IMG/VR virus record: IMGVR_UViG_3300004805_000007 | Location: 1 to 59,908 of that record | Strand: one strand, 5' to 3' | Source: a virus | Taxonomy: Duplodnaviria > Caudoviricetes | Length of the DNA: 59,908 nucleotides | Shown: positions 1 through 59,908 of the stretch, one piece after another | Layout of the letters: each line of letters starts with the position of its first letter | How positions within the stretch are numbered: position 1 is the first letter of the stretch | Translations under genes and position numbers: made by a program | Notes under the pieces: generated by a model | Seen by the model: only the letters and a program-made list of their open reading frames with translations | Databases searched by the model: none | What the model was told of the DNA's origin: nothing

Positions 1-708
1 CCCCCACCCCCTGTCACGGTTGCTCCTCCAACTCCGGTAGCCCCCTCGCCTCCTTCGCCTGTAAATCCAATTACTATTCCTGATCTTGTTTCCCCAATGC
101 CTATCAAGCCCCCTGACGAGCGCCCTATCACGACTATGCCCGTAGCCGCCCAGCCTCTTGTCACGGTAGCTCCGCCCCCTACTTACACTACCCCTGATCT
201 TCTGCCTACTCCAGTAACTCCTCCTCCTACTACTGTAGCTCCTCCTCCTACTCCAGTAGCTCCTCCTCCTACTCCAGTAGCTCCTCCTCCTACTCCAGTA
301 GCTCCTCCAGCCCCCTTACCTATTCCGGGGGTCAGTGGTGAAGGAAAAAATAGTAGTGATGACATTCGAGCGGGCGGTGGAGACGAGGGCAACGGCTCGG
401 GGGCAGGAGTGCCAGTAAGCGAAATAACAGGGGGAACTCAACAAAGAGAAACTTTAAATCCAAATGCGCGGGATACAGTTGTTTCCACCGGATCTGTTGA
501 TCGCAATGGCAATGTGATTGGAGAAATTCCCGCAGTTGATCGTTTTGGCCGCACTATGTATGAAAAGTCTAATAGATTTTCAGATCACACGCTAAATGAT
601 CGAATGGAAATGATGGCGGACGGCGGTTTAGCTTCCACTAGCCATCTTTCCCCTGAAATACTACAAAAAGCAGGGATGCTAAGTAAAGGAATTAATCCTT
701 ACCAATGA
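1..708 (+). CDS. C-terminal part of a Pro-rich low-complexity protein (5'-truncated; probably continues the ORF at 59409-59908)
   Basis: Frame 1 is open from base 1 (PPPPVTVAPPTPVAP...) to TGA at 708; PVAPPPT repeats; MADGGL motif near the C-terminus. Confidence 0.7.
   Translation, partial: PPPPVTVAPPTPVAPSPPSPVNPITIPDLVSPMPIKPPDERPITTMPVAAQPLVTVAPPPTYTTPDLLPTPVTPPPTTVAPPPTPVAPPPTPVAPPPTPVAPPAPLPIPGVSGEGKNSSDDIRAGGGDEGNGSGAGVPVSEITGGTQQRETLNPNARDTVVSTGSVDRNGNVIGEIPAVDRFGRTMYEKSNRFSDHTLNDRMEMMADGGLASTSHLSPEILQKAGMLSKGINPYQ
211..309 (+). repeat. 21-bp tandem repeat, ~4.7 copies (CCAGTAGCTCCTCCTCCTACT = PVAPPPT)
   Basis: Units visible at 211, 232, 253, 274 and a partial unit at 295. Confidence 0.95.
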
Positions 709-1381
709 GGCGCTCAAACGCCTCTACCCTGCGCATCCACTTGTCTCCATAGGAATCAAACTCCCTGCCACAAGTCAGGAACTCTTGGGTTTGACCTTCT
801 TGTGAAACCATCATGATCACGCCCTGCCGGATCGACGTGCCGTGGACCTTGTTGTGCGCCATGGCATAAGCGGCCAACTGGATGAAGTAGTCCTCAATCC
901 ACTCGCGCTTCTTCATCTTGTTGGTCTGCTTAAAGTCAATGATTGACTCGTCAGACTTGTACACCCCAATGCAGTCAGAAGTGCCTGCATAGCGGCCCGG
1001 GTAATACAGCGGGATCTCCGCGCCCCATACCTCATTGACGTGCGGGAAGAACTCCTCAATCAGCTTGTAGCCCATCTGGTAGCCCTTGACTGCCTGCCAA
1101 GTCCTCGGGGCCGGTAGATCGCGGTTCAAGAGTAGGCGCTCAACTACGTTGTGCATATGGGTGCCAACAGTGGCTGCTTCATTCTTAATGCGCTCAGCCT
1201 GCTCCTCGCCAACCCGTGCTGCCCACTCCTTCAAGTGCGTCCTATCTTTGGTCTCCGACAAAATACTGGTTACGCTTGGCACACGCTCAGATTTGTCTAT
1301 TTCGTATACACGTCCGGATGACGTGTCTATTCTTTCGAGTTTTTTGTACACATAGCGCTTGCGGATGGGGATGAGTTGCAT
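692..1381 (-). CDS. PD-(D/E)xK exonuclease (phage exonuclease, MGME1/Cas4-like fold)
   Basis: PSVTSIL, GTHMH, E..L, YAGTSDC, IIDFKQ and QLAAYA motifs. Confidence 0.85.
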   Translation of the reverse strand: MQLIPIRKRYVYKKLERIDTSSGRVYEIDKSERVPSVTSILSETKDRTHLKEWAARVGEEQAERIKNEAATVGTHMHNVVERLLLNRDLPAPRTWQAVKGYQMGYKLIEEFFPHVNEVWGAEIPLYYPGRYAGTSDCIGVYKSDESIIDFKQTNKMKKREWIEDYFIQLAAYAMAHNKVHGTSIRQGVIMMVSQEGQTQEFLTCGREFDSYGDKWMRRVEAFERLIGKD

Positions 1382-2832
1382 TAGATGATCCAGCCTTTAA
1401 ATTTTTCACCCAGCACTGCGCTGGCGATGTTGATTTTGTTCCTGAGTGCCTTGACGATATACTCGTCCACGGTGTCCTTGGCAATCAGGTCGATGTATGT
1501 CACGTTCTTGGTTTGCCCGATACGGTGAGCGCGGTCCTCGGACTGTAAGCGCACCTCCAAATCAAAGCTGTTGCTGTAGTAGATCACCACATTGGCAGCA
1601 GTGAGCGTCAGCCCATAGCCGCCTGTGCGGGGGTTGCCGACAAAGAAGCGTAGCTCACTGCTTGGGTCTTGAAACTTGGTGACAATTTCCTGCCGATCCT
1701 CAGCCTCGGTGTCCCCAAAGTAGGTAGCCACAGAGGTCATGCCGTACTCTTTTTGCAAAGCCAGCTTGATGTTCTCGATGTCCTTTCGGTAGTTGGCCCA
1801 GATGATGACTTTGCCGCTGGTTTCCTCCAGCGCGGCCATCAGTTCAGTAATCCGGTTGCTGGGAATATCAAGTTGCCTGCCGTCATCTAATTTGATGTGG
1901 CCGCAAACAATTTGATGCAGGCGCATGAGTTGTGTCAACGCATTGTTGGTAGACATCAAATCACCGTCAATCACGGCCAGCGCCATGAGCTTCATTTGAT
2001 CGTAGTAAGTCTGTTGCTCCTTGGTCAATTCCACATCCCTGCGGGTGTAGATCTTGTCGGGCAGATCAAGGCACTCTTCCTTAGTCACACGGAAGGCAAA
2101 ATCGTTGAGCTTTTCCTGCAATTCATCCAGCCTGCGGTAGCCGACAATTTGTTTAAATGTATGGGTCGCCATCTTGCGTTCTACGAGGACCGCGTACCGC
2201 GCTTGGAAGGCGTAGTAGCTGCTTGCATTGAGGCAGTCAGGGCCAAGAAACTCGCACTGGGCGTACAGGTCCAGCGGGCTCTTGGTGACGGGGGAACCGG
2301 TGGCAATACGGCGATACCGCGCTTCCTTGCCGACATGCACAATGCTCTTGGTACGCTTGGCCGTGTGTGTCTTGATGGTGGTGCTTTCGTCAATAGCCAT
2401 GAAGCACTTGGTAACCCGCAAAAACAGCTTGGCAAAGGCAGAGCCTTTCTCCGTGCTGAACGCCTCCACGTTCATGATCAGGATGCGCATCGTGTCCACC
2501 GAATTCATCATGGCATCCATCTCTGCTTTCTCTGCCTTGCGCGGGGTGGGAGACCAACAGGCAATGGACCGAGGAACGTGGTCCGGGAGGTGCTTGGGTA
2601 GCTCACTCGTGTACCAGTTCCTGTACACCCCCTTGGGAGCCACCACCAGCATGGAGTCAATCTTGCCCTTGTCGTAGAGCAGGGCGGCATTGTTGATGAG
2701 CATGAAGCTCTTGCCCGTGCCCATGTCTGCGAACAGCGCGACTTCTTTCTCCTCCCAAAACCGCTCTAAATAGGCAGCTTGATGGAGGAAGGGTTTATAC
2801 CTATACGGGTAGGCAGATAAAAAATAATCCAT
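1381..2832 (-). CDS. SNF2-family (SF2) helicase
   Basis: DMGTGKS (motif I), IDES (II), TGSP (III), GGYGLTL (V), QSEDRAHRIGQ (VI); start moved to ATG 2832 (MDYFLS), which has an AGAAAG upstream. Confidence 0.92.
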   Translation of the reverse strand: MDYFLSAYPYRYKPFLHQAAYLERFWEEKEVALFADMGTGKSFMLINNAALLYDKGKIDSMLVVAPKGVYRNWYTSELPKHLPDHVPRSIACWSPTPRKAEKAEMDAMMNSVDTMRILIMNVEAFSTEKGSAFAKLFLRVTKCFMAIDESTTIKTHTAKRTKSIVHVGKEARYRRIATGSPVTKSPLDLYAQCEFLGPDCLNASSYYAFQARYAVLVERKMATHTFKQIVGYRRLDELQEKLNDFAFRVTKEECLDLPDKIYTRRDVELTKEQQTYYDQMKLMALAVIDGDLMSTNNALTQLMRLHQIVCGHIKLDDGRQLDIPSNRITELMAALEETSGKVIIWANYRKDIENIKLALQKEYGMTSVATYFGDTEAEDRQEIVTKFQDPSSELRFFVGNPRTGGYGLTLTAANVVIYYSNSFDLEVRLQSEDRAHRIGQTKNVTYIDLIAKDTVDEYIVKALRNKINIASAVLGEKFKGWII

Positions 2833-2851
2833 AACTTTCTCACTTTCTGTG

Positions 2852-2879
2852 TTGACAACCGGAAAAACTATTGTACACT
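2852..2879 (+). promoter_or_regulatory. sigma70-like promoter for the rightward replication operon
   Basis: TTGACA-N16-TACACT, followed by SD AGAAAGGA and GTG at 2911. Confidence 0.65.
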
Positions 2880-2910
2880 GATCGTACGTTTTAAGAAAGG
2901 ATAACGTAAC

Positions 2911-3255
2911 GTGACCATAAAAACTGACCCCCGTGTGTTTATTGTGCAAGAGATGCCAAATCACGATATTGCTTCGGCAATGTCTTTTGGCGACATGGTT
3001 GTTCTGCTGCCCTTCAATACGCAAATTGCATTCTCCACTGCCCCGGCAGTGCGGATGCTAAAGCGCAAGTTGAGGGGGTATAACAACAATGATTTTCTGC
3101 TCCTGACCGGAGACCCTGTAGCTATCGGTTTAGCCTGTTCGATAGCCGCAGCCTATAACTCAGGCCGATACACTGCGTTAAAGTGGGACCGCCGAGAAAA
3201 GATGTATATTCCCGTCCGTTTGGACATCACCGAGAAAGGAGAGCAAGATGACTGA
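2911..3255 (+). CDS. Conserved phage hypothetical protein (small alpha/beta, possibly CARF/SAVED-like)
   Basis: Good SD; overlaps the next gene; DFLLLTGDP...LKWDR...YIPV pattern. Confidence 0.7.
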   Translation: MTIKTDPRVFIVQEMPNHDIASAMSFGDMVVLLPFNTQIAFSTAPAVRMLKRKLRGYNNNDFLLLTGDPVAIGLACSIAAAYNSGRYTALKWDRREKMYIPVRLDITEKGEQDD

Positions 3256-3805
3256 TATGAATTCGCTGTTCGAAGAGGACGCAGGCGCTTTGGTTGTAAA
3301 GAACGAAGACCTATCCTCTGTTGGAGCTTTGGCCAAGCGGGCCAAAGAGTTGGAGAAAGAGATTGAGGACATGAACTTAGTGCTTAAAGAGCGCCAAGAT
3401 CAGTACCGCAAACTGTTGGAAGAAACCATCCCCGCCATGCTGTCTGAGTTGGGCATGAAATCATTCAAGATGGCCGATGGCAGCATGATCGATGTGAAGC
3501 CTTTTTACAGCGCAAGCATAAGGGAAGAGAACCGTGCGAAGGCCTATGAGTGGCTGCGCGATAACGGTTTTGATGACATCATCAAAAACACCGTGTCCGT
3601 ACGTTTTGGTCGTGGAGAAGACGGCCTGTGCGACACATTACTGAATCAACTGCGTGAGCAAAACTATCCAGTCGAGCAAGCGCAGAAGATCGAACCCATG
3701 ACCTTGAAAGCTTGGGTTCGTGAGCAAGTGGAACGTGGAAGCGAGTTCCCTACAGAGCTTTTTGGCGTGTACATCGGCCAAAAGGCAACCATCAAATCAG
3801 CATGA
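3248..3805 (+). CDS. Hypothetical replication-module protein (coiled-coil N-terminus)
   Basis: 185-aa ORF with SD AAGGAG, lying between replication genes. Confidence 0.75.
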   Translation: MTDMNSLFEEDAGALVVKNEDLSSVGALAKRAKELEKEIEDMNLVLKERQDQYRKLLEETIPAMLSELGMKSFKMADGSMIDVKPFYSASIREENRAKAYEWLRDNGFDDIIKNTVSVRFGRGEDGLCDTLLNQLREQNYPVEQAQKIEPMTLKAWVREQVERGSEFPTELFGVYIGQKATIKSA

Positions 3806-3821
3806 AAAAGGAAATTGAATC

Positions 3822-4592
3822 ATGGCTAAAAATGAAGTAGCAGCAAAAGCGGACAACGCAATCGTATTGTCCAGTGACTTTGAACAGGACGCATCGGGTG
3901 GCTTTGAGTCGATGAATCAGGATGACTTTGCGCTTCCGTTTCTCCGACTCTTGACCAACACCTCTCCCGAGGTAGGTGAAGTAGATGGTGCAATGCCCGG
4001 TATGGTCTACAACACCGTCACTGGCGCGTTGTATGACGGCAAGAAAGGCTTGATTGTCGTGCCTTGCCAGTATGTACGTCAGTACATCGAGTGGGCTCCT
4101 CGCGGAGTGGGTTCAGGCGCTCCTATCGCCATCTACCCGGCCACGTCTGATGTATTGAGCCGCACGCACCGCGAACCGGGGGACAACAAGGACTACCTTG
4201 ACAACGGAAACTACATTGAAAACACGGCCAACCACTACGTGATGGTCATGAGCGATGATGGCATTCCTGAGCCTGCCTTGATCACCATGAAGTCCACGCA
4301 ACTGAAGAAGTCGCGTAAATGGAATTCCATGATGATGTCCACCAAGCTTATGGGCAAGAACGGGCCGTACACACCTCCGATGTACTCGCACCTGTATCGT
4401 CTAACGACACAGGCTGAGTCCAACGACAAGGGTAAATGGTATGGCTGGGAAGTTGAGCGTATTGGGCCGATTGAAGACATGAACGTCTATCAAGCTGCCA
4501 AGGCATTTGCGCAATCGGTTAATGCCGGTGACGTGAAAGTCAAGCACGCTGATGAGGATGTCGCCTCATCAGGCGCAACAGTACCGTTCTGA
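3822..4592 (+). CDS. Putative single-stranded DNA-binding/annealing protein
   Basis: Replication context; C-terminus ends in an acidic stretch and PF; NDKGKWYGW motif. Confidence 0.6.
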   Translation: MAKNEVAAKADNAIVLSSDFEQDASGGFESMNQDDFALPFLRLLTNTSPEVGEVDGAMPGMVYNTVTGALYDGKKGLIVVPCQYVRQYIEWAPRGVGSGAPIAIYPATSDVLSRTHREPGDNKDYLDNGNYIENTANHYVMVMSDDGIPEPALITMKSTQLKKSRKWNSMMMSTKLMGKNGPYTPPMYSHLYRLTTQAESNDKGKWYGWEVERIGPIEDMNVYQAAKAFAQSVNAGDVKVKHADEDVASSGATVPF

Positions 4593-4597
4593 TTTTC

Positions 4598-4655
4598 GGG
4601 GGGAAAGCGGATGCCGGTACATCGGCTCTAAGCCATCGGTGCAGCGAGTACCCCC
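4598..4655 (+). ncRNA. Intergenic structured hairpin with a loop-E (GAA/AGUA)-like motif
   Basis: GGGGG/CCCCC closing stem, GAA opposite AGTA, GC-GGA-TGC/GCA-GC helix, apical GGCT-CTA-AGCC hairpin. Confidence 0.5.
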
Positions 4656-4673
4656 ACCTTATAGAGATGCCTG

Positions 4674-6209
4674 ATGCAAGAACAACTTGAAAAATTTAGG
4701 GCGATATTCAGCGGGCTGGATATTGCCTATGGGACATACGTAATCAAATCGGAGCGCGGTGATGGAAAACAAGCGGGTAAGGCCACAGTGGTTCGCAAGC
4801 CACCCATTGAAGAACTTTGGATTAAACATCTTGACGGTGTTGAGCCTAGTCTTGGTATCATCCCTATTCGCTCTGATAATAGCTGCATATGGGGCTGTAT
4901 TGATATTGATCAGTATCCCATTGATCACAAGGGCCTTGTACAAAGAATTGAAGCGCTAGGCCTACCTTTGGTAGTGTGCCGGAGTAAGTCTGGCGGAGCG
5001 CACGTTTTCCTTTTTGTACGGGAACCGATACCTGCTGCCGACATGCAGCATTACCTGAACAATGCGGCTGCATTGCTGGGTGAGGCTGGCCGGGAAATAT
5101 TTCCTAAGCAAGCTGAGATTTTGGTTGAACGTGGTGACACGGGTAACTTTCTAAATCTGCCTTATTTTGCAGGTGATAACGGCACACGTTATGCTTTTAA
5201 TCTTGATGGCTCTGCTGCCACGCTAGATCAATTCTTTGCCCTGTACGAAGCCAATGCGCAGGCAGTGCCACTGAGCTACCCTGAGCCACCCAAGCAGGCC
5301 GAAAGCCCCATCAAGGACGGCCCACCATGCCTGCAAGCGCTGTGTGCGCAGGGATTCCCTGAGGGCACAAGAAACAACGGTCTGTTCAACATAGGGGTGT
5401 TCCTCAAAAAGGCATCGCCCACCACATGGGAGGACAAGCTGATGGAATACAACCACAAGTATGTCTCTCCACCGCTACCCAACAACGAAGCTCAGGTCAT
5501 CCTGAAGCAGTTGAACAAGAAAGAATACCTGTACAAGTGCAAGGATAGCCCGCTTAATTCCTTTTGTAATTCCGGCCTGTGCAGAAGCCGCAAGTTTGGG
5601 ATTGGCTCGTCCGGCCCCGATGCACCAAAGATCAGTTCCCTGTCTAAATACGCCAGTGAGCCGCCGCTGTGGTTCTTAGATATCAATGGCCGTAGGGTGG
5701 AGTTGGAGACCGACAACTTGTTCAACCAAATGGCGTTTCAAAAGGCATGCTTAGAGCGCCTGAACATTGTGCCGCCTACCTTGCGCAAGCAGGATTGGGA
5801 GACCATGCTCAATTCCCTGCTCAAAGAGATGGTGGAGACAGAACAGATCGTCGAGGCCAGCGAAGACACCAGCGTAACTGGTCAGTTCATGGACCTTTTA
5901 GAAGAATTCACAACGCACATGCAGCAAGCGTTGGATCGTGATGAATTACTCATGGGCCGTCCATGGACAGACGATACTGAAGCCAAGACCTATTTCAGGA
6001 TGAAAGACCTGATGGCGCATTTAAAGCGCAACAACTTCATGGGCCTTACCGCTCCCAAGATTGCACAGCGCATCCGTGATCTTGGCGGGGAGCCTATCTC
6101 ATTGTTCCTAAAATCGCGGGCTACCCGATGCTGGAGAATCCCATGCTTTACTAAGCAAGATGCTCCGTTTGAGACAAACACCATTCGTAAAGAAGGGAGT
6201 CCATTTTGA
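4674..6209 (+). CDS. Archaeo-eukaryotic-type primase with PriCT-like domain
   Basis: CIDID (DxD), SKSGGAH, GNFLNLPY; PPC...EGTRNNGLF..G (PriCT-like) followed by a Cys cluster. Confidence 0.8.
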   Translation: MQEQLEKFRAIFSGLDIAYGTYVIKSERGDGKQAGKATVVRKPPIEELWIKHLDGVEPSLGIIPIRSDNSCIWGCIDIDQYPIDHKGLVQRIEALGLPLVVCRSKSGGAHVFLFVREPIPAADMQHYLNNAAALLGEAGREIFPKQAEILVERGDTGNFLNLPYFAGDNGTRYAFNLDGSAATLDQFFALYEANAQAVPLSYPEPPKQAESPIKDGPPCLQALCAQGFPEGTRNNGLFNIGVFLKKASPTTWEDKLMEYNHKYVSPPLPNNEAQVILKQLNKKEYLYKCKDSPLNSFCNSGLCRSRKFGIGSSGPDAPKISSLSKYASEPPLWFLDINGRRVELETDNLFNQMAFQKACLERLNIVPPTLRKQDWETMLNSLLKEMVETEQIVEASEDTSVTGQFMDLLEEFTTHMQQALDRDELLMGRPWTDDTEAKTYFRMKDLMAHLKRNNFMGLTAPKIAQRIRDLGGEPISLFLKSRATRCWRIPCFTKQDAPFETNTIRKEGSPF

Positions 6210-6454
6210 AACAGTTAGATGGCTACGGGCCCGCCATCATCGGCCCAGCATTTATTTGGAATGGCAACGAACGTGTACAGGTCCTTGTCTACAACGCCGA
6301 GGCCATCCGATGGATATTGCAACGGCGCGATGGCATGGCTGCTGACGAAGCGCGGGAGTTTATTGAATCCAATATTGAGAACTCCTATGTAGGGCCAGAT
6401 ACCCCCATCCTTGCTTGGCCAGATGATTATTTTTGCTTGACCCCAAATGCCTGA
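6206..6454 (+). CDS. Hypothetical phage protein
   Basis: Overlaps both neighbours; DGY..AIIG and EAREFIE.NI..SYVG..TP pattern. Confidence 0.65.
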   Translation: MKQLDGYGPAIIGPAFIWNGNERVQVLVYNAEAIRWILQRRDGMAADEAREFIESNIENSYVGPDTPILAWPDDYFCLTPNA

Positions 6455-7949
6455 TATCAGAAAGATATTTGGGCCCCCCGGCACAGGCAAAACGACATAC
6501 CTACTCAACGTAGTGGATGCCGAGCTTGTGGCCGGTACATCACCGCTTAGTATTGGCTACTTTTCTTTCACCAGAAAGGCTGCCAACGAAGCGCGGGACA
6601 GGGCAATTGAAAAATTCCCGGCGCTCAATGCCCGTACGGATTTCCCATACTTCCGTACGCTTCACAGCCTTGCATTTCGCTGCCTTGGTACGAAGACCGA
6701 TGACATCATGCAGCCTGCGCACTTCAAAGAGTTTGCGGCAGAAGCTGGGATCGACATTGACTTGACCAAAGATGAAGAGATGGGCTTTGTCAAGGCGGAT
6801 AACCCTATCCTGAACGAAGTCAACCTTGCGCGGATTAAGGGCCAAGATTTACGCACCCACTACAACCAGTCCGGTATGGACATTGAATGGCATCACTTTG
6901 AGTTTGTGGAGCGCACCTACCGGCACTACAAGCATGCACACAACCTACTGGACTTCACAGACCTCTTAGAAATGGTCGTAGCTGAGCCTTCCAGATTGCC
7001 CTCGCTGGAAGTTTTAATTGTAGATGAAGCGCAAGATCTATCGCGCATTCAATGGCAACTGGTCGAGGCCCTCGCCTCACGGGCCAAGCGCACTTTCTTA
7101 GCAGGAGATGATGACCAAGCTGTGTTCACATGGGCGGGTGCTGATGTCAAGAGTTTCTTGTCATTTGAAGGCTCCGTGACCATCCTTGATCAGTCCTACC
7201 GTGTACCTATGCGCATCCATACGCTGGCCGATGCTATCGTGCACCGGATCAGGGAGCGACAGCAAAAGACTTGGAAGTCTCGTGACAGCGAGGGCAGCGT
7301 TCTAAGCTACTACCGTTTTGAAGATGTGGATGTGAGCCAAGGCCAGTGGTTGATCATGGCCAGCACCAACTACATGCTCAATCCCGTGCATGAGTGGCTT
7401 AAGGGAATGGGCATCCTGTTTGAGCGCAACGGCATCCCTAGCCTATCCCAGCCAGCGGCCAACGCCGTCATCAACTGGGAGCGATTACGCCGTGGTGGCG
7501 AAGTGCTGGGGGATCAGGTCGCATCTATTTACCGGTATCTCGATGCGAGTGCCGTGGCCCGAGGCCACAAGACCTTTCGCAGCGGGGATAGCTCTGCGCT
7601 ATACAACATGCAAACACTGAAAGACAATTTTGGCCTGCTGACTGATGTTATTTGGCATGAAGCGCTGACCAAGATTGCTGACGATACAAAGGAGTACATG
7701 ATTGCCCTGCTGCGCCGTGGGGTGAAACTGAATCAAGCGCCGAGGATCAGGTTATCCACCATTCATGGAGCCAAAGGCGGCGAGGCGGACCACGTCCTGC
7801 TGCTCATGGACCTGTCCCCAAAGTTTGCCAAAGAATATGCCCGCAACCCTGACAACGTACACCGGTTGTTCTACGTGGGCATCACCCGGGCAAAACAAAC
7901 CCTGCACTTGGTGCTGCCTAAACACATTGAAAAAGGATTCAAGATATGA
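6447..7949 (+). CDS. UvrD/Rep-like SF1 helicase
   Basis: GPPGTGKT, SFTRKAA, VDEAQD, GDDDQA, QSYR, STIHGAKGGE and YVGITRAK motifs. Confidence 0.93.
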   Translation: MPDIRKIFGPPGTGKTTYLLNVVDAELVAGTSPLSIGYFSFTRKAANEARDRAIEKFPALNARTDFPYFRTLHSLAFRCLGTKTDDIMQPAHFKEFAAEAGIDIDLTKDEEMGFVKADNPILNEVNLARIKGQDLRTHYNQSGMDIEWHHFEFVERTYRHYKHAHNLLDFTDLLEMVVAEPSRLPSLEVLIVDEAQDLSRIQWQLVEALASRAKRTFLAGDDDQAVFTWAGADVKSFLSFEGSVTILDQSYRVPMRIHTLADAIVHRIRERQQKTWKSRDSEGSVLSYYRFEDVDVSQGQWLIMASTNYMLNPVHEWLKGMGILFERNGIPSLSQPAANAVINWERLRRGGEVLGDQVASIYRYLDASAVARGHKTFRSGDSSALYNMQTLKDNFGLLTDVIWHEALTKIADDTKEYMIALLRRGVKLNQAPRIRLSTIHGAKGGEADHVLLLMDLSPKFAKEYARNPDNVHRLFYVGITRAKQTLHLVLPKHIEKGFKI

Positions 7950-9811
7950 AGACCATGCCATTATTTCCCACCCCTTGCGAGTGGGTTGCCCCAGACACAT
8001 TTCCCAACTTATCCACCGCCAAGGAGATTGCAATTGACCTCGAAACCTGTGACCCAAATATGGAATCTTTTGGACCGGGCTGGCCCAGAAACGATGGTTT
8101 TATTGTTGGTTACGCTGTTGCTGTGGACGGATGGTCCGGCTATTACCCTATTGCCCATCAAGGCGGTGGTAACCTTGACAAATCCCGAGTTGATCGCTGG
8201 ATACAAGAAATCCTCTCCACCTCCGCAACAAAGGTCATGCATAACGCAGCCTATGACACAGGGTGGCTTTACGCCAGCGGATTTACCATCAATGGCCGTA
8301 TCGTGGACACGATGCTTGCAGCGCCACTCATTGACGAAAATCGCTTCAGTTTCTCCCTCAACTCCCTTGGCTACGACTACCTACAAGAGACCAAGTCGGA
8401 AACCGGATTGAAGATGGCCGCAGCCGACTTTGGTGTGCATCCAAAGAAGGAGCTGTGGAAGCTGCCCGCCATGTATGTGGGCGACTACGCCGAGCAAGAT
8501 GCTGCCTTAACTTTAAAACTTTGGCAAGCACTAAAGATAAAGATGAGACAAGAAGAAGTCGAATCTATTTTTGACTTAGAAACTGCTGTGTTCCCTGTGC
8601 TGCTGGATATGACTCGTCGTGGCATCCGCTTTGACAGACATAACTGTGAGATGCTGATGGATAAGCTCAAAAAGCGGGAGAAGGAGCTTTATACGCACAT
8701 GCGCAACCTTGTGGGTAACTCTGTGGATATCTGGACTCCACAAAGCATTGCCTCCGCCTTTGACAAGCTGGGGCTCCCCTACGCCAAGACCGAGGCCGGT
8801 GCGCCGAGCTTTACCAAGAGCTTCTTGGAGTCATGCAGTCACCCTGTTGCCAAGATGATTGTGGAAGCCCGTGAGACCAACAAGACCCATAGCACGTTCC
8901 TACAGCCCTACCTTGAGTTCAGCGCCAAGACAGGCCGCATCCACCCGCACGTCAATCAGATGCGCAGTGATGATGGGGGCACGGTTACAGGACGGCTGTC
9001 CATGGCCAACCCCAACCTCCAGCAAGTACCCGCCCGCCACGAAATCATTGGCCCTATGGTGCGTAACTTGTTCCTGCCGGAAGAGGGGGAGCTTTGGGCA
9101 TCGAATGACTTTAGTTCTCAAGAACCTAGACTGCTGGTCCACTATGCAAGCCTCTTGGATTTGCCCGGGGCCGATGTAATGGTAAACGCCTATAGGGAAA
9201 ACCCTAACACTGACTTTCACCAGATGGTGGCCGACATGGCGGGAATTGGCCGCAAGTCTGCCAAGACAATTGGCTTAGGGTTGATGTACGGTATGGGCAA
9301 GGGCAAGCTGGCCAACCAGTTGGACTTGCACATCAGCGAGGCTGATGAATTGATCACCAAGTTTCACCACAATGTGCCGTTCCTTAAGGGCACGGTCAAT
9401 GCGGTCATGAAGCGCATAGATAGCCCCACGTCCAACGGGAGCATCCGCACGCTGCTGGGCCGCAAGTGTAGGTTCCCTTTGTGGGAACCAATGGAATGGG
9501 GTGTGAACAAGGCGCTGCCGCGAGAGCAGGCAGTCATGGAATACGGGCAACGGATCAAGCGCAGCGGGACTTACAAGGGTCTCAACAGGTTGATACAGGG
9601 GTCGGCTGCGGATCAGGTCAAGTCCGCCATGGTGGCGCTGCACAAAGCGGGGATCAGGAGCATGCTGCAAGTGCATGATGAGCTTGCATTGTCCGTTAAG
9701 AGCAGGGAAGAGGCGCAGGCCGCTGCGCAGATCATGATGGAAGCAGTGAAGCTGGAAGTCCCAAGCCGGTGCGATGTGGAAGTCGGTCCGACTTGGGGAT
9801 CAGCAAAGTAG
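7946..9811 (+). CDS. polA: DNA polymerase family A with 3'-5' exonuclease domain
   Basis: Exo I DLET, Exo II HNAAYD, Exo III YAEQDA; TGRLS..NPNLQQ, motif A DFSSQEPR, motif B K...LGLMYG, motif C VHDEL. Confidence 0.95.
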   Translation: MKTMPLFPTPCEWVAPDTFPNLSTAKEIAIDLETCDPNMESFGPGWPRNDGFIVGYAVAVDGWSGYYPIAHQGGGNLDKSRVDRWIQEILSTSATKVMHNAAYDTGWLYASGFTINGRIVDTMLAAPLIDENRFSFSLNSLGYDYLQETKSETGLKMAAADFGVHPKKELWKLPAMYVGDYAEQDAALTLKLWQALKIKMRQEEVESIFDLETAVFPVLLDMTRRGIRFDRHNCEMLMDKLKKREKELYTHMRNLVGNSVDIWTPQSIASAFDKLGLPYAKTEAGAPSFTKSFLESCSHPVAKMIVEARETNKTHSTFLQPYLEFSAKTGRIHPHVNQMRSDDGGTVTGRLSMANPNLQQVPARHEIIGPMVRNLFLPEEGELWASNDFSSQEPRLLVHYASLLDLPGADVMVNAYRENPNTDFHQMVADMAGIGRKSAKTIGLGLMYGMGKGKLANQLDLHISEADELITKFHHNVPFLKGTVNAVMKRIDSPTSNGSIRTLLGRKCRFPLWEPMEWGVNKALPREQAVMEYGQRIKRSGTYKGLNRLIQGSAADQVKSAMVALHKAGIRSMLQVHDELALSVKSREEAQAAAQIMMEAVKLEVPSRCDVEVGPTWGSAK

Positions 9812-9813
9812 GT

Positions 9814-9916
9814 TGTTGGTGGCTGGCTTCGAACCCAGCGCGTAACCCTGCATGGGCCTGTTCTTCCCACCGATGCCTCGGCCCACCTTAAGGTGAATTA
9901 GCTGAACTACACCAAC
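9814..9916 (-). ncRNA. tRNA-like RNA with an expanded D-loop (not a canonical tRNA)
   Basis: Minus strand: acceptor GTTGGTG/CACCAAC, TA, D-stem GTTC/GAAC around a 40-nt loop, GGCCC/GGGTT arm, T-arm GCTGG-GTTCGAAG-CCAGC. Confidence 0.55.
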
Positions 9917-10030
9917 ACGGCTGGGGACTGGTTTGTCAGACGATGTGTCTGCTGGTCACCGGCAGCTTTCCCGATAAGACCAATCCCCATGCGTGATGGC
10001 CACCCCTTACGGGGGTGAGTCGGCGGTATT

Positions 10031-10219
10031 CTACTTCGCTGTTGGATCAGGCTGCTGCATGTATTTTGCCTGTTGTGCTTGGATGTCGCGGAATTTATTG
10101 ATCACCGCTTCAGCCGTTACCAGCGCTTTATCGTGGGCCCCGTCAAGGCCGTTGGTCTGGCGGTAGGCCTTAGCCAAGTCATCCAGCACTGCGATTACGT
10201 TATCAAAGGTCAATATCAT
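10031..10219 (-). CDS. Hypothetical protein
   Basis: Last ORF of the leftward array; GGAG upstream. Confidence 0.55.
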   Translation of the reverse strand: MILTFDNVIAVLDDLAKAYRQTNGLDGAHDKALVTAEAVINKFRDIQAQQAKYMQQPDPTAK

Positions 10220-10220
10220 T

Positions 10221-10466
10221 TTATGGTTTCTCCGTGGGTTTAGGGCAATTCTCGGGGGGTACTACTACGCACCATATAGCGGTCCATTGACCTTTATGTT
10301 CCCTAAAGGAAACCCATCGGTCTATGTATGTATCGGGCATTACTGATAAAGAACGATTGATCGCGGTCCGGTCTTTTTCAGTGCGTTCAGCTATCTCAGC
10401 TGCGGTCAACCCATCAGGATACTTTTGTAGAGCCATCCTTATGGCGTGGTGGTTGGACTTATACAT
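10221..10466 (-). CDS. Small HTH DNA-binding protein
   Basis: GLTAAEIAERTEKDRTAINRSL helix-turn-helix pattern; start moved to MYKSNH after GAGG. Confidence 0.6.
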   Translation of the reverse strand: MYKSNHHAIRMALQKYPDGLTAAEIAERTEKDRTAINRSLSVMPDTYIDRWVSFREHKGQWTAIWCVVVPPENCPKPTEKP

Positions 10467-10656
10467 TGTCACCTCTAGCACTAAAAACATCAATTATCTC
10501 AGTTGAGATACGCTGTAGCGTGACTGCATCGCCAACATCATGCTTTTCGTTTATACGTAGCAAGCGCTGTATTTCTCTGAGCGCTAACCACGCTTCATCG
10601 GCGTGAATTGCATCAAGCACTTCAGCTTTTTCTTCAAGTTGGATTGTTACTTTCAT
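10459..10656 (-). CDS. Hypothetical protein
   Basis: ATGA overlap with the upstream gene; SD AAGGAG. Confidence 0.6.
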   Translation of the reverse strand: MKVTIQLEEKAEVLDAIHADEAWLALREIQRLLRINEKHDVGDAVTLQRISTEIIDVFSARGDNV

Positions 10657-10898
10657 GTGTTTTTCTCCTTAATAAGGGCTTGCAGTGTTTTGCCAAAATT
10701 AATTTGTCCCCACGGCATAGGCGCACCACGGTGAATCTTTACAATATCGTAGTAGACCTGTTCAATCTGACTGTCTGTCAGGTCAACCCACGGGCGCTTT
10801 TCTTCCAAAGGTTTTAACTGCCCAAGCGGCGTGAACATGGGGTCGTTCTTGTCCGTGCTAACGTGGTGGTTAGTGGGGTCGTACCATGCGATAGTCAT
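10653..10898 (-). CDS. Hypothetical protein, RPWVxLTD...KEKN family
   Basis: KRPWVDLTDSQI...IKEKNT; coupled start MTIAWY. Confidence 0.65.
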   Translation of the reverse strand: MTIAWYDPTNHHVSTDKNDPMFTPLGQLKPLEEKRPWVDLTDSQIEQVYYDIVKIHRGAPMPWGQINFGKTLQALIKEKNT

Positions 10899-11167
10899 TT
10901 CTTTTCCTTTGCTTCGTATCCCGCTACATAGCCTTCGTAGTGCGCTATCCATGTGCCGTTGTGTACCTTATCGTCCAGCGGCGTTTGCTTTTGTTGCTTG
11001 ATCGCTTCCTTGTGCATTGCTATACGCTTGTTTGCATAAGCCGAAGCGTCAAGGTGTAGTTGGACTCTCTTTATGCTGTTGACCTCATCGTCCTGTGTTC
11101 GTTTCATAGACTCCCCCAACGCTTTAACGTAACGAGCGCCAAGCTGATCGTATTTGTCTTCATCCAT
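10895..11167 (-). CDS. Hypothetical protein
   Basis: Coupled ORF with SD. Confidence 0.55.
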   Translation of the reverse strand: MDEDKYDQLGARYVKALGESMKRTQDDEVNSIKRVQLHLDASAYANKRIAMHKEAIKQQKQTPLDDKVHNGTWIAHYEGYVAGYEAKEKK

Positions 11168-11387
11168 TGTTCTTCTCCTTTAGTTTGGCTTCAACTGAGG
11201 CAATAAGTGACTTTAAATCGCCACCATCCCAATCAATCTCATCCCCATCCGTCAGCCCTACCCACGGGCGCGTCTGCGCGTCTATTATTTTGTTTGTCAT
11301 ATCCAAAGCATTCCTCAAGCGGAGCAATTCAAGCTCAATGTCTTTTAGTTTGGCAATGGCATCAAATGTTTTTTCTTGTGAGTTCAT
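11160..11387 (-). CDS. Hypothetical protein, RPWVxLTD...KEKN family
   Basis: TRPWVGLTDGDEI...EAKLKEKNNG. Confidence 0.65.
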   Translation of the reverse strand: MNSQEKTFDAIAKLKDIELELLRLRNALDMTNKIIDAQTRPWVGLTDGDEIDWDGGDLKSLIASVEAKLKEKNNG

Positions 11388-11626
11388 GTGTTCTTCTCCT
11401 TTAGTTTGGATTCAATTTGGTCAAACAGTTTGCGGGTGTAGCCTTTGATAGGCGTGTCGCCCCACGGCCCAACGATTTCTTTTATTTCCTCATCCGTCAG
11501 GCTTACCCACGGGCGCTTATAGACTTGGATGTCATCATCGTCATCTACTTTGCGCTTAGTGTGATGCACAAGGTACATCCCTTCCTCGTCCAGCGCCGCT
11601 GCCTTTTTGCTTTGATAGCCTGTCAT
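11384..11626 (-). CDS. Hypothetical protein, RPWVxLTD...KEKN family
   Basis: KRPWVSLTDEEI...ESKLKEKNT; coupled start MTGYQS. Confidence 0.65.
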   Translation of the reverse strand: MTGYQSKKAAALDEEGMYLVHHTKRKVDDDDDIQVYKRPWVSLTDEEIKEIVGPWGDTPIKGYTRKLFDQIESKLKEKNT

Positions 11627-11895
11627 GTTGTTCCCCTTGCGCGAATGGCGGCGGCGCATTGAATTCCTGATTCTGCACCTACTTCTGATTTGGTACTTTC
11701 AAGCCACCATGTAGTATCCTTGCTCCATACATGGCTCTCACACGCCTTTGCACACGCCTCACGCTCATCGGCACGGGCTTTTGCTTCTACCAAGTTAGCA
11801 AACTGCACCCAAGCGTTATCAAGAACCCAGTTGTCCATGCCGCCTTCATGCAGTCCGTTGTCAGCCAGTAGCTGCATTACTTGTTCGTTGTTCAT
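11623..11895 (-). CDS. Hypothetical protein, EREACAK family
   Basis: DEREACAKACE...CAAAIRARG. Confidence 0.65.
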   Translation of the reverse strand: MNNEQVMQLLADNGLHEGGMDNWVLDNAWVQFANLVEAKARADEREACAKACESHVWSKDTTWWLESTKSEVGAESGIQCAAAIRARGTT

Positions 11896-12209
11896 GTGTT
11901 ACTCCTTGCCTTGTATAGTGGGATAGCGCCATCGTCACCTTTGTTTGCTTCAAACCAAAGACGCAAACCAGTGTCATAGCTAAACCAACCTACGCAGTCT
12001 TGCTCAGCCATTGCATTCACCGCCCTGTCAACACTAGACTGCATCTGCTTTTGCATACCGTCAACAAACCCGCGCTCGTAATCTGGGCCTTGCTTCAATA
12101 CCAAGCCGCCAACAACGTCAATCAGCCTTTTGATTTCAGCCACCAGCGCGGCTGTCGTTTCCATGTCCACCGGAACCATTGCTCCGGGGAATAGCCACTC
12201 TTCTTTCAT
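11892..12209 (-). CDS. Hypothetical protein
   Basis: ATGA-coupled on both sides. Confidence 0.6.
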   Translation of the reverse strand: MKEEWLFPGAMVPVDMETTAALVAEIKRLIDVVGGLVLKQGPDYERGFVDGMQKQMQSSVDRAVNAMAEQDCVGWFSYDTGLRLWFEANKGDDGAIPLYKARSNT

Positions 12210-12496
12210 GCTTGTCCCCTGTTACGGATGGCAACGCCGATTGAATACACATCGTCACGACCGTTGGGCCAGTCATCACACACCTTTGCACACGCCTCAC
12301 GCTCTGCCTCAACAGCGTCATTGATGCGCTTAATCCAAAGCTCTGCACGGGCAAACCCAATCTCACGCTCAATTGAACGTGCAAAGTCCACCACGTTCTG
12401 ATGCTCAAGGCAGATGTGCACAGCATCTACAACTTCGCCATTTTCATAATTGATGGTTTGGTTGCACTTCCAAATTTGTTCTTCAGTTAGTTTCAT
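12206..12496 (-). CDS. Hypothetical protein, EREACAK family
   Basis: AEREACAKVCD...AIRNRG. Confidence 0.65.
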   Translation of the reverse strand: MKLTEEQIWKCNQTINYENGEVVDAVHICLEHQNVVDFARSIEREIGFARAELWIKRINDAVEAEREACAKVCDDWPNGRDDVYSIGVAIRNRGQA

Positions 12497-12732
12497 CTGT
12501 CTTCTCCATCAAAGTTATCAATGTGTGTCTGCAAGTCAACGATGCGGGCTGTTTGGTCGGCAATGATTTTCTCTGTCGCCCTTATCCACTCGTTGGCTGC
12601 TTTTAACTCTGCTGCCATGCGCTGGATAGCATCTTCAGCCAACACTGTTTTCGCATTCCAGTGAGAAGCCCTCCAACTTTTGACCTCCGCTAATGCTTCT
12701 TCAAAGTTATCCGGTAGTCGTGAAAAGGCCAT
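12493..12732 (-). CDS. Hypothetical coiled-coil protein
   Basis: SD AAGGAG; ATGA overlap downstream. Confidence 0.6.
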   Translation of the reverse strand: MAFSRLPDNFEEALAEVKSWRASHWNAKTVLAEDAIQRMAAELKAANEWIRATEKIIADQTARIVDLQTHIDNFDGEDR

Positions 12733-12735
12733 GCT

Positions 12736-13038
12736 TTACTCCTTTATGTCGTGGGCGGCTTCAATGGCTCTAGCAAACGCTAAATCAAACTCACCCGTGG
12801 GCGGTGACTTGTTCCACTTCATGCGCTCACGGTCAAGAATCTGTGCAATCTCATGGTCTCTTAGAGGCTTGCGCTGTGTGTCATGCGATGTCTGGTCAAG
12901 CATCACAGCACGGGCTAACGCTTCACACGTTGAGCAGGGCTGCGCCAAAGCCAGCATCTCTTGCACTTGAGTAGTAGAGGGCCACCAGTCTGCGTGATGT
13001 CCGCAAAAGTCTCTGATTGCTTTTTCAGTTTGTGTCAT
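12736..13038 (-). CDS. Hypothetical protein
   Basis: Start moved to MTQTEK; ends RKPL.D.EI...FARAIEAAH, related to the neighbouring modules. Confidence 0.6.
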   Translation of the reverse strand: MTQTEKAIRDFCGHHADWWPSTTQVQEMLALAQPCSTCEALARAVMLDQTSHDTQRKPLRDHEIAQILDRERMKWNKSPPTGEFDLAFARAIEAAHDIKE

Positions 13039-13186
13039 CTTGTTTTTCTTTCTGTGGGAATGTTGACGATAAATAACGCACAGCAGTGTCGCCATCTTTA
13101 AGTAGCACCGTTATCGTTGCGGCCTGCAAGTCACTACCGTATATCAGCATCAGTGCTTCCATGATTCTTTGTGTTTCGTTGTTCAT
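13025..13186 (-). CDS. Hypothetical protein
   Basis: Coupled start MNNETQ. Confidence 0.5.
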   Translation of the reverse strand: MNNETQRIMEALMLIYGSDLQAATITVLLKDGDTAVRYLSSTFPQKEKQDDTN

Positions 13187-13407
13187 CACTTCCCCCAAAA
13201 CGCAAAAGCAATCATTGCCACACCAGTCGCCACGCACACCAAAGCAATCAAGCCCTTGACGCTGGCAGCAAGATCATCTATTAAGTCAGGCTCAAGCCCA
13301 TTGTTTCGATTCATAAACGCATCGTTGGCTTCTTGAGCGCGTTGCTTGCGTATAGGGCAATCACGCCCTTGTGTACATTCGCCGTTTGCGTTGCAACAGT
13401 TAGTCAT
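13186..13407 (-). CDS. Small membrane protein with N-terminal Cys motif
   Basis: CC....C.QGRDCP motif and a C-terminal hydrophobic helix. Confidence 0.65.
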   Translation of the reverse strand: MTNCCNANGECTQGRDCPIRKQRAQEANDAFMNRNNGLEPDLIDDLAASVKGLIALVCVATGVAMIAFAFWGK

Positions 13408-13634
13408 TTGGCACGCTCCTTGAGCATGGCCTCTGCCATCTTGTATGCTTCCCTTGCAAGTTCATCGTCGGGCGGTGCGTATTTGCCTGATGTCGCCGCA
13501 TAAGAAAGCAAGCCCCGCAACGCTACCCCCGCAAATTCATCACGCAAAGTTTTGTCCCTTGCAAATCCGCCGGTCTTTACGTGCCAGTCGGTGTATTGTT
13601 TCGCAATCGTTGCATCAATCGTTTCATCTTTCAT
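13404..13634 (-). CDS. Hypothetical phage protein (TLRDxFA family)
   Basis: TLRDEFAG.AL.GLL...AY.MA.AML.ER pattern. Confidence 0.7.
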   Translation of the reverse strand: MKDETIDATIAKQYTDWHVKTGGFARDKTLRDEFAGVALRGLLSYAATSGKYAPPDDELAREAYKMAEAMLKERAK

Positions 13635-13834
13635 TTATATTCCTCCATGCGGGCGTTAAGCCGCTCAATGCGTTTAAGGTTGTAGTCAACTACGCTTTGC
13701 GCATACTCGACTGCCGTTTCAGCTTGGAGCTTGGCCAAGTGACTTTCAGCAAGCTCCTCCGCTATCATCTCCAAAGGGGAAGGCTTGCGAAATGGCTCTT
13801 TAAATAATTCCCGTAACCCGATCTTTCGCATCAT
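13631..13834 (-). CDS. Hypothetical protein
   Basis: SD AGAAAGGA; coupled. Confidence 0.65.
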   Translation of the reverse strand: MMRKIGLRELFKEPFRKPSPLEMIAEELAESHLAKLQAETAVEYAQSVVDYNLKRIERLNARMEEYK

Positions 13835-14004
13835 ATTTTGTATCCTTTCTCAATTCCAAGTTTACGTTTTATCCAATATTTAAACGCCTTAAACCAATTG
13901 GAAGAAACATCATCAAGGCGCTGCTGCAAACGTACGTTTTCTATCAAAGCTTCGGTGTGCAACGATGATATTAAGTAGTACGCCTTTGATTCTGCTGGGG
14001 TCAT
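13831..14004 (-). CDS. Hypothetical 57-aa protein (absent from the ORF track)
   Basis: MTPAESKAYY...KGYKI; ATGA overlaps at both ends fill the gap exactly. Confidence 0.55.
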   Translation of the reverse strand: MTPAESKAYYLISSLHTEALIENVRLQQRLDDVSSNWFKAFKYWIKRKLGIEKGYKI

Positions 14005-14354
14005 GACGTGCCCCCTACCGCCATGTCAGGCAACTCCAACTGGTTAGGATTTACAACTGTTGTTTGCCCATTCATTAACTGCTTATCGCGCTTCTTGGCC
14101 TTGATAGCCTCCTTGTTGGCGTGGTAATACTTGCGGGCATACTCACGCTGGCGCTCCAACTTGGCCGCTTTTTCAAAGTCTTCACGCGAATCGTTGGCCT
14201 TCTTGTCAAGAATCAAGGCCTGCAACATCCCTGCATGGACGGCCACTGTGTTTCTAGCCTGTCTCAAAGTGCCTTCAAGAATAGAGAGTCGAGTCTCAAG
14301 GACCTCGACTCGCGCCAATAGGTTGGCATCCTGTTTAAAATTAAAAAAACTCAT
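14001..14354 (-). CDS. Hypothetical protein
   Basis: Start moved to MSFFNF after GGAG; basic REYARKYY helix. Confidence 0.6.
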   Translation of the reverse strand: MSFFNFKQDANLLARVEVLETRLSILEGTLRQARNTVAVHAGMLQALILDKKANDSREDFEKAAKLERQREYARKYYHANKEAIKAKKRDKQLMNGQTTVVNPNQLELPDMAVGGTS

Positions 14355-14435
14355 TTCACTATTCTCCAAGAATCTTTCACGGCATTCGCAAAGGACCATC
14401 CCTTGCGCCTGAACATGAAATACAAACGAACAAAA

Positions 14436-14744
14436 TTACGCATGGTCTAAATCTCCTCCATACTGCTCAGCGCAGCTTTCGCACACGTAGCAGGAATACA
14501 GGTCCACGCCCCACGAATCGCGGATCGTGGACTGCTTATGGTTCATGTAGTGGCATTCGGGACACTCAGTGGCCTCGTAGACCTCCAACTGCTCATCCGT
14601 AGCCTTGACTTCGGGGTACGTACTCTTAAATTCGTCCTTGGCATCAGCCTCGTTGTCAGCAAGAACCAAAACCGAATACGAACCCTCAGGAATTTCCAGC
14701 AATACTATGTACCAAGTCGGGGAAGGGAAGCGGGTATCAGTCAT
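14436..14744 (-). CDS. Hypothetical zinc-ribbon protein
   Basis: CPEC...CESC. Confidence 0.6.
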   Translation of the reverse strand: MTDTRFPSPTWYIVLLEIPEGSYSVLVLADNEADAKDEFKSTYPEVKATDEQLEVYEATECPECHYMNHKQSTIRDSWGVDLYSCYVCESCAEQYGGDLDHA

Positions 14745-15063
14745 CCTGGCCCCCTGCTACGACTTCTTGGATCGTGACCTCGTAGTCGCCGTTACCACTA
14801 TGTTCCTCGTAGAACTTGTCCCACGCCTCTTGCTCGTCCTGCGCAAAGATCTGCACTTCACCATGCTCCTTGGACCAAAACAGGTATTCCTTGTCCCTGT
14901 CTTCTTCGGTTTCAAAGCGGGTATGCAGCGCCTCGTACCTACGCTGCTCTTCCCGTTGGCGCTCCTCCCGCTCTAACTGCTCAGGGGGTATGGCCCGAAA
15001 GGCCGCAACCTTCTGAGCTACTTCCTCGTTGATAAGGTCTCCCATGTTGCTTACTTTATTCAT
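14737..15063 (-). CDS. Hypothetical acidic protein
   Basis: Start moved to MNKVSN after AAGGAG. Confidence 0.6.
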   Translation of the reverse strand: MNKVSNMGDLINEEVAQKVAAFRAIPPEQLEREERQREEQRRYEALHTRFETEEDRDKEYLFWSKEHGEVQIFAQDEQEAWDKFYEEHSGNGDYEVTIQEVVAGGQDD

Positions 15064-15313
15064 CAAAATCTCCTTCGGGCTCGTCGCCCATAGTGTCAAA
15101 AGCGATCTCAGCACACTGCTCAATGTCTCGGATCGTGGAGTAGGACAGGATGTCCATAATCTCAACCTTGTTTGCCTTTACGCTGCTCAATGTCAACACG
15201 CCGGGGTCGGCAGGCTCGTCAAAGGTCGCTGGCGTAGCAGGCTCGTAATACAACTCGCAATCCAAAGAGCGAATCGGGCCGGTCAAAGCGTATAAGTAGT
15301 TCAAATATGGCAT
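15056..15313 (-). CDS. Hypothetical protein
   Basis: Start MPYLNY directly after the upstream stop. Confidence 0.55.
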   Translation of the reverse strand: MPYLNYLYALTGPIRSLDCELYYEPATPATFDEPADPGVLTLSSVKANKVEIMDILSYSTIRDIEQCAEIAFDTMGDEPEGDFDE

Positions 15314-15314
15314 G

Positions 15315-15533
15315 TCAGTCCACCACGTTGTAGTAGTTTTCAAGCTGTATGAAGATGTCAAAAAAGTCCTCTTCAGACAACAAAGTGATCACTTCTAACG
15401 CCTCGCGGCCCACGACGACTTTTACCGAAGTTATACGCGCAGAACCACTGTCATCGTTACCATAATGCACCTCTATGGGTAACTTTAGCGTTAAGTCAGC
15501 TATGCTAGTGTGTTTAGGTATCATTGATGTCAT
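15315..15533 (-). CDS. Hypothetical protein, first gene of the leftward operon
   Basis: SD AGAAAGGATAG (15538-15548, minus strand) and a TAGAAT -10-like box at 15593-15598. Confidence 0.6.
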   Translation of the reverse strand: MTSMIPKHTSIADLTLKLPIEVHYGNDDSGSARITSVKVVVGREALEVITLLSEEDFFDIFIQLENYYNVVD

Positions 15534-15649
15534 TTCTCTATCCTTTCTAAGTTTATGACGATTAAAGGGTTTTGGGCCGTTGCCCGAGGCTTATTCTACC
15601 TTAGTTTGCCTTACAAACACCCTTAGTTTTGGGTGTCAATTGTAGAAAT

Positions 15650-15950
15650 TGATACTAGGGTTTACCCTTAGAGATTTGGCTTATATGCCCAAATACATAT
15701 AAAGAATGGGCTTTTATATGTATTTGGAGGGGTCCCTATAGAGTTTTTCCAAAGAAAAAAGATTTTGTTTTTATTTTCGTGGAATTAGGCGTAATGACGT
15801 AATTGGTGTAATAAGTGATATAAATCAATAGGTTATCTCATTACAGTGAGATCAGGGGTAGTGTGATGGTGTAATTTACTGGGGGGTCCCTACGTTTAAA
15901 AAAAAAAATTTCCATTTTTATTTTCTGATGAAAAAACTCTATAGGGAGGC
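15650..15950. other. AT-rich non-coding region with inverted and direct repeats and an IHF-consensus site (candidate origin or packaging site)
   Basis: 15-bp IR 15689-15703/15713-15727; 16-bp IR 15733-15748/15932-15947; GTAAT repeats; AATCAATAGGTTA at 15823-15835. Confidence 0.5.
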
Positions 15951-16026
15951 CTCTGGAAGTGCCCCTTGCTTTCCTGCCTTACATGAGTTAAACTATCGTT
16001 ATCCTTGTTTCGATAGGCTTAATGAA

Positions 16027-16254
16027 ATGCTACTCCCAGACCTACAAATTGACCCCGATATCCCCGTTCCTAGGGGAAGGACGCTGTACCCTTTCCGTGA
16101 GATGGAAGTAGGCGATAGCATCTTCTTTGCTGAGCTGGCTAAGGGCACGTCCGCTAGGGTGGCTTCTAGCCATTTCTGCAAGACGCATGAGCCCACTTGG
16201 CACTTCACCCTTCGCAAAGTGGATAAAGGCTTTCGCCTGTGGAGGACAGCATGA
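16027..16254 (+). CDS. Small hypothetical protein (YPF..MEVGDSF-like pattern)
   Basis: IPVP...YPFREMEVGDSIF...FRLWR; ATGA-coupled to terS. Confidence 0.65.
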   Translation: MLLPDLQIDPDIPVPRGRTLYPFREMEVGDSIFFAELAKGTSARVASSHFCKTHEPTWHFTLRKVDKGFRLWRTA

Positions 16255-16919
16255 CACGTAAGGACGTTTGGAACGTACCTCCGGTTGTGCCGGACAAGGC
16301 CAAGCAGCGCATGGCTGGGGTAGTTGTGCCCCTGCGTCAGCAGCGCAAAGTGCTCAATGAAAAAGAATGGAAGTTTGTGCAGGAGTACGTTTCCGGTGAC
16401 GGGCGGGTGACCCTGAAGGAAGCTGCCATCCGTGCAGGCTACAAGGAGGGCTCTGCAAGCGTCATGGCGTGGAAGCTGACCAACCCCAAGGAGTACCCCC
16501 ACGTAGTGGCTGCAATACAGGCCTACAGGGCTGAATTGGCCTCCAAGTACAACACCAGCTATGAGCGGCACATGATGGACCTGCAAATCATCCGCGACAA
16601 GGCGTTGGCCGCTGGGGCCTTCTCGGCTGCCGTGGCTGCGGAATACCGGCGCGGACAGGCGCTAGGGACCATTTATGTCGAGCGCAAGGAAATCAGGCAC
16701 GGCACCATCGACAGCATGAGCAAGGAGGAAGTACAGCACCAGCTAGACGAACTCAAGCGCTTGTATGGCGGACCCCCTCCCACTGCCTTGATTGACGCTG
16801 ATACCGGTCAAGTCATGGACAGCATGGCCAAGCAGGCAGATCCGGCCTTCGACGCAGGCGTACCGGAGCCGCCTCTCGACATTTTTGAGATGGACCATGG
16901 CGACGACACCGGAAAGTAA
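16251..16919 (+). CDS. terS: Terminase small subunit
   Basis: L..KE.KFV.EY...EAAIRAGY...A..L..P.V...I HTH pattern typical of TerS. Confidence 0.75.
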   Translation: MTRKDVWNVPPVVPDKAKQRMAGVVVPLRQQRKVLNEKEWKFVQEYVSGDGRVTLKEAAIRAGYKEGSASVMAWKLTNPKEYPHVVAAIQAYRAELASKYNTSYERHMMDLQIIRDKALAAGAFSAAVAAEYRRGQALGTIYVERKEIRHGTIDSMSKEEVQHQLDELKRLYGGPPPTALIDADTGQVMDSMAKQADPAFDAGVPEPPLDIFEMDHGDDTGK

Positions 16920-17322
16920 ATTCGCGCAGCGCGTGCGGGCTTCCCTTGGCTGCTGTGACATTGAGCGCATAGAGAATCGCGTAAATCTTGGTGTGCCTGA
17001 CATGCTGGTCGGCGTTGATTCTCGGTTTGTCATGGTCGAGCTAAAGGTCGTTACCAGTGGCCTGAAGGTCGCGCTGCGGTCCCATCAAGTGGCATTTGCT
17101 ACTCGGCACACGGCTGCGGGCAGGCCTTCTTTTGTGCTGGTCAAACGGGACGGCGGCGCGGCCAGTAGTCAATCGGCTGTCCCGCCTGATTCCATTGCCT
17201 TGTACAAGGGCGCGGCTGCAATTGAGCTATACCAGCAAGGGCTGCGCCTTGCGCCCTTGGCGTGGTGGCCTTCGCGTACCATGAACTGGTCAGAATTGCG
17301 AAAGCTATTGGCAACCGAATAG
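16897..17322 (+). CDS. VRR-NUC/Holliday-junction-resolvase-like PD-(D/E)xK nuclease
   Basis: PESKF, RIEN...GVPD...VELKV and HQ motifs. Confidence 0.75.
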   Translation: MATTPESKFAQRVRASLGCCDIERIENRVNLGVPDMLVGVDSRFVMVELKVVTSGLKVALRSHQVAFATRHTAAGRPSFVLVKRDGGAASSQSAVPPDSIALYKGAAAIELYQQGLRLAPLAWWPSRTMNWSELRKLLATE

Positions 17323-17323
17323 C

Positions 17324-17420
17324 AATAGAAAAATGCAATCGGCGGGACGCTAAAACCCGATTACAATGGTGCACCGGCATAGATTAGCTGGTACTGTTAA
17401 ACCCAAGAAAGGATAGAGAG
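17324..17420 (+). promoter_or_regulatory. Expression cassette 1 (17-bp box, -10, hairpin, SD)
   Basis: AATAG-N7-CAATC, N21, TACAAT, ACCGGC/GCTGGT stem, AGAAAGGATAG. Confidence 0.7.
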
Positions 17421-17654
17421 ATGAAAACCGCAAAAGAGATAGAAGCTTTTGTTGAGGCGTACGGCCAATGCATGGGCTATGAAAGCAAAGCAAATGTCGA
17501 GACCATTGCTCTCATGTTGTCGATGGACTACGACGAGGAAAAAATATCGGAGCGTTTTTGCGAAAGCCGCACGGTAATTGACGCATACATTTTGTGGAAC
17601 CATGCTATGGGCTTTGGCGCTATGTATTGGAAGGAAGGGGCAAAAAATGTTTAA
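17421..17654 (+). CDS. Hypothetical protein
   Basis: Strong SD; follows cassette 1. Confidence 0.65.
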   Translation: MKTAKEIEAFVEAYGQCMGYESKANVETIALMLSMDYDEEKISERFCESRTVIDAYILWNHAMGFGAMYWKEGAKNV

Positions 17655-18015
17655 TGTTTATAACCATAATCACACCCTGCTCGGATCATTCGACACCAAG
17701 CACGCTGCCGACAGCGAAGCCGCTTTTTATATTGAGCAGACGGGTAATGCCGCCTTTGTTCACGAAGGGCCTAACCCCGTAAGCATTCACCGCCAGCACC
17801 CCAAGCCGCGCCAGCGCGTGAAATTCGTTGTTTGCTACCCTAGCACCCGCACTGCTGTCGCTGCTTTCGATACTCTCAAAGCCGCCCGTCATCATGCGGA
17901 AAATATGGTGATATATGGTTTTCCGTGGGATTTTCCGGCACGCACTGCGATACCTATTATCTCCCGTGAAACCATAGAAAAATACAATCAAAGGACAGCG
18001 ACAGCTATTGCATAA
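17647..18015 (+). CDS. Hypothetical protein
   Basis: Coupled start MFNVYN; the 3' end runs into cassette 2. Confidence 0.55.
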   Translation: MFNVYNHNHTLLGSFDTKHAADSEAAFYIEQTGNAAFVHEGPNPVSIHRQHPKPRQRVKFVVCYPSTRTAVAAFDTLKAARHHAENMVIYGFPWDFPARTAIPIISRETIEKYNQRTATAIA

Positions 18016-18060
18016 TCAACCCATGCCGGAATAGTCCGGCACAACAGAAAGGATAGCATC
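17973..18060 (+). promoter_or_regulatory. Expression cassette 2
   Basis: CATAG-N7-CAATC, N21, CATAAT, TGCCGGA-ATAG-TCCGGCA, AGAAAGGATAG. Confidence 0.7.
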
Positions 18061-18759
18061 ATGTTAAAAACAGTAGCAATTAGCGGAAACAGCAAAACGG
18101 GCCCTATAGCGGTAACTTACCGCGCAGGCGAACACGAGACATATGGCACTTGCCCGAAGACATGCAAGCTTCACCCGAAAAGCGAAACCGGCACGGATCA
18201 AATCGACAGCGAATATATGCAGGCGGTTTATGACGCTGTACCCCGTGGCGGCTTGGCGTGGGCTTACAGTCACTTTCAGGCGGAAGCTTTGCCACTGCCT
18301 GCCGAAGGGAAAACGACATTCAATGCGAGCTGTGACACTATGCAGGACGCTGCGCGGGCCGTTGAGCTTGGAAGGCCTGCCGTGTATGCTGCACCATATG
18401 ACAGCGCCGAACAATGGCCTAAAAAATTCCACGGGATAAGCTTTGTTCGATGCCCTGCCGAATTGTCCGATTCGTTTACATGCCACCAGTGCGGGAATGG
18501 TTCCCCCTTATGCGCACGTGGAAACCGCGATTTTGTTGTGGTGTTTGTCGGCCATGGCACGGGTAAAAAGAAAGTAGGCACCGATGCCGAAGGCGGCTGC
18601 TACGCTGCATCGGGACCGACAGCGATTCAGTGGCACGCTACTAAAAAGAAGGGCGCGGCCAATGATGCGCAGGCAGTGCGGGATTTTGCGCAGCGCTTGC
18701 CGCACCGCTCAATGTTGCGCCACCATATCGCAGGCGATATCGGGAGGGCTACTGCATGA
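18061..18759 (+). CDS. Cys-rich conserved phage protein (possibly Fe-S/radical-SAM-derived)
   Basis: NSKTGP, TCPKTC, CPA..TCHQC..LC, GCYA..GP and RHHIAGD motifs. Confidence 0.7.
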   Translation: MLKTVAISGNSKTGPIAVTYRAGEHETYGTCPKTCKLHPKSETGTDQIDSEYMQAVYDAVPRGGLAWAYSHFQAEALPLPAEGKTTFNASCDTMQDAARAVELGRPAVYAAPYDSAEQWPKKFHGISFVRCPAELSDSFTCHQCGNGSPLCARGNRDFVVVFVGHGTGKKKVGTDAEGGCYAASGPTAIQWHATKKKGAANDAQAVRDFAQRLPHRSMLRHHIAGDIGRATA

Positions 18760-18824
18760 TCATGGCATTCGTGGCCCTTGGGGTCATCATAGCCCTAGGC
18801 TGGCTACTTGATAAATTCGATTGA
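18756..18824 (+). CDS. 22-aa hydrophobic peptide
   Basis: MIMAFVALGVIIALGWLLDKFD; ATGA overlap; GGGAGG upstream. Confidence 0.4.
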   Translation: MIMAFVALGVIIALGWLLDKFD

Positions 18825-18917
18825 AAAATTCAATCGGCAGGCAGTGAATATTCCCCTTATAATTCAGTACCGGCACAAATTAACCGGTACTTTTTAAACT
18901 CTACAGAAAGAATAGTT
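18819..18917 (+). promoter_or_regulatory. Expression cassette 3
   Basis: GATTG-N7-CAATC, N22, TATAAT, AGTACCGG/CCGGTACT, AGAAAGAATAG. Confidence 0.75.
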
Positions 18918-19898
18918 ATGGCACATATGATCGACACCACTACCGGCACAGCCGCAATTGCTTACGCTGGTAAAACCCCATGGCACGGCCTAGGGCAGGC
19001 ACTAACCCCCGATGCTTCAATCGATACGTGGACACGCGAAGCCGGTTTGGCCTATGACGTGCTGGAATCTCCCGTATTGTTCCGCACTGCTGCGGCCACC
19101 GAGCCGGAAGCTTTCAAGGGCCGCAAAGTATTGCACCGCAGCGATACCGGCGCGCCCTTGGCCGTAGTGTCTGACGGATACCACGTAGTCCAGCCCGCGC
19201 AAATAATGGGGTTCTTTTCTGACTTAGTAGCGCTAGGCGGTTTTCAATTGGAAACAGCCGGAGCCCTTAGCTTTGGCCGTAGGGTTTGGGCGCTGGCATC
19301 CGTGGGTGACGCTGCACCGGTTATTGACGGCGATATGGTCAAGCCCTACCTATTGCTGGGCACGTCATATGATGGAACAATGGCCACAGTGGCCAAATTC
19401 ACCGCTATTCGCGTGGTTTGCAATAACACAATCACAGCAGCAGTAGGCGGCGAAGCCGACACCGAAAAGGGCTATTTGAAAAGTGCAATTCGCGTGCTGC
19501 ATAGTGAGCGCTTCGACGCTGACGCTGTCCGCTTGCAATTGGGAATCGTGGCGAATCAATTCGAGCGCTTTTTAGTGCAAAGCCGCCAATTGGCAGGCGT
19601 GCCAATGACCACCACCGAAGCCGATGCATTTGTGGCCGAATTGCTCAAGCCTTACCACCAAGGGAAAACCGCTGTCACCGATAGCCGCGCATACAAGCGA
19701 ATTATTCAATTATTCGAAGGCGCGGCCATTGGTTCGGATATCGACGGGGTTACCGGCACGCGCTGGGGAATGCTTAACGCTGTCACCGAATTGGTGGACC
19801 ATGAGCGCGGACGCAGCGACAATACCCGCCTTGAATCGGCATGGTTTGGCACCGGCAGCGCCCTAAAAAATCGAGCCGTGGAATTGCTGGCCGCTTAA
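18918..19898 (+). CDS. DUF932-family phage/plasmid protein
   Basis: MAH...TPWHGLG, RSDT..PL.VVS..Y.VVQ, ETAG.L..GRRVW.LA, RVVCNNT, GTRWG.LNAVTE.VDH and SAWFG motifs. Confidence 0.88.
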   Translation: MAHMIDTTTGTAAIAYAGKTPWHGLGQALTPDASIDTWTREAGLAYDVLESPVLFRTAAATEPEAFKGRKVLHRSDTGAPLAVVSDGYHVVQPAQIMGFFSDLVALGGFQLETAGALSFGRRVWALASVGDAAPVIDGDMVKPYLLLGTSYDGTMATVAKFTAIRVVCNNTITAAVGGEADTEKGYLKSAIRVLHSERFDADAVRLQLGIVANQFERFLVQSRQLAGVPMTTTEADAFVAELLKPYHQGKTAVTDSRAYKRIIQLFEGAAIGSDIDGVTGTRWGMLNAVTELVDHERGRSDNTRLESAWFGTGSALKNRAVELLAA

Positions 19899-19909
19899 CG
19901 ATAGCGTAA

Positions 19910-19957
19910 CGCTGGCGTATTTCCCCCGTAAAAAGGGAAAATACGCTGGCGCTTTTT
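19910..19957 (+). terminator. Probable intrinsic terminator after the DUF932 gene
   Basis: CGCTGGCGTATTT.../...AAATACGCTGGCG stem followed by CTTTTT. Confidence 0.55.
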
Positions 19958-20068
19958 CGGTTGTTTTTAATATCGTAAACCTGCCCTCGAGCCGCGCACC
20001 GACAGCGAATAAAAATGCACCACGGGCCGCGCTCCGTGGTCCGTGGCACGCGCTTCGCGTGCCACGCT

Positions 20069-20125
20069 CAAAGCTTCGCGGCCCGCGCCCGAAGGGCTGG
20101 CGCAGCCAAGGGCCGCGAAGCTTTG
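20069..20125. repeat. Y-shaped palindrome 1
   Basis: 16-bp perfect stem enclosing GCCC-GAA-GGGC and TGGC-GCA-GCCA. Confidence 0.85.
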
Positions 20126-20148
20126 TTATCTATCGGTGGGGCTGGTTT

Positions 20149-20240
20149 GATTGATAAATACAATCGGGGCTGGGGCTGGTATGCCCCTATAATGTAGCTA
20201 TGCCATCGGCCGATGGCATACAACCTAGAAAGGATATTTT
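20149..20240 (+). promoter_or_regulatory. Expression cassette 4
   Basis: GATTG-N7-CAATC, N22, TATAAT, 22-bp palindrome TATGCCATCGGCCGATGGCATA, AGAAAGGATA. Confidence 0.75.
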
Positions 20241-20687
20241 ATGGGCTTAGATATGTATCTCAATGCGCGCAGCAGCGTCAATGCTTATGACGATGCCGAA
20301 CAAATGGAATTGGAAAAAGTGCCGTTTATCGCGGCCGCTGGTATGCGGGTAAGTGGGATTACTTACCGCGCTATGTACTGGCGCAAAGCAAATGCCATTC
20401 ACAAATGGTTTGTGGATAACGTGCAAGATGGCGTGGACAATTGCGATTCGTATGTTGTGGAAAAAGAGCACTTGCAGGCGCTGCGCGACACTTGCCAGCA
20501 AGTGCTGGACGATAACGCTTTGGCTGGGGAGCTGTTGCCGCCCAGTGCCGGATTCTTTTTTGGCACCACCGATATCACCGATTATTATTTTGACGATTTG
20601 CGCGACACTGTAGAGGCGCTGGATAAGGCGCTGGCATTCGCGCAGCGCGACAGGTGGTCAACATTTACTTATCAGTCCAGCTGGTAG
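20241..20687 (+). CDS. Conserved phage hypothetical protein
   Basis: MGLDMYL...YWRKANAIHKWFV...LLP...GFFFG...YQSSW pattern. Confidence 0.8.
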   Translation: MGLDMYLNARSSVNAYDDAEQMELEKVPFIAAAGMRVSGITYRAMYWRKANAIHKWFVDNVQDGVDNCDSYVVEKEHLQALRDTCQQVLDDNALAGELLPPSAGFFFGTTDITDYYFDDLRDTVEALDKALAFAQRDRWSTFTYQSSW

Positions 20688-20713
20688 CGGTATGCTATCG
20701 GGGCTCACGCCCC

Positions 20714-20807
20714 GATAGATAAAATTGTGTAGCGCAGCCGCCCTGCTGGGGTATACTTACCCCAGCCCCCAGCAGGGCTACATTATCAACTTAGAAAGGA
20801 TAGCATC
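20714..20807 (+). promoter_or_regulatory. Expression cassette 5 (degenerate right half-site)
   Basis: GATAG-N7-TGTGT, N21, TATACT, GC-rich inverted repeats, AGAAAGGATAG. Confidence 0.6.
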
Positions 20808-21269
20808 ATGAAAACCCAAGGCACTAAACTCTCCACGTACGTGAACAACATGTTCGCAACATGCGAGGACATGGAAACAGCATTGACCCAAGCCGCCAAT
20901 ATTGCAGGCGGCGCGGACAACGCAGCGGCAGTGCACACTGCCGTTCATATGGTTTTGAATACGGCCATAAAATTGCATCAGGCAGACATGGCCAAGGCTA
21001 ACGCGCCGCTGCTCGAGCTAATTGAATCGGAGATTCAAAAGTCTTTCACCGTGGTGCAGAATAGCATCGAGCACGCGCTCGATGCCTTTGATCGAAAGGT
21101 GGACGAGAAAATTGAATCGGCCATTGAAGATCTGGATATTGAGGGCCAGATTGAGAACGCGATTGATAACATAGATTTGGAGACACAAGTGCAAGATTAC
21201 ATGTCAAGTAATCCAATCGATGTACAGGATTTATTGAGCGGCGCAAACGTATCAATCACATTTGATTGA
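20808..21269 (+). CDS. Hypothetical helical protein with acidic C-terminal repeats
   Basis: IESAIEDLDIEGQIENAIDNIDLE repeats; strong SD. Confidence 0.7.
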   Translation: MKTQGTKLSTYVNNMFATCEDMETALTQAANIAGGADNAAAVHTAVHMVLNTAIKLHQADMAKANAPLLELIESEIQKSFTVVQNSIEHALDAFDRKVDEKIESAIEDLDIEGQIENAIDNIDLETQVQDYMSSNPIDVQDLLSGANVSITFD

Positions 21270-21332
21270 TGGTATAATTCACCTACCGGATCCGCCGGAT
21301 CCGGTATCAACCAACCTAGAAAGAATAGCATC
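21251..21332 (+). promoter_or_regulatory. Expression cassette 6 (everted box)
   Basis: ATCAATCA-CATT-TGATTGAT, TATAAT at 21273, TACCGGATCC-GCC-GGATCCGGTA, AGAAAGAATAG. Confidence 0.7.
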
Positions 21333-21614
21333 ATGAAGACTCGTATACTAAACCTCGGATGGGATTGCAAACTGGTAATACCTGAGAGCGTTTCTTCCAA
21401 AGACTTGCAAGCGCTTATCGGGTTTATCGGCACGCTGCGCAAGACTTCTGCGCATGGCAACTTCGCTGGCCCTGACTTCTCATACGCCAGCAACTTCGCT
21501 GGCGTACAACTTGAGGAAGTAGATCTACACTCAGAGGCGGATGCCAAGCGCTTGAGCGAAGAAAGCAAAGCAGCGTATAAGGCACGCGAAGCAATGGAAA
21601 AAGCAGCAGCGTAA
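21333..21614 (+). CDS. Hypothetical protein
   Basis: Strong SD; followed by a terminator. Confidence 0.65.
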   Translation: MKTRILNLGWDCKLVIPESVSSKDLQALIGFIGTLRKTSAHGNFAGPDFSYASNFAGVQLEEVDLHSEADAKRLSEESKAAYKAREAMEKAAA

Positions 21615-21646
21615 CCCCGAACTGGGCCCGTGGGCCCAGTTACCCT

Positions 21647-21675
21647 AAGCGGCCCAGTCGGGCCGCTTTTCTTTT
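21647..21675 (+). terminator. Intrinsic terminator
   Basis: AAGCGGCCC-AGTC-GGGCCGCTT followed by TTCTTTT; a second hairpin precedes it at 21620-21641. Confidence 0.85.
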
Positions 21676-21823
21676 GCCTGTGCGCAGCGCCCCAGTTCGT
21701 GCACCTGGCCTATTCCCAAAAAAGCCTTATAAATCAAGCACTTACGCGATGCTTGCCAAATGTAATAGAGTCGCTTTAATGATTTCCAATAACGCAATAT
21801 AAATTGGTAAGCATTACCCAATA

Positions 21824-21956
21824 GCTATGGGCGGCATGCCGCCCATAGCCTAAGCCTATCCCCCTATCGCGCACCGCGCCCCATAGCCGCAGGCTATGGG
21901 CTGTGGCCCTCCCTTGCCCGTTAGGGCCCCATGCGTGGCATGGGGGGAGGGCCACA
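21824..21956. repeat. Palindrome cluster including Y-shaped palindrome 2
   Basis: 26-bp perfect palindrome 21824-21849; CCCATAGCC-GCA-GGCTATGGG; 12-bp stem 21902-21913/21945-21956 with two ears. Confidence 0.85.
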
Positions 21957-22089
21957 AAGGTACCGTCAGCTTCAGCGCCAGCTTCGCCTCTGTTTTACAC
22001 CTGCACAACGGTATCTAGGACTTACGGAACCCACCCCCTTATTTTTAAAAAGGCAAGGGTGGGGGTATACTAAAAAAATTCAGAACTTT

Positions 22090-23571
22090 ATGAGTCTGCC
22101 CATGAGCCTCGCTCCACCGTCCGATGTAGAACACAAACGCCTCTTGCTAGAGCTGCGCCTCCAGCAAATCGATATCCGCGCTAAAGCATCCAATGAATTC
22201 CTAGAATTCTGTCGTTACGTCTGGCCGGAGATCATCATTGGTGAACACCACCGGCGTATCGCCAAGGCCCTTGATCGTGTAATCGAGGGCAAGTGCAAGC
22301 GGTTGATGGTTGCCATGCCCCCGCGCCACGGCAAGTCACAGATGGGCAGCTATCTGTTCCCCGCCTATCTGATGGGCAAGCTCCCTGCTTCTAAGCTTAT
22401 TGTTGGATCTCACACTGCCGAGTTGGCTCAGCGCTTTGGCCGGATGATCAGGAACCTTGTTGACGAGGACAAGTACAAGGAACTCTTCCCCGGCGTGGGC
22501 CTATCTGCTGACAGCAAGGCTGCTGGTCGGTGGAACACGAAGGGTGGTGGAGAAGCCTATTTCATTGGTAAGGGTGGCGCGATGACCGGGCGCGGCGGAG
22601 ACATTGTGATCTTGGACGATATCTTGGACGAGCAGGATGCTTTGTCAGAAACGGCTATGGAGAATACGTGGGAGTGGTATACCTCTGGCCCCCGTCAGCG
22701 GCTCCAGCCCAACGGCACGATCATCGTGATCAATACCCGTTGGAAGACCGATGACCTTACAGGACGCTTACTAAAGCAGCAGGGGCAGTTAAAGTCTGAT
22801 CAGTGGGAGATATTGGAATTTCCTGCCATTCTTCCTTCTGGCCGCGCTCTTTGGCCCGAGTATTGGAGCATAGATGAGCTAGAAAAGGTAAAAGTCAGCA
22901 TTGGCCTGAAGAAGTGGAACGCCCAGTGGCAGCAGCAGCCCACCAATGATGAGGGCGCTATTTTGAAGCGCGACTGGTGGCGCAAGTGGACGTATGATGA
23001 GCCCCCGGCCTGTGAGTACATTATCCAGTCGTACGATACGGCGTACTCCAAGAAGGAGACGGCGGACTACTCTGTTATCTCGACGTGGGGCGTATTCACT
23101 CCCAATGCCGACTCGGGGCCCAATCTCATCTTGCTCAACGTCAAGCGCGGGCGCTGGGATTTCCCTGAGCTTAAGCGCGTTGCGCGGGCCGAGTACCTTT
23201 ATTGGAATCCCGATAACGTCTTGATAGAGGCCAAGGCCACCGGAACGCCACTCCAGCAGGAACTCCGCAAGATAGGAATTCCTGTGACTATGTACTCCCC
23301 TGGTGGGCGGCGCACGGGCCAAGACAAGATATCCCGCGCCAATGCGGTAGCCCCTTTGTTGGAGTCGGGAATGATTTGGTATCCGCCTGATTTGGAGTGG
23401 GCACAAGAGATGGTGGAGGAGTGCGCTGCGTTTCCTAATGGCTCACATGATGATCAGGTGGATTCTGCTGTGATGGCTTGGAGCCGGTTCAGGGCTGGCA
23501 ACTTTATTGCTTTGGACTCGGACGAGAAAGATCCAGAATATGCAGACAGCGCGGTGATGGAGTACTATTGA
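22090..23571 (+). CDS. terL: Terminase large subunit
   Basis: MPPRHGKS Walker A, ILDD Walker B, TRW, nuclease domain SYDTA..ADYS and HDDQVDS; start moved downstream of the palindromes. Confidence 0.93.
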   Translation: MSLPMSLAPPSDVEHKRLLLELRLQQIDIRAKASNEFLEFCRYVWPEIIIGEHHRRIAKALDRVIEGKCKRLMVAMPPRHGKSQMGSYLFPAYLMGKLPASKLIVGSHTAELAQRFGRMIRNLVDEDKYKELFPGVGLSADSKAAGRWNTKGGGEAYFIGKGGAMTGRGGDIVILDDILDEQDALSETAMENTWEWYTSGPRQRLQPNGTIIVINTRWKTDDLTGRLLKQQGQLKSDQWEILEFPAILPSGRALWPEYWSIDELEKVKVSIGLKKWNAQWQQQPTNDEGAILKRDWWRKWTYDEPPACEYIIQSYDTAYSKKETADYSVISTWGVFTPNADSGPNLILLNVKRGRWDFPELKRVARAEYLYWNPDNVLIEAKATGTPLQQELRKIGIPVTMYSPGGRRTGQDKISRANAVAPLLESGMIWYPPDLEWAQEMVEECAAFPNGSHDDQVDSAVMAWSRFRAGNFIALDSDEKDPEYADSAVMEYY

Positions 23572-23595
23572 CTCGGCTTGACGACTCAGTAAAAT
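23568..23595 (+). promoter_or_regulatory. sigma70-like promoter
   Basis: TTGACT-N16-TAAAAT upstream of 23637. Confidence 0.5.
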
Positions 23596-23636
23596 GGTGA
23601 TAATACGCATCATTCCCGCTCCGAGGACCACGGACC

Positions 23637-26600
23637 ATGGCTAACCCATCAGATCAAGAATTCATCAACCGCATCATGGATGCGGAAAGCAGTGGCCGTA
23701 GGTATGATAAGAATGGCAAGCTGCTGCAAGGTCCAAGGACCAAGCATGGTACTGCCAAGGGTGAGATGCAGGTTATCGATAAGACCAATCTTGATCCCGG
23801 CTTTGGGGTAACCCCGGCCAAGAACAAGTCTCCTGATGAGCGGGCCCGGGTGGGCAAGGATTATGCGCAGGCGATGTTGGATCGGTATGACAAGGATCGG
23901 CAAATTGCTGCCATGGCTTACAACTGGGGTCCGGGCAACGTGGACAAGTGGGTTGCTGGGGGAAAGAAAGGCGCTATCCCCGAGGAGACAGCAAATTATG
24001 TTGTCAGGGTGACGGGCTCCCCAATACAAACAGCCAAAAAGGCAGAGCCTACTCCTTCTTTCGCTGCCGCCGCCCCCGCTCCAGCAGCCACCGCTGGCGC
24101 TCCCAAACCTCCGGCTACGCCTCCTGTGAGGAAGGCAGAGGCTGCGCCGACCGAGGATATCAAATCGAGGATCGCGGCCCTCGGACCAAACTACCATGCC
24201 GCTATGGCGCTGTCCTATCTTGCAGACAACACCGATGAGGATGATCCGACGATACAGGCGTACAGGGAGCGCAATGAAGGCGGCAGTGATTGGTTGAGTC
24301 AGGAGTCAGCCCCTGTTGCTTTGGCCAGCGTGGACCTCAAAGCAAGCAGCCCGTTCCAAGAACCGGTGACCGCTGCCCGGGGTGGGTTGATCCATCGTGC
24401 GGGTGGATCGCCTGAGGAGGGAGAAGAAATTGCCAGTGATAGCGATACCATGGCAAGCAACACTGATCCTGAGACAGGTCGGGTTGTTACCACAAAGTAT
24501 GGTGAACAAACCCCGGTCTATTCTTTCCAAGGAAAAGATTACCCCGCTGCGCAAGGTGCTAATCTACCACCGTCACGTTCTAAGCAGGCTCTTGAGGCTT
24601 ATGTACAAGCAATGGTTCCTGATGCAAATGTACGGGAAAAATACCCTCTCAGTGATTCGGTCAGAGGATTTATAAGTCGGAAAGATCCCAGCACAATTAA
24701 TTTAAGTCCTATCCTTTCCCCCGGCTCACGCGAAGAAACTATGCTGCATGAAGCCGAGCATTCAATGGATGCCCGGGGTGGGGATTTGCTTGGTCGGCCA
24801 AATATTAAAGGCATGGACAACAACTACCGGGCGTATTACCTGATGGGAAGCCGGTGGGCCCCTATCAACATGACGGTTAAGAACATTGTGGACAACAAGG
24901 ATGAACTGGAACAGTTCTTTGGCCGTCCGTTAGACAACTCGTATTTCAGAAAAGAAACGTATACCAATGTTGCCAAGGATGGCGATCCGTCTGCTTTGTT
25001 TTCTGAACAGTTGGCAACTTTGTCGGCTTTGGAGCGGCAAACGGGAAAGTTTTTGACGCACGACCCTAAGATGCGTGAACTGATTTTCCCGTCAAACCCT
25101 TTGTACAACAACACCAGCATGATGGCGGTGTACGATGCGCTGACCGGGCCGCGCCAGACTCGCATGGATGCGCGGGACATGCCTCCCCATACCCCTGTTC
25201 CTTCTTACTTGTATGAAGAGCCGGGATCCATGACCCGTTTCTTTCGCAAGCACACAACTGGCCCAAATGAATACGGTATTCCCATCAAACGCGCCGATGG
25301 CTCCCCCGAGGAAGGGGAAGGTTCTCCTGAGTATTCTTTTATGGGGGTTCCTCGCACGGACAATGAGCATAAGCTTTACCCTAAAACCGAGCGCATGAAC
25401 CCTGTTGTCAAGGCGGTAAAGTCGGGAGTGGACACTTTCAACCGTTTTATTGATAGCGGACCATCAGTAGGTAACGTGGTAGGTGACGTAGTGGGGGCCA
25501 TACCTTTTGTTGGCCCAGACCTACGTAAAAGCATGGAAGAGTCCACCGTTACTTTGCCTACGAGGTATACACGTTCTCCCACAAATCCAAACGTGGCAGT
25601 AGGTGTTGAAACTTCTAAGGTTCCTGTAACTGACGCATTAAACAGCGTAAAGATGTCCGACCTTGTTGGCGGAACGGGAGTGAGCAATGTTCTGGGCAGT
25701 GTTGGCAAAGGGTATGCGCCTTCCCCGCTGGATGTTTTGGACACCGTAGGTGCTGGCGCTGTCGGCTACAAAGCGGCCAAGGCGGGTGTAAAAACTGCCA
25801 AAAAAGCTTCTGACATGTTGAAAGAATTAAAAACTCCAGCGCAAGTGGCCGCTAACATTGAGCCTGCACTGGATGCAGCAACTCCCGCCGCCGCATCCCT
25901 TTCTGCTATGGCTACCCAAAGGGGAGCTACGCCCACCCCATTTTTTAGCCCTTTGGATGCATACGCTCAAACGCTAACAGGCCCCGTTACCCCGGCTGAG
26001 TTTATTAAGCAAGTACAGAACAAGGGTTTCCGTGCATACGAGGTAGAGCGGGCAAAAGAAGCCATGCAAAAACTAGGCACGGGCCAAGTTTCTCGTTCCC
26101 AGATTTTGGATTCATTAGACGAAACTTACCATCCTGAAAACTTTATCACCAAAGTTGCAGAACCGGGAACCGTTGGATACACCCACCCCGAGGTAGATAA
26201 CGTGTTCAACGGAAGATACCCTTCTGATCCAGCGCTTTCGTGGACTATGGTCAATGGGAGAGGCAAAAGCCCTCCACAAGGCGTAATAAGCTTGCATCTT
26301 CCAGTTACGGATCAAATGCGGGAAGCTAGGCAAGTACAAATTGCTTTAGAAAACTTAAGAAGTTATAAATTGAGTTTAATCAACCCCAGTGTTACATCTA
26401 ACTCCGTAATGACATCAGCGGAAAAAGCAGCCAGTTTGATAGCGGATGTCCATGGGCAACGCAGTGAAGAAGCCCTTGATGCCATGGAATCTGTAGATCT
26501 TATACGCCGGAAACAAGAACAAATTGTTCCTTACTTAGAGCAAATTCCTGAATACTTAAAATTACAACAAGAATTTAAATATCCCATGGCAAAAGCAGAT

Positions 26601-27863
26601 GCAAAATTGTTTTCACAAAAATATGAGCAAGAAGGAAAAATTATTAGTCAACAGTATCCAAATCTTTCTGGCACAGAAAGAGCGCAGATGATTACAAAAA
26701 ATACGGTAGAAAAATTAAGAGATGAAACCCGCAAAAAATTAATGGTTTTCTTTGAAAAACACAACGTCCTTAATCATGAAGTTAAAACCATGTTTAAAGA
26801 TGCCGTTGATGCCGATCAAGCTATTGGGGATGGACAAGGTACTTACACTGATTTCGCATTTAAACAGGCGGATAATGTAATAAACCGTGATTTAAAAGAC
26901 TTTCACACAGCAACGGGCTCAGAGTTTGCTAGGCTAAAACATAAACTTCCTGATTATTTAGTCCCTGACCTAGGTCATGGTGATTTGTATTCCAGCAAAC
27001 TCCCTGAGGGGGAGGGGTACACACACATGATGTTGCATTACAGCCATGAAACAAACCCGGTGGCTTTTAGCCGGTTTACTGACCACACTGTAAATCTTAA
27101 TGGTCAAAAAATGGAAGGAATGTATGTGACTGAGCTACAGTCCGATTTGTATAAACGGTTAAAGCAAAGAGGCGCTGTTGGGAAAAGCGCGGCAGATGAT
27201 GCCCCTAAAATTGATAAAATAAAACAAGAACAACAAAATTTAAATTCCCAAATAGAAACTCTAAGGGAAGAACATGAGTCGTATTCAAAATACGGAGAAA
27301 ACCCAAATACTATTAGCTATGAAGTAACGGGGGCTAAATTACGTGATTTACAAAATGAATTGCTTAACAAAGATATTTTAATTTCAGACATTAAAAACAA
27401 AAAATACGATGTTGCTCCAGCTTATGCGGGAATGGAGAATTCTCCGCAAGTAATTCAACAACTTGCAGCTAAAAATGCAGTACTTGCTGGCGTAAAACGT
27501 GGAAAGAATTTCGTGGCTTTTCCCGGGGTAGAGTCAGATCAAGCAAAACTTTATGAAAAAATGCCACGAAACATTGATGAAATTTTAAGAGACCTTGGCC
27601 CCGGTTTTGAACATCAAATAGTGCGTCTTCCTTTGCCTGAAGGGGTGGATAGCACAAAAATGTACAAACTGATGAAAGCAAAGTCTGTTGAATATCCAAC
27701 GGATGCAAATGGCATAGTTATGAATAACGAGCCCCTTACAATGCTTTCGCATGCGATAGTCTGGAGCCCCGAAGCCGCTGCGCGGATCTTGAAACAGGGT
27801 GTACGCTTCCGCCACGGCGGCTCCGTTGAACGCCAATCGGACGATAATCGCCGCTACCTATAA
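23637..27863 (+). CDS. Large polyvalent virion protein: N-terminal lytic transglycosylase, HExxH metallopeptidase-like module, C-terminal ELQSD module
   Basis: SLT motifs AESSG, GEMQV, AYNWGPG, EETANYV; HEAEH at 24747-24761; H...N.VAFSRF...YVTELQSD. Confidence 0.8.
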   Translation: MANPSDQEFINRIMDAESSGRRYDKNGKLLQGPRTKHGTAKGEMQVIDKTNLDPGFGVTPAKNKSPDERARVGKDYAQAMLDRYDKDRQIAAMAYNWGPGNVDKWVAGGKKGAIPEETANYVVRVTGSPIQTAKKAEPTPSFAAAAPAPAATAGAPKPPATPPVRKAEAAPTEDIKSRIAALGPNYHAAMALSYLADNTDEDDPTIQAYRERNEGGSDWLSQESAPVALASVDLKASSPFQEPVTAARGGLIHRAGGSPEEGEEIASDSDTMASNTDPETGRVVTTKYGEQTPVYSFQGKDYPAAQGANLPPSRSKQALEAYVQAMVPDANVREKYPLSDSVRGFISRKDPSTINLSPILSPGSREETMLHEAEHSMDARGGDLLGRPNIKGMDNNYRAYYLMGSRWAPINMTVKNIVDNKDELEQFFGRPLDNSYFRKETYTNVAKDGDPSALFSEQLATLSALERQTGKFLTHDPKMRELIFPSNPLYNNTSMMAVYDALTGPRQTRMDARDMPPHTPVPSYLYEEPGSMTRFFRKHTTGPNEYGIPIKRADGSPEEGEGSPEYSFMGVPRTDNEHKLYPKTERMNPVVKAVKSGVDTFNRFIDSGPSVGNVVGDVVGAIPFVGPDLRKSMEESTVTLPTRYTRSPTNPNVAVGVETSKVPVTDALNSVKMSDLVGGTGVSNVLGSVGKGYAPSPLDVLDTVGAGAVGYKAAKAGVKTAKKASDMLKELKTPAQVAANIEPALDAATPAAASLSAMATQRGATPTPFFSPLDAYAQTLTGPVTPAEFIKQVQNKGFRAYEVERAKEAMQKLGTGQVSRSQILDSLDETYHPENFITKVAEPGTVGYTHPEVDNVFNGRYPSDPALSWTMVNGRGKSPPQGVISLHLPVTDQMREARQVQIALENLRSYKLSLINPSVTSNSVMTSAEKAASLIADVHGQRSEEALDAMESVDLIRRKQEQIVPYLEQIPEYLKLQQEFKYPMAKADAKLFSQKYEQEGKIISQQYPNLSGTERAQMITKNTVEKLRDETRKKLMVFFEKHNVLNHEVKTMFKDAVDADQAIGDGQGTYTDFAFKQADNVINRDLKDFHTATGSEFARLKHKLPDYLVPDLGHGDLYSSKLPEGEGYTHMMLHYSHETNPVAFSRFTDHTVNLNGQKMEGMYVTELQSDLYKRLKQRGAVGKSAADDAPKIDKIKQEQQNLNSQIETLREEHESYSKYGENPNTISYEVTGAKLRDLQNELLNKDILISDIKNKKYDVAPAYAGMENSPQVIQQLAAKNAVLAGVKRGKNFVAFPGVESDQAKLYEKMPRNIDEILRDLGPGFEHQIVRLPLPEGVDSTKMYKLMKAKSVEYPTDANGIVMNNEPLTMLSHAIVWSPEAAARILKQGVRFRHGGSVERQSDDNRRYL

Positions 27864-27872
27864 GGACAGAAT

Positions 27873-30212
27873 ATGCCAGTTGAAAAAGCCCTACGTGCTG
27901 AAGACCTGCCTTCAGGCAGCATGGACATTGAAGTCGATGACGGTCCGCTGCCCGATGTCAACATCACCTTTGACATTGAGACCGGTGGCGTGGTCATTGA
28001 CATGGGCGAAGACGATGCTGCTGAAGTCCCCTTTGACAGCAACCTTGCCGAGGTAGTACCGGAGTCTGTCCTTGCCTCTATCTCTCAAGAACTAATGGAC
28101 ATGTTTGATGCGGACGTGGCATCACGCAAGGAGTGGGAAGATCAGTACAGCAAGGGCCTCAAGCTCTTGGGCTTTAACATCGAAGAGCGCACCCGTCCCT
28201 TCAAAGGAGCGTGCGGCGTGAGCCACCCCTTGCTCACCGAGAGCATCGTCCAGTTCCAATCCCAAGCACTCAAGGAATTGCTCCCTGCCGAAGGCCCCGT
28301 GCGTACGCAAGTGATGGGCAAGGAAACCCGCGAGAAGCTGATGCAAGCGGATCGCGTGCGGGACTACATGAACTACCAAATCACAGACGTGATGGAAGAG
28401 TACACGCCTGAGTTTGACCAGCTTTTGTTCTACACCGGTTACGGCGGCTCCACTTTCAAGAAGGTCTACTACGACGAGAACAAGGGTCGCATGGTGAGCG
28501 CTCTTGTGTTGGCCGACAACCTGTACATCCCGTACCACGGTTCGTCAGTCATGAGCGAATGCGAACGCATCACGCACCGCGTATTCATGTCCGCCAACGC
28601 CTACCGCAAGGCCGTGGTTCGCGGTCAGTACTTAGATGATGCCGAGACCGCAGACGCTGGCAGCAATAGCCCAAGCGTTATCCAAAAGGCAGTGGACAAG
28701 CTGACCGGCGTGGCCCCCACTCCTGATAACGATGAAGTCTCCTTGCTGGAATTCCAAGTTGACTACGATCTCCCCGGCTTTGAAGACAAGGATGAGGAGG
28801 GCGAGGAAACAAATATCCAATTGCCCTACATCATCACTGTGGATGAGACCTCCAAATCCGTTGTTGGCATCCGCCGCAATTGGGAAGAGGGCGACAAAAA
28901 GCATGCACGCAAACAGTACTACGTGCACTACATCTTGGTCCAAGGCCCGGGAGCCTATGGCCTTGGTTTCTTGCAATTGGTTGGTGGCCTGACCAAGACA
29001 GCAACGTCTGCCTTGCAGCAACTGGTCGATGCCGGTACGTTCGCCAATCTGCCAGCGGGCTTTAAGGCCAAGGGCGCACGGATCATGAATGATGACGTGC
29101 CGCTGCAACCGGGTGAGTTCCGGGACATGGATGCAGGCGGAGCAGAGTTGCAGTCCTCCCTGTTGCCGCTGCCGTACAAGGAGCCAAGTCAGACGTTGTT
29201 TACTCTGCTTGGATTTTGCGTGGACGCTGGTCGGCGCATGGCATCTATCACCGACATGCAAGTTGGCGACAGCAACCAAAATGCCGCCGTGGGCACAACG
29301 ATTGCACTGCTGGAAAAAGGCAGCGCGGTCATGTCCTCTATCCACAAGCGCCTGCACTACAGCCAGAAGCTGGAGTTCCAATTGCTGGCCAAGGGTTTTG
29401 CGGAGTTCCTTCCTGACCAGTATCCGTACGATGTCCCCGGCGAGTCGCGCCTCATCAAGAAGTCTGACTTTGATGACCGTGTGGACGTACTGCCGGTATC
29501 TGACCCCAACATCTTCTCGGTGGCCCAGCGCATTACTATGGCGCAAACCCAGTTACAACTGGCTCAGAGCGCTCCGCAGATGCACAACATGTACGAGTCG
29601 TACCGTAGGATGTACGAAGCCATTGGCGTGCGGGATATTGACTCCATCTTGAACTCGCAGAACGTGGACAAGCCTAAAGACCCGGCCAGCGAAAACAGCA
29701 TGGCGTTGGACGGCTCACCGCTTAAAGCTTTTGCTGGCCAACAGCACGATGCGCACATAATGACTCATTTAATGTTTGGTATGTCACCAATAGTGCAGGG
29801 CGCTCCGGGCGCACCCATTATTTTGCAGAAACATATCCTTGAACACATCTCTATCCAAGCCGAAGAGGCCGTGGAAGCTGAACTGTTTAAGCAATACGGC
29901 ACTGACCCTGACTCAATGATCTCGCCGCTGCAACGCGAAGCCATGGTGGCTTTAAAGGTAGTAGAAGGTTTTCAAGCAATGAAGGCTATGCAGGACAAGT
30001 TGCAGCCTCCATCTCCCCCTGATCCATTGATTGATTTGAAGAAACAAGAGCTTCAGCAGTCTGCTGCCAGCGATCAAGCCAAGCAACAGGTCAATCAGGC
30101 CAAGCTACAGCTTGATCAGCAGAAAGAACAGTCCGATGAACGCATGGATCAGGCCAACTTGGCCTTGAAACAGCAACAACTAGGAGCCCAAAATGGCAAC
30201 CAAGCCCGTTAA
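27873..30212 (+). CDS. Portal protein (P22-like)
   Basis: 779 aa between terL and the capsid genes; helical core and Gln-rich coiled-coil C-terminus. Confidence 0.85.
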   Translation: MPVEKALRAEDLPSGSMDIEVDDGPLPDVNITFDIETGGVVIDMGEDDAAEVPFDSNLAEVVPESVLASISQELMDMFDADVASRKEWEDQYSKGLKLLGFNIEERTRPFKGACGVSHPLLTESIVQFQSQALKELLPAEGPVRTQVMGKETREKLMQADRVRDYMNYQITDVMEEYTPEFDQLLFYTGYGGSTFKKVYYDENKGRMVSALVLADNLYIPYHGSSVMSECERITHRVFMSANAYRKAVVRGQYLDDAETADAGSNSPSVIQKAVDKLTGVAPTPDNDEVSLLEFQVDYDLPGFEDKDEEGEETNIQLPYIITVDETSKSVVGIRRNWEEGDKKHARKQYYVHYILVQGPGAYGLGFLQLVGGLTKTATSALQQLVDAGTFANLPAGFKAKGARIMNDDVPLQPGEFRDMDAGGAELQSSLLPLPYKEPSQTLFTLLGFCVDAGRRMASITDMQVGDSNQNAAVGTTIALLEKGSAVMSSIHKRLHYSQKLEFQLLAKGFAEFLPDQYPYDVPGESRLIKKSDFDDRVDVLPVSDPNIFSVAQRITMAQTQLQLAQSAPQMHNMYESYRRMYEAIGVRDIDSILNSQNVDKPKDPASENSMALDGSPLKAFAGQQHDAHIMTHLMFGMSPIVQGAPGAPIILQKHILEHISIQAEEAVEAELFKQYGTDPDSMISPLQREAMVALKVVEGFQAMKAMQDKLQPPSPPDPLIDLKKQELQQSAASDQAKQQVNQAKLQLDQQKEQSDERMDQANLALKQQQLGAQNGNQAR

Positions 30213-30324
30213 ACCAAAGAAAATGCCAGAACAGCCGCAAAAAACGGCAGTAAAAGCCTCAGAAAAACCAAAAGTTACGTACGTCTACCGAAAAGATGCG
30301 TTTAATAAGGTAAAACTTGCGTAG
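30193..30324 (+). CDS. Small basic protein, 43 aa (absent from the ORF track)
   Basis: SD TAGGAG; MATKPVKPKK...YRKDAFNKVKLA. Confidence 0.5.
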   Translation: MATKPVKPKKMPEQPQKTAVKASEKPKVTYVYRKDAFNKVKLA

Positions 30325-30392
30325 TTTTACGGTATAGTACGCACGAACCCTTCAAACAGGGGCCAAACTGTTTGCTTTCATAGGAGAAATCC

Positions 30393-30578
30393 ATGCTGGA
30401 ATTTGCAGAAGCGGTATTTGTTCAGATCAAACGGCTCCGTAAAGAGTCCCAAGAGATGATTTTGAATGGCCGTGTGCAGAATATGGAGCAATACAAGTTC
30501 ATGATGGGCCGGTTGGAAGGGTTTAACTTCGTTGAGGATGCTGTGCAAGAGATTCTCAAGAAAAATCCAAACCTTTAA
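30393..30578 (+). CDS. Hypothetical head-module protein
   Basis: SD AGGAG; EQYKFMMGRLEG pattern. Confidence 0.7.
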   Translation: MLEFAEAVFVQIKRLRKESQEMILNGRVQNMEQYKFMMGRLEGFNFVEDAVQEILKKNPNL

Positions 30579-30588
30579 GGATCTATTG

Positions 30589-31062
30589 ATGACTGTAGCT
30601 ACTCCATTGGAAGAAAAGTGGGCTCAGGAATTTGCCGCAAAGGCAGAAGCCGAGGCCCAAGCGGCAATTGCAATGCAAGAAGACGAAGCTCGTGCCAAGC
30701 AAAGCCATGAAGAACAGCTTGACGCTGTCAAAGACCATTTGCCACAGCCTACTGGCTGGCGAATTGTGGTTTTGCCTTACCGAGGCGTTGGCCAAACAAA
30801 GGGTGGAATTCATTTACCCGGGCAAACCCTAGATCGTCAGCAATTGCTCACTACTTGTGCCTACGTTTTAGCCGTTGGCCCTTTGGCATATGCCGATACT
30901 CAGAAATTCCCTCACGGTCCTTGGTGCAAGGAAGGTGATTGGATTATTTTTGGCCGATATGCCGGTGCAAGGATGCAAATTGAGGGTGGCGAGATTCGAA
31001 TCTTGAACGATGACGAGATCTTGGCCAAGATTAAAGACCCCAATGACATTCTTCACATGTAA
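30589..31062 (+). CDS. groES: GroES-like co-chaperonin with N-terminal extension
   Basis: PTGWRIVV, TKGGI.LP, VLAVGP, KEGD.IIF.RYAG and ILNDDEILA motifs. Confidence 0.9.
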   Translation: MTVATPLEEKWAQEFAAKAEAEAQAAIAMQEDEARAKQSHEEQLDAVKDHLPQPTGWRIVVLPYRGVGQTKGGIHLPGQTLDRQQLLTTCAYVLAVGPLAYADTQKFPHGPWCKEGDWIIFGRYAGARMQIEGGEIRILNDDEILAKIKDPNDILHM

Positions 31063-31073
31063 GGAGCCCAAAA

Positions 31074-31970
31074 ATGGCACGACAATTTATGAATGACAAC
31101 CAGCTAGAGTTTGATCTAGGTGAAGGCGAGGTCGCCACGGACATTTCCGTGGAAGATCCCGTAGAAGAAGGCGGCGCTGCTCCTGCGGCCCCCTCGGAGA
31201 ATCAAGAACACCGTGATGAACTGGACACTGTCAGTGAAGGTGTTCAAAAACGCATCTCCAAGCTTACTGCCCGCATGCGGGAAGCCGAACGCCAAAAGGA
31301 TGCAGCTATTGCCTTTGCCCAAGGCTTGCAAAGCGAGAAGTACACCCTTCAGCAAAAGCTTGTCAACACGGATTACAGCCGTTTGAACGAAGCCAAGGGC
31401 CGACTGGACACTCAGCAGGCTACTTTGAAGGCAATCATCCGCAAAGCCCGAGAAGAAGGTGACATTGACACCGAAACCGAAGCCCAGCAGCGTCTGACTG
31501 ACCTGACTATGGAGTCCCGCCAAGTTACAGGCTGGCTCCAGACCCAGCAACAGCAGGTGGAAAACTTCCGCCAGCCCATGCCGCAGCAGCAGGTCCCTCA
31601 GGTACAACAAAAACCCACCCCCTCGCCCCGGGCGGAGGATTGGGCCTCTCGCAATACATGGTATGGTCAGGATCGCGTGGCTACTTATGCCGCTTGGGGA
31701 ATCCACCAGACTCTTGTTGAGCAAGAGGGGGTTGAACCCGATTCAGATGAGTATTACAATGAATTAGATCGAAGACTTCGGGAAGAACTCCCGACCCGCT
31801 TTGCAGCCCAACCCAGACAACAGCGTTCCGCGCCTGCTGTTGCACCTGCTTCCCGTAGTTCGGGGATAAATAGTGCGCGCCGTACTGTCCGGCTATCGCC
31901 GAGTCAGATTGCTATTGCTAAGAAGCTGAATGTTCCTCTTGAGGAATATGCTAAGTACGTAAAGGAATGA
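31074..31970 (+). CDS. Putative capsid scaffolding protein
   Basis: Acidic N-terminus, long coiled coil, C-terminal LSPSQIAIAKKL.VP.EEYAK; upstream of the capsid genes. Confidence 0.7.
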   Translation: MARQFMNDNQLEFDLGEGEVATDISVEDPVEEGGAAPAAPSENQEHRDELDTVSEGVQKRISKLTARMREAERQKDAAIAFAQGLQSEKYTLQQKLVNTDYSRLNEAKGRLDTQQATLKAIIRKAREEGDIDTETEAQQRLTDLTMESRQVTGWLQTQQQQVENFRQPMPQQQVPQVQQKPTPSPRAEDWASRNTWYGQDRVATYAAWGIHQTLVEQEGVEPDSDEYYNELDRRLREELPTRFAAQPRQQRSAPAVAPASRSSGINSARRTVRLSPSQIAIAKKLNVPLEEYAKYVKE

Positions 31971-32440
31971 TCATGAGCGAAAAAATTACCATCGATAGAG
32001 CCGCCCGCCCAACTCGGGATAAGGAAACTCGTCGCAAGCCATGGGCAGCGCCTTCACGCTTAGATACACCACCGCCTCCAGAAGGCTATGGATACCGTTG
32101 GATTCGTGCAGAAGTCAATGGATTCGTAGATAAGCAAAATGTCTACAGCAGCATGCGCGAAGGTTATGAACTCGTGCGCATTGAGGAATTGCCTGAAGAA
32201 TACCAAGGCATGATGCCCACCATTGAGGATGGGAAGCATGCAGGGGTGGTCACCACCGGTGGCCTGCTTCTAGCAAAAATCCCTGATGAGACTGCTGAAG
32301 AGCGTAATGCCCATTACCGTATGAAGGCCCGTGAGCAGTTGTCCGCAGTAGACAATGAGTTGATGCGAGAAAACGCACACTCTACAATGCGCATTCAATC
32401 CCCCGAGAGAAGTTCCAAAACAACTTTCGGAAACCGTTAA
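31967..32440 (+). CDS. Conserved head-module protein
   Basis: W..PS.LD.P.PP.GY.YRWIR motif. Confidence 0.7.
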   Translation: MIMSEKITIDRAARPTRDKETRRKPWAAPSRLDTPPPPEGYGYRWIRAEVNGFVDKQNVYSSMREGYELVRIEELPEEYQGMMPTIEDGKHAGVVTTGGLLLAKIPDETAEERNAHYRMKAREQLSAVDNELMRENAHSTMRIQSPERSSKTTFGNR

Positions 32441-32471
32441 TTCGGATTTTTTAATCTTTTAGGAGCTACAA

Positions 32472-33059
32472 ATGGCAAATGTAAATAAGCCTTTTGGTCT
32501 GCGTCCGCTAGGTAATCTTTCAGCTACTGGTGCTCAAAAGCAGTATGGCTATCTGATTGCAAGTGGATACGGAACTGCGATCTATCAGGGCGACTTAGTT
32601 GTTGTCTATGACGGATACATCATCAAGTATGACGCTTCCACACACACTGCCCCCACGGGCGTGTTTAACGGTTGCCAATACAACGACCCGACTCGCACCG
32701 ACAAACCAACTTGGAAGAATTACTACCCCGGTAGTATTACCCCCAATATTGGTAGCATTGTGTGTGAAGTTCAGGACGATCCAAACCAATTGTTCCTTGT
32801 ACAGGCAGATGGTTCGGTCACCCAAGCAAACATCGGCAAAAATGCTGACCCAACTGCGTCTACCACTGGCAGTACCTACACCGGTATCTCCAATGGAACT
32901 CTCAGTTCGTCCTCCATTGCTAAGACTGCTGCATTGACGTTCAAAATCGTGGGTCTATCCGACACCTCGACGAACGCATTTGGCACCTATGCACAGGTGG
33001 TTGTGAAACTTAATCAACATCAATACGGTAGTGTTGGCGTTGCAGCAGACGGAGCATAA
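32472..33059 (+). CDS. Putative capsid decoration/minor head protein
   Basis: MAN..PFGLRP, IYQGD, GVFNGC and DDP motifs; directly before the MCP. Confidence 0.7.
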   Translation: MANVNKPFGLRPLGNLSATGAQKQYGYLIASGYGTAIYQGDLVVVYDGYIIKYDASTHTAPTGVFNGCQYNDPTRTDKPTWKNYYPGSITPNIGSIVCEVQDDPNQLFLVQADGSVTQANIGKNADPTASTTGSTYTGISNGTLSSSSIAKTAALTFKIVGLSDTSTNAFGTYAQVVVKLNQHQYGSVGVAADGA

Positions 33060-33061
33060 TC

Positions 33062-33976
33062 ATGGCTATTACACGTTCACAACTCGTAAAAGAGCTAGAG
33101 CCCGGACTCAATGCCTTGTTTGGTATGGAGTACAACCGCTATGAAAACGAACACGAAGAGATTTTCGAAATCGAATCTTCTGACCGTGCGTTTGAAGAAG
33201 AGGTAATGTTGACCGGCTTCGGTTCTGCTCCAACCAAGGTTGAAGGCGCAGGCGTGCAATATGACACCGCGAACGAATCGTTCACGGCCCGTTATACGCA
33301 CGAAACCATTGCAATGGCGTTTGCATTGACTGAAGAAGCTGTAGAGGACAACCTCTATGACCGCCTCTCTGGTCGCTACACCAAAGCACTGGCGCGTTCG
33401 ATGTCTCACACCAAGCAAGTCAAGGCGGCTTCTGTACTGAACAATGCATTTACTGGCGGCAATTATGTCGGCGGTGACGGCGTTTCTCTGTGCAACTTGA
33501 ACCACCCCACTGCACTGGCTCAAAACTTTGCCAATACGCCTTCGACTCAGGCTGACCTGAACGAAACGTCTTTGGAACAAGGTTTGATCGACATTGCAAG
33601 CTTCATCGACGAGCGTGGCTTGAAGATCGCTGTTATGGGCAAGAAAATGATTGTTCCAAAAGAACTTCAGTTTACTGCCGAGCGCCTGATGAAGTCCACT
33701 CTGCGTACTGCGACTGCCGACAACGATATCAATGCCATCAAATCGATGGGCTTGATTCCTGACGGTTATGCCGTGAACCACTTCTTGACCGACACCAACG
33801 CATGGTTCATCATGACCGATGCGCCCAACGGTCTGAAGATGTTCCAGCGTTCGCCAATCAAGACCGCCTTTGAAGGCGATTTTGACACCGGCAATGTGCG
33901 CTACAAGGCTCGTGAGCGTTACAGCTTCGGCTGGTCTGACCCTCGCGGCATCTACGGCTCTTCGGGTTCGACCTGA
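33062..33976 (+). CDS. Major capsid protein (Mu gpT-like, HK97 fold)
   Basis: MAITRSQL.KEL.PGLNALFG...YKARERYSFGWSDPRG; followed by a strong terminator. Confidence 0.88.
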   Translation: MAITRSQLVKELEPGLNALFGMEYNRYENEHEEIFEIESSDRAFEEEVMLTGFGSAPTKVEGAGVQYDTANESFTARYTHETIAMAFALTEEAVEDNLYDRLSGRYTKALARSMSHTKQVKAASVLNNAFTGGNYVGGDGVSLCNLNHPTALAQNFANTPSTQADLNETSLEQGLIDIASFIDERGLKIAVMGKKMIVPKELQFTAERLMKSTLRTATADNDINAIKSMGLIPDGYAVNHFLTDTNAWFIMTDAPNGLKMFQRSPIKTAFEGDFDTGNVRYKARERYSFGWSDPRGIYGSSGST

Positions 33977-34013
33977 TAAGCTTCAGTACGGTAGAGGTGA
34001 CTGGCCTGCCACT

Positions 34014-34040
34014 AGGGCCCCTTCGGGGGCCCTTTTTATT
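34014..34040 (+). terminator. Intrinsic terminator after the MCP
   Basis: AGGGCCCC-TTCG-GGGGCCCT followed by a T-tract (cUUCGg loop). Confidence 0.9.
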
Positions 34041-34115
34041 GTTTCAAATCTGTCATAAATGCCGCCTAAGATGTGCTTGCAGCGCGGTGTTGCATCATTT
34101 TTATAGGGGTTTATC

Positions 34116-34373
34116 ATGGACATTACATTTGTGGCTAAAGTTGATTTGTTTGATTTCCTTAGCTATTTTGGGGTTGAAGTTGAGGATGTTTTTGGTGATG
34201 AAGTTGAAGATGAGTTTGCTGACGAAGAGTATGTATATGATGATGAAGGCGTAGCGTATTGGTACGACGAAGAAAATGAAGTTTGGTACGCATACGACGA
34301 AGAGTCTGACGACTGGTACGAGTGCGAAGAAGTTGCGGAAGACGAAGCTGAAGAGGAAGAGTCCGCTGCTTAA
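34116..34373 (+). CDS. Highly acidic, aromatic-rich small protein
   Basis: About 36 of 85 residues are D/E, with one K; repeated [YW]x[YW]DEE. Confidence 0.7.
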   Translation: MDITFVAKVDLFDFLSYFGVEVEDVFGDEVEDEFADEEYVYDDEGVAYWYDEENEVWYAYDEESDDWYECEEVAEDEAEEEESAA

Positions 34374-34385
34374 TTGGGTACGACC

Positions 34386-34757
34386 CTACCCAGATTGGGA
34401 GGCTTTGGCCTCCTTTTTCTTTTGTCTTTCATTGTAGTGGTGTATGCGGTGGCAGTTTGAACACAGAACTATACATTTTGCCGCTTCTTTGTACGCTAGT
34501 TTGTACCGGCCGTTTTGGGCTAACTCATTAACGCTGTATTCTTTAGTATCCGGCGGGTGATGGAAATCTATACAGGCGGGGTGGTTAAACCCGCAATTTG
34601 AACAAGATAGACGGGCTTTGTAGTCTTTCCACTCCTTGCGTTTTTCCCTGCGACGATCATTGATACGGTTTTTTTCAGCCTCTTTGTTCCTTTCGTAGTA
34701 CTTTGCTGAGTATTCCTTGTGCTTTGCCTTGTGAACTTCTGGGTCTTTGAAGGGCAT
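34386..34757 (-). CDS. HNH endonuclease
   Basis: CSNCG...DFHH...KC.VLCSNCHRIHH. Confidence 0.85.
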   Translation of the reverse strand: MPFKDPEVHKAKHKEYSAKYYERNKEAEKNRINDRRREKRKEWKDYKARLSCSNCGFNHPACIDFHHPPDTKEYSVNELAQNGRYKLAYKEAAKCIVLCSNCHRIHHYNERQKKKEAKASQSG

Positions 34758-34758
34758 A

Positions 34759-34786
34759 TTGACAAGCCTTAAAAATAGTGTATATT
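34759..34786 (+). promoter_or_regulatory. sigma70-like promoter
   Basis: TTGACA-N16-TATATT. Confidence 0.65.
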
Positions 34787-34795
34787 GCAGCTAAC

Positions 34796-34868
34796 CCGGG
34801 CTTTCCGGTACATTGAACTGTCCCGGCAGACGACATACCGATCAATGTACTTCACTTGTATGTAAGGA
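34796..34868 (+). ncRNA. Double-pseudoknot RNA element (possibly the Mu-gpT-DE motif)
   Basis: Four perfect pairings: CCGGG/CCCGG, GTACATTGA/TCAATGTAC, CTG/CAG, ACATAC/GTATGT; downstream of the gpT-like capsid gene. Confidence 0.7.
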
Positions 34869-34876
34869 CTATTAAT

Positions 34877-35416
34877 ATGGCACGCACTACGTTCAGCGGC
34901 CCCCTTCGTTCGATGGGTGGCTTGTATCAACAGGGCCCCGGCGCTGTTCTTACGCTCACTTCCAGCACTACGCTGGACCCCGTCACCCACGGCGGACGGC
35001 TTTTGGTTATTGGCGGCTCTTTGGCGGCTGCTTTGACCTTGACTCTCCCCACCATCAACACCAACGCTGATGCTTCCACTGCTGGCCCGGGCCGCGATTA
35101 CAACACCCAGAATAATCTAGGCGTGCTGTACACCATTTGGGTTTCCACCACGATTAGCACTAGCTCTTTGAAGATTGGTACTGATGGCACTGACAAATTC
35201 ATCGGCTCTCTGTTGTCGGTGGACACCGATTCGGCTGGCGCAATGGTAGGTTTTACTGCCGCAGCTTCAAACGACTTCATCAATTTGAATGGAACGACCA
35301 CTGGTGGCGTTGCAGGCACTTGGATTGAGATCCGCGCAATTGCCGCATTGAAGTACTGCGTCACTGGCGTGATCCTCGGCACTGGCACCGTTGCTACACC
35401 GTTTGCCGATTCCTAA
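34877..35416 (+). CDS. Virion structural protein
   Basis: MARTTFSGP start after SD AAGGA; G/T/A-rich and beta-like; ends ATPFADS. Confidence 0.75.
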   Translation: MARTTFSGPLRSMGGLYQQGPGAVLTLTSSTTLDPVTHGGRLLVIGGSLAAALTLTLPTINTNADASTAGPGRDYNTQNNLGVLYTIWVSTTISTSSLKIGTDGTDKFIGSLLSVDTDSAGAMVGFTAAASNDFINLNGTTTGGVAGTWIEIRAIAALKYCVTGVILGTGTVATPFADS

Positions 35417-35427
35417 TAGGAGGCCCT

Positions 35428-35943
35428 ATGAGTGGCTTTCAATTTGACGTAAAAAGTTCGCATGTAAATGCCAGTGGCCAAATGGTCACTGGCAGAACGC
35501 GCCTGAAAGGCGTTATTGGTATTGGCTCTGGCACAGCAGGCACAGTGAACATTTGGGATTCTTCTGCGGCCCCAACTGCCGTCACTTATGGCCGTGCTGG
35601 AACTCTTATCACCATTACTCTGGCCTCCCACGGCTTGACTACCGGTGATGTGGTCGGCCTCGCCTTTGGCGCAGGCACAGGTGGTACAGCTACCAATGGA
35701 AATTATGTTGTTACGGTACTCACATCGAGTACATACACTGTAACGGACATTAATTCCGGTAGCATCACTGCCGGTGCAGCAGCTTCCCAAAGCGCCGTTG
35801 GTTCCCGTTGGATGACTTCATGGGACACCACAAATAACTCCGCTACGGTCACACTGTTGATCCCCGGCGATGGTATTTGGGCAACTAATGGCTTGTATGC
35901 TCAATTGTCAAACCAGACTGGCTTGACTATTTATTACGGATAA
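35428..35943 (+). CDS. Virion structural protein
   Basis: G/T-rich and beta-like; HGL.TGD.V insert; ends TIYYG. Confidence 0.7.
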   Translation: MSGFQFDVKSSHVNASGQMVTGRTRLKGVIGIGSGTAGTVNIWDSSAAPTAVTYGRAGTLITITLASHGLTTGDVVGLAFGAGTGGTATNGNYVVTVLTSSTYTVTDINSGSITAGAAASQSAVGSRWMTSWDTTNNSATVTLLIPGDGIWATNGLYAQLSNQTGLTIYYG

Positions 35944-35953
35944 GGAGTCCATC

Positions 35954-36139
35954 ATGGGACGTGCAGCAAAAATGGCAGATGATCAGTACCAAGGCGAATG
36001 CCAGCCCGGTGCGCAAAAGCAAGACATGGGCAAGGGTGGCCCTAAACAAACGCCTAGGAAGCCCGGAAAAGGCCCCGTAAGCTCTGTTTCTCCCCGTGGT
36101 GTAGGTCAGGCCCGCAATAAGCCTTGCAAGATGTACTAA
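35954..36139 (+). CDS. Small basic protein
   Basis: SD AAGGAG; C-terminal RG.G.A...CKMY. Confidence 0.6.
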   Translation: MGRAAKMADDQYQGECQPGAQKQDMGKGGPKQTPRKPGKGPVSSVSPRGVGQARNKPCKMY

Positions 36140-36148
36140 GGAGCAGCC

Positions 36149-36301
36149 ATGAAGCCCGGTTTGTATGCCAACATCAATGCAAAACAGGACCGGATTAAAG
36201 CTGGTTCTGGTGAAAAGATGAGAAAAGTTGGTAGCAAAGGCGCTCCAACCGCTGCTGCTTTTAAACAATCCGCAAAAACTGCAAAGAAGCCTAAAAAATG
36301 A
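36149..36301 (+). CDS. Small basic protein, 50 aa (absent from the ORF track)
   Basis: MKPGLYANINAK..RI.AGSGEKMRK.GSKGAPT; SD AAGGAG; ATGA overlap. Confidence 0.7.
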   Translation: MKPGLYANINAKQDRIKAGSGEKMRKVGSKGAPTAAAFKQSAKTAKKPKK

Positions 36302-36540
36302 AGTCCCCGGCATGGCAGCGTAAGGAAGGCAAAAACCCCAATGGGGGCTTGAATGCCAAGGGCCGCGCCTCTGCCAAGAAACAAGGGATGAATTTGAAAG
36401 CTCCTCAGCCAGAAGGCGGTAGCAGGAAAGATTCTTTTTGTGCACGAATGGAAGGCATGAAAAAGAAACTTACCAGCGAAAAAACGGCGAAAGACCCAAA
36501 TTCACGAATCAATAAAAGCCTTCGTGCTTGGAAATGCTGA
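36298..36540 (+). CDS. Small basic protein (DUF6321-like)
   Basis: WQRKEGKNP.GGLN.KGRAS...SFCARM...SRINKSLRAWKC. Confidence 0.75.
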   Translation: MKSPAWQRKEGKNPNGGLNAKGRASAKKQGMNLKAPQPEGGSRKDSFCARMEGMKKKLTSEKTAKDPNSRINKSLRAWKC

Positions 36541-36547
36541 GGTCAAT

Positions 36548-36733
36548 ATGAACGATGCACATGACGCAAAGACAATGGCTGATGGCGCTGCGGTAGTCAT
36601 GGGCCTTGGCGGTTTTTTAGGATGGATGACTCCCGTGGTAACACTTATTGGCGGCATCTTGACTATTGTGTGGCTAGGTATTCGTATTTGGGAAACCGAT
36701 ACGATACAGAAACTGGTAAAAACCGATGCCTAG
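36548..36733 (+). CDS. Small membrane protein (holin-like)
   Basis: Hydrophobic segment followed by IRIWETDT; start after GAGG. Confidence 0.6.
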   Translation: MNDAHDAKTMADGAAVVMGLGGFLGWMTPVVTLIGGILTIVWLGIRIWETDTIQKLVKTDA

Positions 36734-37175
36734 TAAGAGTAAAAAGCAGCACAACTTGATGGAAGCGGTGGCGCACAGCCCCGCTTTTGCCAAAAAGGTT
36801 GGTATCCCACAATCCGTGGGCCAAGATTTTTCTAAAGCGGACAAGGGCCGCAAATTTCAAAAAGGTGGCGATATGAAAGCAAAGATGAGCATGAAGAAGT
36901 TTGAAGCATCTTCTAAGGACATGGAAAAAGGCATGAAAGAAGGCTCCAAAAAAGACATGATGGCTGATAAAGAAGCCATGATGGGCTACAAAAAAGGTGG
37001 AATGCCTATGAAGATGAAAGATGGCCAAAAAGTGCCTGCTTTTTTAAATAAAGGCGGCGCAGCACTCCGTGGCCAAGGCATTGCCCAGCGCGGTTATGCC
37101 GGTGGCGGTAAGGTGTCTAGCGTACAAGTAAAAGGCATGGGTGCAGCACGCGCACGCACTGCAAAAATTTGCTAA
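36726..37175 (+). CDS. Basic K/M/G-rich protein with four xxxGG motifs
   Basis: MPSKSKKQHNLM.AVAH; FQKGG, YKKGG, LNKGG, YAGGG. Confidence 0.75.
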   Translation: MPSKSKKQHNLMEAVAHSPAFAKKVGIPQSVGQDFSKADKGRKFQKGGDMKAKMSMKKFEASSKDMEKGMKEGSKKDMMADKEAMMGYKKGGMPMKMKDGQKVPAFLNKGGAALRGQGIAQRGYAGGGKVSSVQVKGMGAARARTAKIC

Positions 37176-37178
37176 AAA

Positions 37179-37853
37179 ATGACCACTTCGGGCGTAGCCA
37201 ACTTTGACCTGCAATTTGATGACTTAATTGCCGAGGCGTACGAACGCTGCGGCATAGAGGTCAGGGCAGGCTACGACATGAAGACCGCTTTGCGGTCTTT
37301 AAACCTGATTTTTGCTGAGTGGGCCAACCGAGGGCTTAATCTGTGGACGATTGAGCAGCGGACCGTGACCCTTGTGGCTGGGACAAACAACTACAACCTT
37401 CCCGATGACACCGTAAATGCCCTGTCAGCGGTCATTCGTACGGGAAGTGGATCCACGCAGCAAGACATCACGATTGATCGCATCAGCCGCGCTGAATACC
37501 TGCACATTCCCAACAAGAACACTCAGTCCCGGCCCGCCCAGTACTATGTACAGCGCTCTGTACCTACAACTTTGTACCTGTACCCTGCTCCCGATAGTAC
37601 GACTACCTACACCTTTGTGTATTACGCTGTTCGCCGGATCGACAATGCAGGCACTTACATCAATACGGCAGACATTGTTTTCCGTTTCCTCCCCGCTTTG
37701 GTTGCAGCGCTGGCGTACTACCTTGCTTTGAAGCGTGCACCTGAGCGCGTGCAGATGCTCAAGCAGTATTACGAAGAAGAGTTTGCCCGGGCTGCCATGG
37801 AGGACAGAGACACCGCCAGTGTGTTTTTGATACCTACTTTCACAGGTAGATAG
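37179..37853 (+). CDS. Putative head-tail adaptor
   Basis: EAYERCG, RSLNL..AEWANRGLNLWT, RP.QYY and RFLPAL motifs; position in the module. Confidence 0.65.
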   Translation: MTTSGVANFDLQFDDLIAEAYERCGIEVRAGYDMKTALRSLNLIFAEWANRGLNLWTIEQRTVTLVAGTNNYNLPDDTVNALSAVIRTGSGSTQQDITIDRISRAEYLHIPNKNTQSRPAQYYVQRSVPTTLYLYPAPDSTTTYTFVYYAVRRIDNAGTYINTADIVFRFLPALVAALAYYLALKRAPERVQMLKQYYEEEFARAAMEDRDTASVFLIPTFTGR

Positions 37854-37855
37854 CC

Positions 37856-38188
37856 ATGTCAGGCTTCGCTTCTGGTAAGTTTGCGATTGCCCTCTGTGAT
37901 CAGTGTGGGCAAAGGTACAAGCTGCTTGAGTTGATCCGAGATTGGAAAGGCTTTAAGGTCTGCGAAGAGTGTTACGAGCCTAAGCATCCGCAGTTGGAGC
38001 CCAAGCGCACAATTACAGAGCCGCAAGCCCTGTATCAACCCCGCCCAGAGTCTAAATTGCTTGTTACAATCTTTGTAGGGTTTACGGCGGATACTTCCTT
38101 CTCAAGTGTAGGTATGACTCCTATGCCTTATGCCAAACCGTTGGATGCAGCAGGACTTATGGGGCAAGTTGGGACACGAATAACATGA
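37856..38188 (+). CDS. Hypothetical protein with CxxC motifs
   Basis: CDQCG...VCEEC.EPKHPQL. Confidence 0.7.
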   Translation: MSGFASGKFAIALCDQCGQRYKLLELIRDWKGFKVCEECYEPKHPQLEPKRTITEPQALYQPRPESKLLVTIFVGFTADTSFSSVGMTPMPYAKPLDAAGLMGQVGTRIT

Positions 38189-38838
38189 CCTACACAGAAC
38201 TTTGCGCAGCAATTGCTGACTACACCCAGAATACGTTCACGGCAACGGAACTTTCTACGTTTACGAAGCAGGCAGAGCAGCGAATCTACAACACGGTGCA
38301 GCTTGCCAACTTGCGCAAGAACATGACGGGCACTGTTACGGCAAACAACAAGTATTTGTCGGCCCCAGATGACTTTTTGTCGGTCTATTCCCTTGCAATT
38401 TTCCCGTACGGGGGCGGCGATTACACCTACCTGTTGGATAAGGATGTCAACTTCATCCGGGAAGTCTACCCTTCGTCCACTACCACGGGCACGCCCAAGT
38501 ATTACGCCATTTTTGGACCACAGTCGAGCAATGTAACGGAGCTTTCCTTCATCCTCGGACCAACGCCAAGCACCACGTTCAGCGTGGAGTTGCATTACTA
38601 CTACTACCCCGAGTCTATCGTCACTGCTGGTACATCGTGGCTGGGCGATAACTTTGATTCGACCCTTCTTTATGGCTCCTTGGTCGAGGCATACACCTTT
38701 ATGAAGGGTGAGCAAGACTTGATGGGCGTTTACGATGCCAAGTACAAGGAAGCTTTATTGCTACTGAAGAACTTGGGCGATGGCAAGCAGCGGATGGACA
38801 CGTACCGCGATGGCCAAGTCAAGAATAAGGTGGCCTGA
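38185..38838 (+). CDS. Putative neck/tail adaptor protein
   Basis: MTY.EL..AI.DY, AEQRI, GTPKYY, GPTP, LLYGSLVEA. Confidence 0.65.
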   Translation: MTYTELCAAIADYTQNTFTATELSTFTKQAEQRIYNTVQLANLRKNMTGTVTANNKYLSAPDDFLSVYSLAIFPYGGGDYTYLLDKDVNFIREVYPSSTTTGTPKYYAIFGPQSSNVTELSFILGPTPSTTFSVELHYYYYPESIVTAGTSWLGDNFDSTLLYGSLVEAYTFMKGEQDLMGVYDAKYKEALLLLKNLGDGKQRMDTYRDGQVKNKVA

Positions 38839-38840
38839 GC

Positions 38841-39257
38841 ATGATTACCGCAGGCCTTACCAATAGCTTCAAGTACCAACTGTTGTTGGGGCAGCATGAT
38901 TTTTCCGTGGACACGATCAAGATTGCTTTGTACACAGTAAGCGCTGATATGGGCCCCACCACCACGGTCTATACGACCACCAATGAAGTGACGGGTACTG
39001 GGTATACCGCTGGTGGTGTGACGGCCACCAATGTAACGGTAACCTTGAGCAATGGCGTGGCGTTTGTGGACTTTGATGACCCAACGTGGGCTGGAGCCAC
39101 CTTTACTGCGCAGGGGGCCCTGATTTACAATGTTTCCAAATCCAATAAATCGGTGGGATTGCTTAATTTTGGTCAAGCTCAGGTAATGATAAACCAAGGT
39201 TTTCAGATCTTGATGCCTTCCAACTCCTCCGATTTGGCACTTATACGTATCATCTAA
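38841..39257 (+). CDS. Tail structural protein (paralog of 39471-39962)
   Basis: KIALY...EVTGTGYTAGG...ALIYN. Confidence 0.7.
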   Translation: MITAGLTNSFKYQLLLGQHDFSVDTIKIALYTVSADMGPTTTVYTTTNEVTGTGYTAGGVTATNVTVTLSNGVAFVDFDDPTWAGATFTAQGALIYNVSKSNKSVGLLNFGQAQVMINQGFQILMPSNSSDLALIRII

Positions 39258-39266
39258 GGAATTCAA

Positions 39267-39461
39267 GTGGCACTTGTAACTACCACCAAAGGCGACATGG
39301 ATGATTCCTTGCTTGAAAAGCGGGAAGGCACAGTCGATAATGAGAATGAACTGACAACGTGGGTTGAGTACTGGCTGGATGGCGAGTTGGTTCACCGATC
39401 AGCGCACGTTACGCTGAAGAAAATGCCTACCTTTGCAGGTGGCGAAGCTGCTTCTTTTTAA
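39267..39461 (+). CDS. Hypothetical protein
   Basis: GTG start with SD; WVEYWLDGELVHRS. Confidence 0.65.
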   Translation: MALVTTTKGDMDDSLLEKREGTVDNENELTTWVEYWLDGELVHRSAHVTLKKMPTFAGGEAASF

Positions 39462-39470
39462 GGAAATATT

Positions 39471-39962
39471 ATGAGCAACACGCAATCAATGGTCACTTCG
39501 TTCCTTGGGGAACTGATGCTAGGTCAACACCAGCTTGGCACTTCTACTATCGTTTCTCGCGGGAGCCTAACCTCACCTACTACGGACACAGTTAAGGCGG
39601 CGTTGTACTTGGCTTCTGCTACGGTCAATGCTTCCACTACAGCGTATTCTGCTACTGGTGAAGTTTCCGGCACAGGCTACACAGCGGGCGGGGTGACGGT
39701 AACGAATGCAACGGCTCCAACTTCTACCAACTCGTCTTCAACGGCGGGCGTAGGGTACTGGACACCTTCTGCTTCTATTACTTACACAACCGTAACGCTG
39801 TCTACTGCGTTTGATTGTGTCTTGATCTATAACTCGACGCAGAGTAATAAGGCAATCAGTGTCCACACCTTTGGTTCCCAGACTATTACTGCCGGAACCT
39901 TTACCTTGACCATGCCTTCCAACACGACTACGACTGCTCTGTTGCGCTTGGCTACAACCTAA
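39471..39962 (+). CDS. Tail structural protein
   Basis: KAALY...EVSGTGYTAGG...LIYN. Confidence 0.7.
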   Translation: MSNTQSMVTSFLGELMLGQHQLGTSTIVSRGSLTSPTTDTVKAALYLASATVNASTTAYSATGEVSGTGYTAGGVTVTNATAPTSTNSSSTAGVGYWTPSASITYTTVTLSTAFDCVLIYNSTQSNKAISVHTFGSQTITAGTFTLTMPSNTTTTALLRLATT

Positions 39963-39971
39963 AGGTAGGTC

Positions 39972-40922
39972 ATGGCTGGATGGGGCGTTGGCGCTTGGGG
40001 CTACGGCACTTGGGGCAACGGCGAAACCATCCTCACTGGGGATGAGGCAACCGGCTCCCCCGGTTCAGTCACGCCTAGCAGGACAGTAGCTCTAAGCGGA
40101 GTATCCGCAGCAGGCGCAGTAGGAACAGTAAGCCCAGTCATAACGGTAGCCCTGACCGGAGTATCGGCAGCAGGCGCGGTTGGCACAGTCTCCAGAGGAA
40201 ACACATCCCTTGCTTTAACTGGGGTAGCGGCTTCAGGTGCGGTTGGCACGGTTGTTCCAAGTACCTCAGAGAGTGAGGATGGGGATGTTGCAGCAGGTCT
40301 AGTAGGTACGGTCACCCCAAGTTTGACGGTTGCGCTTACAGGCGTGTCAGCTTCTGGGGCAGTTGGGACTGTAGTACAGAGTAAAGCGGTAACGCTTACA
40401 GGAGTTTCAGCCGCAGGTGCGGTAGGTAACGTAGCTCTTGGTACTCGCTCACTTGCATTGACAGGTGATGCTGCTGCGGGATTGGTGGGGACAGTATCCC
40501 CAGATAGAGATAAAGCCCTGACAGGGGTCGCCGCCACAGGCGCAGTAGGTACGGTGGTTCAGTCTGCTGCTGTGCCTCTTGTGGGTGTTATGGCGCAGGC
40601 AGAGGTGTCGCAAGTAATTGTTCCTCTTAGCCCGTTGACGGCTACAGGTTCGGTTGGTTCGGTTACTCAAGGACTCTCTATTGCGCTGTCTGGAGTGTCT
40701 ACGGCAGGTGCGGTTGGTTCGGTTGGTTTAGGGCCAAGAAGTTTTGCGCTGACAGGTAACTATGCCAAGGGTGATGTAGGTGTAGTTATCGCGGTTTACT
40801 GGAAATTGATAGATGACATGCAGGTAGCTGATTGGCAGAATATAGGTAATAATCAGACACCGGGGTGGTCAGGAATTACGAACGACGAAACACCCAACTG
40901 GGTGCTTATCCCAACTGAGTAG
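39972..40922 (+). CDS. Repetitive tail/fibre-like protein
   Basis: About a dozen ALTGVSAAGAVGTV-like repeats; GWG..WG..WG N-terminus. Confidence 0.75.
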   Translation: MAGWGVGAWGYGTWGNGETILTGDEATGSPGSVTPSRTVALSGVSAAGAVGTVSPVITVALTGVSAAGAVGTVSRGNTSLALTGVAASGAVGTVVPSTSESEDGDVAAGLVGTVTPSLTVALTGVSASGAVGTVVQSKAVTLTGVSAAGAVGNVALGTRSLALTGDAAAGLVGTVSPDRDKALTGVAATGAVGTVVQSAAVPLVGVMAQAEVSQVIVPLSPLTATGSVGSVTQGLSIALSGVSTAGAVGSVGLGPRSFALTGNYAKGDVGVVIAVYWKLIDDMQVADWQNIGNNQTPGWSGITNDETPNWVLIPTE

Positions 40923-40931
40923 GAGTTATAA

Positions 40932-43900
40932 ATGACGGTCAATTACACAACCAATCTAGCCCTCGGACAGCCGGTAACCGGCACAGAATCCGGTACATGG
41001 GGCGATGACGTAAACAACAGCGTTACGTCTTACTTGGACATTGCCATTGCTGGCGGCTTGTCGGTCTCTATCACCACGACAGACGTTACGCTCACGCTCA
41101 CACAGGGTACAAGCTCGGCAACTAACATCGGCTCGACCACGGCGCAGTACGCCATCCTGAACGTAAGCGGGGCAATGACCGCAGCGCGTAACTTGATCCT
41201 GCCTAGCAGCAGCCGTCAGTACGTCATCAACAACAATACCACTGGTGGGTTTGCCCTGACGGTTAAAGGCTCTGCTACCAGCGGCGTAACGATGGTCAAC
41301 GGCGAGAAGGCCCAAATATTTTGGAACGGCTCTGACTATGCCAAGCTATCCAACACACCGGGCGGCGCAGGAACATTTAGCTCCATCACCAACACCGGCC
41401 TGACATCGGGCCGTGTGGTGTACTCCACCACTGGTGGCCTTGAGACTGACTCTGCCAACCTTTTGTACAGCGGTACTGACCTGACTGTGTATGGCCTCAC
41501 CGTGGGCCGTGGTGCTGGTGCTGTGTCCACCAATACTGCGGTGGGGACTAGTGCTTTAAGTGCTAACACTACAGGTGCAAACAACACTGCTATAGGCTAT
41601 CAGTCTTTATTAAACAATACAGCCAACAACAATGCGGCTTATGGTTTTTCTTCATTAAAAGCCAACACATCTGGAACTCAAAATACAGGTATTGGACAGT
41701 CGGCTGGTTTTGGTACAACCACTGGAACAGATAATACCTTCCTTGGATTTACCACTGGTTATGCCAATACCACTGGCGCTCAAAATACTGCGCTTGGCTC
41801 CCAAGCCCTTGCGGCAAACACCACAGCCGCTAACAACACTGCTGTAGGTTATCAGGCTAGTTACAGTAATACAACGGGTACAGCAATAACTGCTGTAGGT
41901 CAAAGTGCGTTGTATTCAAATACTACAGCAGCATATAACACTGCTGTTGGTATGCGGGCTGCTTATACCAATACTATAGGTGCCGGTTTAGTTGCTATTG
42001 GGTATGGCGCTTTACAAAATAATACTACTGGATCTAATAACGTAGCAGTAGGTGGATATGATGGTAGCGCAGCACTTCCCCCGTTAAATTCCAATACTAC
42101 AGGTTCTTCTAATACTTCTGTAGGTAACGGTGCATTAACCTCCAACACCACAGCATCAGAAAACACTGCTGTAGGCTATACCGCTGGTTACGCCAACACA
42201 ACTGGCGTTCAGATTACCGCAGTTGGTTCTTATGCTTTAAGGTTAAACACAACTGGTAATTACAACTCGGCACTTGGTTCTGTTGCTTTGTACTCAAATA
42301 CAACTGGCGGAAACAATACAGCAATGGGTTACTACGCCCTTTACTTAAACACCACAGCATCTCAAAACACCGCCGTAGGTTATCAAGCTGCGTATAGTAA
42401 TACAACAGCAAATGGTATTGTAGCAATTGGTTCACTGGCTTTATACAGCAATACTACTGGTGCGGCTAACACTGCGGTGGGATCGTATTGGGGCGGAAAT
42501 ATTGAATCCCCTTTATACAGTAACACTACAGGTTCAGGTAATTCAGCTTTTGGGCCGGGAGCTTTAAAGTCCAACACTACTGGGTCTTCTAATGTTGGTA
42601 TTGGTGTTTATGCACTTGTCTCCAACACCACAGCATCAGGCAACGTTGCTATAGGTTATCAGGCGGGATACACAAATACCACTGGCAATCTTGTAGCCGT
42701 TGGTTATCAAGCTGGTTATGGAAACACCACCGGATACTCTAATAGTGCTTTTGGTGCTACAGCATTAAAAACAAATAGCACAGGTATAGCTAATACCGCA
42801 GTAGGTGAAGGTTCTTTATTTTCCAACACCACAGCAAACTACAACACTGCTGTAGGGTATCAAGCCGCTTACGCAAATACCACAGGAGATGGTAATGTTG
42901 CTCTTGGTTATGCGGCTCTTAAAGCAAATACCACGGGATTACAAAACACCGCGCTTGGCTATTTGGCGATGTATAGCAACACTACTGCTACTCAAGGGTT
43001 GGGTGTTGGCTCTCAGGCTTTATACAGCAATACAACAGGCGCTAACAATACAGCCGTTGGAGCGGCTTACGCTCTTTACTACAACACCACAGGATCCAAC
43101 AATACCGCAGTAGGTATGCAGGCTCTTGGAGCAAATACCACAGCCTCAAACAACACTGCTGTAGGTTATCAGGCGTTGTATTCCAACACCACCGGCGCTC
43201 AAAATACTGCTGTAGGATATCAGGCGGGGACTGCAAATACTACTGGTCAATACAATGTTCTGATTGGATATAGGGCTGGTGACGCTATTACTACAAACGG
43301 TGGGAATTGCATAGTAGGGCCGTTAGCGGGTATTGGTTCTACAGGGCAAGGCAATACATTTGTTGGAAATTTGGTTGTTGGTTCTACCAATGGTTGCGGA
43401 AGCTCAATGACCACAGGTTCCAAGAACACCATTATTGGTGGTTTCACCGGCAACCAAAGTAGCCTAGACATCCGCACAGCAAGCAACTACATCGTGCTGT
43501 CTGATGGGGATGGGAATCCACGGGCTTTTATAAATAACTCGGCCCAAGTTTTCTTTGACACGGTAACGGCTACAGCAACTGCTGGAGGAACATGCATCCT
43601 AGGCCCAACTTCAACAGGAAGTCCAAGAATTGCAACGGGCCATGCAACTGGGACTGCTGGAGGTAATGCGTATGCTCAATATATGCTTGCTGGAACAGAA
43701 ATTGGCTCTATTACTCAAAACGGGACAACAGGCGTTTTATATAACCTAACCTCTGACTATCGCCTGAAGAACAACCAACAACCTCTGACAGGCGCTAAAG
43801 AGTTTGTCATGGCCTTGCAGCCTAAAAAATGGCAATGGTGGGACGGCTCTGGTGAGGGCGTAGGCTTTGTTGCCCACGAGTTTATGGAGGTCGCCAAACA

Positions 43901-44069
43901 TTCAGGTCAAGGCAAAAAAGACGCTGTGGATGCCGACGGCAAGCCCGTTTACCAATCCATCCAGCCATCTTCATCTGAAGTAATGGCAAATCTTGTTTCT
44001 TTAATCCAAGAACAACAAGCCCTCATCACATCCCTGACCGCCCGTATCACGGCACTTGAATCAACCTAA
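40932..44069 (+). CDS. Tail fibre with ~14-aa beta-repeats and C-terminal intramolecular chaperone (peptidase S74-like)
   Basis: Dozens of NTAVGYQALYSNTT-like repeats; TSDYRLK, GFVAHE and a terminal coiled coil. Confidence 0.88.
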   Translation: MTVNYTTNLALGQPVTGTESGTWGDDVNNSVTSYLDIAIAGGLSVSITTTDVTLTLTQGTSSATNIGSTTAQYAILNVSGAMTAARNLILPSSSRQYVINNNTTGGFALTVKGSATSGVTMVNGEKAQIFWNGSDYAKLSNTPGGAGTFSSITNTGLTSGRVVYSTTGGLETDSANLLYSGTDLTVYGLTVGRGAGAVSTNTAVGTSALSANTTGANNTAIGYQSLLNNTANNNAAYGFSSLKANTSGTQNTGIGQSAGFGTTTGTDNTFLGFTTGYANTTGAQNTALGSQALAANTTAANNTAVGYQASYSNTTGTAITAVGQSALYSNTTAAYNTAVGMRAAYTNTIGAGLVAIGYGALQNNTTGSNNVAVGGYDGSAALPPLNSNTTGSSNTSVGNGALTSNTTASENTAVGYTAGYANTTGVQITAVGSYALRLNTTGNYNSALGSVALYSNTTGGNNTAMGYYALYLNTTASQNTAVGYQAAYSNTTANGIVAIGSLALYSNTTGAANTAVGSYWGGNIESPLYSNTTGSGNSAFGPGALKSNTTGSSNVGIGVYALVSNTTASGNVAIGYQAGYTNTTGNLVAVGYQAGYGNTTGYSNSAFGATALKTNSTGIANTAVGEGSLFSNTTANYNTAVGYQAAYANTTGDGNVALGYAALKANTTGLQNTALGYLAMYSNTTATQGLGVGSQALYSNTTGANNTAVGAAYALYYNTTGSNNTAVGMQALGANTTASNNTAVGYQALYSNTTGAQNTAVGYQAGTANTTGQYNVLIGYRAGDAITTNGGNCIVGPLAGIGSTGQGNTFVGNLVVGSTNGCGSSMTTGSKNTIIGGFTGNQSSLDIRTASNYIVLSDGDGNPRAFINNSAQVFFDTVTATATAGGTCILGPTSTGSPRIATGHATGTAGGNAYAQYMLAGTEIGSITQNGTTGVLYNLTSDYRLKNNQQPLTGAKEFVMALQPKKWQWWDGSGEGVGFVAHEFMEVAKHSGQGKKDAVDADGKPVYQSIQPSSSEVMANLVSLIQEQQALITSLTARITALEST

Positions 44070-44081
44070 AGGAGCTTAAAA

Positions 44082-44294
44082 ATGGAAATCGAAATCACAG
44101 CAGAACAAATTGCCAAGCACTACAGTGCAGCAATGGACAGCGTAGCCCTCATCAACGGCGGCAAGCCTGAGATGATGTCCGACGAGGACTGGGCCGATTG
44201 CCTGTCCCGCAACAAAGATCACTTGAAAATAATGCTTGAAAAACCGTACTGGACTACAGAAGACCTGTCGCCTTTGCAAGCAGCATCAGCATAA
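44082..44294 (+). CDS. Hypothetical protein (tail-fibre associated)
   Basis: SD AAGGAG; HY.A..DSV.LI...RN.DHL.IM...WT.EDL. Confidence 0.7.
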   Translation: MEIEITAEQIAKHYSAAMDSVALINGGKPEMMSDEDWADCLSRNKDHLKIMLEKPYWTTEDLSPLQAASA

Positions 44295-44342
44295 CGGGAA
44301 GCCGCCACCCGACCTTGGCGGCGCATTAAGAGGAAAAACGAA

Positions 44343-44567
44343 ATGGAAAACAAAAAGCCCCAGATCGTAACGATAGACGGCACGGAATACGATGCTAACG
44401 ACTTTAACGAGCAGGAAGTTATGTACCTGAACCACCTAATGGATTTAGATCGCAAGATCGGCTCCACGCAGTTTCAGCTACAGCAACTCATGGTAGGCAA
44501 AGACGCATTCCTGACAATGCTAAAAGCTGAGCTTGCCAAGCCCAAAGAAGTTGAAGTATTGAACTAA
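44343..44567 (+). CDS. Hypothetical protein
   Basis: SD GAGGA; VTIDG.EY..DF.EQ. Confidence 0.7.
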   Translation: MENKKPQIVTIDGTEYDANDFNEQEVMYLNHLMDLDRKIGSTQFQLQQLMVGKDAFLTMLKAELAKPKEVEVLN

Positions 44568-44570
44568 ATC

Positions 44571-45041
44571 ATGATTGACCCGATAACCGCTTTCGCTACG
44601 GCCCAAGCGGCTATCAAGGGGGTGCAAGCCGCAATCAAGATGGGTAAGGACATCCACGCCATTGGCGGGGAGATGATGAAGTTCTTTGAGGCCAAGGATG
44701 TCGTCCAAAAGGCGGCATCCCAACCTAAGTCTAGTTTTGCTAAGTCTGATACAGCGGCTGCGTTTGAGATAGTGATGCAGGCAAAGCAATTAGCTGATGC
44801 CGAGCGGGAATTGAATAACTGGATGGTGATGTCTGGACATGCTGACCTCTGGCAGCAGCTACTGGTGGAGCGCAACAACCTAATCCAGAAACGCAAGACG
44901 GAAGAGATACTGGCAGAGAAGCACGCCAAGAAGCGCAAGGAAGATATCGAGGACTTGTTGACTTGGTTGATAGCAGGGGCATTGGTTATCCTGCTGTTGG
45001 GTTTATGTTTTTGGTGGACAACTTTACTTCTGGGGAAATAA
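44571..45041 (+). CDS. Membrane-anchored protein of the lysis region
   Basis: MIDPIT N-terminus, coiled coil, C-terminal TM helix. Confidence 0.65.
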   Translation: MIDPITAFATAQAAIKGVQAAIKMGKDIHAIGGEMMKFFEAKDVVQKAASQPKSSFAKSDTAAAFEIVMQAKQLADAERELNNWMVMSGHADLWQQLLVERNNLIQKRKTEEILAEKHAKKRKEDIEDLLTWLIAGALVILLLGLCFWWTTLLLGK

Positions 45042-45557
45042 ATGCTGACGATTCTGAGTACCTTGATCTCCTTCCTGATGGGCGGCTTGCCTAAGCTGCT
45101 GGACTTTTTCCAAGACCGGCAGGACAAGAAGCATGAACTGGCTCTAGCCCAGATGCAGATTGAGCGCGAACTTGAGCTACGCAAGGCTGGATTTGAAGCG
45201 CAGGAACGGGTGGAGCAGATACACAGCGCCCAGCTAGAGATGGAGACTACCGCCAAGGCCAATGAGAATCTGGTCAATGCCCAAGTCGCCGAGATGAATG
45301 CCATCTACCAGCATGACGAATCCCTTAATGAAGGCACTAGCCAGTGGATGAAGAACCTACGTGCCGGTGTGCGTAGCTTTATTACTTTGGGATTCTTCTT
45401 CCTACTGTGCTTTGTGGACATCGGCATGTTTGTGTACGGCTGGAACAACGGCGTGGCCTTCCCTGCCCTTGCAGAGCGCCTGTGGGACTCCAACACCCAA
45501 GCGCTGTTTGCTTCGATAATCGCGTTCCATTTCGGGGGCAGAGCCTTTGGCAAATGA
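45042..45557 (+). CDS. Putative holin-like membrane protein
   Basis: N-terminal hydrophobic helix, coiled coil, two C-terminal TM segments ending FHFGGR; upstream of the lysozyme. Confidence 0.6.
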   Translation: MLTILSTLISFLMGGLPKLLDFFQDRQDKKHELALAQMQIERELELRKAGFEAQERVEQIHSAQLEMETTAKANENLVNAQVAEMNAIYQHDESLNEGTSQWMKNLRAGVRSFITLGFFFLLCFVDIGMFVYGWNNGVAFPALAERLWDSNTQALFASIIAFHFGGRAFGK

Positions 45558-45709
45558 TCTGGACTCTTGTGCTGGTAACAGGTATTAACATGAATAGTAT
45601 CCTAGTTGTTGGTTACTTTGAGGGGGAGACTGCCTGTCAGCGGGCAGCAAAGGAGTGGCGCGACTTGGGATACAAGGTTGGCTGCGTGCAGAGTACTGTG
45701 AAAAAATGA
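45554..45709 (+). CDS. Small hypothetical protein
   Basis: MIWTLVLV...C..AA...GCVQ; ATGA overlaps at both ends. Confidence 0.5.
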   Translation: MIWTLVLVTGINMNSILVVGYFEGETACQRAAKEWRDLGYKVGCVQSTVKK

Positions 45710-46182
45710 AAGTTTCTGACAAAGCCCTTGGGGTCGTCCGCCACCATGAAGGCGTGCGCCAGCGCCCGTACCGTTGTCCAGCTAAATTGTGGACTATCGG
45801 CGTAGGTCACGTGCTGTACCCCGAGCAAGGCCGGTTAAAACTGGAAGAGCGCGATGCCTTCCCGCTGCGCCCGGAGGACAACCGGCAGTTCAGCATGGAG
45901 GAAGTCAATGGAATTCTTGCAGCAGACCTACAGCGCTTTGAGCGAGGAGTGGAGAAGTTCTGCCCTGTCCCTCTTACACAGGGTATGTTTGATGGGCTTG
46001 TCAGCTTTTCTTTTAACTGCGGCCTTGGGACACTCCAGCGTAGTACGCTTCGCCAGAAACTGCTTCGCGGGGATAAAGAAGGCGCTGCTGAAGAATTCTT
46101 GAAGTATTGCATGGCTGGGGGTAAAATCCTTAAAGGGTTGCAAAACCGCCGCATTGATGAACGCGCCCTATTTCTAGGATGA
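45706..46182 (+). CDS. Endolysin, GH24 phage lysozyme
   Basis: HEG...YRC...WTIGVGH (E-x8-C-x5-T), FD.LVSF.FN.G, GL.NRR..E. Confidence 0.92.
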   Translation: MKVSDKALGVVRHHEGVRQRPYRCPAKLWTIGVGHVLYPEQGRLKLEERDAFPLRPEDNRQFSMEEVNGILAADLQRFERGVEKFCPVPLTQGMFDGLVSFSFNCGLGTLQRSTLRQKLLRGDKEGAAEEFLKYCMAGGKILKGLQNRRIDERALFLG

Positions 46183-46185
46183 CCG

Positions 46186-48258
46186 ATGCCCTTACAAAAA
46201 CTGTTGCTCAAGCCGGGGGTGAACCGGGAAAACACTCGGTACACCAACGAGGGTGGGTGGTATGAGTCTGACAAGGTTCGGTTTCGTCAAGGCACGCCCG
46301 AAAAGATAGGCGGTTGGCAGCGTATTTCTGCGGCCACATTTGCGGGCGTTTGCCGTTCTTTATGGAACTGGGTAACGCTTGGCGCACAAAACTTGCTGGG
46401 CGTTGGTACAAACTCTAAGTTCTATATTGAGAACGGCGGGTTTTACTACGACATCACCCCGGTCCGCGCAGAACACACCCTGACCAACCCGTTCACTACC
46501 AATGGCACAACTACAGTGCTTGTGACGGACGCATCAAACCAAGCCCTCAATGGGGATTACGTAACTTTCTATGGCGGTACTGCGGTAGGCGGACAGACTA
46601 TTTTGGGTGAGTACAAAATTTCGGTACTTACAGGCAACACCTACAACATTACCATTTCCGCAGCCGCTACAGCCGCTACTGGCGGAGGTACGGTCTACGC
46701 TGTATACCAAATCAATATTGGCCCTTCCTACGCCGCACCGCTTTCTGGTTGGGGTGCAAGTACTTGGGGGTCAGGCACATGGGGAATTGGTACTTCCTCC
46801 ACGGATGCAATGCGTATTTGGAACCAGATTAACTGGGGCCAAAACTTGGTATACGGCCCTCGCGGCGGGCCGATGTATTACTGGGATGCGACGATTGGTT
46901 TGCGTAACAGTGAGGTATCTTTGTCCATTGCAACCCCTTGTGTAATGACAACGACGATCACCCTTGCAGACAAAACCCCAATTACGTTTACAACGACAGG
47001 CGCACTGCCTACCGGTTTGCTGCCGGGGGTTACCTACTATCTAAAGTATGTGACTGCTACAACCTACAATCTTGCTACTACTGCGGGCGGCTCATCCATT
47101 AACACTTCGGGCTCACAGTCAGGCGCTCAGTTTATTTCTTCACGGGGCATGCTGCTCTCACAGCTTCCCAACTCAGACGGCTATTGCCCGCTGTACCAAA
47201 ACACGTTTACCGTGTCTGATGCCAGCCGGTTCTTGCTTGTGTTTGGTACTAACGATTACGACAGTTCCATTCTTGATCCTATGCTAATTCGTTGGTCAGA
47301 TCAAGAATCGTTGACCACATGGTTTCCAGCAATTACCAATCAAGCAGGTAGTGTTCGACTATCCCATGGATCCAAAATCGTTACGACCTTGCAAAGTCGC
47401 CAAGAGATTGTGGTGTGGACAGACCAGTCTTTGTACTCCCTTCAATACCTCGGTCCGCCCTATGTCTGGGGTTCTCAGCTTCTTGCAGACAACGTGTCTA
47501 TCGCTGGCCCCAATGCAGCCGCTATGGCATCGGGCGTTACCTATTGGATGGGCGTTGACAAGTTTTATAAATATGATGGCCGGGCACAGACTTTGCGCTG
47601 TGATCTGCGTCAATACATTTATGAAAACATCAACATGCTGCAATTTGACCAAGTATTTGCCAGCACCAATGAAGGCTTCAACGAAGTCTGGTTTTTCTAT
47701 TGTTCTCAAGCCAGCAACACAGTGGATAGGTATGTTATCTATAACTATGCCGAGGACATTTGGCAATATGGCACGATGGCACGTACAGCTTGGTTAGATA
47801 CCGGCTTGCGCAATTATCCCATCGCAGCTACCTACAGCAATAACATTGTCTACCATGAATACGGCGTGGATGACAACGAAACGGCAACTACGCTTGCTAT
47901 CACAGCATCCATAGTCTCTTCCCAGTACGACATTGGGGATGGGCACAATTTTGCTTTTGTGTATCGTATGCTGCCAGATATAACTTTCCGTGGCTCTACT
48001 TCTGGTACAACCCCCGCCGTTACAATGTACCTACAAGGATTGGCCAACTCAGGTTCTGGGGTTACTCAATCGGCAAGTGCCCCCGTTGCCTATACAGGCC
48101 CTGCTCCGGCGGTCATCAACGTCGATGAATTTACGGGGCAGATATATACCCGGGTTCGTGGGCGGCAAATGCAGATGCAGATTACTTCCAACACAATTGG
48201 TACACAATGGCAACTTGGCGCTCCCCGTATTGACATCAGGGCGGATGGGCGCAGGTAA
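46186..48258 (+). CDS. Tail tube/nozzle (P22 gp10-like DNA stabilisation) protein
   Basis: 690 aa, beta-rich; KVRFR.G.PEKIGGW, IRWSDQE, ends DGRR; precedes the ejection genes. Confidence 0.65.
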   Translation: MPLQKLLLKPGVNRENTRYTNEGGWYESDKVRFRQGTPEKIGGWQRISAATFAGVCRSLWNWVTLGAQNLLGVGTNSKFYIENGGFYYDITPVRAEHTLTNPFTTNGTTTVLVTDASNQALNGDYVTFYGGTAVGGQTILGEYKISVLTGNTYNITISAAATAATGGGTVYAVYQINIGPSYAAPLSGWGASTWGSGTWGIGTSSTDAMRIWNQINWGQNLVYGPRGGPMYYWDATIGLRNSEVSLSIATPCVMTTTITLADKTPITFTTTGALPTGLLPGVTYYLKYVTATTYNLATTAGGSSINTSGSQSGAQFISSRGMLLSQLPNSDGYCPLYQNTFTVSDASRFLLVFGTNDYDSSILDPMLIRWSDQESLTTWFPAITNQAGSVRLSHGSKIVTTLQSRQEIVVWTDQSLYSLQYLGPPYVWGSQLLADNVSIAGPNAAAMASGVTYWMGVDKFYKYDGRAQTLRCDLRQYIYENINMLQFDQVFASTNEGFNEVWFFYCSQASNTVDRYVIYNYAEDIWQYGTMARTAWLDTGLRNYPIAATYSNNIVYHEYGVDDNETATTLAITASIVSSQYDIGDGHNFAFVYRMLPDITFRGSTSGTTPAVTMYLQGLANSGSGVTQSASAPVAYTGPAPAVINVDEFTGQIYTRVRGRQMQMQITSNTIGTQWQLGAPRIDIRADGRR

Positions 48259-48560
48259 TGGCACAGAAAAATGTAGTCGCTCCAAAATTCCCTGCTGCAA
48301 TAGGGGATAAATATGACCCGGCGCTTATAAATCAGATAACGAACGTACTACGTCTGTACTTCAACCAGCTAGATAACGCTGGGCCAATAACAGCCGCCAC
48401 ACAGCGTAACGGAGCGGATATTGTGTCAGGACTAAGCTTTTTTCCTACGGGGAAAACAACATCTCCCAGTTTGCCTACTCAAGCCGATTTAGCCAATTTA
48501 AGGGTTGGTGATATCTACTACGATACCTCTGCCGGTAACGTGTTAAAAGTAAAAACATAA
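48258..48560 (+). CDS. Hypothetical tail protein
   Basis: LRLYFNQLD; GDIYYD. Confidence 0.65.
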   Translation: MAQKNVVAPKFPAAIGDKYDPALINQITNVLRLYFNQLDNAGPITAATQRNGADIVSGLSFFPTGKTTSPSLPTQADLANLRVGDIYYDTSAGNVLKVKT

Positions 48561-48606
48561 GCCCCTACGTGATATTATTTGTACACTTTTAGCCTAAGGA
48601 ATAGCC

Positions 48607-50874
48607 ATGGCAACAGCACCAGATCAAGGGATCATGTCCCTACCCCAAGCGGAACAAGCTCCGCCGCCTCAATTAAGTCTTAATGAGTCTTATGGTGCGG
48701 TGCAGCAGGGCCTGCAAAATGCCAGCCCAGATGCATCCAAGGCAGTCAATGACACGTTGGACAAACTGGCCCCGATGCTCGATCAGTTGGATGATAAGAC
48801 ATTGGATATGCTCTTGCAGCTCATTCAGTACTTGATGGATCATGAGAAAGAGTACCCGCAACTAATTGCCCAGCTTGCTCAAAAGGGTGCATTCCCAGAA
48901 GGTACGTTTCCTGAGCAGTATGACCCTCAGTTCTTGTCCACTTTTGGCATGATGATCATGCACGCGCAACAAGCGCGTAGCGCGGCCCCCGCTCCTTCCC
49001 CCGAGATGACCCCTCCGGCGACCATGGCCCGGGGCGGCATTGCTGAAGCTGCGCGAACCGTGGCCCGTCAAGGACGGGGCCAAGACAGCATGTTGGCCCA
49101 CATCACTCCACGGGAAGCCAGTATCTTGCGCTCCCATGGCGGCATGGGCACGATGAACCCCAACACAGGCCTTCCAGAATTTGGTTTCTTTGATTTTGTA
49201 GGCGACTTCTTCAAAGGCGTGGGCGATGCAATTGGCAATGTAGTCAAGGGCGTAGTCAATGTCGTCAAAGACGTTGTATCCAGCCCCATTGGCAAGATAC
49301 TGGGAACTATTGCGTTGGCCACGTTCCTCGGCCCAGCAGGGATGGGGCTGGTTAGTTCAACGCTGGCTTTGCCCCTTGCTTCGGCAGGCGTAACACTGCT
49401 TGGCGGAGGAGATCTTAAAGATGCCCTGATCAGCGGCGCAACGGCCTATTTTGGCGCTCCGGGCGGCGTGGTTTCTGACTTTGTCGGCAGCTTTGGCGGC
49501 GTGATGACCAACACCGCTGTCAACGCAGCGGTATCCGCTGGCCTCGTAGGCACGGGCGCAGGCTTGCTACAAGGTAAATCCTTGGCCGATTCTGTCAAGA
49601 ATGGTTTGGTTGCTGGCGCGATTGGCGGCGGCATGGCGGCGTTGCCTTCCTTTACTGGAGGGCAGGGGAAAGTTGCCGAAACTAGTACTGGTCAGATGGG
49701 GGCCGAGGGAGCCAGTAACCCCTTAATTGCAAAAACAGGAACTCAAGATTTTGCTACCAATCTTTCCAATGATGGAAATCAAGTTGCGGCTTTACAAGGC
49801 CCGAATGGAGCTAATCAAGTTGTTGCTGCCGAAGTGCCTTTGCCTATAAGACCCGGGCAGCAAACTTCCGGGCCTTATCAAACTCCCCGCGATTTTCAAA
49901 TGCCCACAAGGCCCGGACAAGAAATGATGTCCATGCCAAATTCCGGGGCTGAAAATGTTCAAGGTGTAGCTGCTCCAGAGACTTTAAGTTCACCGACTCA
50001 AAGTAATGATTTCAAAATGCCCACAAGACCCGGGCAGCAGACTTCCGGGCCTGCCGAAGCTGGGACAAGCTTTATGGATAAAGCATCCGGCATGTTTGAT
50101 AAAGCAAAAGAGTTTTACAATGAAAATCTATCTCCGGCTGGTATTAAGCAGGCAGGGATGGGAGCGGCGGAAGAGGCAGGTAATGCAGCATTAAGCCGGT
50201 TGCCTGCAAATGCCCCTGATGCTCTTAGAACAGCGGCCTATCAAAAAGCCTATGACGCAGCCATGCCCGGTATGCTTCAAACATATGGCCCGTTGGCAGG
50301 GGCAGGTATTGCTGGCCTAGCCCTGACCGGTGGATTTGACGTAAAGCCCGTGCAACTCACCGCTGAACAGCAGGCTATGCAGGATCAAATAGCCGCTGAA
50401 AGGGCTGATCTGGCTGCAAATCCCGGTAAATGGTATAGCAAAAACCTAAAGGGGGTTACTTACGATAGTAGAGGAGTGCCGATTTCAAGTAAGCCCTACG
50501 ATCCTTCAGCGGGCCTGCCAAGCTCCTTGGTTCCCGCCACGCCTCGTCCATCCTATTTACCGGCTATGCAGCAGCCGTACAATACGTCAGCAGTCTCTTC
50601 CGACTTGAACCAGTACATGTACAAGCCGCCAGCTAAAAAAGCAATGGGCGGGGGCATCGGTTCTTTGGGCACTGGCGGTTATCCTCGCAAAACGGGGGCT
50701 ATTGCTGGACCGGGGACCGCGACTTCTGACTCCATACCGGCCATGTTGTCAGACGGTGAATTCGTTATGACGGCAAAAGCCGTACGTGGCGCAGGCAAAG
50801 GTAGCAGATTAGCTGGGGCGAAGAAGATGTACGCCCTTATGCACCAACTTGAGCGCAATGCGTCACGGAGTTAA
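48607..50874 (+). CDS. Putative ejection (internal virion) protein with membrane-prone Gly/Ala region
   Basis: MARGG + GRGQDSMLAHITPRE...NPNTGLPEF; hydrophobic G/A stretch; C-terminal GPGTATSDSIPAMLSDGEFV. Confidence 0.65.
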   Translation: MATAPDQGIMSLPQAEQAPPPQLSLNESYGAVQQGLQNASPDASKAVNDTLDKLAPMLDQLDDKTLDMLLQLIQYLMDHEKEYPQLIAQLAQKGAFPEGTFPEQYDPQFLSTFGMMIMHAQQARSAAPAPSPEMTPPATMARGGIAEAARTVARQGRGQDSMLAHITPREASILRSHGGMGTMNPNTGLPEFGFFDFVGDFFKGVGDAIGNVVKGVVNVVKDVVSSPIGKILGTIALATFLGPAGMGLVSSTLALPLASAGVTLLGGGDLKDALISGATAYFGAPGGVVSDFVGSFGGVMTNTAVNAAVSAGLVGTGAGLLQGKSLADSVKNGLVAGAIGGGMAALPSFTGGQGKVAETSTGQMGAEGASNPLIAKTGTQDFATNLSNDGNQVAALQGPNGANQVVAAEVPLPIRPGQQTSGPYQTPRDFQMPTRPGQEMMSMPNSGAENVQGVAAPETLSSPTQSNDFKMPTRPGQQTSGPAEAGTSFMDKASGMFDKAKEFYNENLSPAGIKQAGMGAAEEAGNAALSRLPANAPDALRTAAYQKAYDAAMPGMLQTYGPLAGAGIAGLALTGGFDVKPVQLTAEQQAMQDQIAAERADLAANPGKWYSKNLKGVTYDSRGVPISSKPYDPSAGLPSSLVPATPRPSYLPAMQQPYNTSAVSSDLNQYMYKPPAKKAMGGGIGSLGTGGYPRKTGAIAGPGTATSDSIPAMLSDGEFVMTAKAVRGAGKGSRLAGAKKMYALMHQLERNASRS

Positions 50875-50876
50875 AT

Positions 50877-52799
50877 ATGGCAGATACTTCCTACCAATAT
50901 GTGTCCGAATCGCCGGACATAGCGGCGGCTAAAAAAGCCTTAATGGAGGAGGCTAATCTTCTTCCATCACCTCAGTTAGCGAATTATCAGGTTGCAGGGA
51001 TGCAGCCTGAGCAACAGGCAGCGATGGACCTTGGCCTGCAAGGCATTGGGGCATACCAGCCCTATCTTGCCAATGCTGCTGCTTCGGCCACACAAGGAGC
51101 AGGAAACTTAGGGGAAGCCACCGACATCCTACGTGGCGCGGATACCCGCAATCAGTTTTCTGCTGGCCAAGCTGCCTTAAATGCTGCGGGAACTGCTGCT
51201 GGGAATATTGGGCAATATGCCAATCAAGCAGGCGCGGGCCTTGGGAATATTTCGGCAGGCATTGGAGCAATTAACACTGCACAAAATTTGGCCGCACAAT
51301 CGGTCAACCAGCCCGGATTTGGTCAAGCAGCAGGGAGTTTGGATTACGCTTCTAAGGTAGCGCAGCAAGCGGGGCCATCTAATTTTGCTGCCTCAGGTAC
51401 TTTGCTGGGTAGCGGCCTAAATCGAAACGAAGCTGCGGTGCAGCAGGCTCAGCAAGCAGCAAATCAATCCGGGTTTAACCAAGGGATTATGTCTTTGCAG
51501 CAAGGTGCGCAACAGGCACAACAAGCAGCAAAGTTAGGGGCTGCCCCCACTGCCACTGCACAGCAGGCAGGCCCTGCACAACAGGTAACCACACAAAGCT
51601 TTGCCCAACCCGGTTCCGCTGATGCGTACATGTCGCCGTACATGCAAAGCGTGGTGGACATTCAAAAACGTGAAGCTGCGCGGCAATCCGGTATCCAAGG
51701 TACTCAGCAGCAAGCGCAAGCTGCGCAAGCTGGCGCTTTTGGCGGTGGGCGCGATGCTATCATGCGTGCGGAACGTGAACGTAATCTTGGCCAACAAATG
51801 GGCGATATCCAAGCCCAAGGATCGCAGGCCGCATATCAACAAGCCCAGCAGCAATTTAACGCTGAGCAGCAGGCACGTTTGGCCGCTCAACAGTCCAACC
51901 AACAAGCTGGGGTGCAGACTAATCTTGCCAACTTAAATGCTGGGCAGCAAACTGAATTGGCAAATCAAGCAATGAAAGGCCAGTACGGCCTCGCGCAGGG
52001 GCAGATGGGCCTCAACGCAGCCAACCTACAACAAAACGTCGGCCAAGCGCAATTGGCGGCGGCAGGGCAGCAAGGACAACTTGGTCTTGCTGCGGCGCAG
52101 CAACAGTTTCAAGCAGCAGGCTACGATGCCAACACGGCCATGCAAATGGCGCAACTGCAACAAACGCAACAGCAGCAAGCATTGCAGCAGTCCCAAGCTA
52201 TGCAGGGTATTGGATCGTTGCAAGGGCAACTTGCAGGGCAACAAGGGGGCATGCAACAAAATGCTGCCAACATCATTGGCAATCTTGGGAACCAACAAGC
52301 AGGCCTTGCAGGGCTCAATGCCAGTATTGCAGGCCAACAGGCCGGTATCCTCGGTCAGCAATCACAGGCCCAACAGGCTCTTGGCCAAGGCATCGGAAAC
52401 TTGGCTGCACAGCAGTTTGGTATTGGTAGTCAAATGGCGCAGGGCATCGGCTCGTTGGGCACGCAACTTGGAAATATTGGAACGCAGCAAGCAGCATTGG
52501 GACAAGGCGCACAAGCCATGGGCCAAGCCGATGTCAGCCAGTTGTATAACATGGGTGCGTTGCAGCAGAAGCAAGATCAAGCAGTGTTGGATGCCAATCG
52601 TGTCAATGCAAATCAAATTGCTCTACAGGATCAACAAAAGCTTGCTTTTAAATCCGACATTTACAAGGGTGCGCCTTCTTCGCAGATGGCAATGACACAG
52701 CAAACGCAAGCAGCGCCAAGCCCATTTCAACAAATTGCAGGGCTAGGCACGGGCCTCGTTTCAGGGGCAGCGGCAGGTGCAAAAGCAGGACTGTTCTAA
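50877..52799 (+). CDS. Putative ejection/pilot protein, Gln/Ala/Gly-rich
   Basis: Long Q/A/G helical repeats; YMSPY...AGAFGGGR motif. Confidence 0.65.
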   Translation: MADTSYQYVSESPDIAAAKKALMEEANLLPSPQLANYQVAGMQPEQQAAMDLGLQGIGAYQPYLANAAASATQGAGNLGEATDILRGADTRNQFSAGQAALNAAGTAAGNIGQYANQAGAGLGNISAGIGAINTAQNLAAQSVNQPGFGQAAGSLDYASKVAQQAGPSNFAASGTLLGSGLNRNEAAVQQAQQAANQSGFNQGIMSLQQGAQQAQQAAKLGAAPTATAQQAGPAQQVTTQSFAQPGSADAYMSPYMQSVVDIQKREAARQSGIQGTQQQAQAAQAGAFGGGRDAIMRAERERNLGQQMGDIQAQGSQAAYQQAQQQFNAEQQARLAAQQSNQQAGVQTNLANLNAGQQTELANQAMKGQYGLAQGQMGLNAANLQQNVGQAQLAAAGQQGQLGLAAAQQQFQAAGYDANTAMQMAQLQQTQQQQALQQSQAMQGIGSLQGQLAGQQGGMQQNAANIIGNLGNQQAGLAGLNASIAGQQAGILGQQSQAQQALGQGIGNLAAQQFGIGSQMAQGIGSLGTQLGNIGTQQAALGQGAQAMGQADVSQLYNMGALQQKQDQAVLDANRVNANQIALQDQQKLAFKSDIYKGAPSSQMAMTQQTQAAPSPFQQIAGLGTGLVSGAAAGAKAGLF

Positions 52800-52805
52800 G
52801 GAATC

Positions 52806-55616
52806 ATGATGAAAAACGATGTTTTAAAGCGGTCAATGTTTTCTACGCCTATGACCAAGGCGGCTAAGTCTTCAGGCATCATGGCCGGATTCAGTGATTC
52901 TGATATGCAGGATATGGCTCCGCCTGAGCAAGATACGATGCCTTCCATGGCCCGTACTCCTCAGAATCCAGAGATCCTGATGAACAACCTTCGCGGAGAC
53001 ATGCGCTCGATTGATGCCCGCCGCCAAGAGCTTGCTCTGATGGTTGGCGAGGACGCAGCAGATGAAACTCCTCCTGAAGTACTTGCAATGCTGCAAATGC
53101 AGCTTGGACAACAGCCGCAAGCACAGGGTATTGGCGCACTTCCCCAAAGCGCCGGTATGCAGCCTCCTCCCATGCCCGGGGCTCCCCCAACGGGTGCTGG
53201 TATGCCTCAAGGTGCTATGCCACCCGATCAAGGTGCTATGCCACCCCAAGGAGCCATGCCCCCGGGCATGGAGAGTGCTGGCCCTTTACCGCAGGGCGGT
53301 AGTCCCGCCCCACAAGGTTTTGCAGATGGCGGCTCAGTAAGCGGCGGCGGAAATATTGATTTGCACATCCCAATTGACATTGGCGGTGGAGCAGGGGGCA
53401 GCGGACAATTTGGAAATCTTCAAACCGACTTGCAGGGCGGTTACGGAGCAGGCGCTGGCCAACCTTCTCCTTTAATTTTCCCACAAGGGGGCGCAGGTCT
53501 TGGTGGCCTGTTTGGCCAATCCAATAATCAGTCTCAGGATGATTTTGTACAAAAACTTACGGAAGCATTGGGCAAACAACAGCCTATGCTTGGAGCTAAT
53601 AATCCATATCAACAACAGGTATTTGGGCTGCAACCGCAAGGGGCACAGGCGCAGCAGCCTGCCCCCTCAATGTTTTCCCATGGCGGTTCCGTAGAGCCGC
53701 CGACCTCGGACGGCATGCCTCCAATGCATGCGTTTATGGGCGCACTTGCAGCGCCTGCTACTCGCGCTGCTCAATTTATACAGGGCGTAGGAGCGCGGGC
53801 CGTGCCTTACTTACAGGAAGCCAATGCCGCACTGGGGCGCACATTTATGCAGCCCAGCATGACCCAGCCTTTCCTAGAAAATATTCGCGGAGCGGGCGGG
53901 CGCTACACGGCGGAACAAATCAACCGTGGCGGTGACCTAATTTATCCTACCCTGACGCAGGGTGTAGCTCAAGGCGCCTCAGCGTTGGCCAGCCAGTATC
54001 CAACGGCGGCGAAAGCTTTGGGGGCAGTGACAGCAGGTGCTGGTGCAATTGGTTCGGCCATGGGTTTATCGGGGGAAGAGTCAACTCCCTTGAGCCCCGA
54101 GGATCAAGCACGGTATGACCAGACGCAAGCAGCCATGGCAGAGGTCAATTCACCAATGAATACAGGAAAGAATCCGCGCTATAAGCAACCGGATTTTAAT
54201 CCCAAGGGCGTGGGGCCACGCAGCCAAGCGGCGCAAATGCTTCAGTATGAAAAAGCAAATGATACGCAAGATAGTAGCGTTGCCCGTGCTTTTACTGACA
54301 CCGATGTGCCCGAAAGCGATGTGTCTTCTTTTATCAATCAAAAACTAGCTGCAAGCGATGCAAAAGCAGCAGCGGGCGAAGGCGATACCACTCAGAAAGA
54401 CATCAAGGATGTGGCCCAGTCTCGTCTTGACCGCATAAAAAACCTTCGAGGTGATTATCAGGGTCTATACCGTGAACTGCTGGGTGGCGATAGCGAAGAT
54501 GCAAAGATGAATGCTTTGCTGCTTTTGTCCAATGCTGGATTTAAGTTTGCGGGCAGTAAAGCTCCCACCGCAGCCATGGCTTTAAGTGAAGCAGGCAGTG
54601 ATGTCGTCAAAGGCTTTGCATCCATCGTAGCTCAGCAACGTGAGCGTCAGTTAAAGGTGGATACCGCAGCGTTATCTCAAGCTATCACCGATGTAGATTC
54701 TCAAGACAAGTACGCTCAGGCCGTCAAACTTCAAATGCTCAAAGGTGATTACGAGCTTATTAAAGAAGAGTACAAAAATGGCGGAACCAAGCTTGAAGAT
54801 GCAGGCCTTGGTGGTCGTAATGCAATATCAAGACGTACCGGTAGTTTTGAAAAGTTTGGAATTGACCCCAATGATCCTGCCGTCACTTCTGCTATTACGA
54901 GCCCGTACACTCTAAACCCCACGGACAATCCTTTTGTCCGTAACATGGGCCAAGCGCCTACAGCGGTAGTGACTGATAAGGAAAGCCGATTGAAGCTGGG
55001 GCAAGCGTTGTCCGCAATTGACAACAACTTGAACACGATTGGCCAGATGAAGAACACCGTGGCAAATGCCTATTCTCCGGGCACATGGGTATCCAATAAG
55101 GTCAACAACATCTTTGTTCCTGTGAGCGGAGGCTTGCTTAAGCCTAACTTCAACACTGCCGATGCTGCTACCAAATTGCGCTCTGGATTTACTTCCGTGG
55201 CCAAGGGCTCCGCTGCTGCACAGGATACGGGACGTGTAGCCGTTCAACAACAAGAATGGGAGCAGAATAATCTTGCTGCCTTACAAGATCCAACAGCGTT
55301 CTTTAGCAACCCTGAAATTGCAGCAATAACGCTCAATTCTTTGGAGGCTACGCAGCGCAATGCACGTCAGTCTATCTTGACCCAGCTTGGGTACGAGAAG
55401 AACAACTATGTCATGGATACGCCCAATATCGGCACGAAGAACGATCCTTTTGTCATCCCAACTGACAAGGATTCCCAGCAATCGATGTTCACGTTCCTTG
55501 GAAGCACGATTGGTAAAACTACCAACCCGAACGCTTTGATCTACCTTAAGATGCCAAATGGGAATGTCAATGCGTTCAAGCCTGCACAACTGCAAGGTCT
55601 CATGGGGACTAAATAA
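52806..55616 (+). CDS. Putative ejection protein
   Basis: Low-complexity N-half with FADGG and FSHGG; helical C-half. Confidence 0.6.
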   Translation: MMKNDVLKRSMFSTPMTKAAKSSGIMAGFSDSDMQDMAPPEQDTMPSMARTPQNPEILMNNLRGDMRSIDARRQELALMVGEDAADETPPEVLAMLQMQLGQQPQAQGIGALPQSAGMQPPPMPGAPPTGAGMPQGAMPPDQGAMPPQGAMPPGMESAGPLPQGGSPAPQGFADGGSVSGGGNIDLHIPIDIGGGAGGSGQFGNLQTDLQGGYGAGAGQPSPLIFPQGGAGLGGLFGQSNNQSQDDFVQKLTEALGKQQPMLGANNPYQQQVFGLQPQGAQAQQPAPSMFSHGGSVEPPTSDGMPPMHAFMGALAAPATRAAQFIQGVGARAVPYLQEANAALGRTFMQPSMTQPFLENIRGAGGRYTAEQINRGGDLIYPTLTQGVAQGASALASQYPTAAKALGAVTAGAGAIGSAMGLSGEESTPLSPEDQARYDQTQAAMAEVNSPMNTGKNPRYKQPDFNPKGVGPRSQAAQMLQYEKANDTQDSSVARAFTDTDVPESDVSSFINQKLAASDAKAAAGEGDTTQKDIKDVAQSRLDRIKNLRGDYQGLYRELLGGDSEDAKMNALLLLSNAGFKFAGSKAPTAAMALSEAGSDVVKGFASIVAQQRERQLKVDTAALSQAITDVDSQDKYAQAVKLQMLKGDYELIKEEYKNGGTKLEDAGLGGRNAISRRTGSFEKFGIDPNDPAVTSAITSPYTLNPTDNPFVRNMGQAPTAVVTDKESRLKLGQALSAIDNNLNTIGQMKNTVANAYSPGTWVSNKVNNIFVPVSGGLLKPNFNTADAATKLRSGFTSVAKGSAAAQDTGRVAVQQQEWEQNNLAALQDPTAFFSNPEIAAITLNSLEATQRNARQSILTQLGYEKNNYVMDTPNIGTKNDPFVIPTDKDSQQSMFTFLGSTIGKTTNPNALIYLKMPNGNVNAFKPAQLQGLMGTK

Positions 55617-58600
55617 TGGCCGTAATCACCGATGCAAATGGGAATGATGTTGATCTAACAACGGGGGAGATTGTTGGGCGGGCAAACGCTGCCCCCGCAC
55701 AATCCCAGCAGCCCATTACTGAAGGACGCACTCCACAGGGTGTCCCTGCGCGGGAAACGAATTTAGACCTCTCTTCAAAGAGCCCTATGGATGCCGTGAC
55801 GGGCTTGGTCAACAATCTATCGTGGGGCTTTAACTCTGCACTTTTTGCACTGCCGGACTTGGCCTACAAGAAATTTGCAGAGGCCAATGGCCTTAAGGGC
55901 GAAGAGATCACGCAGCTTTCCAAGATCTTTAATCGTGGAGAAACTACGCCAAAGAACTCATACGAGCGCTATGCGCGGGCCATTGGCGAAGGCGCTGGAA
56001 TGACACTTCCCTTCACCGGAGTCTTGGGCGCGGTTGCCGCAGCACGCCCCATCACAGGTTTGATGGTTGCTCCTCAAGCGGGCATAAAAGGCGTACTCAA
56101 AGGTATTGCCGATGACACGCTCAACTACATTGCCAAGAACCCAATGCAGGCCGCTGCCACTGATGTGGCTTTTGGCTCAGCTTATGAGGGCTTGAAGCAA
56201 GCTGTGCAGGAGAACGTGGACGATAGCGATCCCAACAAAGGAATGCTTAAAGAAGTCCTTCCCGCTGCTGCCTTCTTGGGCCCCGCTGCATGGTACGCGG
56301 TTTCTCCTACGCGCAATGTGGCCAGTTGGGTAAAGAACAAAGTATCGGGCGCTACTATTAAACCTGCTGATTTAAGCGGAGTCCAACAAGAGGCACTGGA
56401 AAGCCTGCCAGCCGGTTACCAGCTTCCAATTATCAACATCTTCCCCCGCGCCATGCTTAAACGGGCGGAGCAAAAACTGGTCAATGTATTTGGCCCGATT
56501 GCCGAGAGCCCCGAAGCAAAGACTGCGCTTGACCAACTACAGACCGCGCTCCAAGACCCGCGAGTCGCGGAACACTTTCTTGTCAATGGCCAAAGCACTT
56601 TGGATGCCGCAGAGCAGACCATGTATGGCCCATTGCTGCAAGAAAAGGCACGTTTGTTGAATGAGCTTGGCCCAGCAGAGTTGGCCAGCGTCAAAGCACG
56701 GATCGCGGACAATCAACAGCGGTTTAGCGCACTGATGGATTCTTTTGCCCCAGAGACCCGCAAACCTATTGAAGAGGCCTTCCGCGCTGCACAGGCAGAT
56801 CGCCAAGCCTTTTTTGAAGACATGTTGCGCCAACAAAAGGATTTGACGGCAGGGGAGGTTGAAGCAATTTCCCAGCGCCTTGGCCCGCAGGATATCAATA
56901 ACCTAAACAATGAGTTGCGTGGTGTCATTGCTGCAAGCATGGAGATGGATTCCAATATGCGTAAAACCATATTGGGAAGAATGGGGCTGCGTCAGGGCAC
57001 TTCTCCAGAAGGATTGCCCATGCCTACCCGTGAACAAGGAGCTTCCTTGTTCCCCTCAGAGGACATGGAAATTGCCGCAACCAATTTGATTGAGAAGTAC
57101 AAGATTGACCGCCCCTCCATGCGCCTATCTTTGCCTGAGCCTATCAAGCTACTGAGCGATTTTGTCACCCGGCAGCAGCTTGCCCGCGACAAGATTGAGA
57201 CTAATATGTTGACGCAGTTGACCGATCAATCAATATCTGAGCAACTGATAGGTCTCCCCGAGGAGTTCCAAAAAGCACTTCGCAGTGAAGTGCTTAAAAC
57301 CATTAAAGGCGAGGTTGGCAGCAAAGGGCGCAAGCGGGGCGTGGCGCTCTCTGACCTTGCCAGCAAAGCTGATGCGCAGGGAAATATCTCCCTACCTTCC
57401 GGCTACCCCGGCAGGAACATCGTAATCAATCCTACGCAGATCAAGGCTGACGCTGCGCGAATCGCGGAGGAAAGCACCAAGATCGATATCAACATGCCTG
57501 AGGCACTTGACTATCTGTCCGCTGCCCAACGGTTCCGTAATGACTCTCTGTTCCGATACAACAACGCCATGAAAAATGGCCGTATGCGTATTACGGATGC
57601 GGACCGGTACATCAAGACGGGCGATTCGGTTTACAGCGATATTGAGAAATTGATCTTGGACCACGTGCCAAAGATCAACCGCAACTACGACAACATGAAG
57701 GGCATCCTCACGGACTATCGTGCTGGATATGAGCAGACGCTGCCTCTTTTGATCACCCAGAAGACCCGTGGTGGCGAGTCTTATTTGCTTCCTAACGAAC
57801 AGTTGATGCAAAAGGCTTTCTCTGATGCGGGGAGCTTGAAGCAGCTACAACTGACGCTTGGCAACCTACCACAGAGCGAGGACTTGCTTCGCCGGGGCAC
57901 GATTGACTGGCTGCGCAGCAAAGGTGTTGTCAACCAGCAAGGCTTGGTAGATCCGGCAAAGATTCGCTCGGTGCTGGACAAGAACTTGAACATTGTCAAT
58001 GCCCTTCCTGCCAACATCCAAGCGGAAGTCAAGAACGAAGTAGCGTTGGCTGACAGCTACGTTTCCCGTTTGGGAGAGCTTGATCAGCGGATGGTCACTG
58101 CAAAGAACGCAGAGTTGGATTCCATGCTGGCCAAGGCTTCCCGCGCTGATGCTGATCCCTCTACAGTGTTGCAAAAAGCTCTGTCTGACCCTGCCACCAT
58201 GCGCACGCTGGTCACTGAGTTTGGCAAAGACCCTGAGATGCTTAAATCCCTGCGTAGGTCTGTCTACGACATGGCCACGAAAGGAGCGCAAAAGGGCGGG
58301 GCGCTTAAAGGCTTCTTGGACCAGAACGACAAATCCCTAAAAGTTTTGTTTGGGGACACCACGCATTTACAAGACTTGAAGACCTTGGCCGACATGCAAC
58401 GCCGGGTAAATGCTTTTGCTGATGTGACGGGGCAGATCCCGGTGTTTGAGTCTACGGACGAGAAGCTGAAGCGCCTGTTTGGCTTTGGCATTCAATTCTT
58501 GACAACCACGGCCCGCGAAGCGGCAGTAGGCCGTATCAATCCCGAAACAGGGGCGCTTGCTTTGATGCTGCGCTTGGCTGGGAAAACTGAAACTCAGTTA

Positions 58601-59032
58601 TACCAGCGCCTGTTCACCAAAGCGCTGGAAGACCCCAAGTTTGCGCACTCCATCACGCATGTGGGCACGCCCCAGCAGGCTACCGCTGTCAATGGAATGC
58701 TCCAAGATATCGGCATTGACCTGAACAAGGTGTACCAAGCTCCTCGCATACCAACACCTACTACCGGCCAGCGGGCCGTGAAGCAGGCTGCAATAAAGGA
58801 GCTACAGCCTGATCAGGGCCGTCCCCAACCTACGGCGCAGCAGATGATGAGGGCACTGCCCCCAGCACCGTCTACAAGGGGCACAGCGCCTATAAACATG
58901 CGTGTTGGACCGCCGCCCTCCGCTGCGGCCCCTAACATACAATTAATGTACCCCGCCATGTTCCCCAATGACCCAATCAGCGGTCTCCTACAGCAGCGGC
59001 AAGCGCAAGCGCAACAAGGACCACAAAAATGA
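55616..59032 (+). CDS. Large putative ejection protein
   Basis: 1138 aa, helical, last of the large-gene cluster; ends LFP.DP-like (MFPNDPIS). Confidence 0.6.
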   Translation: MAVITDANGNDVDLTTGEIVGRANAAPAQSQQPITEGRTPQGVPARETNLDLSSKSPMDAVTGLVNNLSWGFNSALFALPDLAYKKFAEANGLKGEEITQLSKIFNRGETTPKNSYERYARAIGEGAGMTLPFTGVLGAVAAARPITGLMVAPQAGIKGVLKGIADDTLNYIAKNPMQAAATDVAFGSAYEGLKQAVQENVDDSDPNKGMLKEVLPAAAFLGPAAWYAVSPTRNVASWVKNKVSGATIKPADLSGVQQEALESLPAGYQLPIINIFPRAMLKRAEQKLVNVFGPIAESPEAKTALDQLQTALQDPRVAEHFLVNGQSTLDAAEQTMYGPLLQEKARLLNELGPAELASVKARIADNQQRFSALMDSFAPETRKPIEEAFRAAQADRQAFFEDMLRQQKDLTAGEVEAISQRLGPQDINNLNNELRGVIAASMEMDSNMRKTILGRMGLRQGTSPEGLPMPTREQGASLFPSEDMEIAATNLIEKYKIDRPSMRLSLPEPIKLLSDFVTRQQLARDKIETNMLTQLTDQSISEQLIGLPEEFQKALRSEVLKTIKGEVGSKGRKRGVALSDLASKADAQGNISLPSGYPGRNIVINPTQIKADAARIAEESTKIDINMPEALDYLSAAQRFRNDSLFRYNNAMKNGRMRITDADRYIKTGDSVYSDIEKLILDHVPKINRNYDNMKGILTDYRAGYEQTLPLLITQKTRGGESYLLPNEQLMQKAFSDAGSLKQLQLTLGNLPQSEDLLRRGTIDWLRSKGVVNQQGLVDPAKIRSVLDKNLNIVNALPANIQAEVKNEVALADSYVSRLGELDQRMVTAKNAELDSMLAKASRADADPSTVLQKALSDPATMRTLVTEFGKDPEMLKSLRRSVYDMATKGAQKGGALKGFLDQNDKSLKVLFGDTTHLQDLKTLADMQRRVNAFADVTGQIPVFESTDEKLKRLFGFGIQFLTTTAREAAVGRINPETGALALMLRLAGKTETQLYQRLFTKALEDPKFAHSITHVGTPQQATAVNGMLQDIGIDLNKVYQAPRIPTPTTGQRAVKQAAIKELQPDQGRPQPTAQQMMRALPPAPSTRGTAPINMRVGPPPSAAAPNIQLMYPAMFPNDPISGLLQQRQAQAQQGPQK

Positions 59033-59397
59033 TTGATAAGCTTATTGCTACGATGTTCCTTAGCCGCGAAGTGGCTCACAGGGAGCACTTACGGGTAACA
59101 GGTACGGGAAGTTTTTCCATTCACATGGCTCTGAACACTTTTTATCTTGAAATTGTAGAGCGGGCAGATGCGATTGTTGAAGCTTACCAAGGGCGGCATA
59201 CCATCATCTCCAACATTCCAATTTTGACCATGGAAATGGACAAGGATATCGACGATATCTTAGAGTCCCACATGAATGATATTGAAGACATGCGTTACTC
59301 TGCGGTGGACAAAAAAGACACCGCAATCCAGAACCTAATTGACGAAGCCGTGGCGCTTTATTTAAGCACCCTGTACAAACTCCGTAACTTGAAATAA
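59029..59397 (+). CDS. Ferritin-like four-helix protein (DUF5856-like)
   Basis: AHREHL...HMAL..FY..I.E.AD...EAYQG...NLIDE...TLYKL. Confidence 0.75.
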   Translation: MIDKLIATMFLSREVAHREHLRVTGTGSFSIHMALNTFYLEIVERADAIVEAYQGRHTIISNIPILTMEMDKDIDDILESHMNDIEDMRYSAVDKKDTAIQNLIDEAVALYLSTLYKLRNLK

Positions 59398-59408
59398 GTG
59401 AGAATAAT

Positions 59409-59908
59409 ATGGCTACATACGCTCCCGCCACTGTAACAGGGTCTGCTGTTGGAAGAATACCCGAAGGCGCAATAGGGGGCGTAGGCGCAGGCATAACAAA
59501 CGCTGTTGGCTCAATAGTAGGAAAAACTGTGGCACAGCAACAGCAAGAAGCCGCAACGAAAGCATTGCAAGAACGCCTTACCGCAATGTTGCAGAAGAAT
59601 CAGAATTTTCATACTGCACAGAACACAATGCTAAACCAAGCGCAGGCCGCTGCGCAAAAGCGCATGGCTTCGCATCAAGTGGCACAACCATATAACACTG
59701 CTGCGCCTTATGATTTTGCCCAGACACAGGCATACACCAACCCAACACAGAACCTTAAACAACTTCCCGCTAATTTTGACAAGAAAGATGTGGTAGCTCC
59801 CCCACTAGTTAAGATTGCCCCCCCAACTCAGGTCACCCCATTGCCTGCTCCCCCGCCCTTTGTCCCATTTACCCCGACAATACCCAAAGGCTATGGGGAT
59901 AAAATTCC
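59409..59908 (+). CDS. N-terminal part of a Pro-rich protein (open to the window end)
   Basis: ATG 59409 (MATYAPATVTG...) has no stop to the end and becomes Pro-rich like bases 1-330. Confidence 0.65.
   Translation, partial: MATYAPATVTGSAVGRIPEGAIGGVGAGITNAVGSIVGKTVAQQQQEAATKALQERLTAMLQKNQNFHTAQNTMLNQAQAAAQKRMASHQVAQPYNTAAPYDFAQTQAYTNPTQNLKQLPANFDKKDVVAPPLVKIAPPTQVTPLPAPPPFVPFTPTIPKGYGDKI

Follow-up and report, generated by a model that had tools for sequence, protein, structure and literature searches.

A tight glycine-pair motif marks module ends in several phage proteins that the particle most likely carries

In T4, the capsid targeting sequence sits at the N-terminus and binds the scaffolding core, and a dedicated prohead protease removes it. 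Gly-Gly processing sites are known from ubiquitin-like tails, bacteriocin double-glycine leaders and the adenovirus and ASFV proteases, and are cleaved after GG by cysteine or JAB proteases. Tape measure proteins assemble in tails, not heads. In T5, pb2 is cleaved after R1127 into pb2* and pb2C, and pb2C then stays in the tail, in the hub cup (PMC10038345). Lambda gpH is likewise converted to gpH* and gpHC, a fragment of ~14 kDa which stays with gpI (PMC12617516). Polyvalent proteins belong to phages and conjugative elements, and those of phages were earlier predicted to be processed by their own zincin-like peptidase domains (Iyer et al. 2017, PMC5512222). The main text of that paper makes no mention of a boundary motif or a C-terminal tag (0 occurrences each of 'linker' and 'glycine'), and no published description of the motif reported here was found in the literature searched.

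The window is a 59,908-nt stretch of DNA from a virus of the Caudoviricetes (IMGVR_UViG_3300004805_000007). Like the T4 capsid targeting sequence, and like propeptides on the ejection proteins of giant phages, its glycine-pair motif would be a short cargo-addressing peptide tied to maturation cleavage; unlike the T4 signal, it is internal or C-terminal and also occurs in tail proteins, and a scan of ~30 of the ORFs turned up no prohead protease. With the Gly-Gly processing sites it shares a Gly pair with a hydrophobic residue a few positions upstream, but the mapped T5 cut precedes A-x-G-G, and no cysteine or JAB protease gene of that type is among the ORFs scanned. In both T5 and lambda the cut lies downstream of a hydrophobic or Gly-rich stretch, and a protein of the window (755 aa) has the C-terminal module of many annotated tape measures. 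Unlike T5 and lambda, the window appears podovirus-like, with SU10-type adaptors and without tape-measure context, and its motif has spread to several further proteins. Its 1408-aa protein resembles the polyvalent proteins (PMC5512222) in being large, in having its gene beside portal and terminase, and in joining, in variable order, a domain that cleaves peptidoglycan, a zincin-like metallopeptidase-type module and others. It differs from them in that no MuF domain was found in it, and many of its relatives lack the peptidase module.

Definition and enrichment of the motif

An initial annotation had proposed that [FYMLAK]xxGG punctuates five proteins of the window. All 12 of its sites and both RAxGSPEEGE variants proved to be in frame at the positions given, and they map to five ORFs. 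The pattern itself showed no enrichment (41 seen against 44-46 expected): within-protein shuffles of 49 chosen ORFs gave 44.3 +/- 6.3 (p = 0.72) and a set of 72 greedy ORFs gave 45.9, and it was enriched in none of the five proteomes tested (window, DSL-LC04, G002, L004 and L005). A tighter core is genuine: a bulky residue (F/Y/M/L/R/K/H), Ala-x-Gly-Gly-x and then Val, Ile or Ala, often followed by Glu or Arg (E/x-R). In 36 portal-adjacent proteins of relatives, [FYMLRKHIV]A.GG.[VIA] occurs 73 times against 2.8 expected, a 26-fold enrichment, while the register controls A..GG (21 against 35) and GG.A (36 against 35) are at chance level. Across whole proteomes the enrichment of [FYM]xxGGx[VIA] is modest: 6 against 2.7 in the window (p = 0.056), 10 against 3.4 in DSL-LC04 (p = 0.0005), 5 against 1.6 in L004 (p = 0.019), and non-significant in G002 and L005. 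The true signal is confined to particular families: the motif is present in 65 of the 67 relatives found for the 755-aa protein, and two neighbouring internal-protein families have it in 0/68 and 0/68, one of them a family of 640-aa proteins with 13% Gly.

These counts bear on whether xxGG is an accident of Gly-rich low-complexity proteins. Chance does describe the loose pattern, and some of the listed sites (LNKGG, KAMGG) match the tight core poorly. For the tight motif it is refuted, and we give it next to no credence, given the 26-fold enrichment with register controls at chance, the absence of copies from the 13%-Gly family, and motif columns that are invariant in alignments reaching down to 40% identity.

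All four codons occur at the motif's Ala (45/33/24/23), both Gly and Val among 125 copies, and the copies of one genome differ in DNA sequence, so conservation acts at the amino-acid level. The same codon usage and DNA differences speak against a view in which what is conserved is a DNA linker favouring homologous recombination between modules, the peptide being a by-product. Module shuffling is visible at the motif points, as such linkers would predict, but this explanation is already disfavoured and very improbable. Three forms of the motif are seen: the bare motif, a composite junction (..GGxVxR-A-[DE]-G-S-P-E-E-G-E) and an 18-residue C-terminal tag (..GGxVERQxxDNRRYL).

Modules of the portal-adjacent protein

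The 1408-aa multi-domain ('polyvalent'-type) protein (23637..27863, + strand) is encoded between the large terminase and the portal. It begins with an SLT lytic transglycosylase (Pfam SLT, 5e-8, residues 5-111), followed by the zincin-like module, further modules and the C-terminal tag; its N-terminus also has PHROG 'virion structural protein' and endolysin-type matches. Modules were mapped by BLAST against relatives, and the matches stop at residues 241-280 and 555-598. The first module is closed by AARGGLIHRAGGSPEEGEE (24372..24428, +, residues 246-264). This segment holds AARGGL at 24372 and RAGGSPEEGE at ~24396, which are halves of a single composite junction element; it is kept in the relatives L016 and L017, and its AlphaFold2 (AF2) pLDDT is below 50.

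The zincin-like module (~residues 295-512) has HEAEH (24747..24761, +) as its putative zinc-binding motif. The H, E, E and H are kept without change in 18/18 aligned sequences, and a second invariant block, EQ.A.L...E, lies downstream. Its core is modelled by AF2 with pLDDT 75-97, flanked by junction motifs below 50. Fold matches are weak and are mainly to peptidases of the zincin type and to polyvalent or structural proteins of phages, including 'large polyvalent protein associated domain' and 'PolyVal metallopeptidase'. The module is closed by KRADGSPEEGEG (25287..25322, +, residues 551-562; RADGSPEEGE at 25290; pLDDT below 50), which aligns both with ...RA[DEG]GG.PVYRA[DE]GSPEEGE where relatives are fused and with the tag F-A-[DG]-G-G-A-V-E-R-Q... 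at the C-terminus of relatives that have the module as a separate ORF. Such a separate ORF starts ~12 aa past the upstream junction motif's position and has its tag at the end, where fused proteins have the junction motif. Motif-separated modules can also be encoded as ORFs of their own, each ending in the motif as a C-terminal tag.

The tight glycine-pair motif really does mark module ends in several proteins that the phage most likely carries in its particle. In the 36 portal-adjacent proteins, a motif is found no more than 15 aa away from 179 of the 1017 internal BLAST match ends, where 64 would be expected, a clustering reached in 0 of 2000 simulations. The initial annotation had placed its motif at junctions and near C-termini of otherwise unrelated proteins and supposed that cargo modules are exchangeable. 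Both points were supported for the tightened motif, which punctuates otherwise unrelated virion proteins in disordered linkers, at module junctions and at C-termini. L016 has a 98%-identical portal, yet the middle part of its portal-adjacent protein differs, and motif-separated modules are swapped between close relatives. The best reading of these ends, which we hold tentatively, is that the motif is a processing or module-release signal.

The C-terminal tag FRHGGSVERQSDDNRRYL (27807..27860, +, with FRHGGS at 27807) ends the 1408-aa protein. In relatives, GG.[VIM][ED][RK]...RRY[LIM]-stop closes the ORF directly upstream of the portal in 63/73 cases and also 4/5 upstream split ORFs; among 44 aligned tags both Gly are invariant (44/44) and E, R, R and Y reach 90% conservation or more. 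The portal gene (27873..30212, +) is translationally coupled to the tagged protein, with TAA as the upstream stop codon in 73/73 loci and a 9-nt gap beginning GGA in 62/73. An MDAGG in the portal was rejected as a motif copy; it is in a different register and belongs to an invariant block (D420, G422, G423) of a 76%-identical alignment.

The tag is where a close rival, possible although we favour it less, appears: docking or co-assembly for which cleavage is not required. Every copy would be a hairpin with a Gly-Gly turn that adds onto a putative common partner, recruiting or bundling the ejected proteins, and the tag would be an address label required by every separately encoded module. Split genes that keep the tag on both ORFs, the coupling of the tagged gene to the portal, and conservation well beyond the Gly pair (x-V-E-R....RRYL), expected for a binding peptide, all agree with docking. 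Against it, the tag is missing in 10/73 relatives, and the flanks are acidic or basic, so that a single electrostatic interface is not evident.

Other motif-bearing proteins

The 755-aa tape-measure-like internal protein (48607..50874, +) has 405 homologues, and among the matches listed 120/120 have at least one motif copy. AF2 models it as helical domains with disordered linkers and hydrophobic helices at 190-300; both of its motif regions have low confidence though invariant. The first, MARGGIAE (49024..49182, +, with MARGGI at 49024), runs into a conserved GRGxDxMLAHITPxEA...NPxTGLPEF block. It has a pLDDT of ~50, although A141, G143, G144, I145 and A146 are invariant in 63/63 sequences and the motif is present in 30/30 homologues among the matches listed. 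The second comprises AMGGGIGSLGTGGYPRKTG and GPGTATSDSIPAMLSDGEFVMTAKAV (50641..50784, +), a motif-plus-GEFV module common to tape measure proteins, with LGTGG at 50665; KAMGG at ~50638 is, like LNKGG below, a poor fit to the tight core. Six PHROGs, annotated as tape measure or unknown, match the stretch of residues 675-741 (best 6e-10), and tblastn with the last 87 aa returned 628 phage records, nearly all annotated tape measure. The motif lies directly upstream of the GEFV module in 9 of 10 module-bearing proteins examined, and in tape measure proteins, among them lambda gpH, it brackets a GPGT-TSDSIPA-LSxGEFV module close to the C-terminus. No Pfam family covers this module.

The GEFV module is one candidate docking partner, beside the portal, the capsid interior and a tail-hub protein. 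It is encoded by each of the five phages with the motif that were checked (window, DSL-LC04, HTVC115P, lambda and KcrB), these five having been found via the GEFV module itself. A head-located partner fails for tail-assembled tape measure proteins, and a purely capsid-targeting role is argued against by the same motif in those proteins.

The 149-aa basic protein (36726..37175, +) has a conserved N-terminal domain (PHROG matches on residues 1-50: 16759 at 2e-20, also 22033 and 25121, both 'virion structural protein') together with four copies of the motif: FQKGGDM at 36855, YKKGGMP at 36987, LNKGGAA at 37044 and YAGGGKV at 37095. Three of these positions are retained in 11/12 homologues, and the window's fourth copy sits within a 19-aa insertion. 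Small basic proteins of 45-149 aa bear 2-4 copies, which suits docking, while chopping such proteins into short peptides makes little sense. The 936-aa internal protein (52806..55616, +) has LPQGGSP at 53286, FADGGSV at 53319 and FSHGGSVEPPTSDGMPPMHAF at 53673 (FSHGGS). The aligned position in relatives reads [FY]A[YHD]GGxV, and the window has a ~110-aa Gly-rich insertion separating two motif copies; 29/72 relatives match the strict pattern, and others have F-[PS]-Q-G-G-A-E at the same position. Finally, MADGGLA (613..633, +), close to the C-terminus of the 5'-open Pro-rich ORF 1-708, agrees with the consensus; no homologue of this ORF was found among the 79 related loci.

Motif segments are left disordered by the AF2 models. 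Regions that are invariant yet unmodelled in monomers are typical of segments that fold on binding, as docking would have it; linkers left disordered are also counted for processing.

Proposed processing of the modules

The T5 pb2 sequence at R1127 is FVPR|AEGGMMYPG, so the cut coincides with R|AEGG, before A-x-G-G and not after GG. This is the sole mapped cut at a matching motif, and [FYMLRKHIV]A.GG has only 2 sites in the 1219 residues of pb2, the cut site included. In lambda, the initial annotation had named FATGG and YATGG around GEFV and a cut close to gpH's C-terminal end; the motifs are at 733-737 and 778-782, flanking GEFV, and the cut agrees with the text of PMC12617516. A cut at F733|A734 would give predicted fragments of 79.8 + 12.5 kDa, compared with the fragment of ~14 kDa given in PMC12617516. 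The GEFV-module profile matches lambda weakly (E = 0.003, two-sequence search) and does not pick up T5 pb2C (E = 0.55), which has no detectable homology to this module.

Several points weigh against processing. The residue preceding Ala spans the range between aromatic and basic, an odd trait if a single protease is at work, and a cut at the C-terminal tag would free only ~17 residues. The T5 evidence is a 7-residue pattern without a GEFV-profile match to pb2C, and that cut could simply lie at the border of a segment protected by binding, which would also fit docking. A combination, in which the motif and its downstream tail hold a module in the assembling particle and are then clipped, is modelled on the removal of the T4 capsid targeting sequence by the prohead protease. 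It draws on the evidence for both, and pb2C in the T5 hub cup (PMC10038345) and gpHC with lambda gpI (PMC12617516) both remain in place after cleavage, but it requires two proposed steps together, and we consider it unlikely.

No universal phage protease is in sight, since two relatives lack the full zincin-like module. It was not found in the complete genome of DSL-LC04, a metagenome assembly (PMC10611076); in the 100%-complete G007 the zincin-like profile matches by its junction part only, and the portal-adjacent protein there (L078) has six motif copies.

Processing nevertheless remains our tentative first choice, counting enrichment, family specificity, protein-level selection, disorder, module boundaries, split-gene layout, the T5 cut, the lambda fragment sizes and the earlier prediction for phage polyvalent proteins. 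The motif stands at the end of each module, in disordered linkers of proteins most likely carried in the particle and ejected: the multi-domain protein next to the portal, the 755-aa protein of tape-measure type, the 936-aa protein and the small basic protein. By analogy with T5 pb2 (R1127|AEGG), known from the literature, the window's own proteins would be cut immediately ahead of the Ala. The zincin-like module is a candidate protease only for those proteins and phages that have one, and the modules may be separated by cutting at the motif, during particle maturation or after ejection.

Gene neighbourhood and the motif

The record is estimated to be 97% complete and has the gene content of a podovirus-like phage, replication genes included; a podovirus morphology is inferred from the sequence of two SU10-type adaptor paralogues (37179-37853 and 38185-38838, plus strand; Pfam PF24175, 4e-16 and 2e-24). 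Its closest named relative is Phage DSL-LC04, which is metagenome-assembled, and there are hundreds of related viral contigs. A gene for a 1408-aa protein (23637-27863) lies between those for the large terminase (21931-23571) and the portal (27873-30212). Further genes encode GroES-like, scaffold-like and capsid proteins, fibres, a lysozyme, and a series of large internal proteins of 755, 640, 936 and 1138 aa. The 755-aa gene neighbours the lysozyme, internal proteins and a 690-aa protein that corresponds to an annotated 'stabilization protein' of DSL-LC04.

Several other features of the record were noted. The GroES-like gene (30532-31062, plus strand; Pfam Cpn10 3e-9, PHROG co-chaperonin 2e-18) has a coiled-coil N-terminal extension of ~70 aa and is placed between the portal and the scaffold-like gene, a position identical in DSL-LC04. 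A 1045-aa fibre (40932-44069, plus strand) combines long NTT/ANTTG-type repeats with a C-terminal endosialidase-chaperone (Peptidase_S74) domain. Among the structural genes are an extremely acidic, Asp/Glu-rich 85-aa ORF (34116-34373, plus strand) and, on the opposite strand, a basic, Cys/His-rich 123-aa ORF (34386-34757, minus strand). Pro-rich ORFs are open at both record ends (59409-59906, PPPFVPF..., and 1-708, PPPPVTVAPP..., both plus strand) and may be a single gene split by contig linearisation.

The initial annotation had proposed that a loose pattern, [FYMLAK]xxGG, recurs in the putative virion proteins as a processing or capsid-targeting code. All the peptides it listed are in frame at the positions it gave. 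The pattern itself is not above composition background, with 41 occurrences against 44.3 +/- 6.3 expected from within-protein shuffles (45.9 with a larger ORF set), and enrichment was found in none of the five related proteomes tested; under this definition any Gly-Gly qualifies if position -3 fits, which happens by chance one time in three. A tighter form, [FYM]xxGGx[VIA], is enriched two- to three-fold proteome-wide in some genomes but not all (p = 0.056 in the window, p = 0.0005 in DSL-LC04), and position -2, though outside that search pattern, is nearly always Ala.

The tight motif stands out most clearly in 36 complete, distinct relatives of the portal-adjacent protein, which hold 73 copies of [FYMLRKHIV]A.GG.[VIA] where 2.8 are expected; these proteins are related, and the 73 copies are not independent events. 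Shifted-register controls in the same proteins were at chance. A chance origin of the motif is disfavoured by this excess. Also disfavoured is the idea that the copies are recombination linkers acting at the DNA level, because the conserved Ala, both Gly and the Val are each encoded by all four of their codons, which indicates selection on the peptide rather than on the DNA. This is a real motif. Selection acts on it at the protein level, it marks module ends, and it is common to proteins that exit the particle by way of the tail.

Module junctions and the C-terminal tag of the portal-adjacent protein

The portal-adjacent protein is the richest case, with up to ten copies in a single protein (at locus L089 of a related virus). 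Two flavours recur in it and are often fused: ..[FYM]A[DE]GGxV.. and ..R-A-[DEGN]-G-S-P-E-E-G-E... The RAxGSPEEGE peptides, previously listed as variants, do belong to the same motif system, and AARGGLIHRAGGSPEEGEE in the window is one composite element.

Domain order and content of this protein vary among relatives whose portals are 70-99% identical. BLAST matches of relatives to the 1408-aa protein break off at residues 241-280 and 555-598, level with or shortly past two junction elements that carry the motif (residues 246-264 and 551-562). Of 1017 internal match ends in the 36 proteins, 179 are no more than 15 residues from a motif (64 expected), a number reached in 0 of 2000 simulations; such ends are interdependent, and a match can be lengthened by a shared motif itself. 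The earlier placement of the motif at domain junctions is upheld by these counts for its tight form. An AlphaFold2 prediction of residues 236-600 gave a core with pLDDT 75-97, and both junction elements lie in the flanks, at pLDDT below 50. At the related locus L016 the portal is 98% identical to that of the window; the first 263 residues of the portal-adjacent protein are 90% identical and its C-terminal half 48% identical, and the zincin-like module described below is missing. Judged from these sequences, the difference suggests a recent module exchange.

The motif also forms an 18-residue C-terminal tag, ..GG-x-[VIM]-[ED]-[RK]....R-R-Y-[LIM], which ends the ORF just before the portal in 63 of 73 relatives (50 with the strict A.GG tag and 13 with F-x-x-GG-x-VER; the other 10 are without it). 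The tag is preceded by wholly different sequences. In a 44-row alignment the two Gly alone are invariant, and conservation reaches 90% or more at E, R, R and Y. Where relatives have the gene in two parts, the tag also closes 4 of 5 upstream ORFs. A co-folding prediction of the portal (A6) with a 45-residue tag segment (A5) returned a score of 0.00, which is no answer and neither supports nor opposes binding.

Tagged protein and portal are encoded in frame (window 27861-27875), and read-through fusing the two was considered. It was rejected: the stop before the portal is TAA in 73/73 loci and is followed in 62/73 by a 9-nt gap starting GGA, so that TAAGGA reads as a ribosome-binding site. The arrangement looks like ordinary, tight translational coupling of the portal gene to the upstream tagged gene.

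The 1408-aa protein joins an N-terminal SLT domain, a zincin-like module and further modules in one polypeptide, and PHROG names for its N-terminus include 'virion structural protein'. In the zincin-like module, the core that lies between the two junction elements, HExEH and a downstream EQ.A.L...E block are invariant in 18/18 sequences (alignment A3), and the AlphaFold2 core is confident. It had no Pfam hit. Fold searches were weak, with no PDB hit at E <= 0.001 and one BFVD hit; the top entries of the two lists are mostly zincin peptidases and phage domains named 'large polyvalent protein associated domain', 'PolyVal metallopeptidase' and 'MuF'. The ESM Atlas returned unnamed viral clusters only, its crAss cargo hit at 0.78 being below a usable level.

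Processing of polyvalent proteins by their own zincin-like peptidases was predicted by Iyer et al. 2017 (PMC5512222). With at least two unrelated enzymatic or effector domains in variable order, among them the SLT domain and the putative zincin-like module, the 1408-aa protein appears to fit that class. It is encoded between large terminase and portal and may be packaged in the head. As a universal protease for the motif, the zincin-like module was rejected. It was found in 20 of 224 upstream ORFs, and a search of the complete genome of DSL-LC04 with its profile gave no match. In the related genome G007, which is 100% complete, matches are confined to the junction part of the profile, and the portal-adjacent protein of that genome (L078) has six motif copies. 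Since the module is absent from complete relatives that bear the motif, it is not the motif's general reader.

Other motif-bearing families and the GEFV module

The motif is family-specific. In the 936-aa family (alignment A1), FADGGSV of the window is aligned with FAYGGEV, YAHGGAV and YAYGGLV in relatives, within a variable Pro/Gln-rich linker. The strict pattern is present in 29 of 72 relatives, and others have F-P/S-Q-G-G-A-E at the same position. A window-specific Gly-rich insertion of ~110 aa (53340-53672, plus strand) lies between two copies, FADGGSV and FSHGGSV, a pattern that would fit duplication of the motif along with the insertion. Of 12 homologues of a 149-aa basic protein, 11 retain three motif positions. 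In the window that protein has a fourth copy, carried by a 19-aa insertion (37008-37064, plus strand), MPMKMKDGQKVPAFLNKGG, which resembles a unit in small separate ORFs at the related loci L101 and L107 (..GGMPMAMKDGKKVPAF..). None of 68 relatives of the Gly-rich 640-aa protein has the strict motif, nor has any of 68 relatives of the 1138-aa protein; among 62 relatives of the 690-aa tail protein, two have it.

In the 755-aa family MARGGIAE is aligned with FAKGGIAE and FAQGGIAE (alignment A2), A141, G143, G144, I145 and A146 are invariant in 63/63 aligned sequences, the strict pattern is found in 65 of 67 relatives, and at least one copy is present in all 120 homologues listed of 405 found. 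Both motif regions of the protein are predicted with low confidence by AlphaFold2 although they are invariant. Searches of solved structures with the profiles of the 936-aa and 755-aa families gave chance-level hits only (E >= 0.3).

Tape measure proteins set tail length inside the long tail tube, and their genes accompany those for the tail tube and chaperones. In the 755-aa protein the match to tape-measure PHROGs (6e-10 to 4e-5) covers residues 675-741, and this C-terminal module is the one part of the protein that belongs to the tape-measure family. The last 87 aa matched 628 phage records, nearly all annotated as tape measure proteins, from phages of Gordonia, Mycobacterium, Vibrio, Pseudomonas, Burkholderia and others. 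Pfam has no family for the motif and its adjoining module, even at E <= 10.

The matched block, GPGT..SDSIPA.LS.GE[FY]V, is directly preceded by the motif (bulky-A-x-G-G) in 9 of 10 module-bearing proteins: those of the window, DSL-LC04, V-YDF132, B3, BPs (a variant, FAGG), GTE6, Burkholderia PhiBt-E264.1, KcrB and lambda. Five of the ten were chosen for host diversity, not randomly, from 60 listed of the 628 records. A second copy usually lies 30-50 residues downstream; the window protein ends before any such copy. For lambda gpH the statement in the initial annotation proved accurate, with FATGG at 733-737, then GEFV, then YATGG at 778-782. The tenth protein, gp72 of the cultured Pelagibacter podophage HTVC115P, is encoded beside the portal and has the module and four motif copies, none adjacent to the module; the 45-aa basic protein gp73 of the same phage has two copies.

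Following MARGGIAE in the 755-aa protein is a further invariant block, GRGxDxMLAHITPxEAxxL...GGxGTxNPxTGLPEF (49072-49182, plus strand; AlphaFold2 pLDDT ~50). Compared by eye, it looks like a diverged second copy of the motif plus GEFV module (DSMLAHITPREASIL against DSIPAMLSDGEFVMT).

Processing, docking and what the motif would mean

Two known classes of signal differ from the motif. The T4-type capsid targeting sequence is an N-terminal peptide removed by a prohead protease, whereas the motifs of the window are internal or C-terminal; no prohead protease was found in Pfam, PHROG and NCBIfam scans of ~30 window ORFs. Capsid targeting by itself probably does not explain the motif fully, since tape measure proteins are built into tails. 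At double-glycine and ubiquitin-like sites the scissile bond directly follows Gly-Gly, unlike the only cut mapped at the motif, R1127|A1128 of the T5 tape measure protein pb2, which is three residues before it. The GroES mobile loop (GGIVL) and encapsulin cargo-loading peptides (GSLGIGSL) resemble the motif, likenesses that we take to carry no weight here.

The T5 cut after R1127 is reported to have been mapped by mass spectrometry (PMC10038345). The sequence there is ..NSFVPR|AEGGMMYPG.., one of only two motif-matching sites in 1219 residues, so that coincidence with the exact bond by chance would be about 2 in 1218. Homology of pb2C to the GEFV module was not supported; the module profile does not recognise pb2C, and the T5 link therefore runs through the short motif. 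For lambda, the 2025 Ur-lambda paper (PMC12617516) describes removal of a ~14 kDa fragment from the Gly-rich C-terminal region of gpH, with site and catalyst unknown. A cut at F733|A734 would give computed fragments of 79.8 and 12.5 kDa.

A processing or release site is the reading ranked first, tentatively and at somewhat below even chance, on the strength of the T5 cut, the equivalence of junction and tag in split genes, the disordered context and the earlier polyvalent-protein prediction. Close behind, as possible but less probable, is a docking hairpin or address label, which accounts for the C-terminal tag, for conservation that continues beyond GG and for very small basic proteins with several copies; the T5 cut would look no different if a protease had digested the chain as far as the edge of a bound segment. 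A combination of the two, docking and then cutting, is judged quite unlikely.

A broader proposal can be framed, which we regard as unlikely: a general 'module terminator' code of tailed phages, in which Bulky|A-x-G-G-x-V would hold and then cut tail-travelling proteins, with GPGT-TSDSIPA-LSxGEFV as its reader or cis-acting partner. Such a code would cover siphovirus tape measure proteins together with the internal and polyvalent cargo proteins of podoviruses. If the proposal is true, the long-unknown cleavage site of gpH would be named, F733|A734; free swapping of cargo modules would also be explained, each bringing its own terminator.

Tape-measure cleavage, polyvalent proteins and capsid-targeting peptides are already known. 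Searches of the main text of accessible papers returned no description of a shared boundary motif linking the three, of the C-terminal tag or of the motif-GEFV-motif module, and in those papers the strings SDSIPA, TSDSIP, GPGTGTSD, DSIPAML, SDGEFV and SNGEFV had no mention in a phage context. The loading, ordering and release of podovirus internal ejection proteins are poorly understood, as is tape-measure maturation. The immediate value of the motif is a sharp, cheap prediction for the gpH cleavage site. Should it prove to be a portable signal for boundaries or addressing, foreign cargo could be packed into phage particles with its help, and ejected effector proteins could be recognised by it in metagenomic phage genomes.

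Follow-up and report, generated by a model that had tools for sequence, protein, structure and literature searches.

A PeSL-like array of promoter, hairpin and leader cassettes between terS and terL in a non-T4 phage clade

Background

The window analyzed here, a stretch of 59,908 nucleotides, is the DNA of an uncultured lake phage represented by a 97%-complete IMG/VR record. Between terS and terL, six regulatory modules head one- or two-gene accessory units whose cargo consists of DUF7227, DUF932/TIGR03299, and ORFans, which speaks neither for nor against the earlier label of host-takeover genes. We read the locus as a PeSL-like array of regulatory cassettes from a phage clade outside the T4 group: its six look-alike modules, each with a promoter, an RNA hairpin, and a ribosome-binding leader, act in relatives as borders for gene swapping and in this resemble known cassettes of T4-like phages. 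The same promoter-hairpin-leader module was found again in 80 related contigs, giving 81 sequences together with the window.

Methods

Cassettes of relatives were gathered using the exact leader sequence, and statements on the leader itself are consequently partly circular; a separate, looser anchor (231 gene starts) was also used. There were 226 unique SD-led gene starts across the relatives' cassettes, and 236 leader-led ORFs from the 81 sequences fell into 54 gene clusters. Promoter statistics were computed on the 147 of 226 unique cassettes with a -10 scoring at least 5 bits between 22 and 62 nt ahead of the leader; the remaining 79 were dropped. Background controls in custom scripts were mononucleotide shuffles.

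Results and discussion

Cassette 1 (17324..17415; all six cassettes are on the plus strand) consists of a box (17324-17340), the hexamer TCGGCG in the -35 position (17339-17344; spacer 17 nt, 3/6 consensus matches), the -10 TACAAT (17362-17367), a predicted start at A 17373, a weak hairpin (17373-17392), and a leader/SD (17406-17415), followed by an ATG at 17421 and genes 17421-17654 and 17647-18015. Box 2 (17973-17989) lies within the coding end of the latter gene (codons T-I-E-K-Y-N), and the -10 of cassette 2 (17973..18055), CATAAT at 18011-18016, overlaps its stop; the -35 position reads TCAAAG (17 nt; 2/6 counted by eye), the script having chosen ATCAAA (18 nt, 3/6), and a predicted start at A 18023, a hairpin (18024-18041), and an SD (18046-18055) precede the ATG (18061) of the DUF7227 gene (18061-18759). 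A 22-aa hydrophobic ORF (18756..18824, plus strand) ends in the Asp-stop codons GAT TGA, which form the left arm of box 3, and its C-terminal codons are retained in relatives L006, L007, and L009. Cassette 3 (18819..18914) comprises this box (18819-18835), a -35 TCGGCA (18834-18839; 4/6, spacer 18 nt) that was also chosen by the promoter scan, a -10 TATAAT (18858-18863), a hairpin followed by a T-run (18866-18891 for the hairpin), and an SD (18905-18914), with the ATG at 18918 opening the DUF932/TIGR03299 gene (18918-19898).

A terminator-like hairpin with T-run (19910..19960, plus strand) lies 3' of the DUF932 gene, and a GC-rich structured stretch of 170 nt (19976-20148, plus strand; fold z -6.25 for 19896-20150) leads up to cassette 4 (20149..20236), which has a perfectly dyadic box (20149-20165), TCGGGG in the -35 position (18 nt, 2/6), a -10 TATAAT (20188-20193), a predicted start at A 20200, a hairpin with a GGCC loop (20199-20220), and an SD (20227-20236) ahead of the ATG (20241) of gene 20241-20687. 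Cassette 5 (20695..20802) opens with an upstream hairpin (20695-20718; CTATCG...CGATAG; z -4.94), the 3' arm of which begins a half-box (20714-20730), and continues with a long hairpin (20740-20778), a -10 TATACT (20752-20757), an SD (20793-20802), and the ATG (20808) of gene 20808-21269. Cassette 6 (21253..21327) carries TGG directly before TATAAT (21270-21278; an extended -10), a predicted start at A 21285, a hairpin (21284-21306), and an SD (21318-21327), and heads gene 21333-21614 (ATG 21333). A tandem pair of hairpins (21620..21678, plus strand; z -4.13), with a T-run after the second, closes the array ahead of terL (21931-23571).

The same leader is also found behind promoters that have no box. 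One (2853..2913, plus strand; TTGACA-16-TACACT, leader 2894-2903) heads the replication operon at GTG 2911 and has no 5' hairpin, while a leftward early cassette (15540..15640, minus strand) has TTGACA at plus-strand positions 15634-15639, a TAGAAT -10 candidate, a small hairpin, and the leader at 15539-15548 before the ATG of gene 15315-15533. The boxless consensus -35 promoters (2853, and 15634 on the minus strand) and the boxed ones look like two promoter classes.

The four boxes, one half-box, six -10 hexamers, and six near-identical AGAAAGRATA leaders (starting at 17406, 18046, 18905, 20227, 20793, and 21318) lie where a first-pass annotation had placed them, and the box to -10 gap, given there as 21-22 nt, measures 21, 21, 22, 22, and 21 nt for the four boxes and the half-box. 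The window contains 10 copies of the leader versus 0.18 expected, a count reached in 0 of 100 shuffles. The exact box pattern ATWGAWAAANNCAATC occurs 4 times in the window in forward orientation, 0 times in reverse, and 0 times in a backwards-read control. CAATC-N21/22-YAYAAT has 5 matches in the window versus 0.25 expected, 4 of them being cassettes; the fifth (minus strand, 5766-5797) looks like chance.

Among the 147 cassettes analyzed, a -35 with at least 4/6 matches at a spacer of 16-18 nt is present in 62 (42%, versus 13% in shuffles) and one with at least 5/6 in 23 (16%, versus 2%), and TGn precedes the -10 in 52 (TG background, 6.7%). The 6th to 8th nucleotides after the -10 are C, A, and C in 53%, 61%, and 61% of cassettes, from which we infer that transcription starts at a CA about 7 nt past the -10. 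The earlier statement that the cassettes lack a consensus -35 at normal spacing needs a caveat, since partial matches do occur in cassettes 1-4 at 17-18 nt. Cassettes 1, 2, 4, and 5 lack both a 4/6 -35 and TGn; family-wide, 85 of 147 have a -35 with 3/6 matches or fewer, and 57 have neither feature. Promoters with a poor -35 and no TGn often need help. Orthologous cassettes retain better -35 hexamers: where the DUF932 cassette of the window reads ...AATTCAA TCGGCA, 18 nt, TATAAT, that of five relatives (L012, L014, L015, L018, and L020) reads ...AATTCAA TTGACC, 16 nt, TAAAAT or TAGAAT. Similarly, orthologs of cassette 6 (c3 cassettes) have AAAAATAG/T followed by TTGACA, 17 nt, and TATAAT in L066, L067, and L073, TTGACG in the same frame in L017, and TTGACA, 18 nt, TAAAAT in L012, and a more distant phage, DSL-LC04 (60% TerL identity), combines TTGACA-17-TACATT and a hairpin with a repeated leader of its own. 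By these family-wide signals, the module reads as a host sigma70-type promoter.

A hairpin had been reported after each -10. This was confirmed for cassettes 2, 3, 4, and 6 (z -4.4, -5.0, -2.9, and -5.5); that of cassette 1 is not significant (z -0.41; 56 of 200 shuffles fold equally well), and in cassette 5 the sequence following the -10 contributes the 3' arm to a 12-bp stem (20740-20778; -27.2 kcal/mol, z -4.3) with the -10 in its loop, which can exist only in read-through RNA and not in the cassette's own transcript. Across the family, the median z is -3.0, 66% of hairpins have z < -2, and the first paired base falls mostly 4-7 nt past the -10; most hairpins start at the predicted +1. Among the c3 orthologs (19 cassettes), compensatory changes affect 7 of 8 pairs and 97.9% of cells are pairing, versus 68.7% in shuffles and 18-40% with a slid partner. 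Internal G:T outnumber A:C mismatches by 19 to 2 in 93 distinct hairpins, which argues that the hairpins act in sense-strand RNA.

The expectation that cargo is swapped at cassette borders was borne out in the relatives, where the 54 gene clusters stand behind one leader and DUF7227 and DUF932 are fixed in place with variable neighboring slots. L007 lacks window positions 20184-20745, both breakpoints lying in promoter spacers (promoters 4 and 5). By a manual count over non-independent pairs, 13 of 35 internal homology-block ends fall at -110 to +25 of a leader, a zone making up ~17% of the sequence. Five complete relatives have 10, 9, 7, 4, and 2 leaders (controls, 0); 7 of 10 in G001 and 6 of 9 in G002 lie inside one 3.3-3.5 kb stretch, 4 of 7 in G003 lie at the two ends of a record with terminal repeats, and leaders in G004 and G005 are too sparse for clustering to show.

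The box had been interpreted as a palindromic site for a dimeric class II activator or host factor, an interpretation that comparison with relatives does not support. Palindromy holds for boxes 3 and 4, which are perfect 5-bp dyads, and not for boxes 1 and 2, whose arms match at only 3/5 positions; the dyad of box 4 is broken in both L006 and L007, which are among the closest relatives. Exact palindromes occur in 3 of 80 related loci, all DUF932 cassettes in which the left arm is coding sequence plus stop, and cassette context accompanies the exact palindrome at only 4 of 113 IMG/VR loci, all from close relatives. The left arm is, in several cassettes, an upstream hairpin end or the stop codon of the preceding ORF, and the right arm lines up with CAA and the opening two bases of the orthologous TTGACC, suggesting a decayed -35. 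The everted half-sites ascribed to cassette 6, CAATC (21253-21257) and GATTG (21264-21268), coincide with the final codons and stop (S-I-T-F-D-stop) of gene 20808-21269, and are absent from the relatives L006, L007, L009, and L010. What is conserved family-wide is not the arms but an A-tract at about -45 to -41 (A at -43 to -41 in 57-65% of the 147 cassettes), located in boxes 1-4 at -44/-40, -45/-41, -45/-41, and -46/-42 relative to the predicted starts. The passages on rrnB P1 in PMC4390567 describe adenines -41 to -43 of the proximal subsite as critical. An A-rich upstream promoter element is the likelier identity of the supposed activator site, although known UP elements need less tight conservation than the 16-nt box shows.

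It is unlikely that an unrecognized phage early protein or a host factor binds the box at about -43 in place of the -35 contact, making cassettes 1-5 a delayed, activator-dependent class. The Mu middle promoter offers a precedent, as Mor replaces the -35 contact there, and Mu Pm is described in the same source as having two 5-bp inverted repeats in a 16-bp element centered at -43.5, with no -35 (PMC4390567), but the spacer of the Mor site is G/C-rich instead of an A-tract. The perfect dyads of boxes 3 and 4, the 21-22 nt gap of all four boxes to the -10, the bare promoters of cassettes 1, 2, 4, and 5, and the strict box at the same 21-nt spacing in L060 and L070 (73% TerL identity) are compatible with such an activator, as are the boxless consensus promoters heading the replication and leftward early operons, since two temporal classes would be predicted. 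In the DUF932 cassette of L009, however, the box lies 32 nt before the -10, not 22, and the same upstream element sits with a consensus -35 in orthologous cassettes. An A-rich hexamer no more than 14 nt 5' of the -35 position is present in 65% of cassettes with 5 or more -35 matches, in 74% of those with exactly 4, and in 61% of those with 3 or fewer (shuffles, 25%); being equally frequent with good and poor -35 hexamers, it counts against the box as an activator site. The earlier remark that no obvious phage-encoded activator lies nearby stands, in that a six-frame search gave no Mor-family match and scanning about 70 ORFs brought no above-threshold match to an HTH or sigma family; some 16 small early ORFs are unannotated, and one (10221-10493, minus strand) has a sub-threshold MarR_2 match (E 0.0028).

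Other readings concern the RNA. That the stem-loops are mainly terminators or attenuators of upstream transcription, not 5' stabilizers of their own mRNA, seems doubtful. A T4-type PeSL stem-loop cut lacZ expression as much as a strong terminator in the experiment described in PMC2839356, the cassette 5 stem encloses its -10 and has arms that covary in L005 and L007, and 13 of 27 DUF932 cassettes have a U-run after the hairpin. None of the 108 other cassettes has one, however, so these hairpins are not ordinary terminators; most begin at the predicted +1, the placement expected for 5'-end protection, and clear U-run terminators stand separately, 3' of the DUF932 gene and at the array end. It is also quite improbable, if compatible with the promoter reading, that the 5' hairpin, its loop often an AGCC-type tetraloop, together with the invariant leader GAAAGGATAG forms an operator bound by a trans-acting RNA-binding protein or nuclease, which would switch the whole accessory set on or off post-transcriptionally. 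In the loose-anchor set of 231 gene starts, ATAG follows GAAAGG in at least 197, whereas operon-internal phage genes use AAGGAG or TAGGAG-type sites, indicating leader conservation beyond the needs of rRNA pairing; the start codon is ATG in 222 of 226 cassettes, at a spacing of 5 nt in 140 of 226, and 61 of 119 hairpins have tetraloops (AGCC in 21). The section on Cluster K start-associated sequences in PMC3203893 leaves the same option open. Against this, no candidate for such a factor emerged, loop sequence is by no means universal, the TAG of the leader may just stop upstream reading frames, and repeated inter-cassette recombination could keep leaders alike without any trans factor.

N4-like phages have DNA hairpin promoters that are read by a virion-carried RNA polymerase. 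An equivalent role here, with the -10-like hexamers incidental, is extremely improbable, even though no structural feature directly 5' of the leaders is more constant than the hairpins, and a run of three large ORFs (50877-59032; 640, 936, and 1138 aa) matches neither a Pfam nor a PHROG family. The hairpins are preceded at set distances by enriched -10, -35, TGn, and CA signals, the G:T excess on the sense strand corresponds to mismatches on the template strand, no RNA polymerase family matched any ORF scanned, and the nearest named Atlas clusters of the 1138- and 936-aa ORFs (scores high and somewhat lower, respectively; leads only) are ejection-protein families.

Conclusions

The cassettes are supported as real, repeated modular expression units bordering swappable cargo. 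We consider it rather probable, judging from sequence patterns, that each is a self-contained transcription-translation module with four working parts, read by host RNA polymerase with its primary (sigma70-type) sigma factor. The box would be mainly an A-tract at about -45 to -41, the position of a UP-element proximal subsite contacted by the alpha-subunit C-terminal domain, flanked by -35 remains on the right and the end of the preceding ORF or hairpin on the left, and would compensate for the weak -35. Transcription, presumably early, would begin at the CA and place a GC-rich stem-loop at the very 5' end of the RNA, most likely as a decay shield, which in read-through RNA may also insulate neighboring units. 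A G-poor CAACYY linker and the uniform leader AGAAAGGATAG, with the ATG 5 nt on, would then give strong translation. The shared module ends would mark the borders at which cargo genes are gained, lost, and replaced, and would probably be the substrates for recombination there.

Comparison set and promoter anchoring

A TerL-based scan of IMG/VR recovered 208 stretches, and the comparison set was made up of the best 80 of these (73-97% TerL identity), taken with flanks of up to 8 kb. The marine relative 023Pt_psg01, in which gene order near terL differs, was left out. Gene starts preceded by an exact leader (the AGAAAGRATA-type Shine-Dalgarno motif before ATG) numbered 253 in the window and the 80 loci, 226 of which had unique upstream sequence. 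Promoters were anchored on the best -10 (at least 5 bits, 22-62 nt before the leader), which was available for 147 of the 226 cassettes; the other 79 had no such -10 and were dropped. This anchoring was preferred to a sigma70 weight matrix applied over the whole 130-nt upstream region, which proved too noisy.

Genome organization and nearest relatives

IMG/VR rates the virus record (59,908 bases) as 97% complete. The plus strand carries a replication module at 2911-9811 (Pam3 gp32-34-like proteins, AEP primase, UvrD-type helicase, and family A DNA polymerase), and beyond it about 16 small ORFans form a leftward block on the minus strand (10221-15533). The rightward block begins at 15928 and includes a weak terS-like gene (16239-16919); terL (21931-23571) lies after the cassette region and is itself followed rightward by a 1408-aa SLT-domain protein, portal, capsid, SU10-type adaptors, and tail genes. 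The nearest named phages by TerL are DSL-LC04, a metagenome-assembled lake phage (60% identity), and the Pelagibacter phages HTVC027P and HTVC023P (52-54%). DSL-LC04 is uncultured, and its host is placed in the Pseudomonadota by computational prediction only, according to the passages on this phage in PMC10611076.

The scan of roughly 70 ORFs turned up neither an RNA polymerase nor a sigma factor nor any recognisable regulator of transcription, the sole hint of a regulator being a below-threshold MarR_2 match (E 0.0028) in ORF 10221-10493 (minus strand). No T4 core genes were seen in the genome of about 60 kb, megablast with 17000-22000 matched no GenBank phage, and a search of the whole window with Rfam (gathering scores) and ARAGORN returned nothing.

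Several features outside the cassette region were recorded. Two paralogous SU10-type adaptors (37179-37853 and 38185-38838; PF24175, E 4e-16 and 2e-24) suggest that the tail is of the podovirus type seen in SU10. Three large ORFs of 640, 936, and 1138 aa follow one another at 50877-59032 and belong to no Pfam or PHROG family; their nearest named Atlas clusters, P22 gp16-like (0.95) and injection-translocase (0.80) ejection proteins, serve as leads only. The 1408-aa ORF (23637-27863) has an N-terminal SLT lytic transglycosylase as its sole assigned domain, and GC content is 0.418 across 26001-28000 versus about 0.52 in the rest. An inverted pair of a roughly 17-nt motif ending CTATAGGGA (15731-15752, minus; 15931-15950, plus) lies in and beside the divergent early intergenic region, with the plus copy inside ORF 15928-16254, and the core is found in 19 of the 80 related loci. 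By its sequence, CTATAGGGA is reminiscent of the initiation core in promoters of T7-group phages; the ORF scans hit no RNA polymerase gene, and the motif may serve as an origin, operator, or packaging site.

A conserved leader defines the cassettes

The six cassettes that the first-pass annotation had described at 17324-21332 on the plus strand were recovered in place, together with their boxes, -10s, and leaders. AGAAAGRATA occurs ten times in the window against 0.18 expected. Six copies belong to cassettes 1-6 and others head units at 2894 (plus), 13850 (minus), and 15548 (minus), such that 6 of the 9 gene-associated leaders fall within 17.3-21.3 kb. The tenth copy (5518-5527) is internal to the primase gene, is not followed by a start codon, and probably represents conserved coding sequence rather than a cassette; in G001, a complete relative, a site pair recurs at almost the same spacing as the pair that includes the primase copy in the window (2632 vs 2624 nt).

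Across the comparison set, 207 of the 226 unique leader-led starts lie on the TerL strand. Their consensus is CAACYY-AGAAAGGATA-GAG-NN-ATG (n=226), the leader sequence here being AGAAAGGATAG, a near-invariant 11-mer. The start codon is ATG in 222 of the 226 genes, and the gap between leader and ATG is 5 nt in 140. Under a looser anchor (GAAAGG, ATG, and an ORF), GAAAGG is continued by ATAG in at least 197 of 231 starts, and operon-internal genes of the phage use AAGGAG- or TAGGAG-type sites in place of the leader, which together mark the leader as a distinct, specifically conserved class. Its core, AGAAAGGA, is presumably the reverse complement of a pyrimidine tail like those at the end of 16S rRNA in many bacteria. 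Five complete relatives carry 10, 9, 7, 4, and 2 leaders, with none in a backwards-read control, and in two of the five (G001 and G002) the leaders are mostly confined to one stretch of 3.3-3.5 kb.

Promoter signals

All six window cassettes have a -10, while the -35 matches the consensus at only 2-4 of 6 positions. The 147 anchored cassettes display an A-rich block at -44 to -39 (A 57-65% at -43 to -41), enrichment of T at -36/-35, and C (53%), A (61%), and C (61%) at nucleotides 6, 7, and 8 past the -10 hexamer, as in the usual pyrimidine-purine start. A -35 matching at least 4 of 6 positions at a spacer of 16-18 is present in 62 of the 147 (42%) vs 13% in shuffles, and one matching at least 5 of 6 in 16% vs 2%. 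TGn precedes the -10 in 52 of 147 cassettes (TG background 6.7%), and cassette 6 has an extended -10, with TGG ahead of TATAAT. The first-pass statement that no consensus -35 lies at normal spacing holds for the window cassettes, where matches are partial, but does not extend to the relatives, in which orthologous cassettes carry consensus TTGACA-17-TATAAT. In the outgroup DSL-LC04 the same layout recurs, with TTGACA-17-TACATT, a hairpin, and a repeated leader of its own. The module reads as a host sigma70-type promoter. An A-rich hexamer accompanies 65% and 74% of the promoters with a good -35 (at least 5 and exactly 4 matches, respectively) and 61% of those with a poor one (shuffles 25%); being equally common in both classes, this element is unlike a site that replaces the -35.

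Origin of the box

The exact box (an A-rich element flanked by a GATWG-type left arm and a CAATC right arm) occurs four times in the window, always forward, and CAATC-N21/22-YAYAAT occurs five times against 0.25 expected. Measured from predicted starts, the box centre lies at about -43 in all four (about -42 in the first-pass annotation); the dyad is perfect in boxes 3 and 4 only, and that of box 4 is broken in the related contigs L006 and L007. Comparison of orthologues accounts for the right arm. In five relatives (L012, L014, L015, L018, and L020), the cassette of the DUF932 gene reads ...AATTCAA, TTGACC, 16 nt, and TAAAAT or TAGAAT, where the window has ...AATTCAA, TCGGCA, 18 nt, and TATAAT. 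On this comparison, CAATC consists of CAA followed by the opening two bases of a -35 that has decayed. Cassettes of the cargo cluster c3 read AAAAATAG or AAAAATAT, TTGACA, 17 nt, and TATAAT in L066, L067, and L073, with TTGACG in L017 and with TTGACA, an 18-nt spacer, and TAAAAT in L012.

For the left arm, GATWG, the source differs from cassette to cassette. The arm lies behind the stop codon of the preceding gene in cassette 1, within the coding sequence of the preceding gene in cassette 2, at the Asp-stop of a 22-aa ORF in cassette 3, and in the 3' arm of an upstream hairpin in cassette 5; the stops of ORFs 16792-17322, 18756-18824, and 20808-21269 fall in or beside the box region. The everted half-sites attributed to cassette 6 turned out to be the final codons and stop codon of the gene that precedes it; L006, L007, L009, and L010 lack them. 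The 22-aa ORF (18756-18824; MIMAFVALGVIIALGWLLDKFD) is hydrophobic, overlaps the DUF7227 stop through ATGA, and has C-terminal codons that are kept in L006, L007, and L009; its predicted product could be a short peptide located in the membrane.

The 942,380 bases examined from relatives contained the exact palindrome at 3 loci, all of them DUF932 cassettes, the strict box 9 times forward and never in reverse, and the relaxed form GAWAAANNCAAT 34 times forward and 5 times in reverse. The exact palindromic box is present at no fewer than 113 loci in IMG/VR (mean GC 0.39); among the matches listed, YAnnnT follows at 21-22 nt in 12 and a cassette context is seen in 4, all close relatives, giving no sign of a site common to other phage groups. 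An expectation-maximization motif search returned a degenerate CGATWGAAAAAAT..AAT motif whose distance to the -10 is either 40-42 or 50-51 nt, and an upstream CTATCG...CGATAG hairpin is a minority feature (18 of 147 cassettes). The box is not known to fit the consensus site of Fis, IHF, ArgR, Fur, Lrp, FNR/CRP, or NtcA.

A-tracts upstream of the -35 act in coliphage early promoters. From predicted starts, the A-tracts of boxes 1-4 span -44/-40, -45/-41, -45/-41, and -46/-42, and cover the positions (-41 to -43) whose adenines matter most in the proximal UP subsite of rrnB P1, as summarized in PMC4390567. Like that subsite, as far as it is described there, the array has an A-tract at about -45 to -41 that adjoins the -35 position whatever the quality of the -35, and with predicted starts the array fits the subsite pattern, an A-tract between about -46 and -38 whose key adenines lie at -41 to -43. 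The flanks of the box, GATWG and CAAT, lie outside the UP consensus, and the UP likeness is one of sequence only.

Stem-loops at the predicted transcript start

The first-pass annotation had placed a GC-rich hairpin shortly after each -10. Hairpins 2, 3, 4, and 6 are significant and hairpin 1 is not, while in cassette 5 the stem after the -10 is one half of a 12-bp hairpin that encloses the -10 and whose arms covary in L005 and L007. Across the anchored cassettes, the sequence from -10 to leader folds with a median z of -3.0 (z < -2 in 66%), the first paired base mostly lying 4-7 nt past the -10 hexamer. Five or more contiguous pairs form in 119 of the 147 cassettes, with 72 distinct 5' arms, and 61 of these 119 hairpins have tetraloops, 21 of them AGCC. 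Tetraloops of the AGCC, GGCC, and AGCG type dominate (window cassettes 4 and 6, and related loci), and stems vary freely.

Among 19 orthologous c3 cassettes, 7 of 8 pairs have compensatory double changes, and pairing is retained in 97.9% of cells vs 68.7% in shuffles and 18-40% with the partner slid; because exchange of whole hairpins may have occurred, these changes do not count as independent. In 93 distinct hairpins, internal G:T (19) are far more frequent than A:C mismatches (2), an excess that points to sense-strand RNA; neither a DNA cruciform nor a palindrome bound by protein nor a hairpin of the template strand would be expected to show it.

5'-terminal stem-loops stabilise bacterial mRNAs, as in ompA-type 5' UTRs, and the array is like these in having a stable hairpin that leaves 0-2 nt unpaired at the 5' end as predicted. 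The hairpins would most likely serve as 5'-terminal protective stem-loops; a second role may be insulation against read-through, clearest in cassette 5. RNase III sites were also considered and rejected, since RNase III needs longer stems than the 5-11 bp present. A U-run follows the hairpin in 13 of 27 DUF932 cassettes, the window copy (18866-18896) included, vs 0 of 108 others, and what looks like a gene-specific leader attenuator is predicted there. Ordinary U-run terminators follow the DUF932 gene and close the array. The interval from the first of these to cassette 4 holds a GC-rich stretch of 170 nt (19976-20148) with several long hairpins (-125 kcal/mol, z -6.25, for 19896-20150); among the relatives, this stretch is present in L006 and L007 only, and it has no Rfam match.

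Cargo turnover at cassette borders

Swapping of cargo genes at cassette borders, which had been proposed from the window, is borne out by the relatives. Leader-led ORFs (236) fall into 54 clusters. The DUF7227 (c1) and DUF932/TIGR03299 (c0) genes hold their position and the clusters c2 and c3 often do so, while the slots before c1 and between c0 and c2 are taken by small ORFans that differ by contig. Window positions 20184-20745 are absent from L007, where the left break lies in the promoter 4 spacer just past the box and the right break in the promoter 5 spacer, so that one hybrid promoter drives c2. In L006, another promoter and hairpin precede the same c3 gene. Nine pairwise comparisons gave 35 internal homology-block ends, of which 13 fall within -110 to +25 of a leader, an interval amounting to about 17% of the sequence; the count was made manually, the genomes compared have common ancestry, and breaks in any mosaic phage tend to favour gene boundaries. 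The DUF932 passages of bioRxiv 10.1101/2025.06.20.660599 concern a host plasmid gene and have no bearing on this phage.

Relationship to described systems

Of the systems described so far, the PeSL of T4-type phages comes closest, and all of its sequence-level features recur here. As set out in the relevant sections of Arbiol et al. 2010 (PMC2839356) and Comeau et al. 2014 (PMC4122927), PeSLs consist of an AT-rich stretch that holds the upstream stop, a sigma70-like promoter, a stem-loop whose position varies, and a Shine-Dalgarno sequence with start codon; they are found ahead of ORFans in hyperplastic regions, where they mediate the shuffling of modules. The array has the same composite parts, and in both systems the elements go with insertions, deletions, and replacements that distinguish close relatives. 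A stem-loop downstream of the -10 characterises one PeSL subclass; in others the two overlap, which is the arrangement of cassette 5. The differences are that the present phage is not T4-like, having terminase kin of the DSL-LC04 and HTVC023P type and SU10-type adaptors; that its stem-loop is usually at the first nucleotides of the transcript and mostly lacks a U-run; and that it has a near-invariant 11-mer leader and, in the window lineage, a decayed -35 with a fixed 16-17-mer upstream element. Experiments on PeSLs have demonstrated promoter, terminator, and mini-circle functions, which for the array are predictions from sequence. Because the genome is not that of a T4-type myovirus, the array would work like a PeSL but stands outside the described set.

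The leader is in turn comparable to the start-associated sequences (SAS) and extended SAS (ESAS) of Cluster K mycobacteriophages, as these are portrayed in the corresponding parts of Pope et al. 2011 (PMC3203893). Both are asymmetric motifs with a ribosome-binding core a few nt before the start, occur in one orientation and with non-structural genes only, strongly prefer ATG, are conserved beyond 16S pairing, and precede genes of different families. The likeness is functional only, given that sequence and host phylum differ and AGAAAGGATAG is not the 13-bp SAS consensus. About half of SAS have an inverted repeat just upstream, a further similarity; for ESAS, the authors found little support for RNA hairpins, whereas compensatory changes are abundant here; and unlike the leader, SAS are not described in those parts as belonging to a promoter module. 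In the parts of the literature consulted, no description of such cassettes in this phage group was found.

Alternative readings

The cassette array is real and its clade-wide extent is well supported, and we consider it probable that it is PeSL-like, with each cassette made up of promoter, 5' hairpin, and leader and transcribed by the RNA polymerase of the host. The first-pass annotation had instead read the cassettes as a regulon in which an activator or host factor acts through the box. Cassettes 1, 2, 4, and 5 have neither a -35 of 4/6 nor a TGn, as have 57 of the 147 anchored cassettes; box-less promoters with consensus TTGACA head the replication and leftward early operons of the same genome; and the strict box with 21-nt spacing appears again in L060 and L070 (73% TerL identity), all of which would fit an activator. 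By analogy, the closest known match to such a model is Mu Pm with Mor, in which, in the account of the promoter by Ma and Howe 2015 (PMC4390567), 5-bp inverted repeats lie in a 16-bp element at -43.5; the two resemble each other in an element of 16-17 bp centred near -43 that bears 5-bp inverted repeats (perfect in two of the four boxes here), in a -10 that can be recognised, and in the poor quality of the -35. The Mor site, as described there, has a G/C-rich spacer and an alpha-CTD site further upstream, while the box spacer is an A-tract. The first-pass annotation had noted no obvious phage-encoded activator nearby; a six-frame search of the entire record for the Mor/C family (PF08765) found nothing up to E 1, and no HTH or sigma family rose above threshold in the ORFs scanned, which tells against a Mor-like arrangement. 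An activator regulon is further disfavoured by the incomplete and unretained dyad, by the A-rich element that goes with good and poor -35s alike, by the derivation of the right arm from a decayed -35 and of the left arm from varied sources, and by the absence, among the matches listed, of any sign of a shared site in other phage groups. We therefore regard it as unlikely.

In a broader variant, the cassettes would go beyond a series of strong promoters and form a co-regulated system in which an unrecognised factor reads either the fixed box of 16-17 nt as DNA or the 5' hairpin and invariant GAAAGGATAG leader as RNA, with the shared ends acting as recombination sites for loading and unloading cargo. 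This we hold to be quite unlikely, and likewise an operator role of leader and hairpin at the RNA level. If the co-regulated system were true, one switch would govern dozens of interchangeable accessory genes in an uncultured freshwater clade, and the array would be a promoter-carrying counterpart of the integron that has no integrase.

Implications

The leader and hairpin offer a sequence handle for the variable accessory genes of this clade in metagenomes, with DUF7227 and DUF932 as fixed members. The cassettes also provide a compact part comprising promoter, 5' UTR, and ribosome-binding site that is a candidate for use in proteobacterial hosts, and a natural data set of promoters that lose the -35 while the upstream A-tract stays. 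Mobile cassettes of promoter and stem-loop are known mainly from T4-like phages and conserved start-associated leaders from one mycobacteriophage cluster; here both features are combined in an unrelated, abundant, and entirely uncultured clade (208 IMG/VR stretches with a closely related TerL). The combination suggests a general, convergent route by which lytic phages trial new genes, namely hyperplastic regions bounded by cassettes.

Follow-up and report, generated by a model that had tools for sequence, protein, structure and literature searches.

A covarying, pseudoknotted leader RNA at the ribosome-binding site of a probable virion-surface protein gene in lake and ocean phages

The stretch of DNA analysed here (the window) spans an entire virus record, 59,908 bases long and 97%-complete. 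A portal gene (27873-30212; phrog_1216) is followed by three unnamed genes, and a gene for a gpT-like major capsid protein lies on the plus strand at 33062..33976 (PF25209, 1.8e-12; PF10124, 6.7e-5). A terminator scan places a strong terminator after the capsid gene, at 34014-34033. Between the capsid gene and the leader described below there is an insert of 0.7 kb, which holds an open reading frame for an acidic protein of 85 aa (34116-34373) and, on the minus strand, an HNH endonuclease gene (34386..34757; phrog_3106, 9.6e-23). Downstream of this insert, an open reading frame of 179 aa occupies 34877..35416 on the plus strand. The leader that directly precedes it had been proposed, from the sequence of the window, to form a double-pseudoknot RNA with its own promoter, and direct reading of the sequence finds all of the strings named in that original prediction in their places.

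The proposed promoter is borne out. A promoter scan identifies the -35 hexamer TTGACA at 34759..34764 and the -10 hexamer TATATT at 34781..34786, both on the plus strand and separated by a 16-nt spacer. With 11/12 matches, this is the best of the two promoter-like sites listed in 33000-36500, and its position is conserved among relatives. A -10-like hexamer is present at near-constant distance in 165 of 171 distinct leaders, TATATT being the commonest form (72/165), and in 101 of these 165 leaders a TTG lies 16-18 nt 5′ of it, compared with 5.7 (maximum 12) in shuffles. In many loci the -35 hexamer (TTGTGC in 28, TTGCGC in 12) falls within the loop of the capsid gene's terminator. The predicted promoter is of the sigma-70 type and near the sigma-70 consensus. 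Helix a, with which the RNA fold begins, most often starts 9 nt after the end of the -10 hexamer (72/113 leaders), so that transcription would start at about 34793-34794, 2-3 nt 5′ of helix a, and the transcript would carry only 2-3 unpaired 5′ bases. With this predicted start, the RNA would make up the whole untranslated leader (~84 nt, about 34793-34876) of the virion-surface protein gene. At its 3′ end the leader reaches the Shine-Dalgarno sequence, as had been suggested: AAGGA directly follows strand d′ of the fold, and the start codon ATG is at 34877-34879.

The four helices of the original prediction (a, b, c and d) are perfect Watson-Crick complements in the window, and their strands follow one another in the pseudoknotted order a, b, c, a′, c′, d, b′, d′. 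All strands lie on the plus strand of the window. The 5′ strand of helix a (CCGGG, 34796..34800) pairs with a′ (CCCGG, 34822..34826), which lies within the 6-nt loop of hairpin c. Helix b is formed by GTACATTGA (34808..34816) and TCAATGTAC (34842..34850), and is followed on its 5′ side by an unpaired A (34817) and then by helix c, with CTG at 34818..34820 and CAG at 34827..34829. A junction, ACG (34830..34832), leads to the 5′ strand of helix d (ACATAC, 34833..34838), located in the multiloop closed by b, and a second junction, CGA (34839..34841), leads back to b′. The partner of d, strand d′ (GTATGT, 34858..34863), lies downstream of b. To these four we add a newly proposed fifth helix, e, in which CTT (CUU in the RNA; 34855..34857) pairs with AAG (34864..34866), the first three bases of the Shine-Dalgarno AAGGA, so that d′ forms the 6-nt loop of hairpin e, in parallel to a′ in the loop of hairpin c. 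The central 9-bp helix b would organise this fold, with hairpin c and the single strand d held within its loop, while the 5′ tail (a) would pair with the loop of c and the loop of the 3′ hairpin e (d′) with d. The predicted architecture thus comprises five helices and two loop-to-strand pseudoknots in ~71 nt, and covariation establishes it as follows.

Viewed as a single sequence, the leader is unremarkable: a program that does not handle pseudoknots gives 34790-34885 a nested minimum free energy of -17.9 kcal/mol, whereas its shuffles average -19.8 (z +0.56), and 134 of the 200 shuffled versions are as stable or more so. Support for the fold comes from comparison across relatives. In A1, a MAFFT alignment of 61 distinct leaders made blind to structure, 96.8% of the pair cells are standard, compared with 84.7% after shuffling, and none of 500 shuffles reaches the observed value; 17 of the 23 pairs vary on both sides, and when the partner is displaced by 1-3 columns the figure falls to 20-48%. 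In A5, a MAFFT alignment of 86 leaders more than 3 edits apart in which all five helices were scored, and from which one locus, L201, was excluded as it is without the motif, 84.5% of the cells are paired versus 61.6% in shuffles (0/500 reaching the observed value), with a covariation score of 0.566 versus 0.205 and slid controls at 29-44%. The RNA and its pseudoknotted form, as originally proposed, are therefore upheld by covariation in all four of the first helices on both alignments.

The individual helices differ in how they appear on A5, where the paired cells amount to 97.3% for b, 95.3% for c, 76.5% for a, 67.5% for d and 84.4% for e. All nine pairs of helix b vary on both sides. The closing C-G pair of helix c is invariant (86/86) and its middle pair is UA in 38 leaders, AU in 30 and GC in 14. 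The lower values for a, d and e reflect the shifting of divergent sequence classes by MAFFT, as judged by eye, and the correction for this rests on our own parser, which locates b and c first and then searches upstream for the sequence that best pairs with the c-loop and downstream for the one that best pairs with the d strand. This parser succeeded on 205 of 207 distinct leaders, some of the parses being in the wrong register. Helix a reached at least 5 bp in 175 leaders and helix d in 193, and the mean parsed lengths were 5.14 for a and 6.76 for d, versus 3.64 and 4.14 when each leader's own flank was shuffled. More than ten compensatory types were found for each of these two helices. For helix a they include CCGGG/CCCGG, CTAGG/CCTAG, CCGGA/TCCGG, CCCAG/CTGGG, CTGAG/CTCAG, CCGTAT/ATACGG, CTAGC/GCTAG and ACTATAC/GTATAGT. 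Those of helix d include ACATAC/GTATGT, ACATGC/GCATGT, TCATGC/GCATGA, ATGCAC/GTGCAT, TAGTAG/CTACTA, TGTTAG/CTAACA, GTATAG/CTATAC, CCTAG/CTAGG and TTTACGAA/TTCGTAAA. Only about 7 bases in the leader RNA are near-invariant. Among the nearly invariant positions of A5 are the unpaired A between b and c (A28 of the first row), the AC of the junction after c (A41, C42) and the GA in the columns before b′.

Helix e brings the fold into direct contact with the ribosome-binding site. Among 146 distinct leaders of the G[CT]ATG[TA] class, its innermost pair is U-A in 103, C-G in 40 and U.G in 3, with no leader unpaired; the second pair is U-A in 141 and C-G in 5, and the third is C-G in 132 and non-standard or wobble in 14. 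In other leader classes the helix takes the forms GCG/CGC, GTG/CAC (GUG/CAC) and CC/GG. Helix e thus covaries with Shine-Dalgarno bases, and the structure abuts or overlaps the ribosome-binding site. In the window, four of the six bases of the Shine-Dalgarno (T)AAGGA (34863..34868) are paired in the fold. Of 192 parsed leaders, 150 have the Shine-Dalgarno sequence immediately after d′ (0 nt), and in 32 it lies 3-5 nt past d′ and outside e, so that its pairing is common and not universal. In the AT-rich class typified by the pelagiphage HTVC027P, d′ itself (CTAGG) overlaps AGGAGG. With only 3 bp, helix e amounts to about +1.6 kcal/mol as an isolated duplex, an indicative nearest-neighbour sum that omits pseudoknot loop penalties, and masking of the Shine-Dalgarno sequence may therefore be weak.

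Two further features of the window's leader were considered and set aside as features of the family. A CCGG at 34805..34808, paired on A1, might form an alternative local hairpin with helix a (a:a″); it is 92.6% paired on that alignment, with only 3 cells varying on both sides, and by eye it is missing from the CTAGG, CCCAG, CCTAG and ACTATAC classes, so that it is at best specific to the CCGGG clade. An upstream mini-ORF from ATG 34845 to TAA 34865 recurs as AUG-UAA in the commonest class and is not conserved in the other classes.

Relatives of the locus (L001-L240) were collected in three protein-guided scans of viral contigs, with the window's protein and two diverged relatives as guides, and have products down to 41% identity. 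As some contigs recur between scans, counts are given in distinct leaders. Inspection of the 125 nt upstream of the gene finds the motif in essentially every locus, that is in hundreds of phages from lakes and oceans; in the exception, L201, coding-like sequence runs up to the start and no motif is seen by eye. Homologues of the gene were also found by tblastn in the cultured Pelagibacter phages HTVC023P (gp41) and HTVC027P (gp62), and the motif precedes the gene in both of these HTVC023P-type pelagiphages. A covariance model with helices b, c and e as pairs (R1) has exactly one match in the 59.9-kb genome, at 34786-34879, and matches 77 of 87 diverse loci once each, every match ending at the ATG. 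The ten loci that it misses are L201 and nine AT-rich leaders of the HTVC027P type, which carry the motif by eye.

A degenerate core pattern of 20 nt, which covers one sequence class alone, has exact matches in at least 119 viral stretches, and all 80 of the core-pattern loci that were fetched are full R1 matches (64.7-108 bits) ending at the ATG. In bacterial and archaeal genomes the same core has 34 matches, compared with ~35 expected by chance (35 bits of pattern over 1.2e12 positions). Nine of the 34 are the full motif (R1 >60 bits) and a tenth scores 20.2 bits, all ten being on MAG contigs. The core matches in isolate genomes are at the level of chance, and no host or prophage is therefore assigned from them.

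The original prediction also held that the RNA stays with the downstream gene despite the insert, and this is the case across 287 loci with at least 400 nt of upstream sequence, 266 of which have an upstream capsid homologue. The distance from the capsid stop codon to the ATG is at most 200 nt in 156 loci, 201-400 nt in 5 and more than 400 nt in 105. The leader stays beside its gene with or without 0.6-2 kb of genes between it and the capsid gene, and HNH homologues fill this gap in 17 of the loci. Since the leader is fixed to the gene's ATG across inserts, it belongs to the downstream gene.

The 179-aa product of this gene has no match in Pfam or PHROGs. It begins with the peptide MARTTFSGP, and its AlphaFold2 model (pLDDT 82.4) consists of a low-confidence N-terminal arm and a beta-sandwich knob. 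In structure the model is matched best by the knob at the C-terminal end of the Pa223 capsid spike (9ny6_C; Foldseek E 8.6e-5; VIA Z 10.6, rmsd 2.4 over 100 residues), and domains of T4 gp9/gp10 (baseplate) and TSP4 (tailspike) are nearly as good, with VIA Z scores of 8-10. The modelled fold is thus that of a general trimeric phage knob. The Pa223 spike is a trimer whose N-terminal 40 residues are its sole attachment to the three-fold axes of the capsid (bioRxiv 10.1101/2025.06.11.659172). Together with this model, the position of the gene and the conserved N-terminal peptide, from which attachment to the capsid is deduced, suggest that the product is probably a capsid-surface spike or decoration protein.

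The leader RNA is more conserved than the protein encoded downstream of it. Among the 80 core-pattern loci, a tblastn homologue of the window's protein lies downstream in only 14, and the downstream products fall into 17 blastp clusters, with complete open reading frames of 57-200 aa and nine cut by the end of the locus. Of the 78 products with a readable start, 67 begin with a peptide resembling M-x-x-T-T-F-x-G-P, 8 have the related form MGFATHLGPW and 3 differ. Searches of these variable products against Pfam and PHROGs added almost nothing. We infer a family of spikes or decoration proteins attached to the capsid through a conserved anchor, with heads that can be exchanged. The gene product is unlikely to regulate its own synthesis, as the products vary and share only the N-terminal peptide, which is non-basic.

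Expression data exist for the homologous gene of HTVC027P. Table S3 of PMC12753301 classes gp62 as Late and gives 52192/40897/57723 reads at the last time point, when the counts are 233541/187807/268359 for the capsid gene gp59 and about 11,000 for each of gp60 and gp63; the gene after gp62 has about one third of gp62's TPM. A strong terminator follows gp62, which is thus bracketed by leader and terminator. These values fit a separate, strongly expressed unit of promoter, leader, gene and terminator, and are silent on the role of the leader.

The leader RNA has no counterpart among known families in Rfam. The cmscan that had been put forward as a check of the original prediction yields no family match: Rfam 15 gives 0 matches in the window at the gathering score, none over 34790-34876 at E<=10, and none at the motif in 12 related loci at E<=1. 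The link drawn in that prediction, to the Mu-gpT-DE motif, is not supported. Mu-gpT-DE is placed downstream of the gpT-like major head gene. In the window, a gpT-like capsid gene does lie 0.9 kb upstream, so that the site is likewise downstream of such a gene and both are phage RNA motifs near it; however, the leader moves with the 5′ end of the next gene and is not at the 3′ end of the capsid gene, other genes lying between the two in 105 of the 287 loci. The leader also fails the family model. For Mu-gpT-DE, PMC7657543 gives only the accession, RF03012. This model has no match over 33900-35000 at E<=10, and its best score in the whole genome is 11.2 bits, located elsewhere (58248-58295), against a gathering cut-off of 49. 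Membership of RF03012 is refuted at the level of the Rfam model, and we attach next to no probability to it.

Several known systems share parts of the architecture. Pseudoknotted translational operators are found in the T4 gene 32 leader, in the E. coli alpha operon (the S4 double pseudoknot) and in rpsO (S15), where control is exerted at translation initiation. The T4 gene 32 leader pseudoknot is among the examples described in PMC10690425. In common with these operators, the phage leader belongs to a highly expressed gene and has a pseudoknotted 5′ fold that adjoins or covers the ribosome-binding site. It differs from them in its central helix with two hairpin-loop-to-strand pseudoknots, in a fold that begins at the 5′ end of the transcript, in an effector that is hypothetical and in its variable products, which make autoregulation doubtful. 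The small pseudoknot riboswitches preQ1-II, SAM-II, SAM-V and guanidine-III have translational platforms, and the leader shares with them a pseudoknot 3′ strand that reaches the Shine-Dalgarno sequence, compactness and conserved junction bases; unlike them, it has five helices in place of one H-type knot, matches no Rfam riboswitch and precedes a virion protein gene, not a metabolic gene. The context hints at no ligand. The leader also resembles the exonuclease-resistant RNAs of flaviviruses and plant viruses in its topology: in both, a junction is closed by an outer helix and the two flanking tails pair back into it. The loop and junction partners are swapped, however, and those RNAs lie in the 3′ UTR of eukaryotic viruses, whereas the leader is a 5′ leader of bacterial phages.

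In the literature on pelagiphages, on phage-leader pseudoknots at the Shine-Dalgarno sequence and on Mu-gpT-DE, no published description of the motif was found. A set of 8,495 unnamed candidate structured RNAs of IMG/VR (the DNAVirus_X set of Fremin et al.) is presented in PMC10690425, and its members resemble the leader in being covarying intergenic RNAs, derived from IMG/VR, upstream of phage genes. The core sequence of the leader and six contig names were not found in the non-alignment supplements of that paper, and the leader may be among these candidates.

A role as a 5′ cis-regulator had been suggested for the RNA, and it matches the reading that we favour, with modest confidence: the leader is predicted to control, in cis, the translation of the virion-surface protein gene at 34877. 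A ribozyme and a packaging-type RNA had been suggested as well, and nothing in the analysis decides for or against either of them. Transcription from the leader's own promoter would start 2-3 nt before helix a and give an RNA in which four of the six bases of the Shine-Dalgarno UAAGGA belong to the fold, three in the 3′ strand of e and one at the end of d′. With these bases held in e and d′, the folded state and binding of the 30S subunit would be mutually exclusive at this site, and how fast translation initiates would be set, or switched, by the RNA. The near-invariant bases of the junctions go beyond what simple masking accounts for and suggest a specific binding partner. A hypothetical effector, either a protein or a small ligand, might read the A, AC and GA of the junctions and stabilise or open the fold. 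A more specific form of this idea, an effector-sensing switch in which the pseudoknots would close over the Shine-Dalgarno sequence in response to a host metabolite (a riboswitch) or to a capsid-assembly intermediate, is tentative and, on balance, doubtful.

Other explanations place the function of the leader elsewhere than in translation. It could act as a 5′-terminal stabiliser, in which the knot would bury the triphosphate end and block decay by RppH, RNase E or a 5′-3′ exonuclease such as RNase J, giving a long-lived message for a protein that is required in capsid-like amounts. This is rather unlikely as the main role, and it may coexist with translational control. Helix a, 2-3 nt past the predicted start at its modal distance of 9 nt after the -10 hexamer, is well placed for such a task, and the outer helix with 5′ and 3′ tails that pair back inside recalls exonuclease-resistant RNAs. 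The late, abundant gp62 message of HTVC027P in Table S3 of PMC12753301 is also in keeping with it. Five helices, invariant junction bases and a helix that covaries with the Shine-Dalgarno sequence are, however, not required for a job of this kind. For ompA-type 5′ stabilisers, a plain 5′ hairpin is enough. The compact, multiply pseudoknotted form with few near-invariant junction bases would suit a self-cleaving ribozyme that trims read-through or primary transcripts to a defined mRNA 5′ end, and the setting in phage DNA agrees, as several small ribozyme classes occur there. Yet a ribozyme is very improbable here: there is no match to a ribozyme family of Rfam, only about 7 bases are near-invariant, and the promoter 2-3 nt upstream of the fold leaves little to remove. 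The strand order is also unlike the nested double pseudoknot of HDV-like ribozymes. In these, the order P1, P2, P3, P3′, P1′, P4, P4′, P2′ corresponds to a, b, c, c′, a′, d, d′, b′, whereas in the leader a′ lies within the c loop and d′ comes after b′.

Two remaining readings bear on the position of the leader at the start of a transcript and at a mosaic boundary. A promoter-proximal RNA that modifies RNA polymerase for antitermination, like HK022 put, would allow read-through into structural genes; the leader lies directly at the transcript start, and its conservation from SAR11 phages to freshwater contigs would fit a universally conserved target. We regard this as highly improbable, given that the leader's position is locked to the Shine-Dalgarno sequence and the start codon in every locus and that helix e covaries with Shine-Dalgarno bases. 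In HTVC027P, moreover, a strong terminator lies behind the gene and the TPM of its downstream neighbour is ~1/3 as high in Table S3 of PMC12753301, contrary to the prediction. The conserved element might instead be DNA and not RNA, namely a boundary for recombination, or the target of a homing endonuclease, located between the capsid gene and swappable spike genes. The site is an insertion hot spot (105/287 loci), HNH genes adjoin the promoter in 17 loci and the downstream genes are mosaic. A DNA site may add to the sequence conservation, but it would not yield compensatory changes that keep five helices, and the covariation makes it an extremely improbable explanation of the motif.

The leader RNA has an architecture of ribozyme or riboswitch grade that is absent from Rfam 15, and a defined function would add a new class of regulatory RNA to phage late-gene control. 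Translational control by the leader is directly testable, as the near-sigma-70 promoter suits reporters in E. coli and, according to PMC12753301, RNA-seq of HTVC027P infection already exists. If the leader proved to be an effector-sensing switch, RNA sensing rather than transcription would set the dose or timing of a virion-surface protein in the most abundant of the marine SAR11 phage groups and in its freshwater relatives.

The interval from the terminator of the gpT-like major capsid gene to the leader promoter is an insertion hot spot, both in the window (33976-34759) and in related loci, with extra genes (0.5-2 kb) present in this gap at 105 of 287 loci. At many loci, including L003, L010, L021 and L026, the leader comes straight after the capsid gene. 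There, the hairpin that terminates the capsid gene contains the -35 hexamer, TTGTGC or TTGCGC, in its loop and 3′ arm, and terminator and promoter therefore overlap.

The gap in the window holds two extra genes. One, an ORF at 34116-34373, encodes an extremely acidic product of 85 aa with a high content of D, E, Y and W, and is served by a separate terminator at 34397-34414. No family match to this ORF was found in Pfam or PHROG, and a 24-residue segment of it is seen again in seven loci. The second gene, on the minus strand at 34386-34757, encodes an HNH endonuclease and adjoins the leader promoter, to which it is divergent, with a single nucleotide separating the end of its start codon from the -35 hexamer. 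A promoter scan of 33000-36500 found no minus-strand promoter for this gene. HNH homologues occupy the gap between capsid gene and leader at 17 loci (L001, L004, L006-L009, L011-L013, L015, L019, L020, L030, L077, L267, L305 and L306), and the printed sequence of L006 again places the homologue immediately beside the promoter. The highly conserved leader DNA may be the homing target of the endonuclease.

The leader itself contains a six-codon ORF, running from ATG to TAA at 34845-34865 within b′, d′ and e′, the 3′ strands of three of its helices. This ORF is without an SD of its own, and a comparison of leaders found that it is not kept in the other leader classes; in the commonest class, d′ and e′ together spell a start-stop, AUG-UAA.

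Nine full copies of the motif (L363, L365, L367, L370, L371, L376, L378, L387 and L388) occur on contigs that binning placed in MAGs from unrelated phyla, with assignments to Nanopelagicales, Armatimonadetes, Chloroflexota, Nitrosomonadales and others. These are most likely mis-binned phage contigs.

At L201:1406-1503 the leader motif is absent before a homologue of the protein, one with 55-57% identity to the product of the related locus L048; coding-like sequence reaches the start of this homologue. Among the 80 pattern-found loci (L243-L322), ORFs downstream of the same leader fall into 17 unrelated-looking protein clusters; complete ORFs span 57-200 aa, and nine more are truncated by the edge of the locus. 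Almost all of these proteins share an N-terminal peptide of the MAxTTFxGPV type, and one has an SO2946-like C-terminal domain. The downstream proteins look like swappable heads on a conserved capsid anchor.
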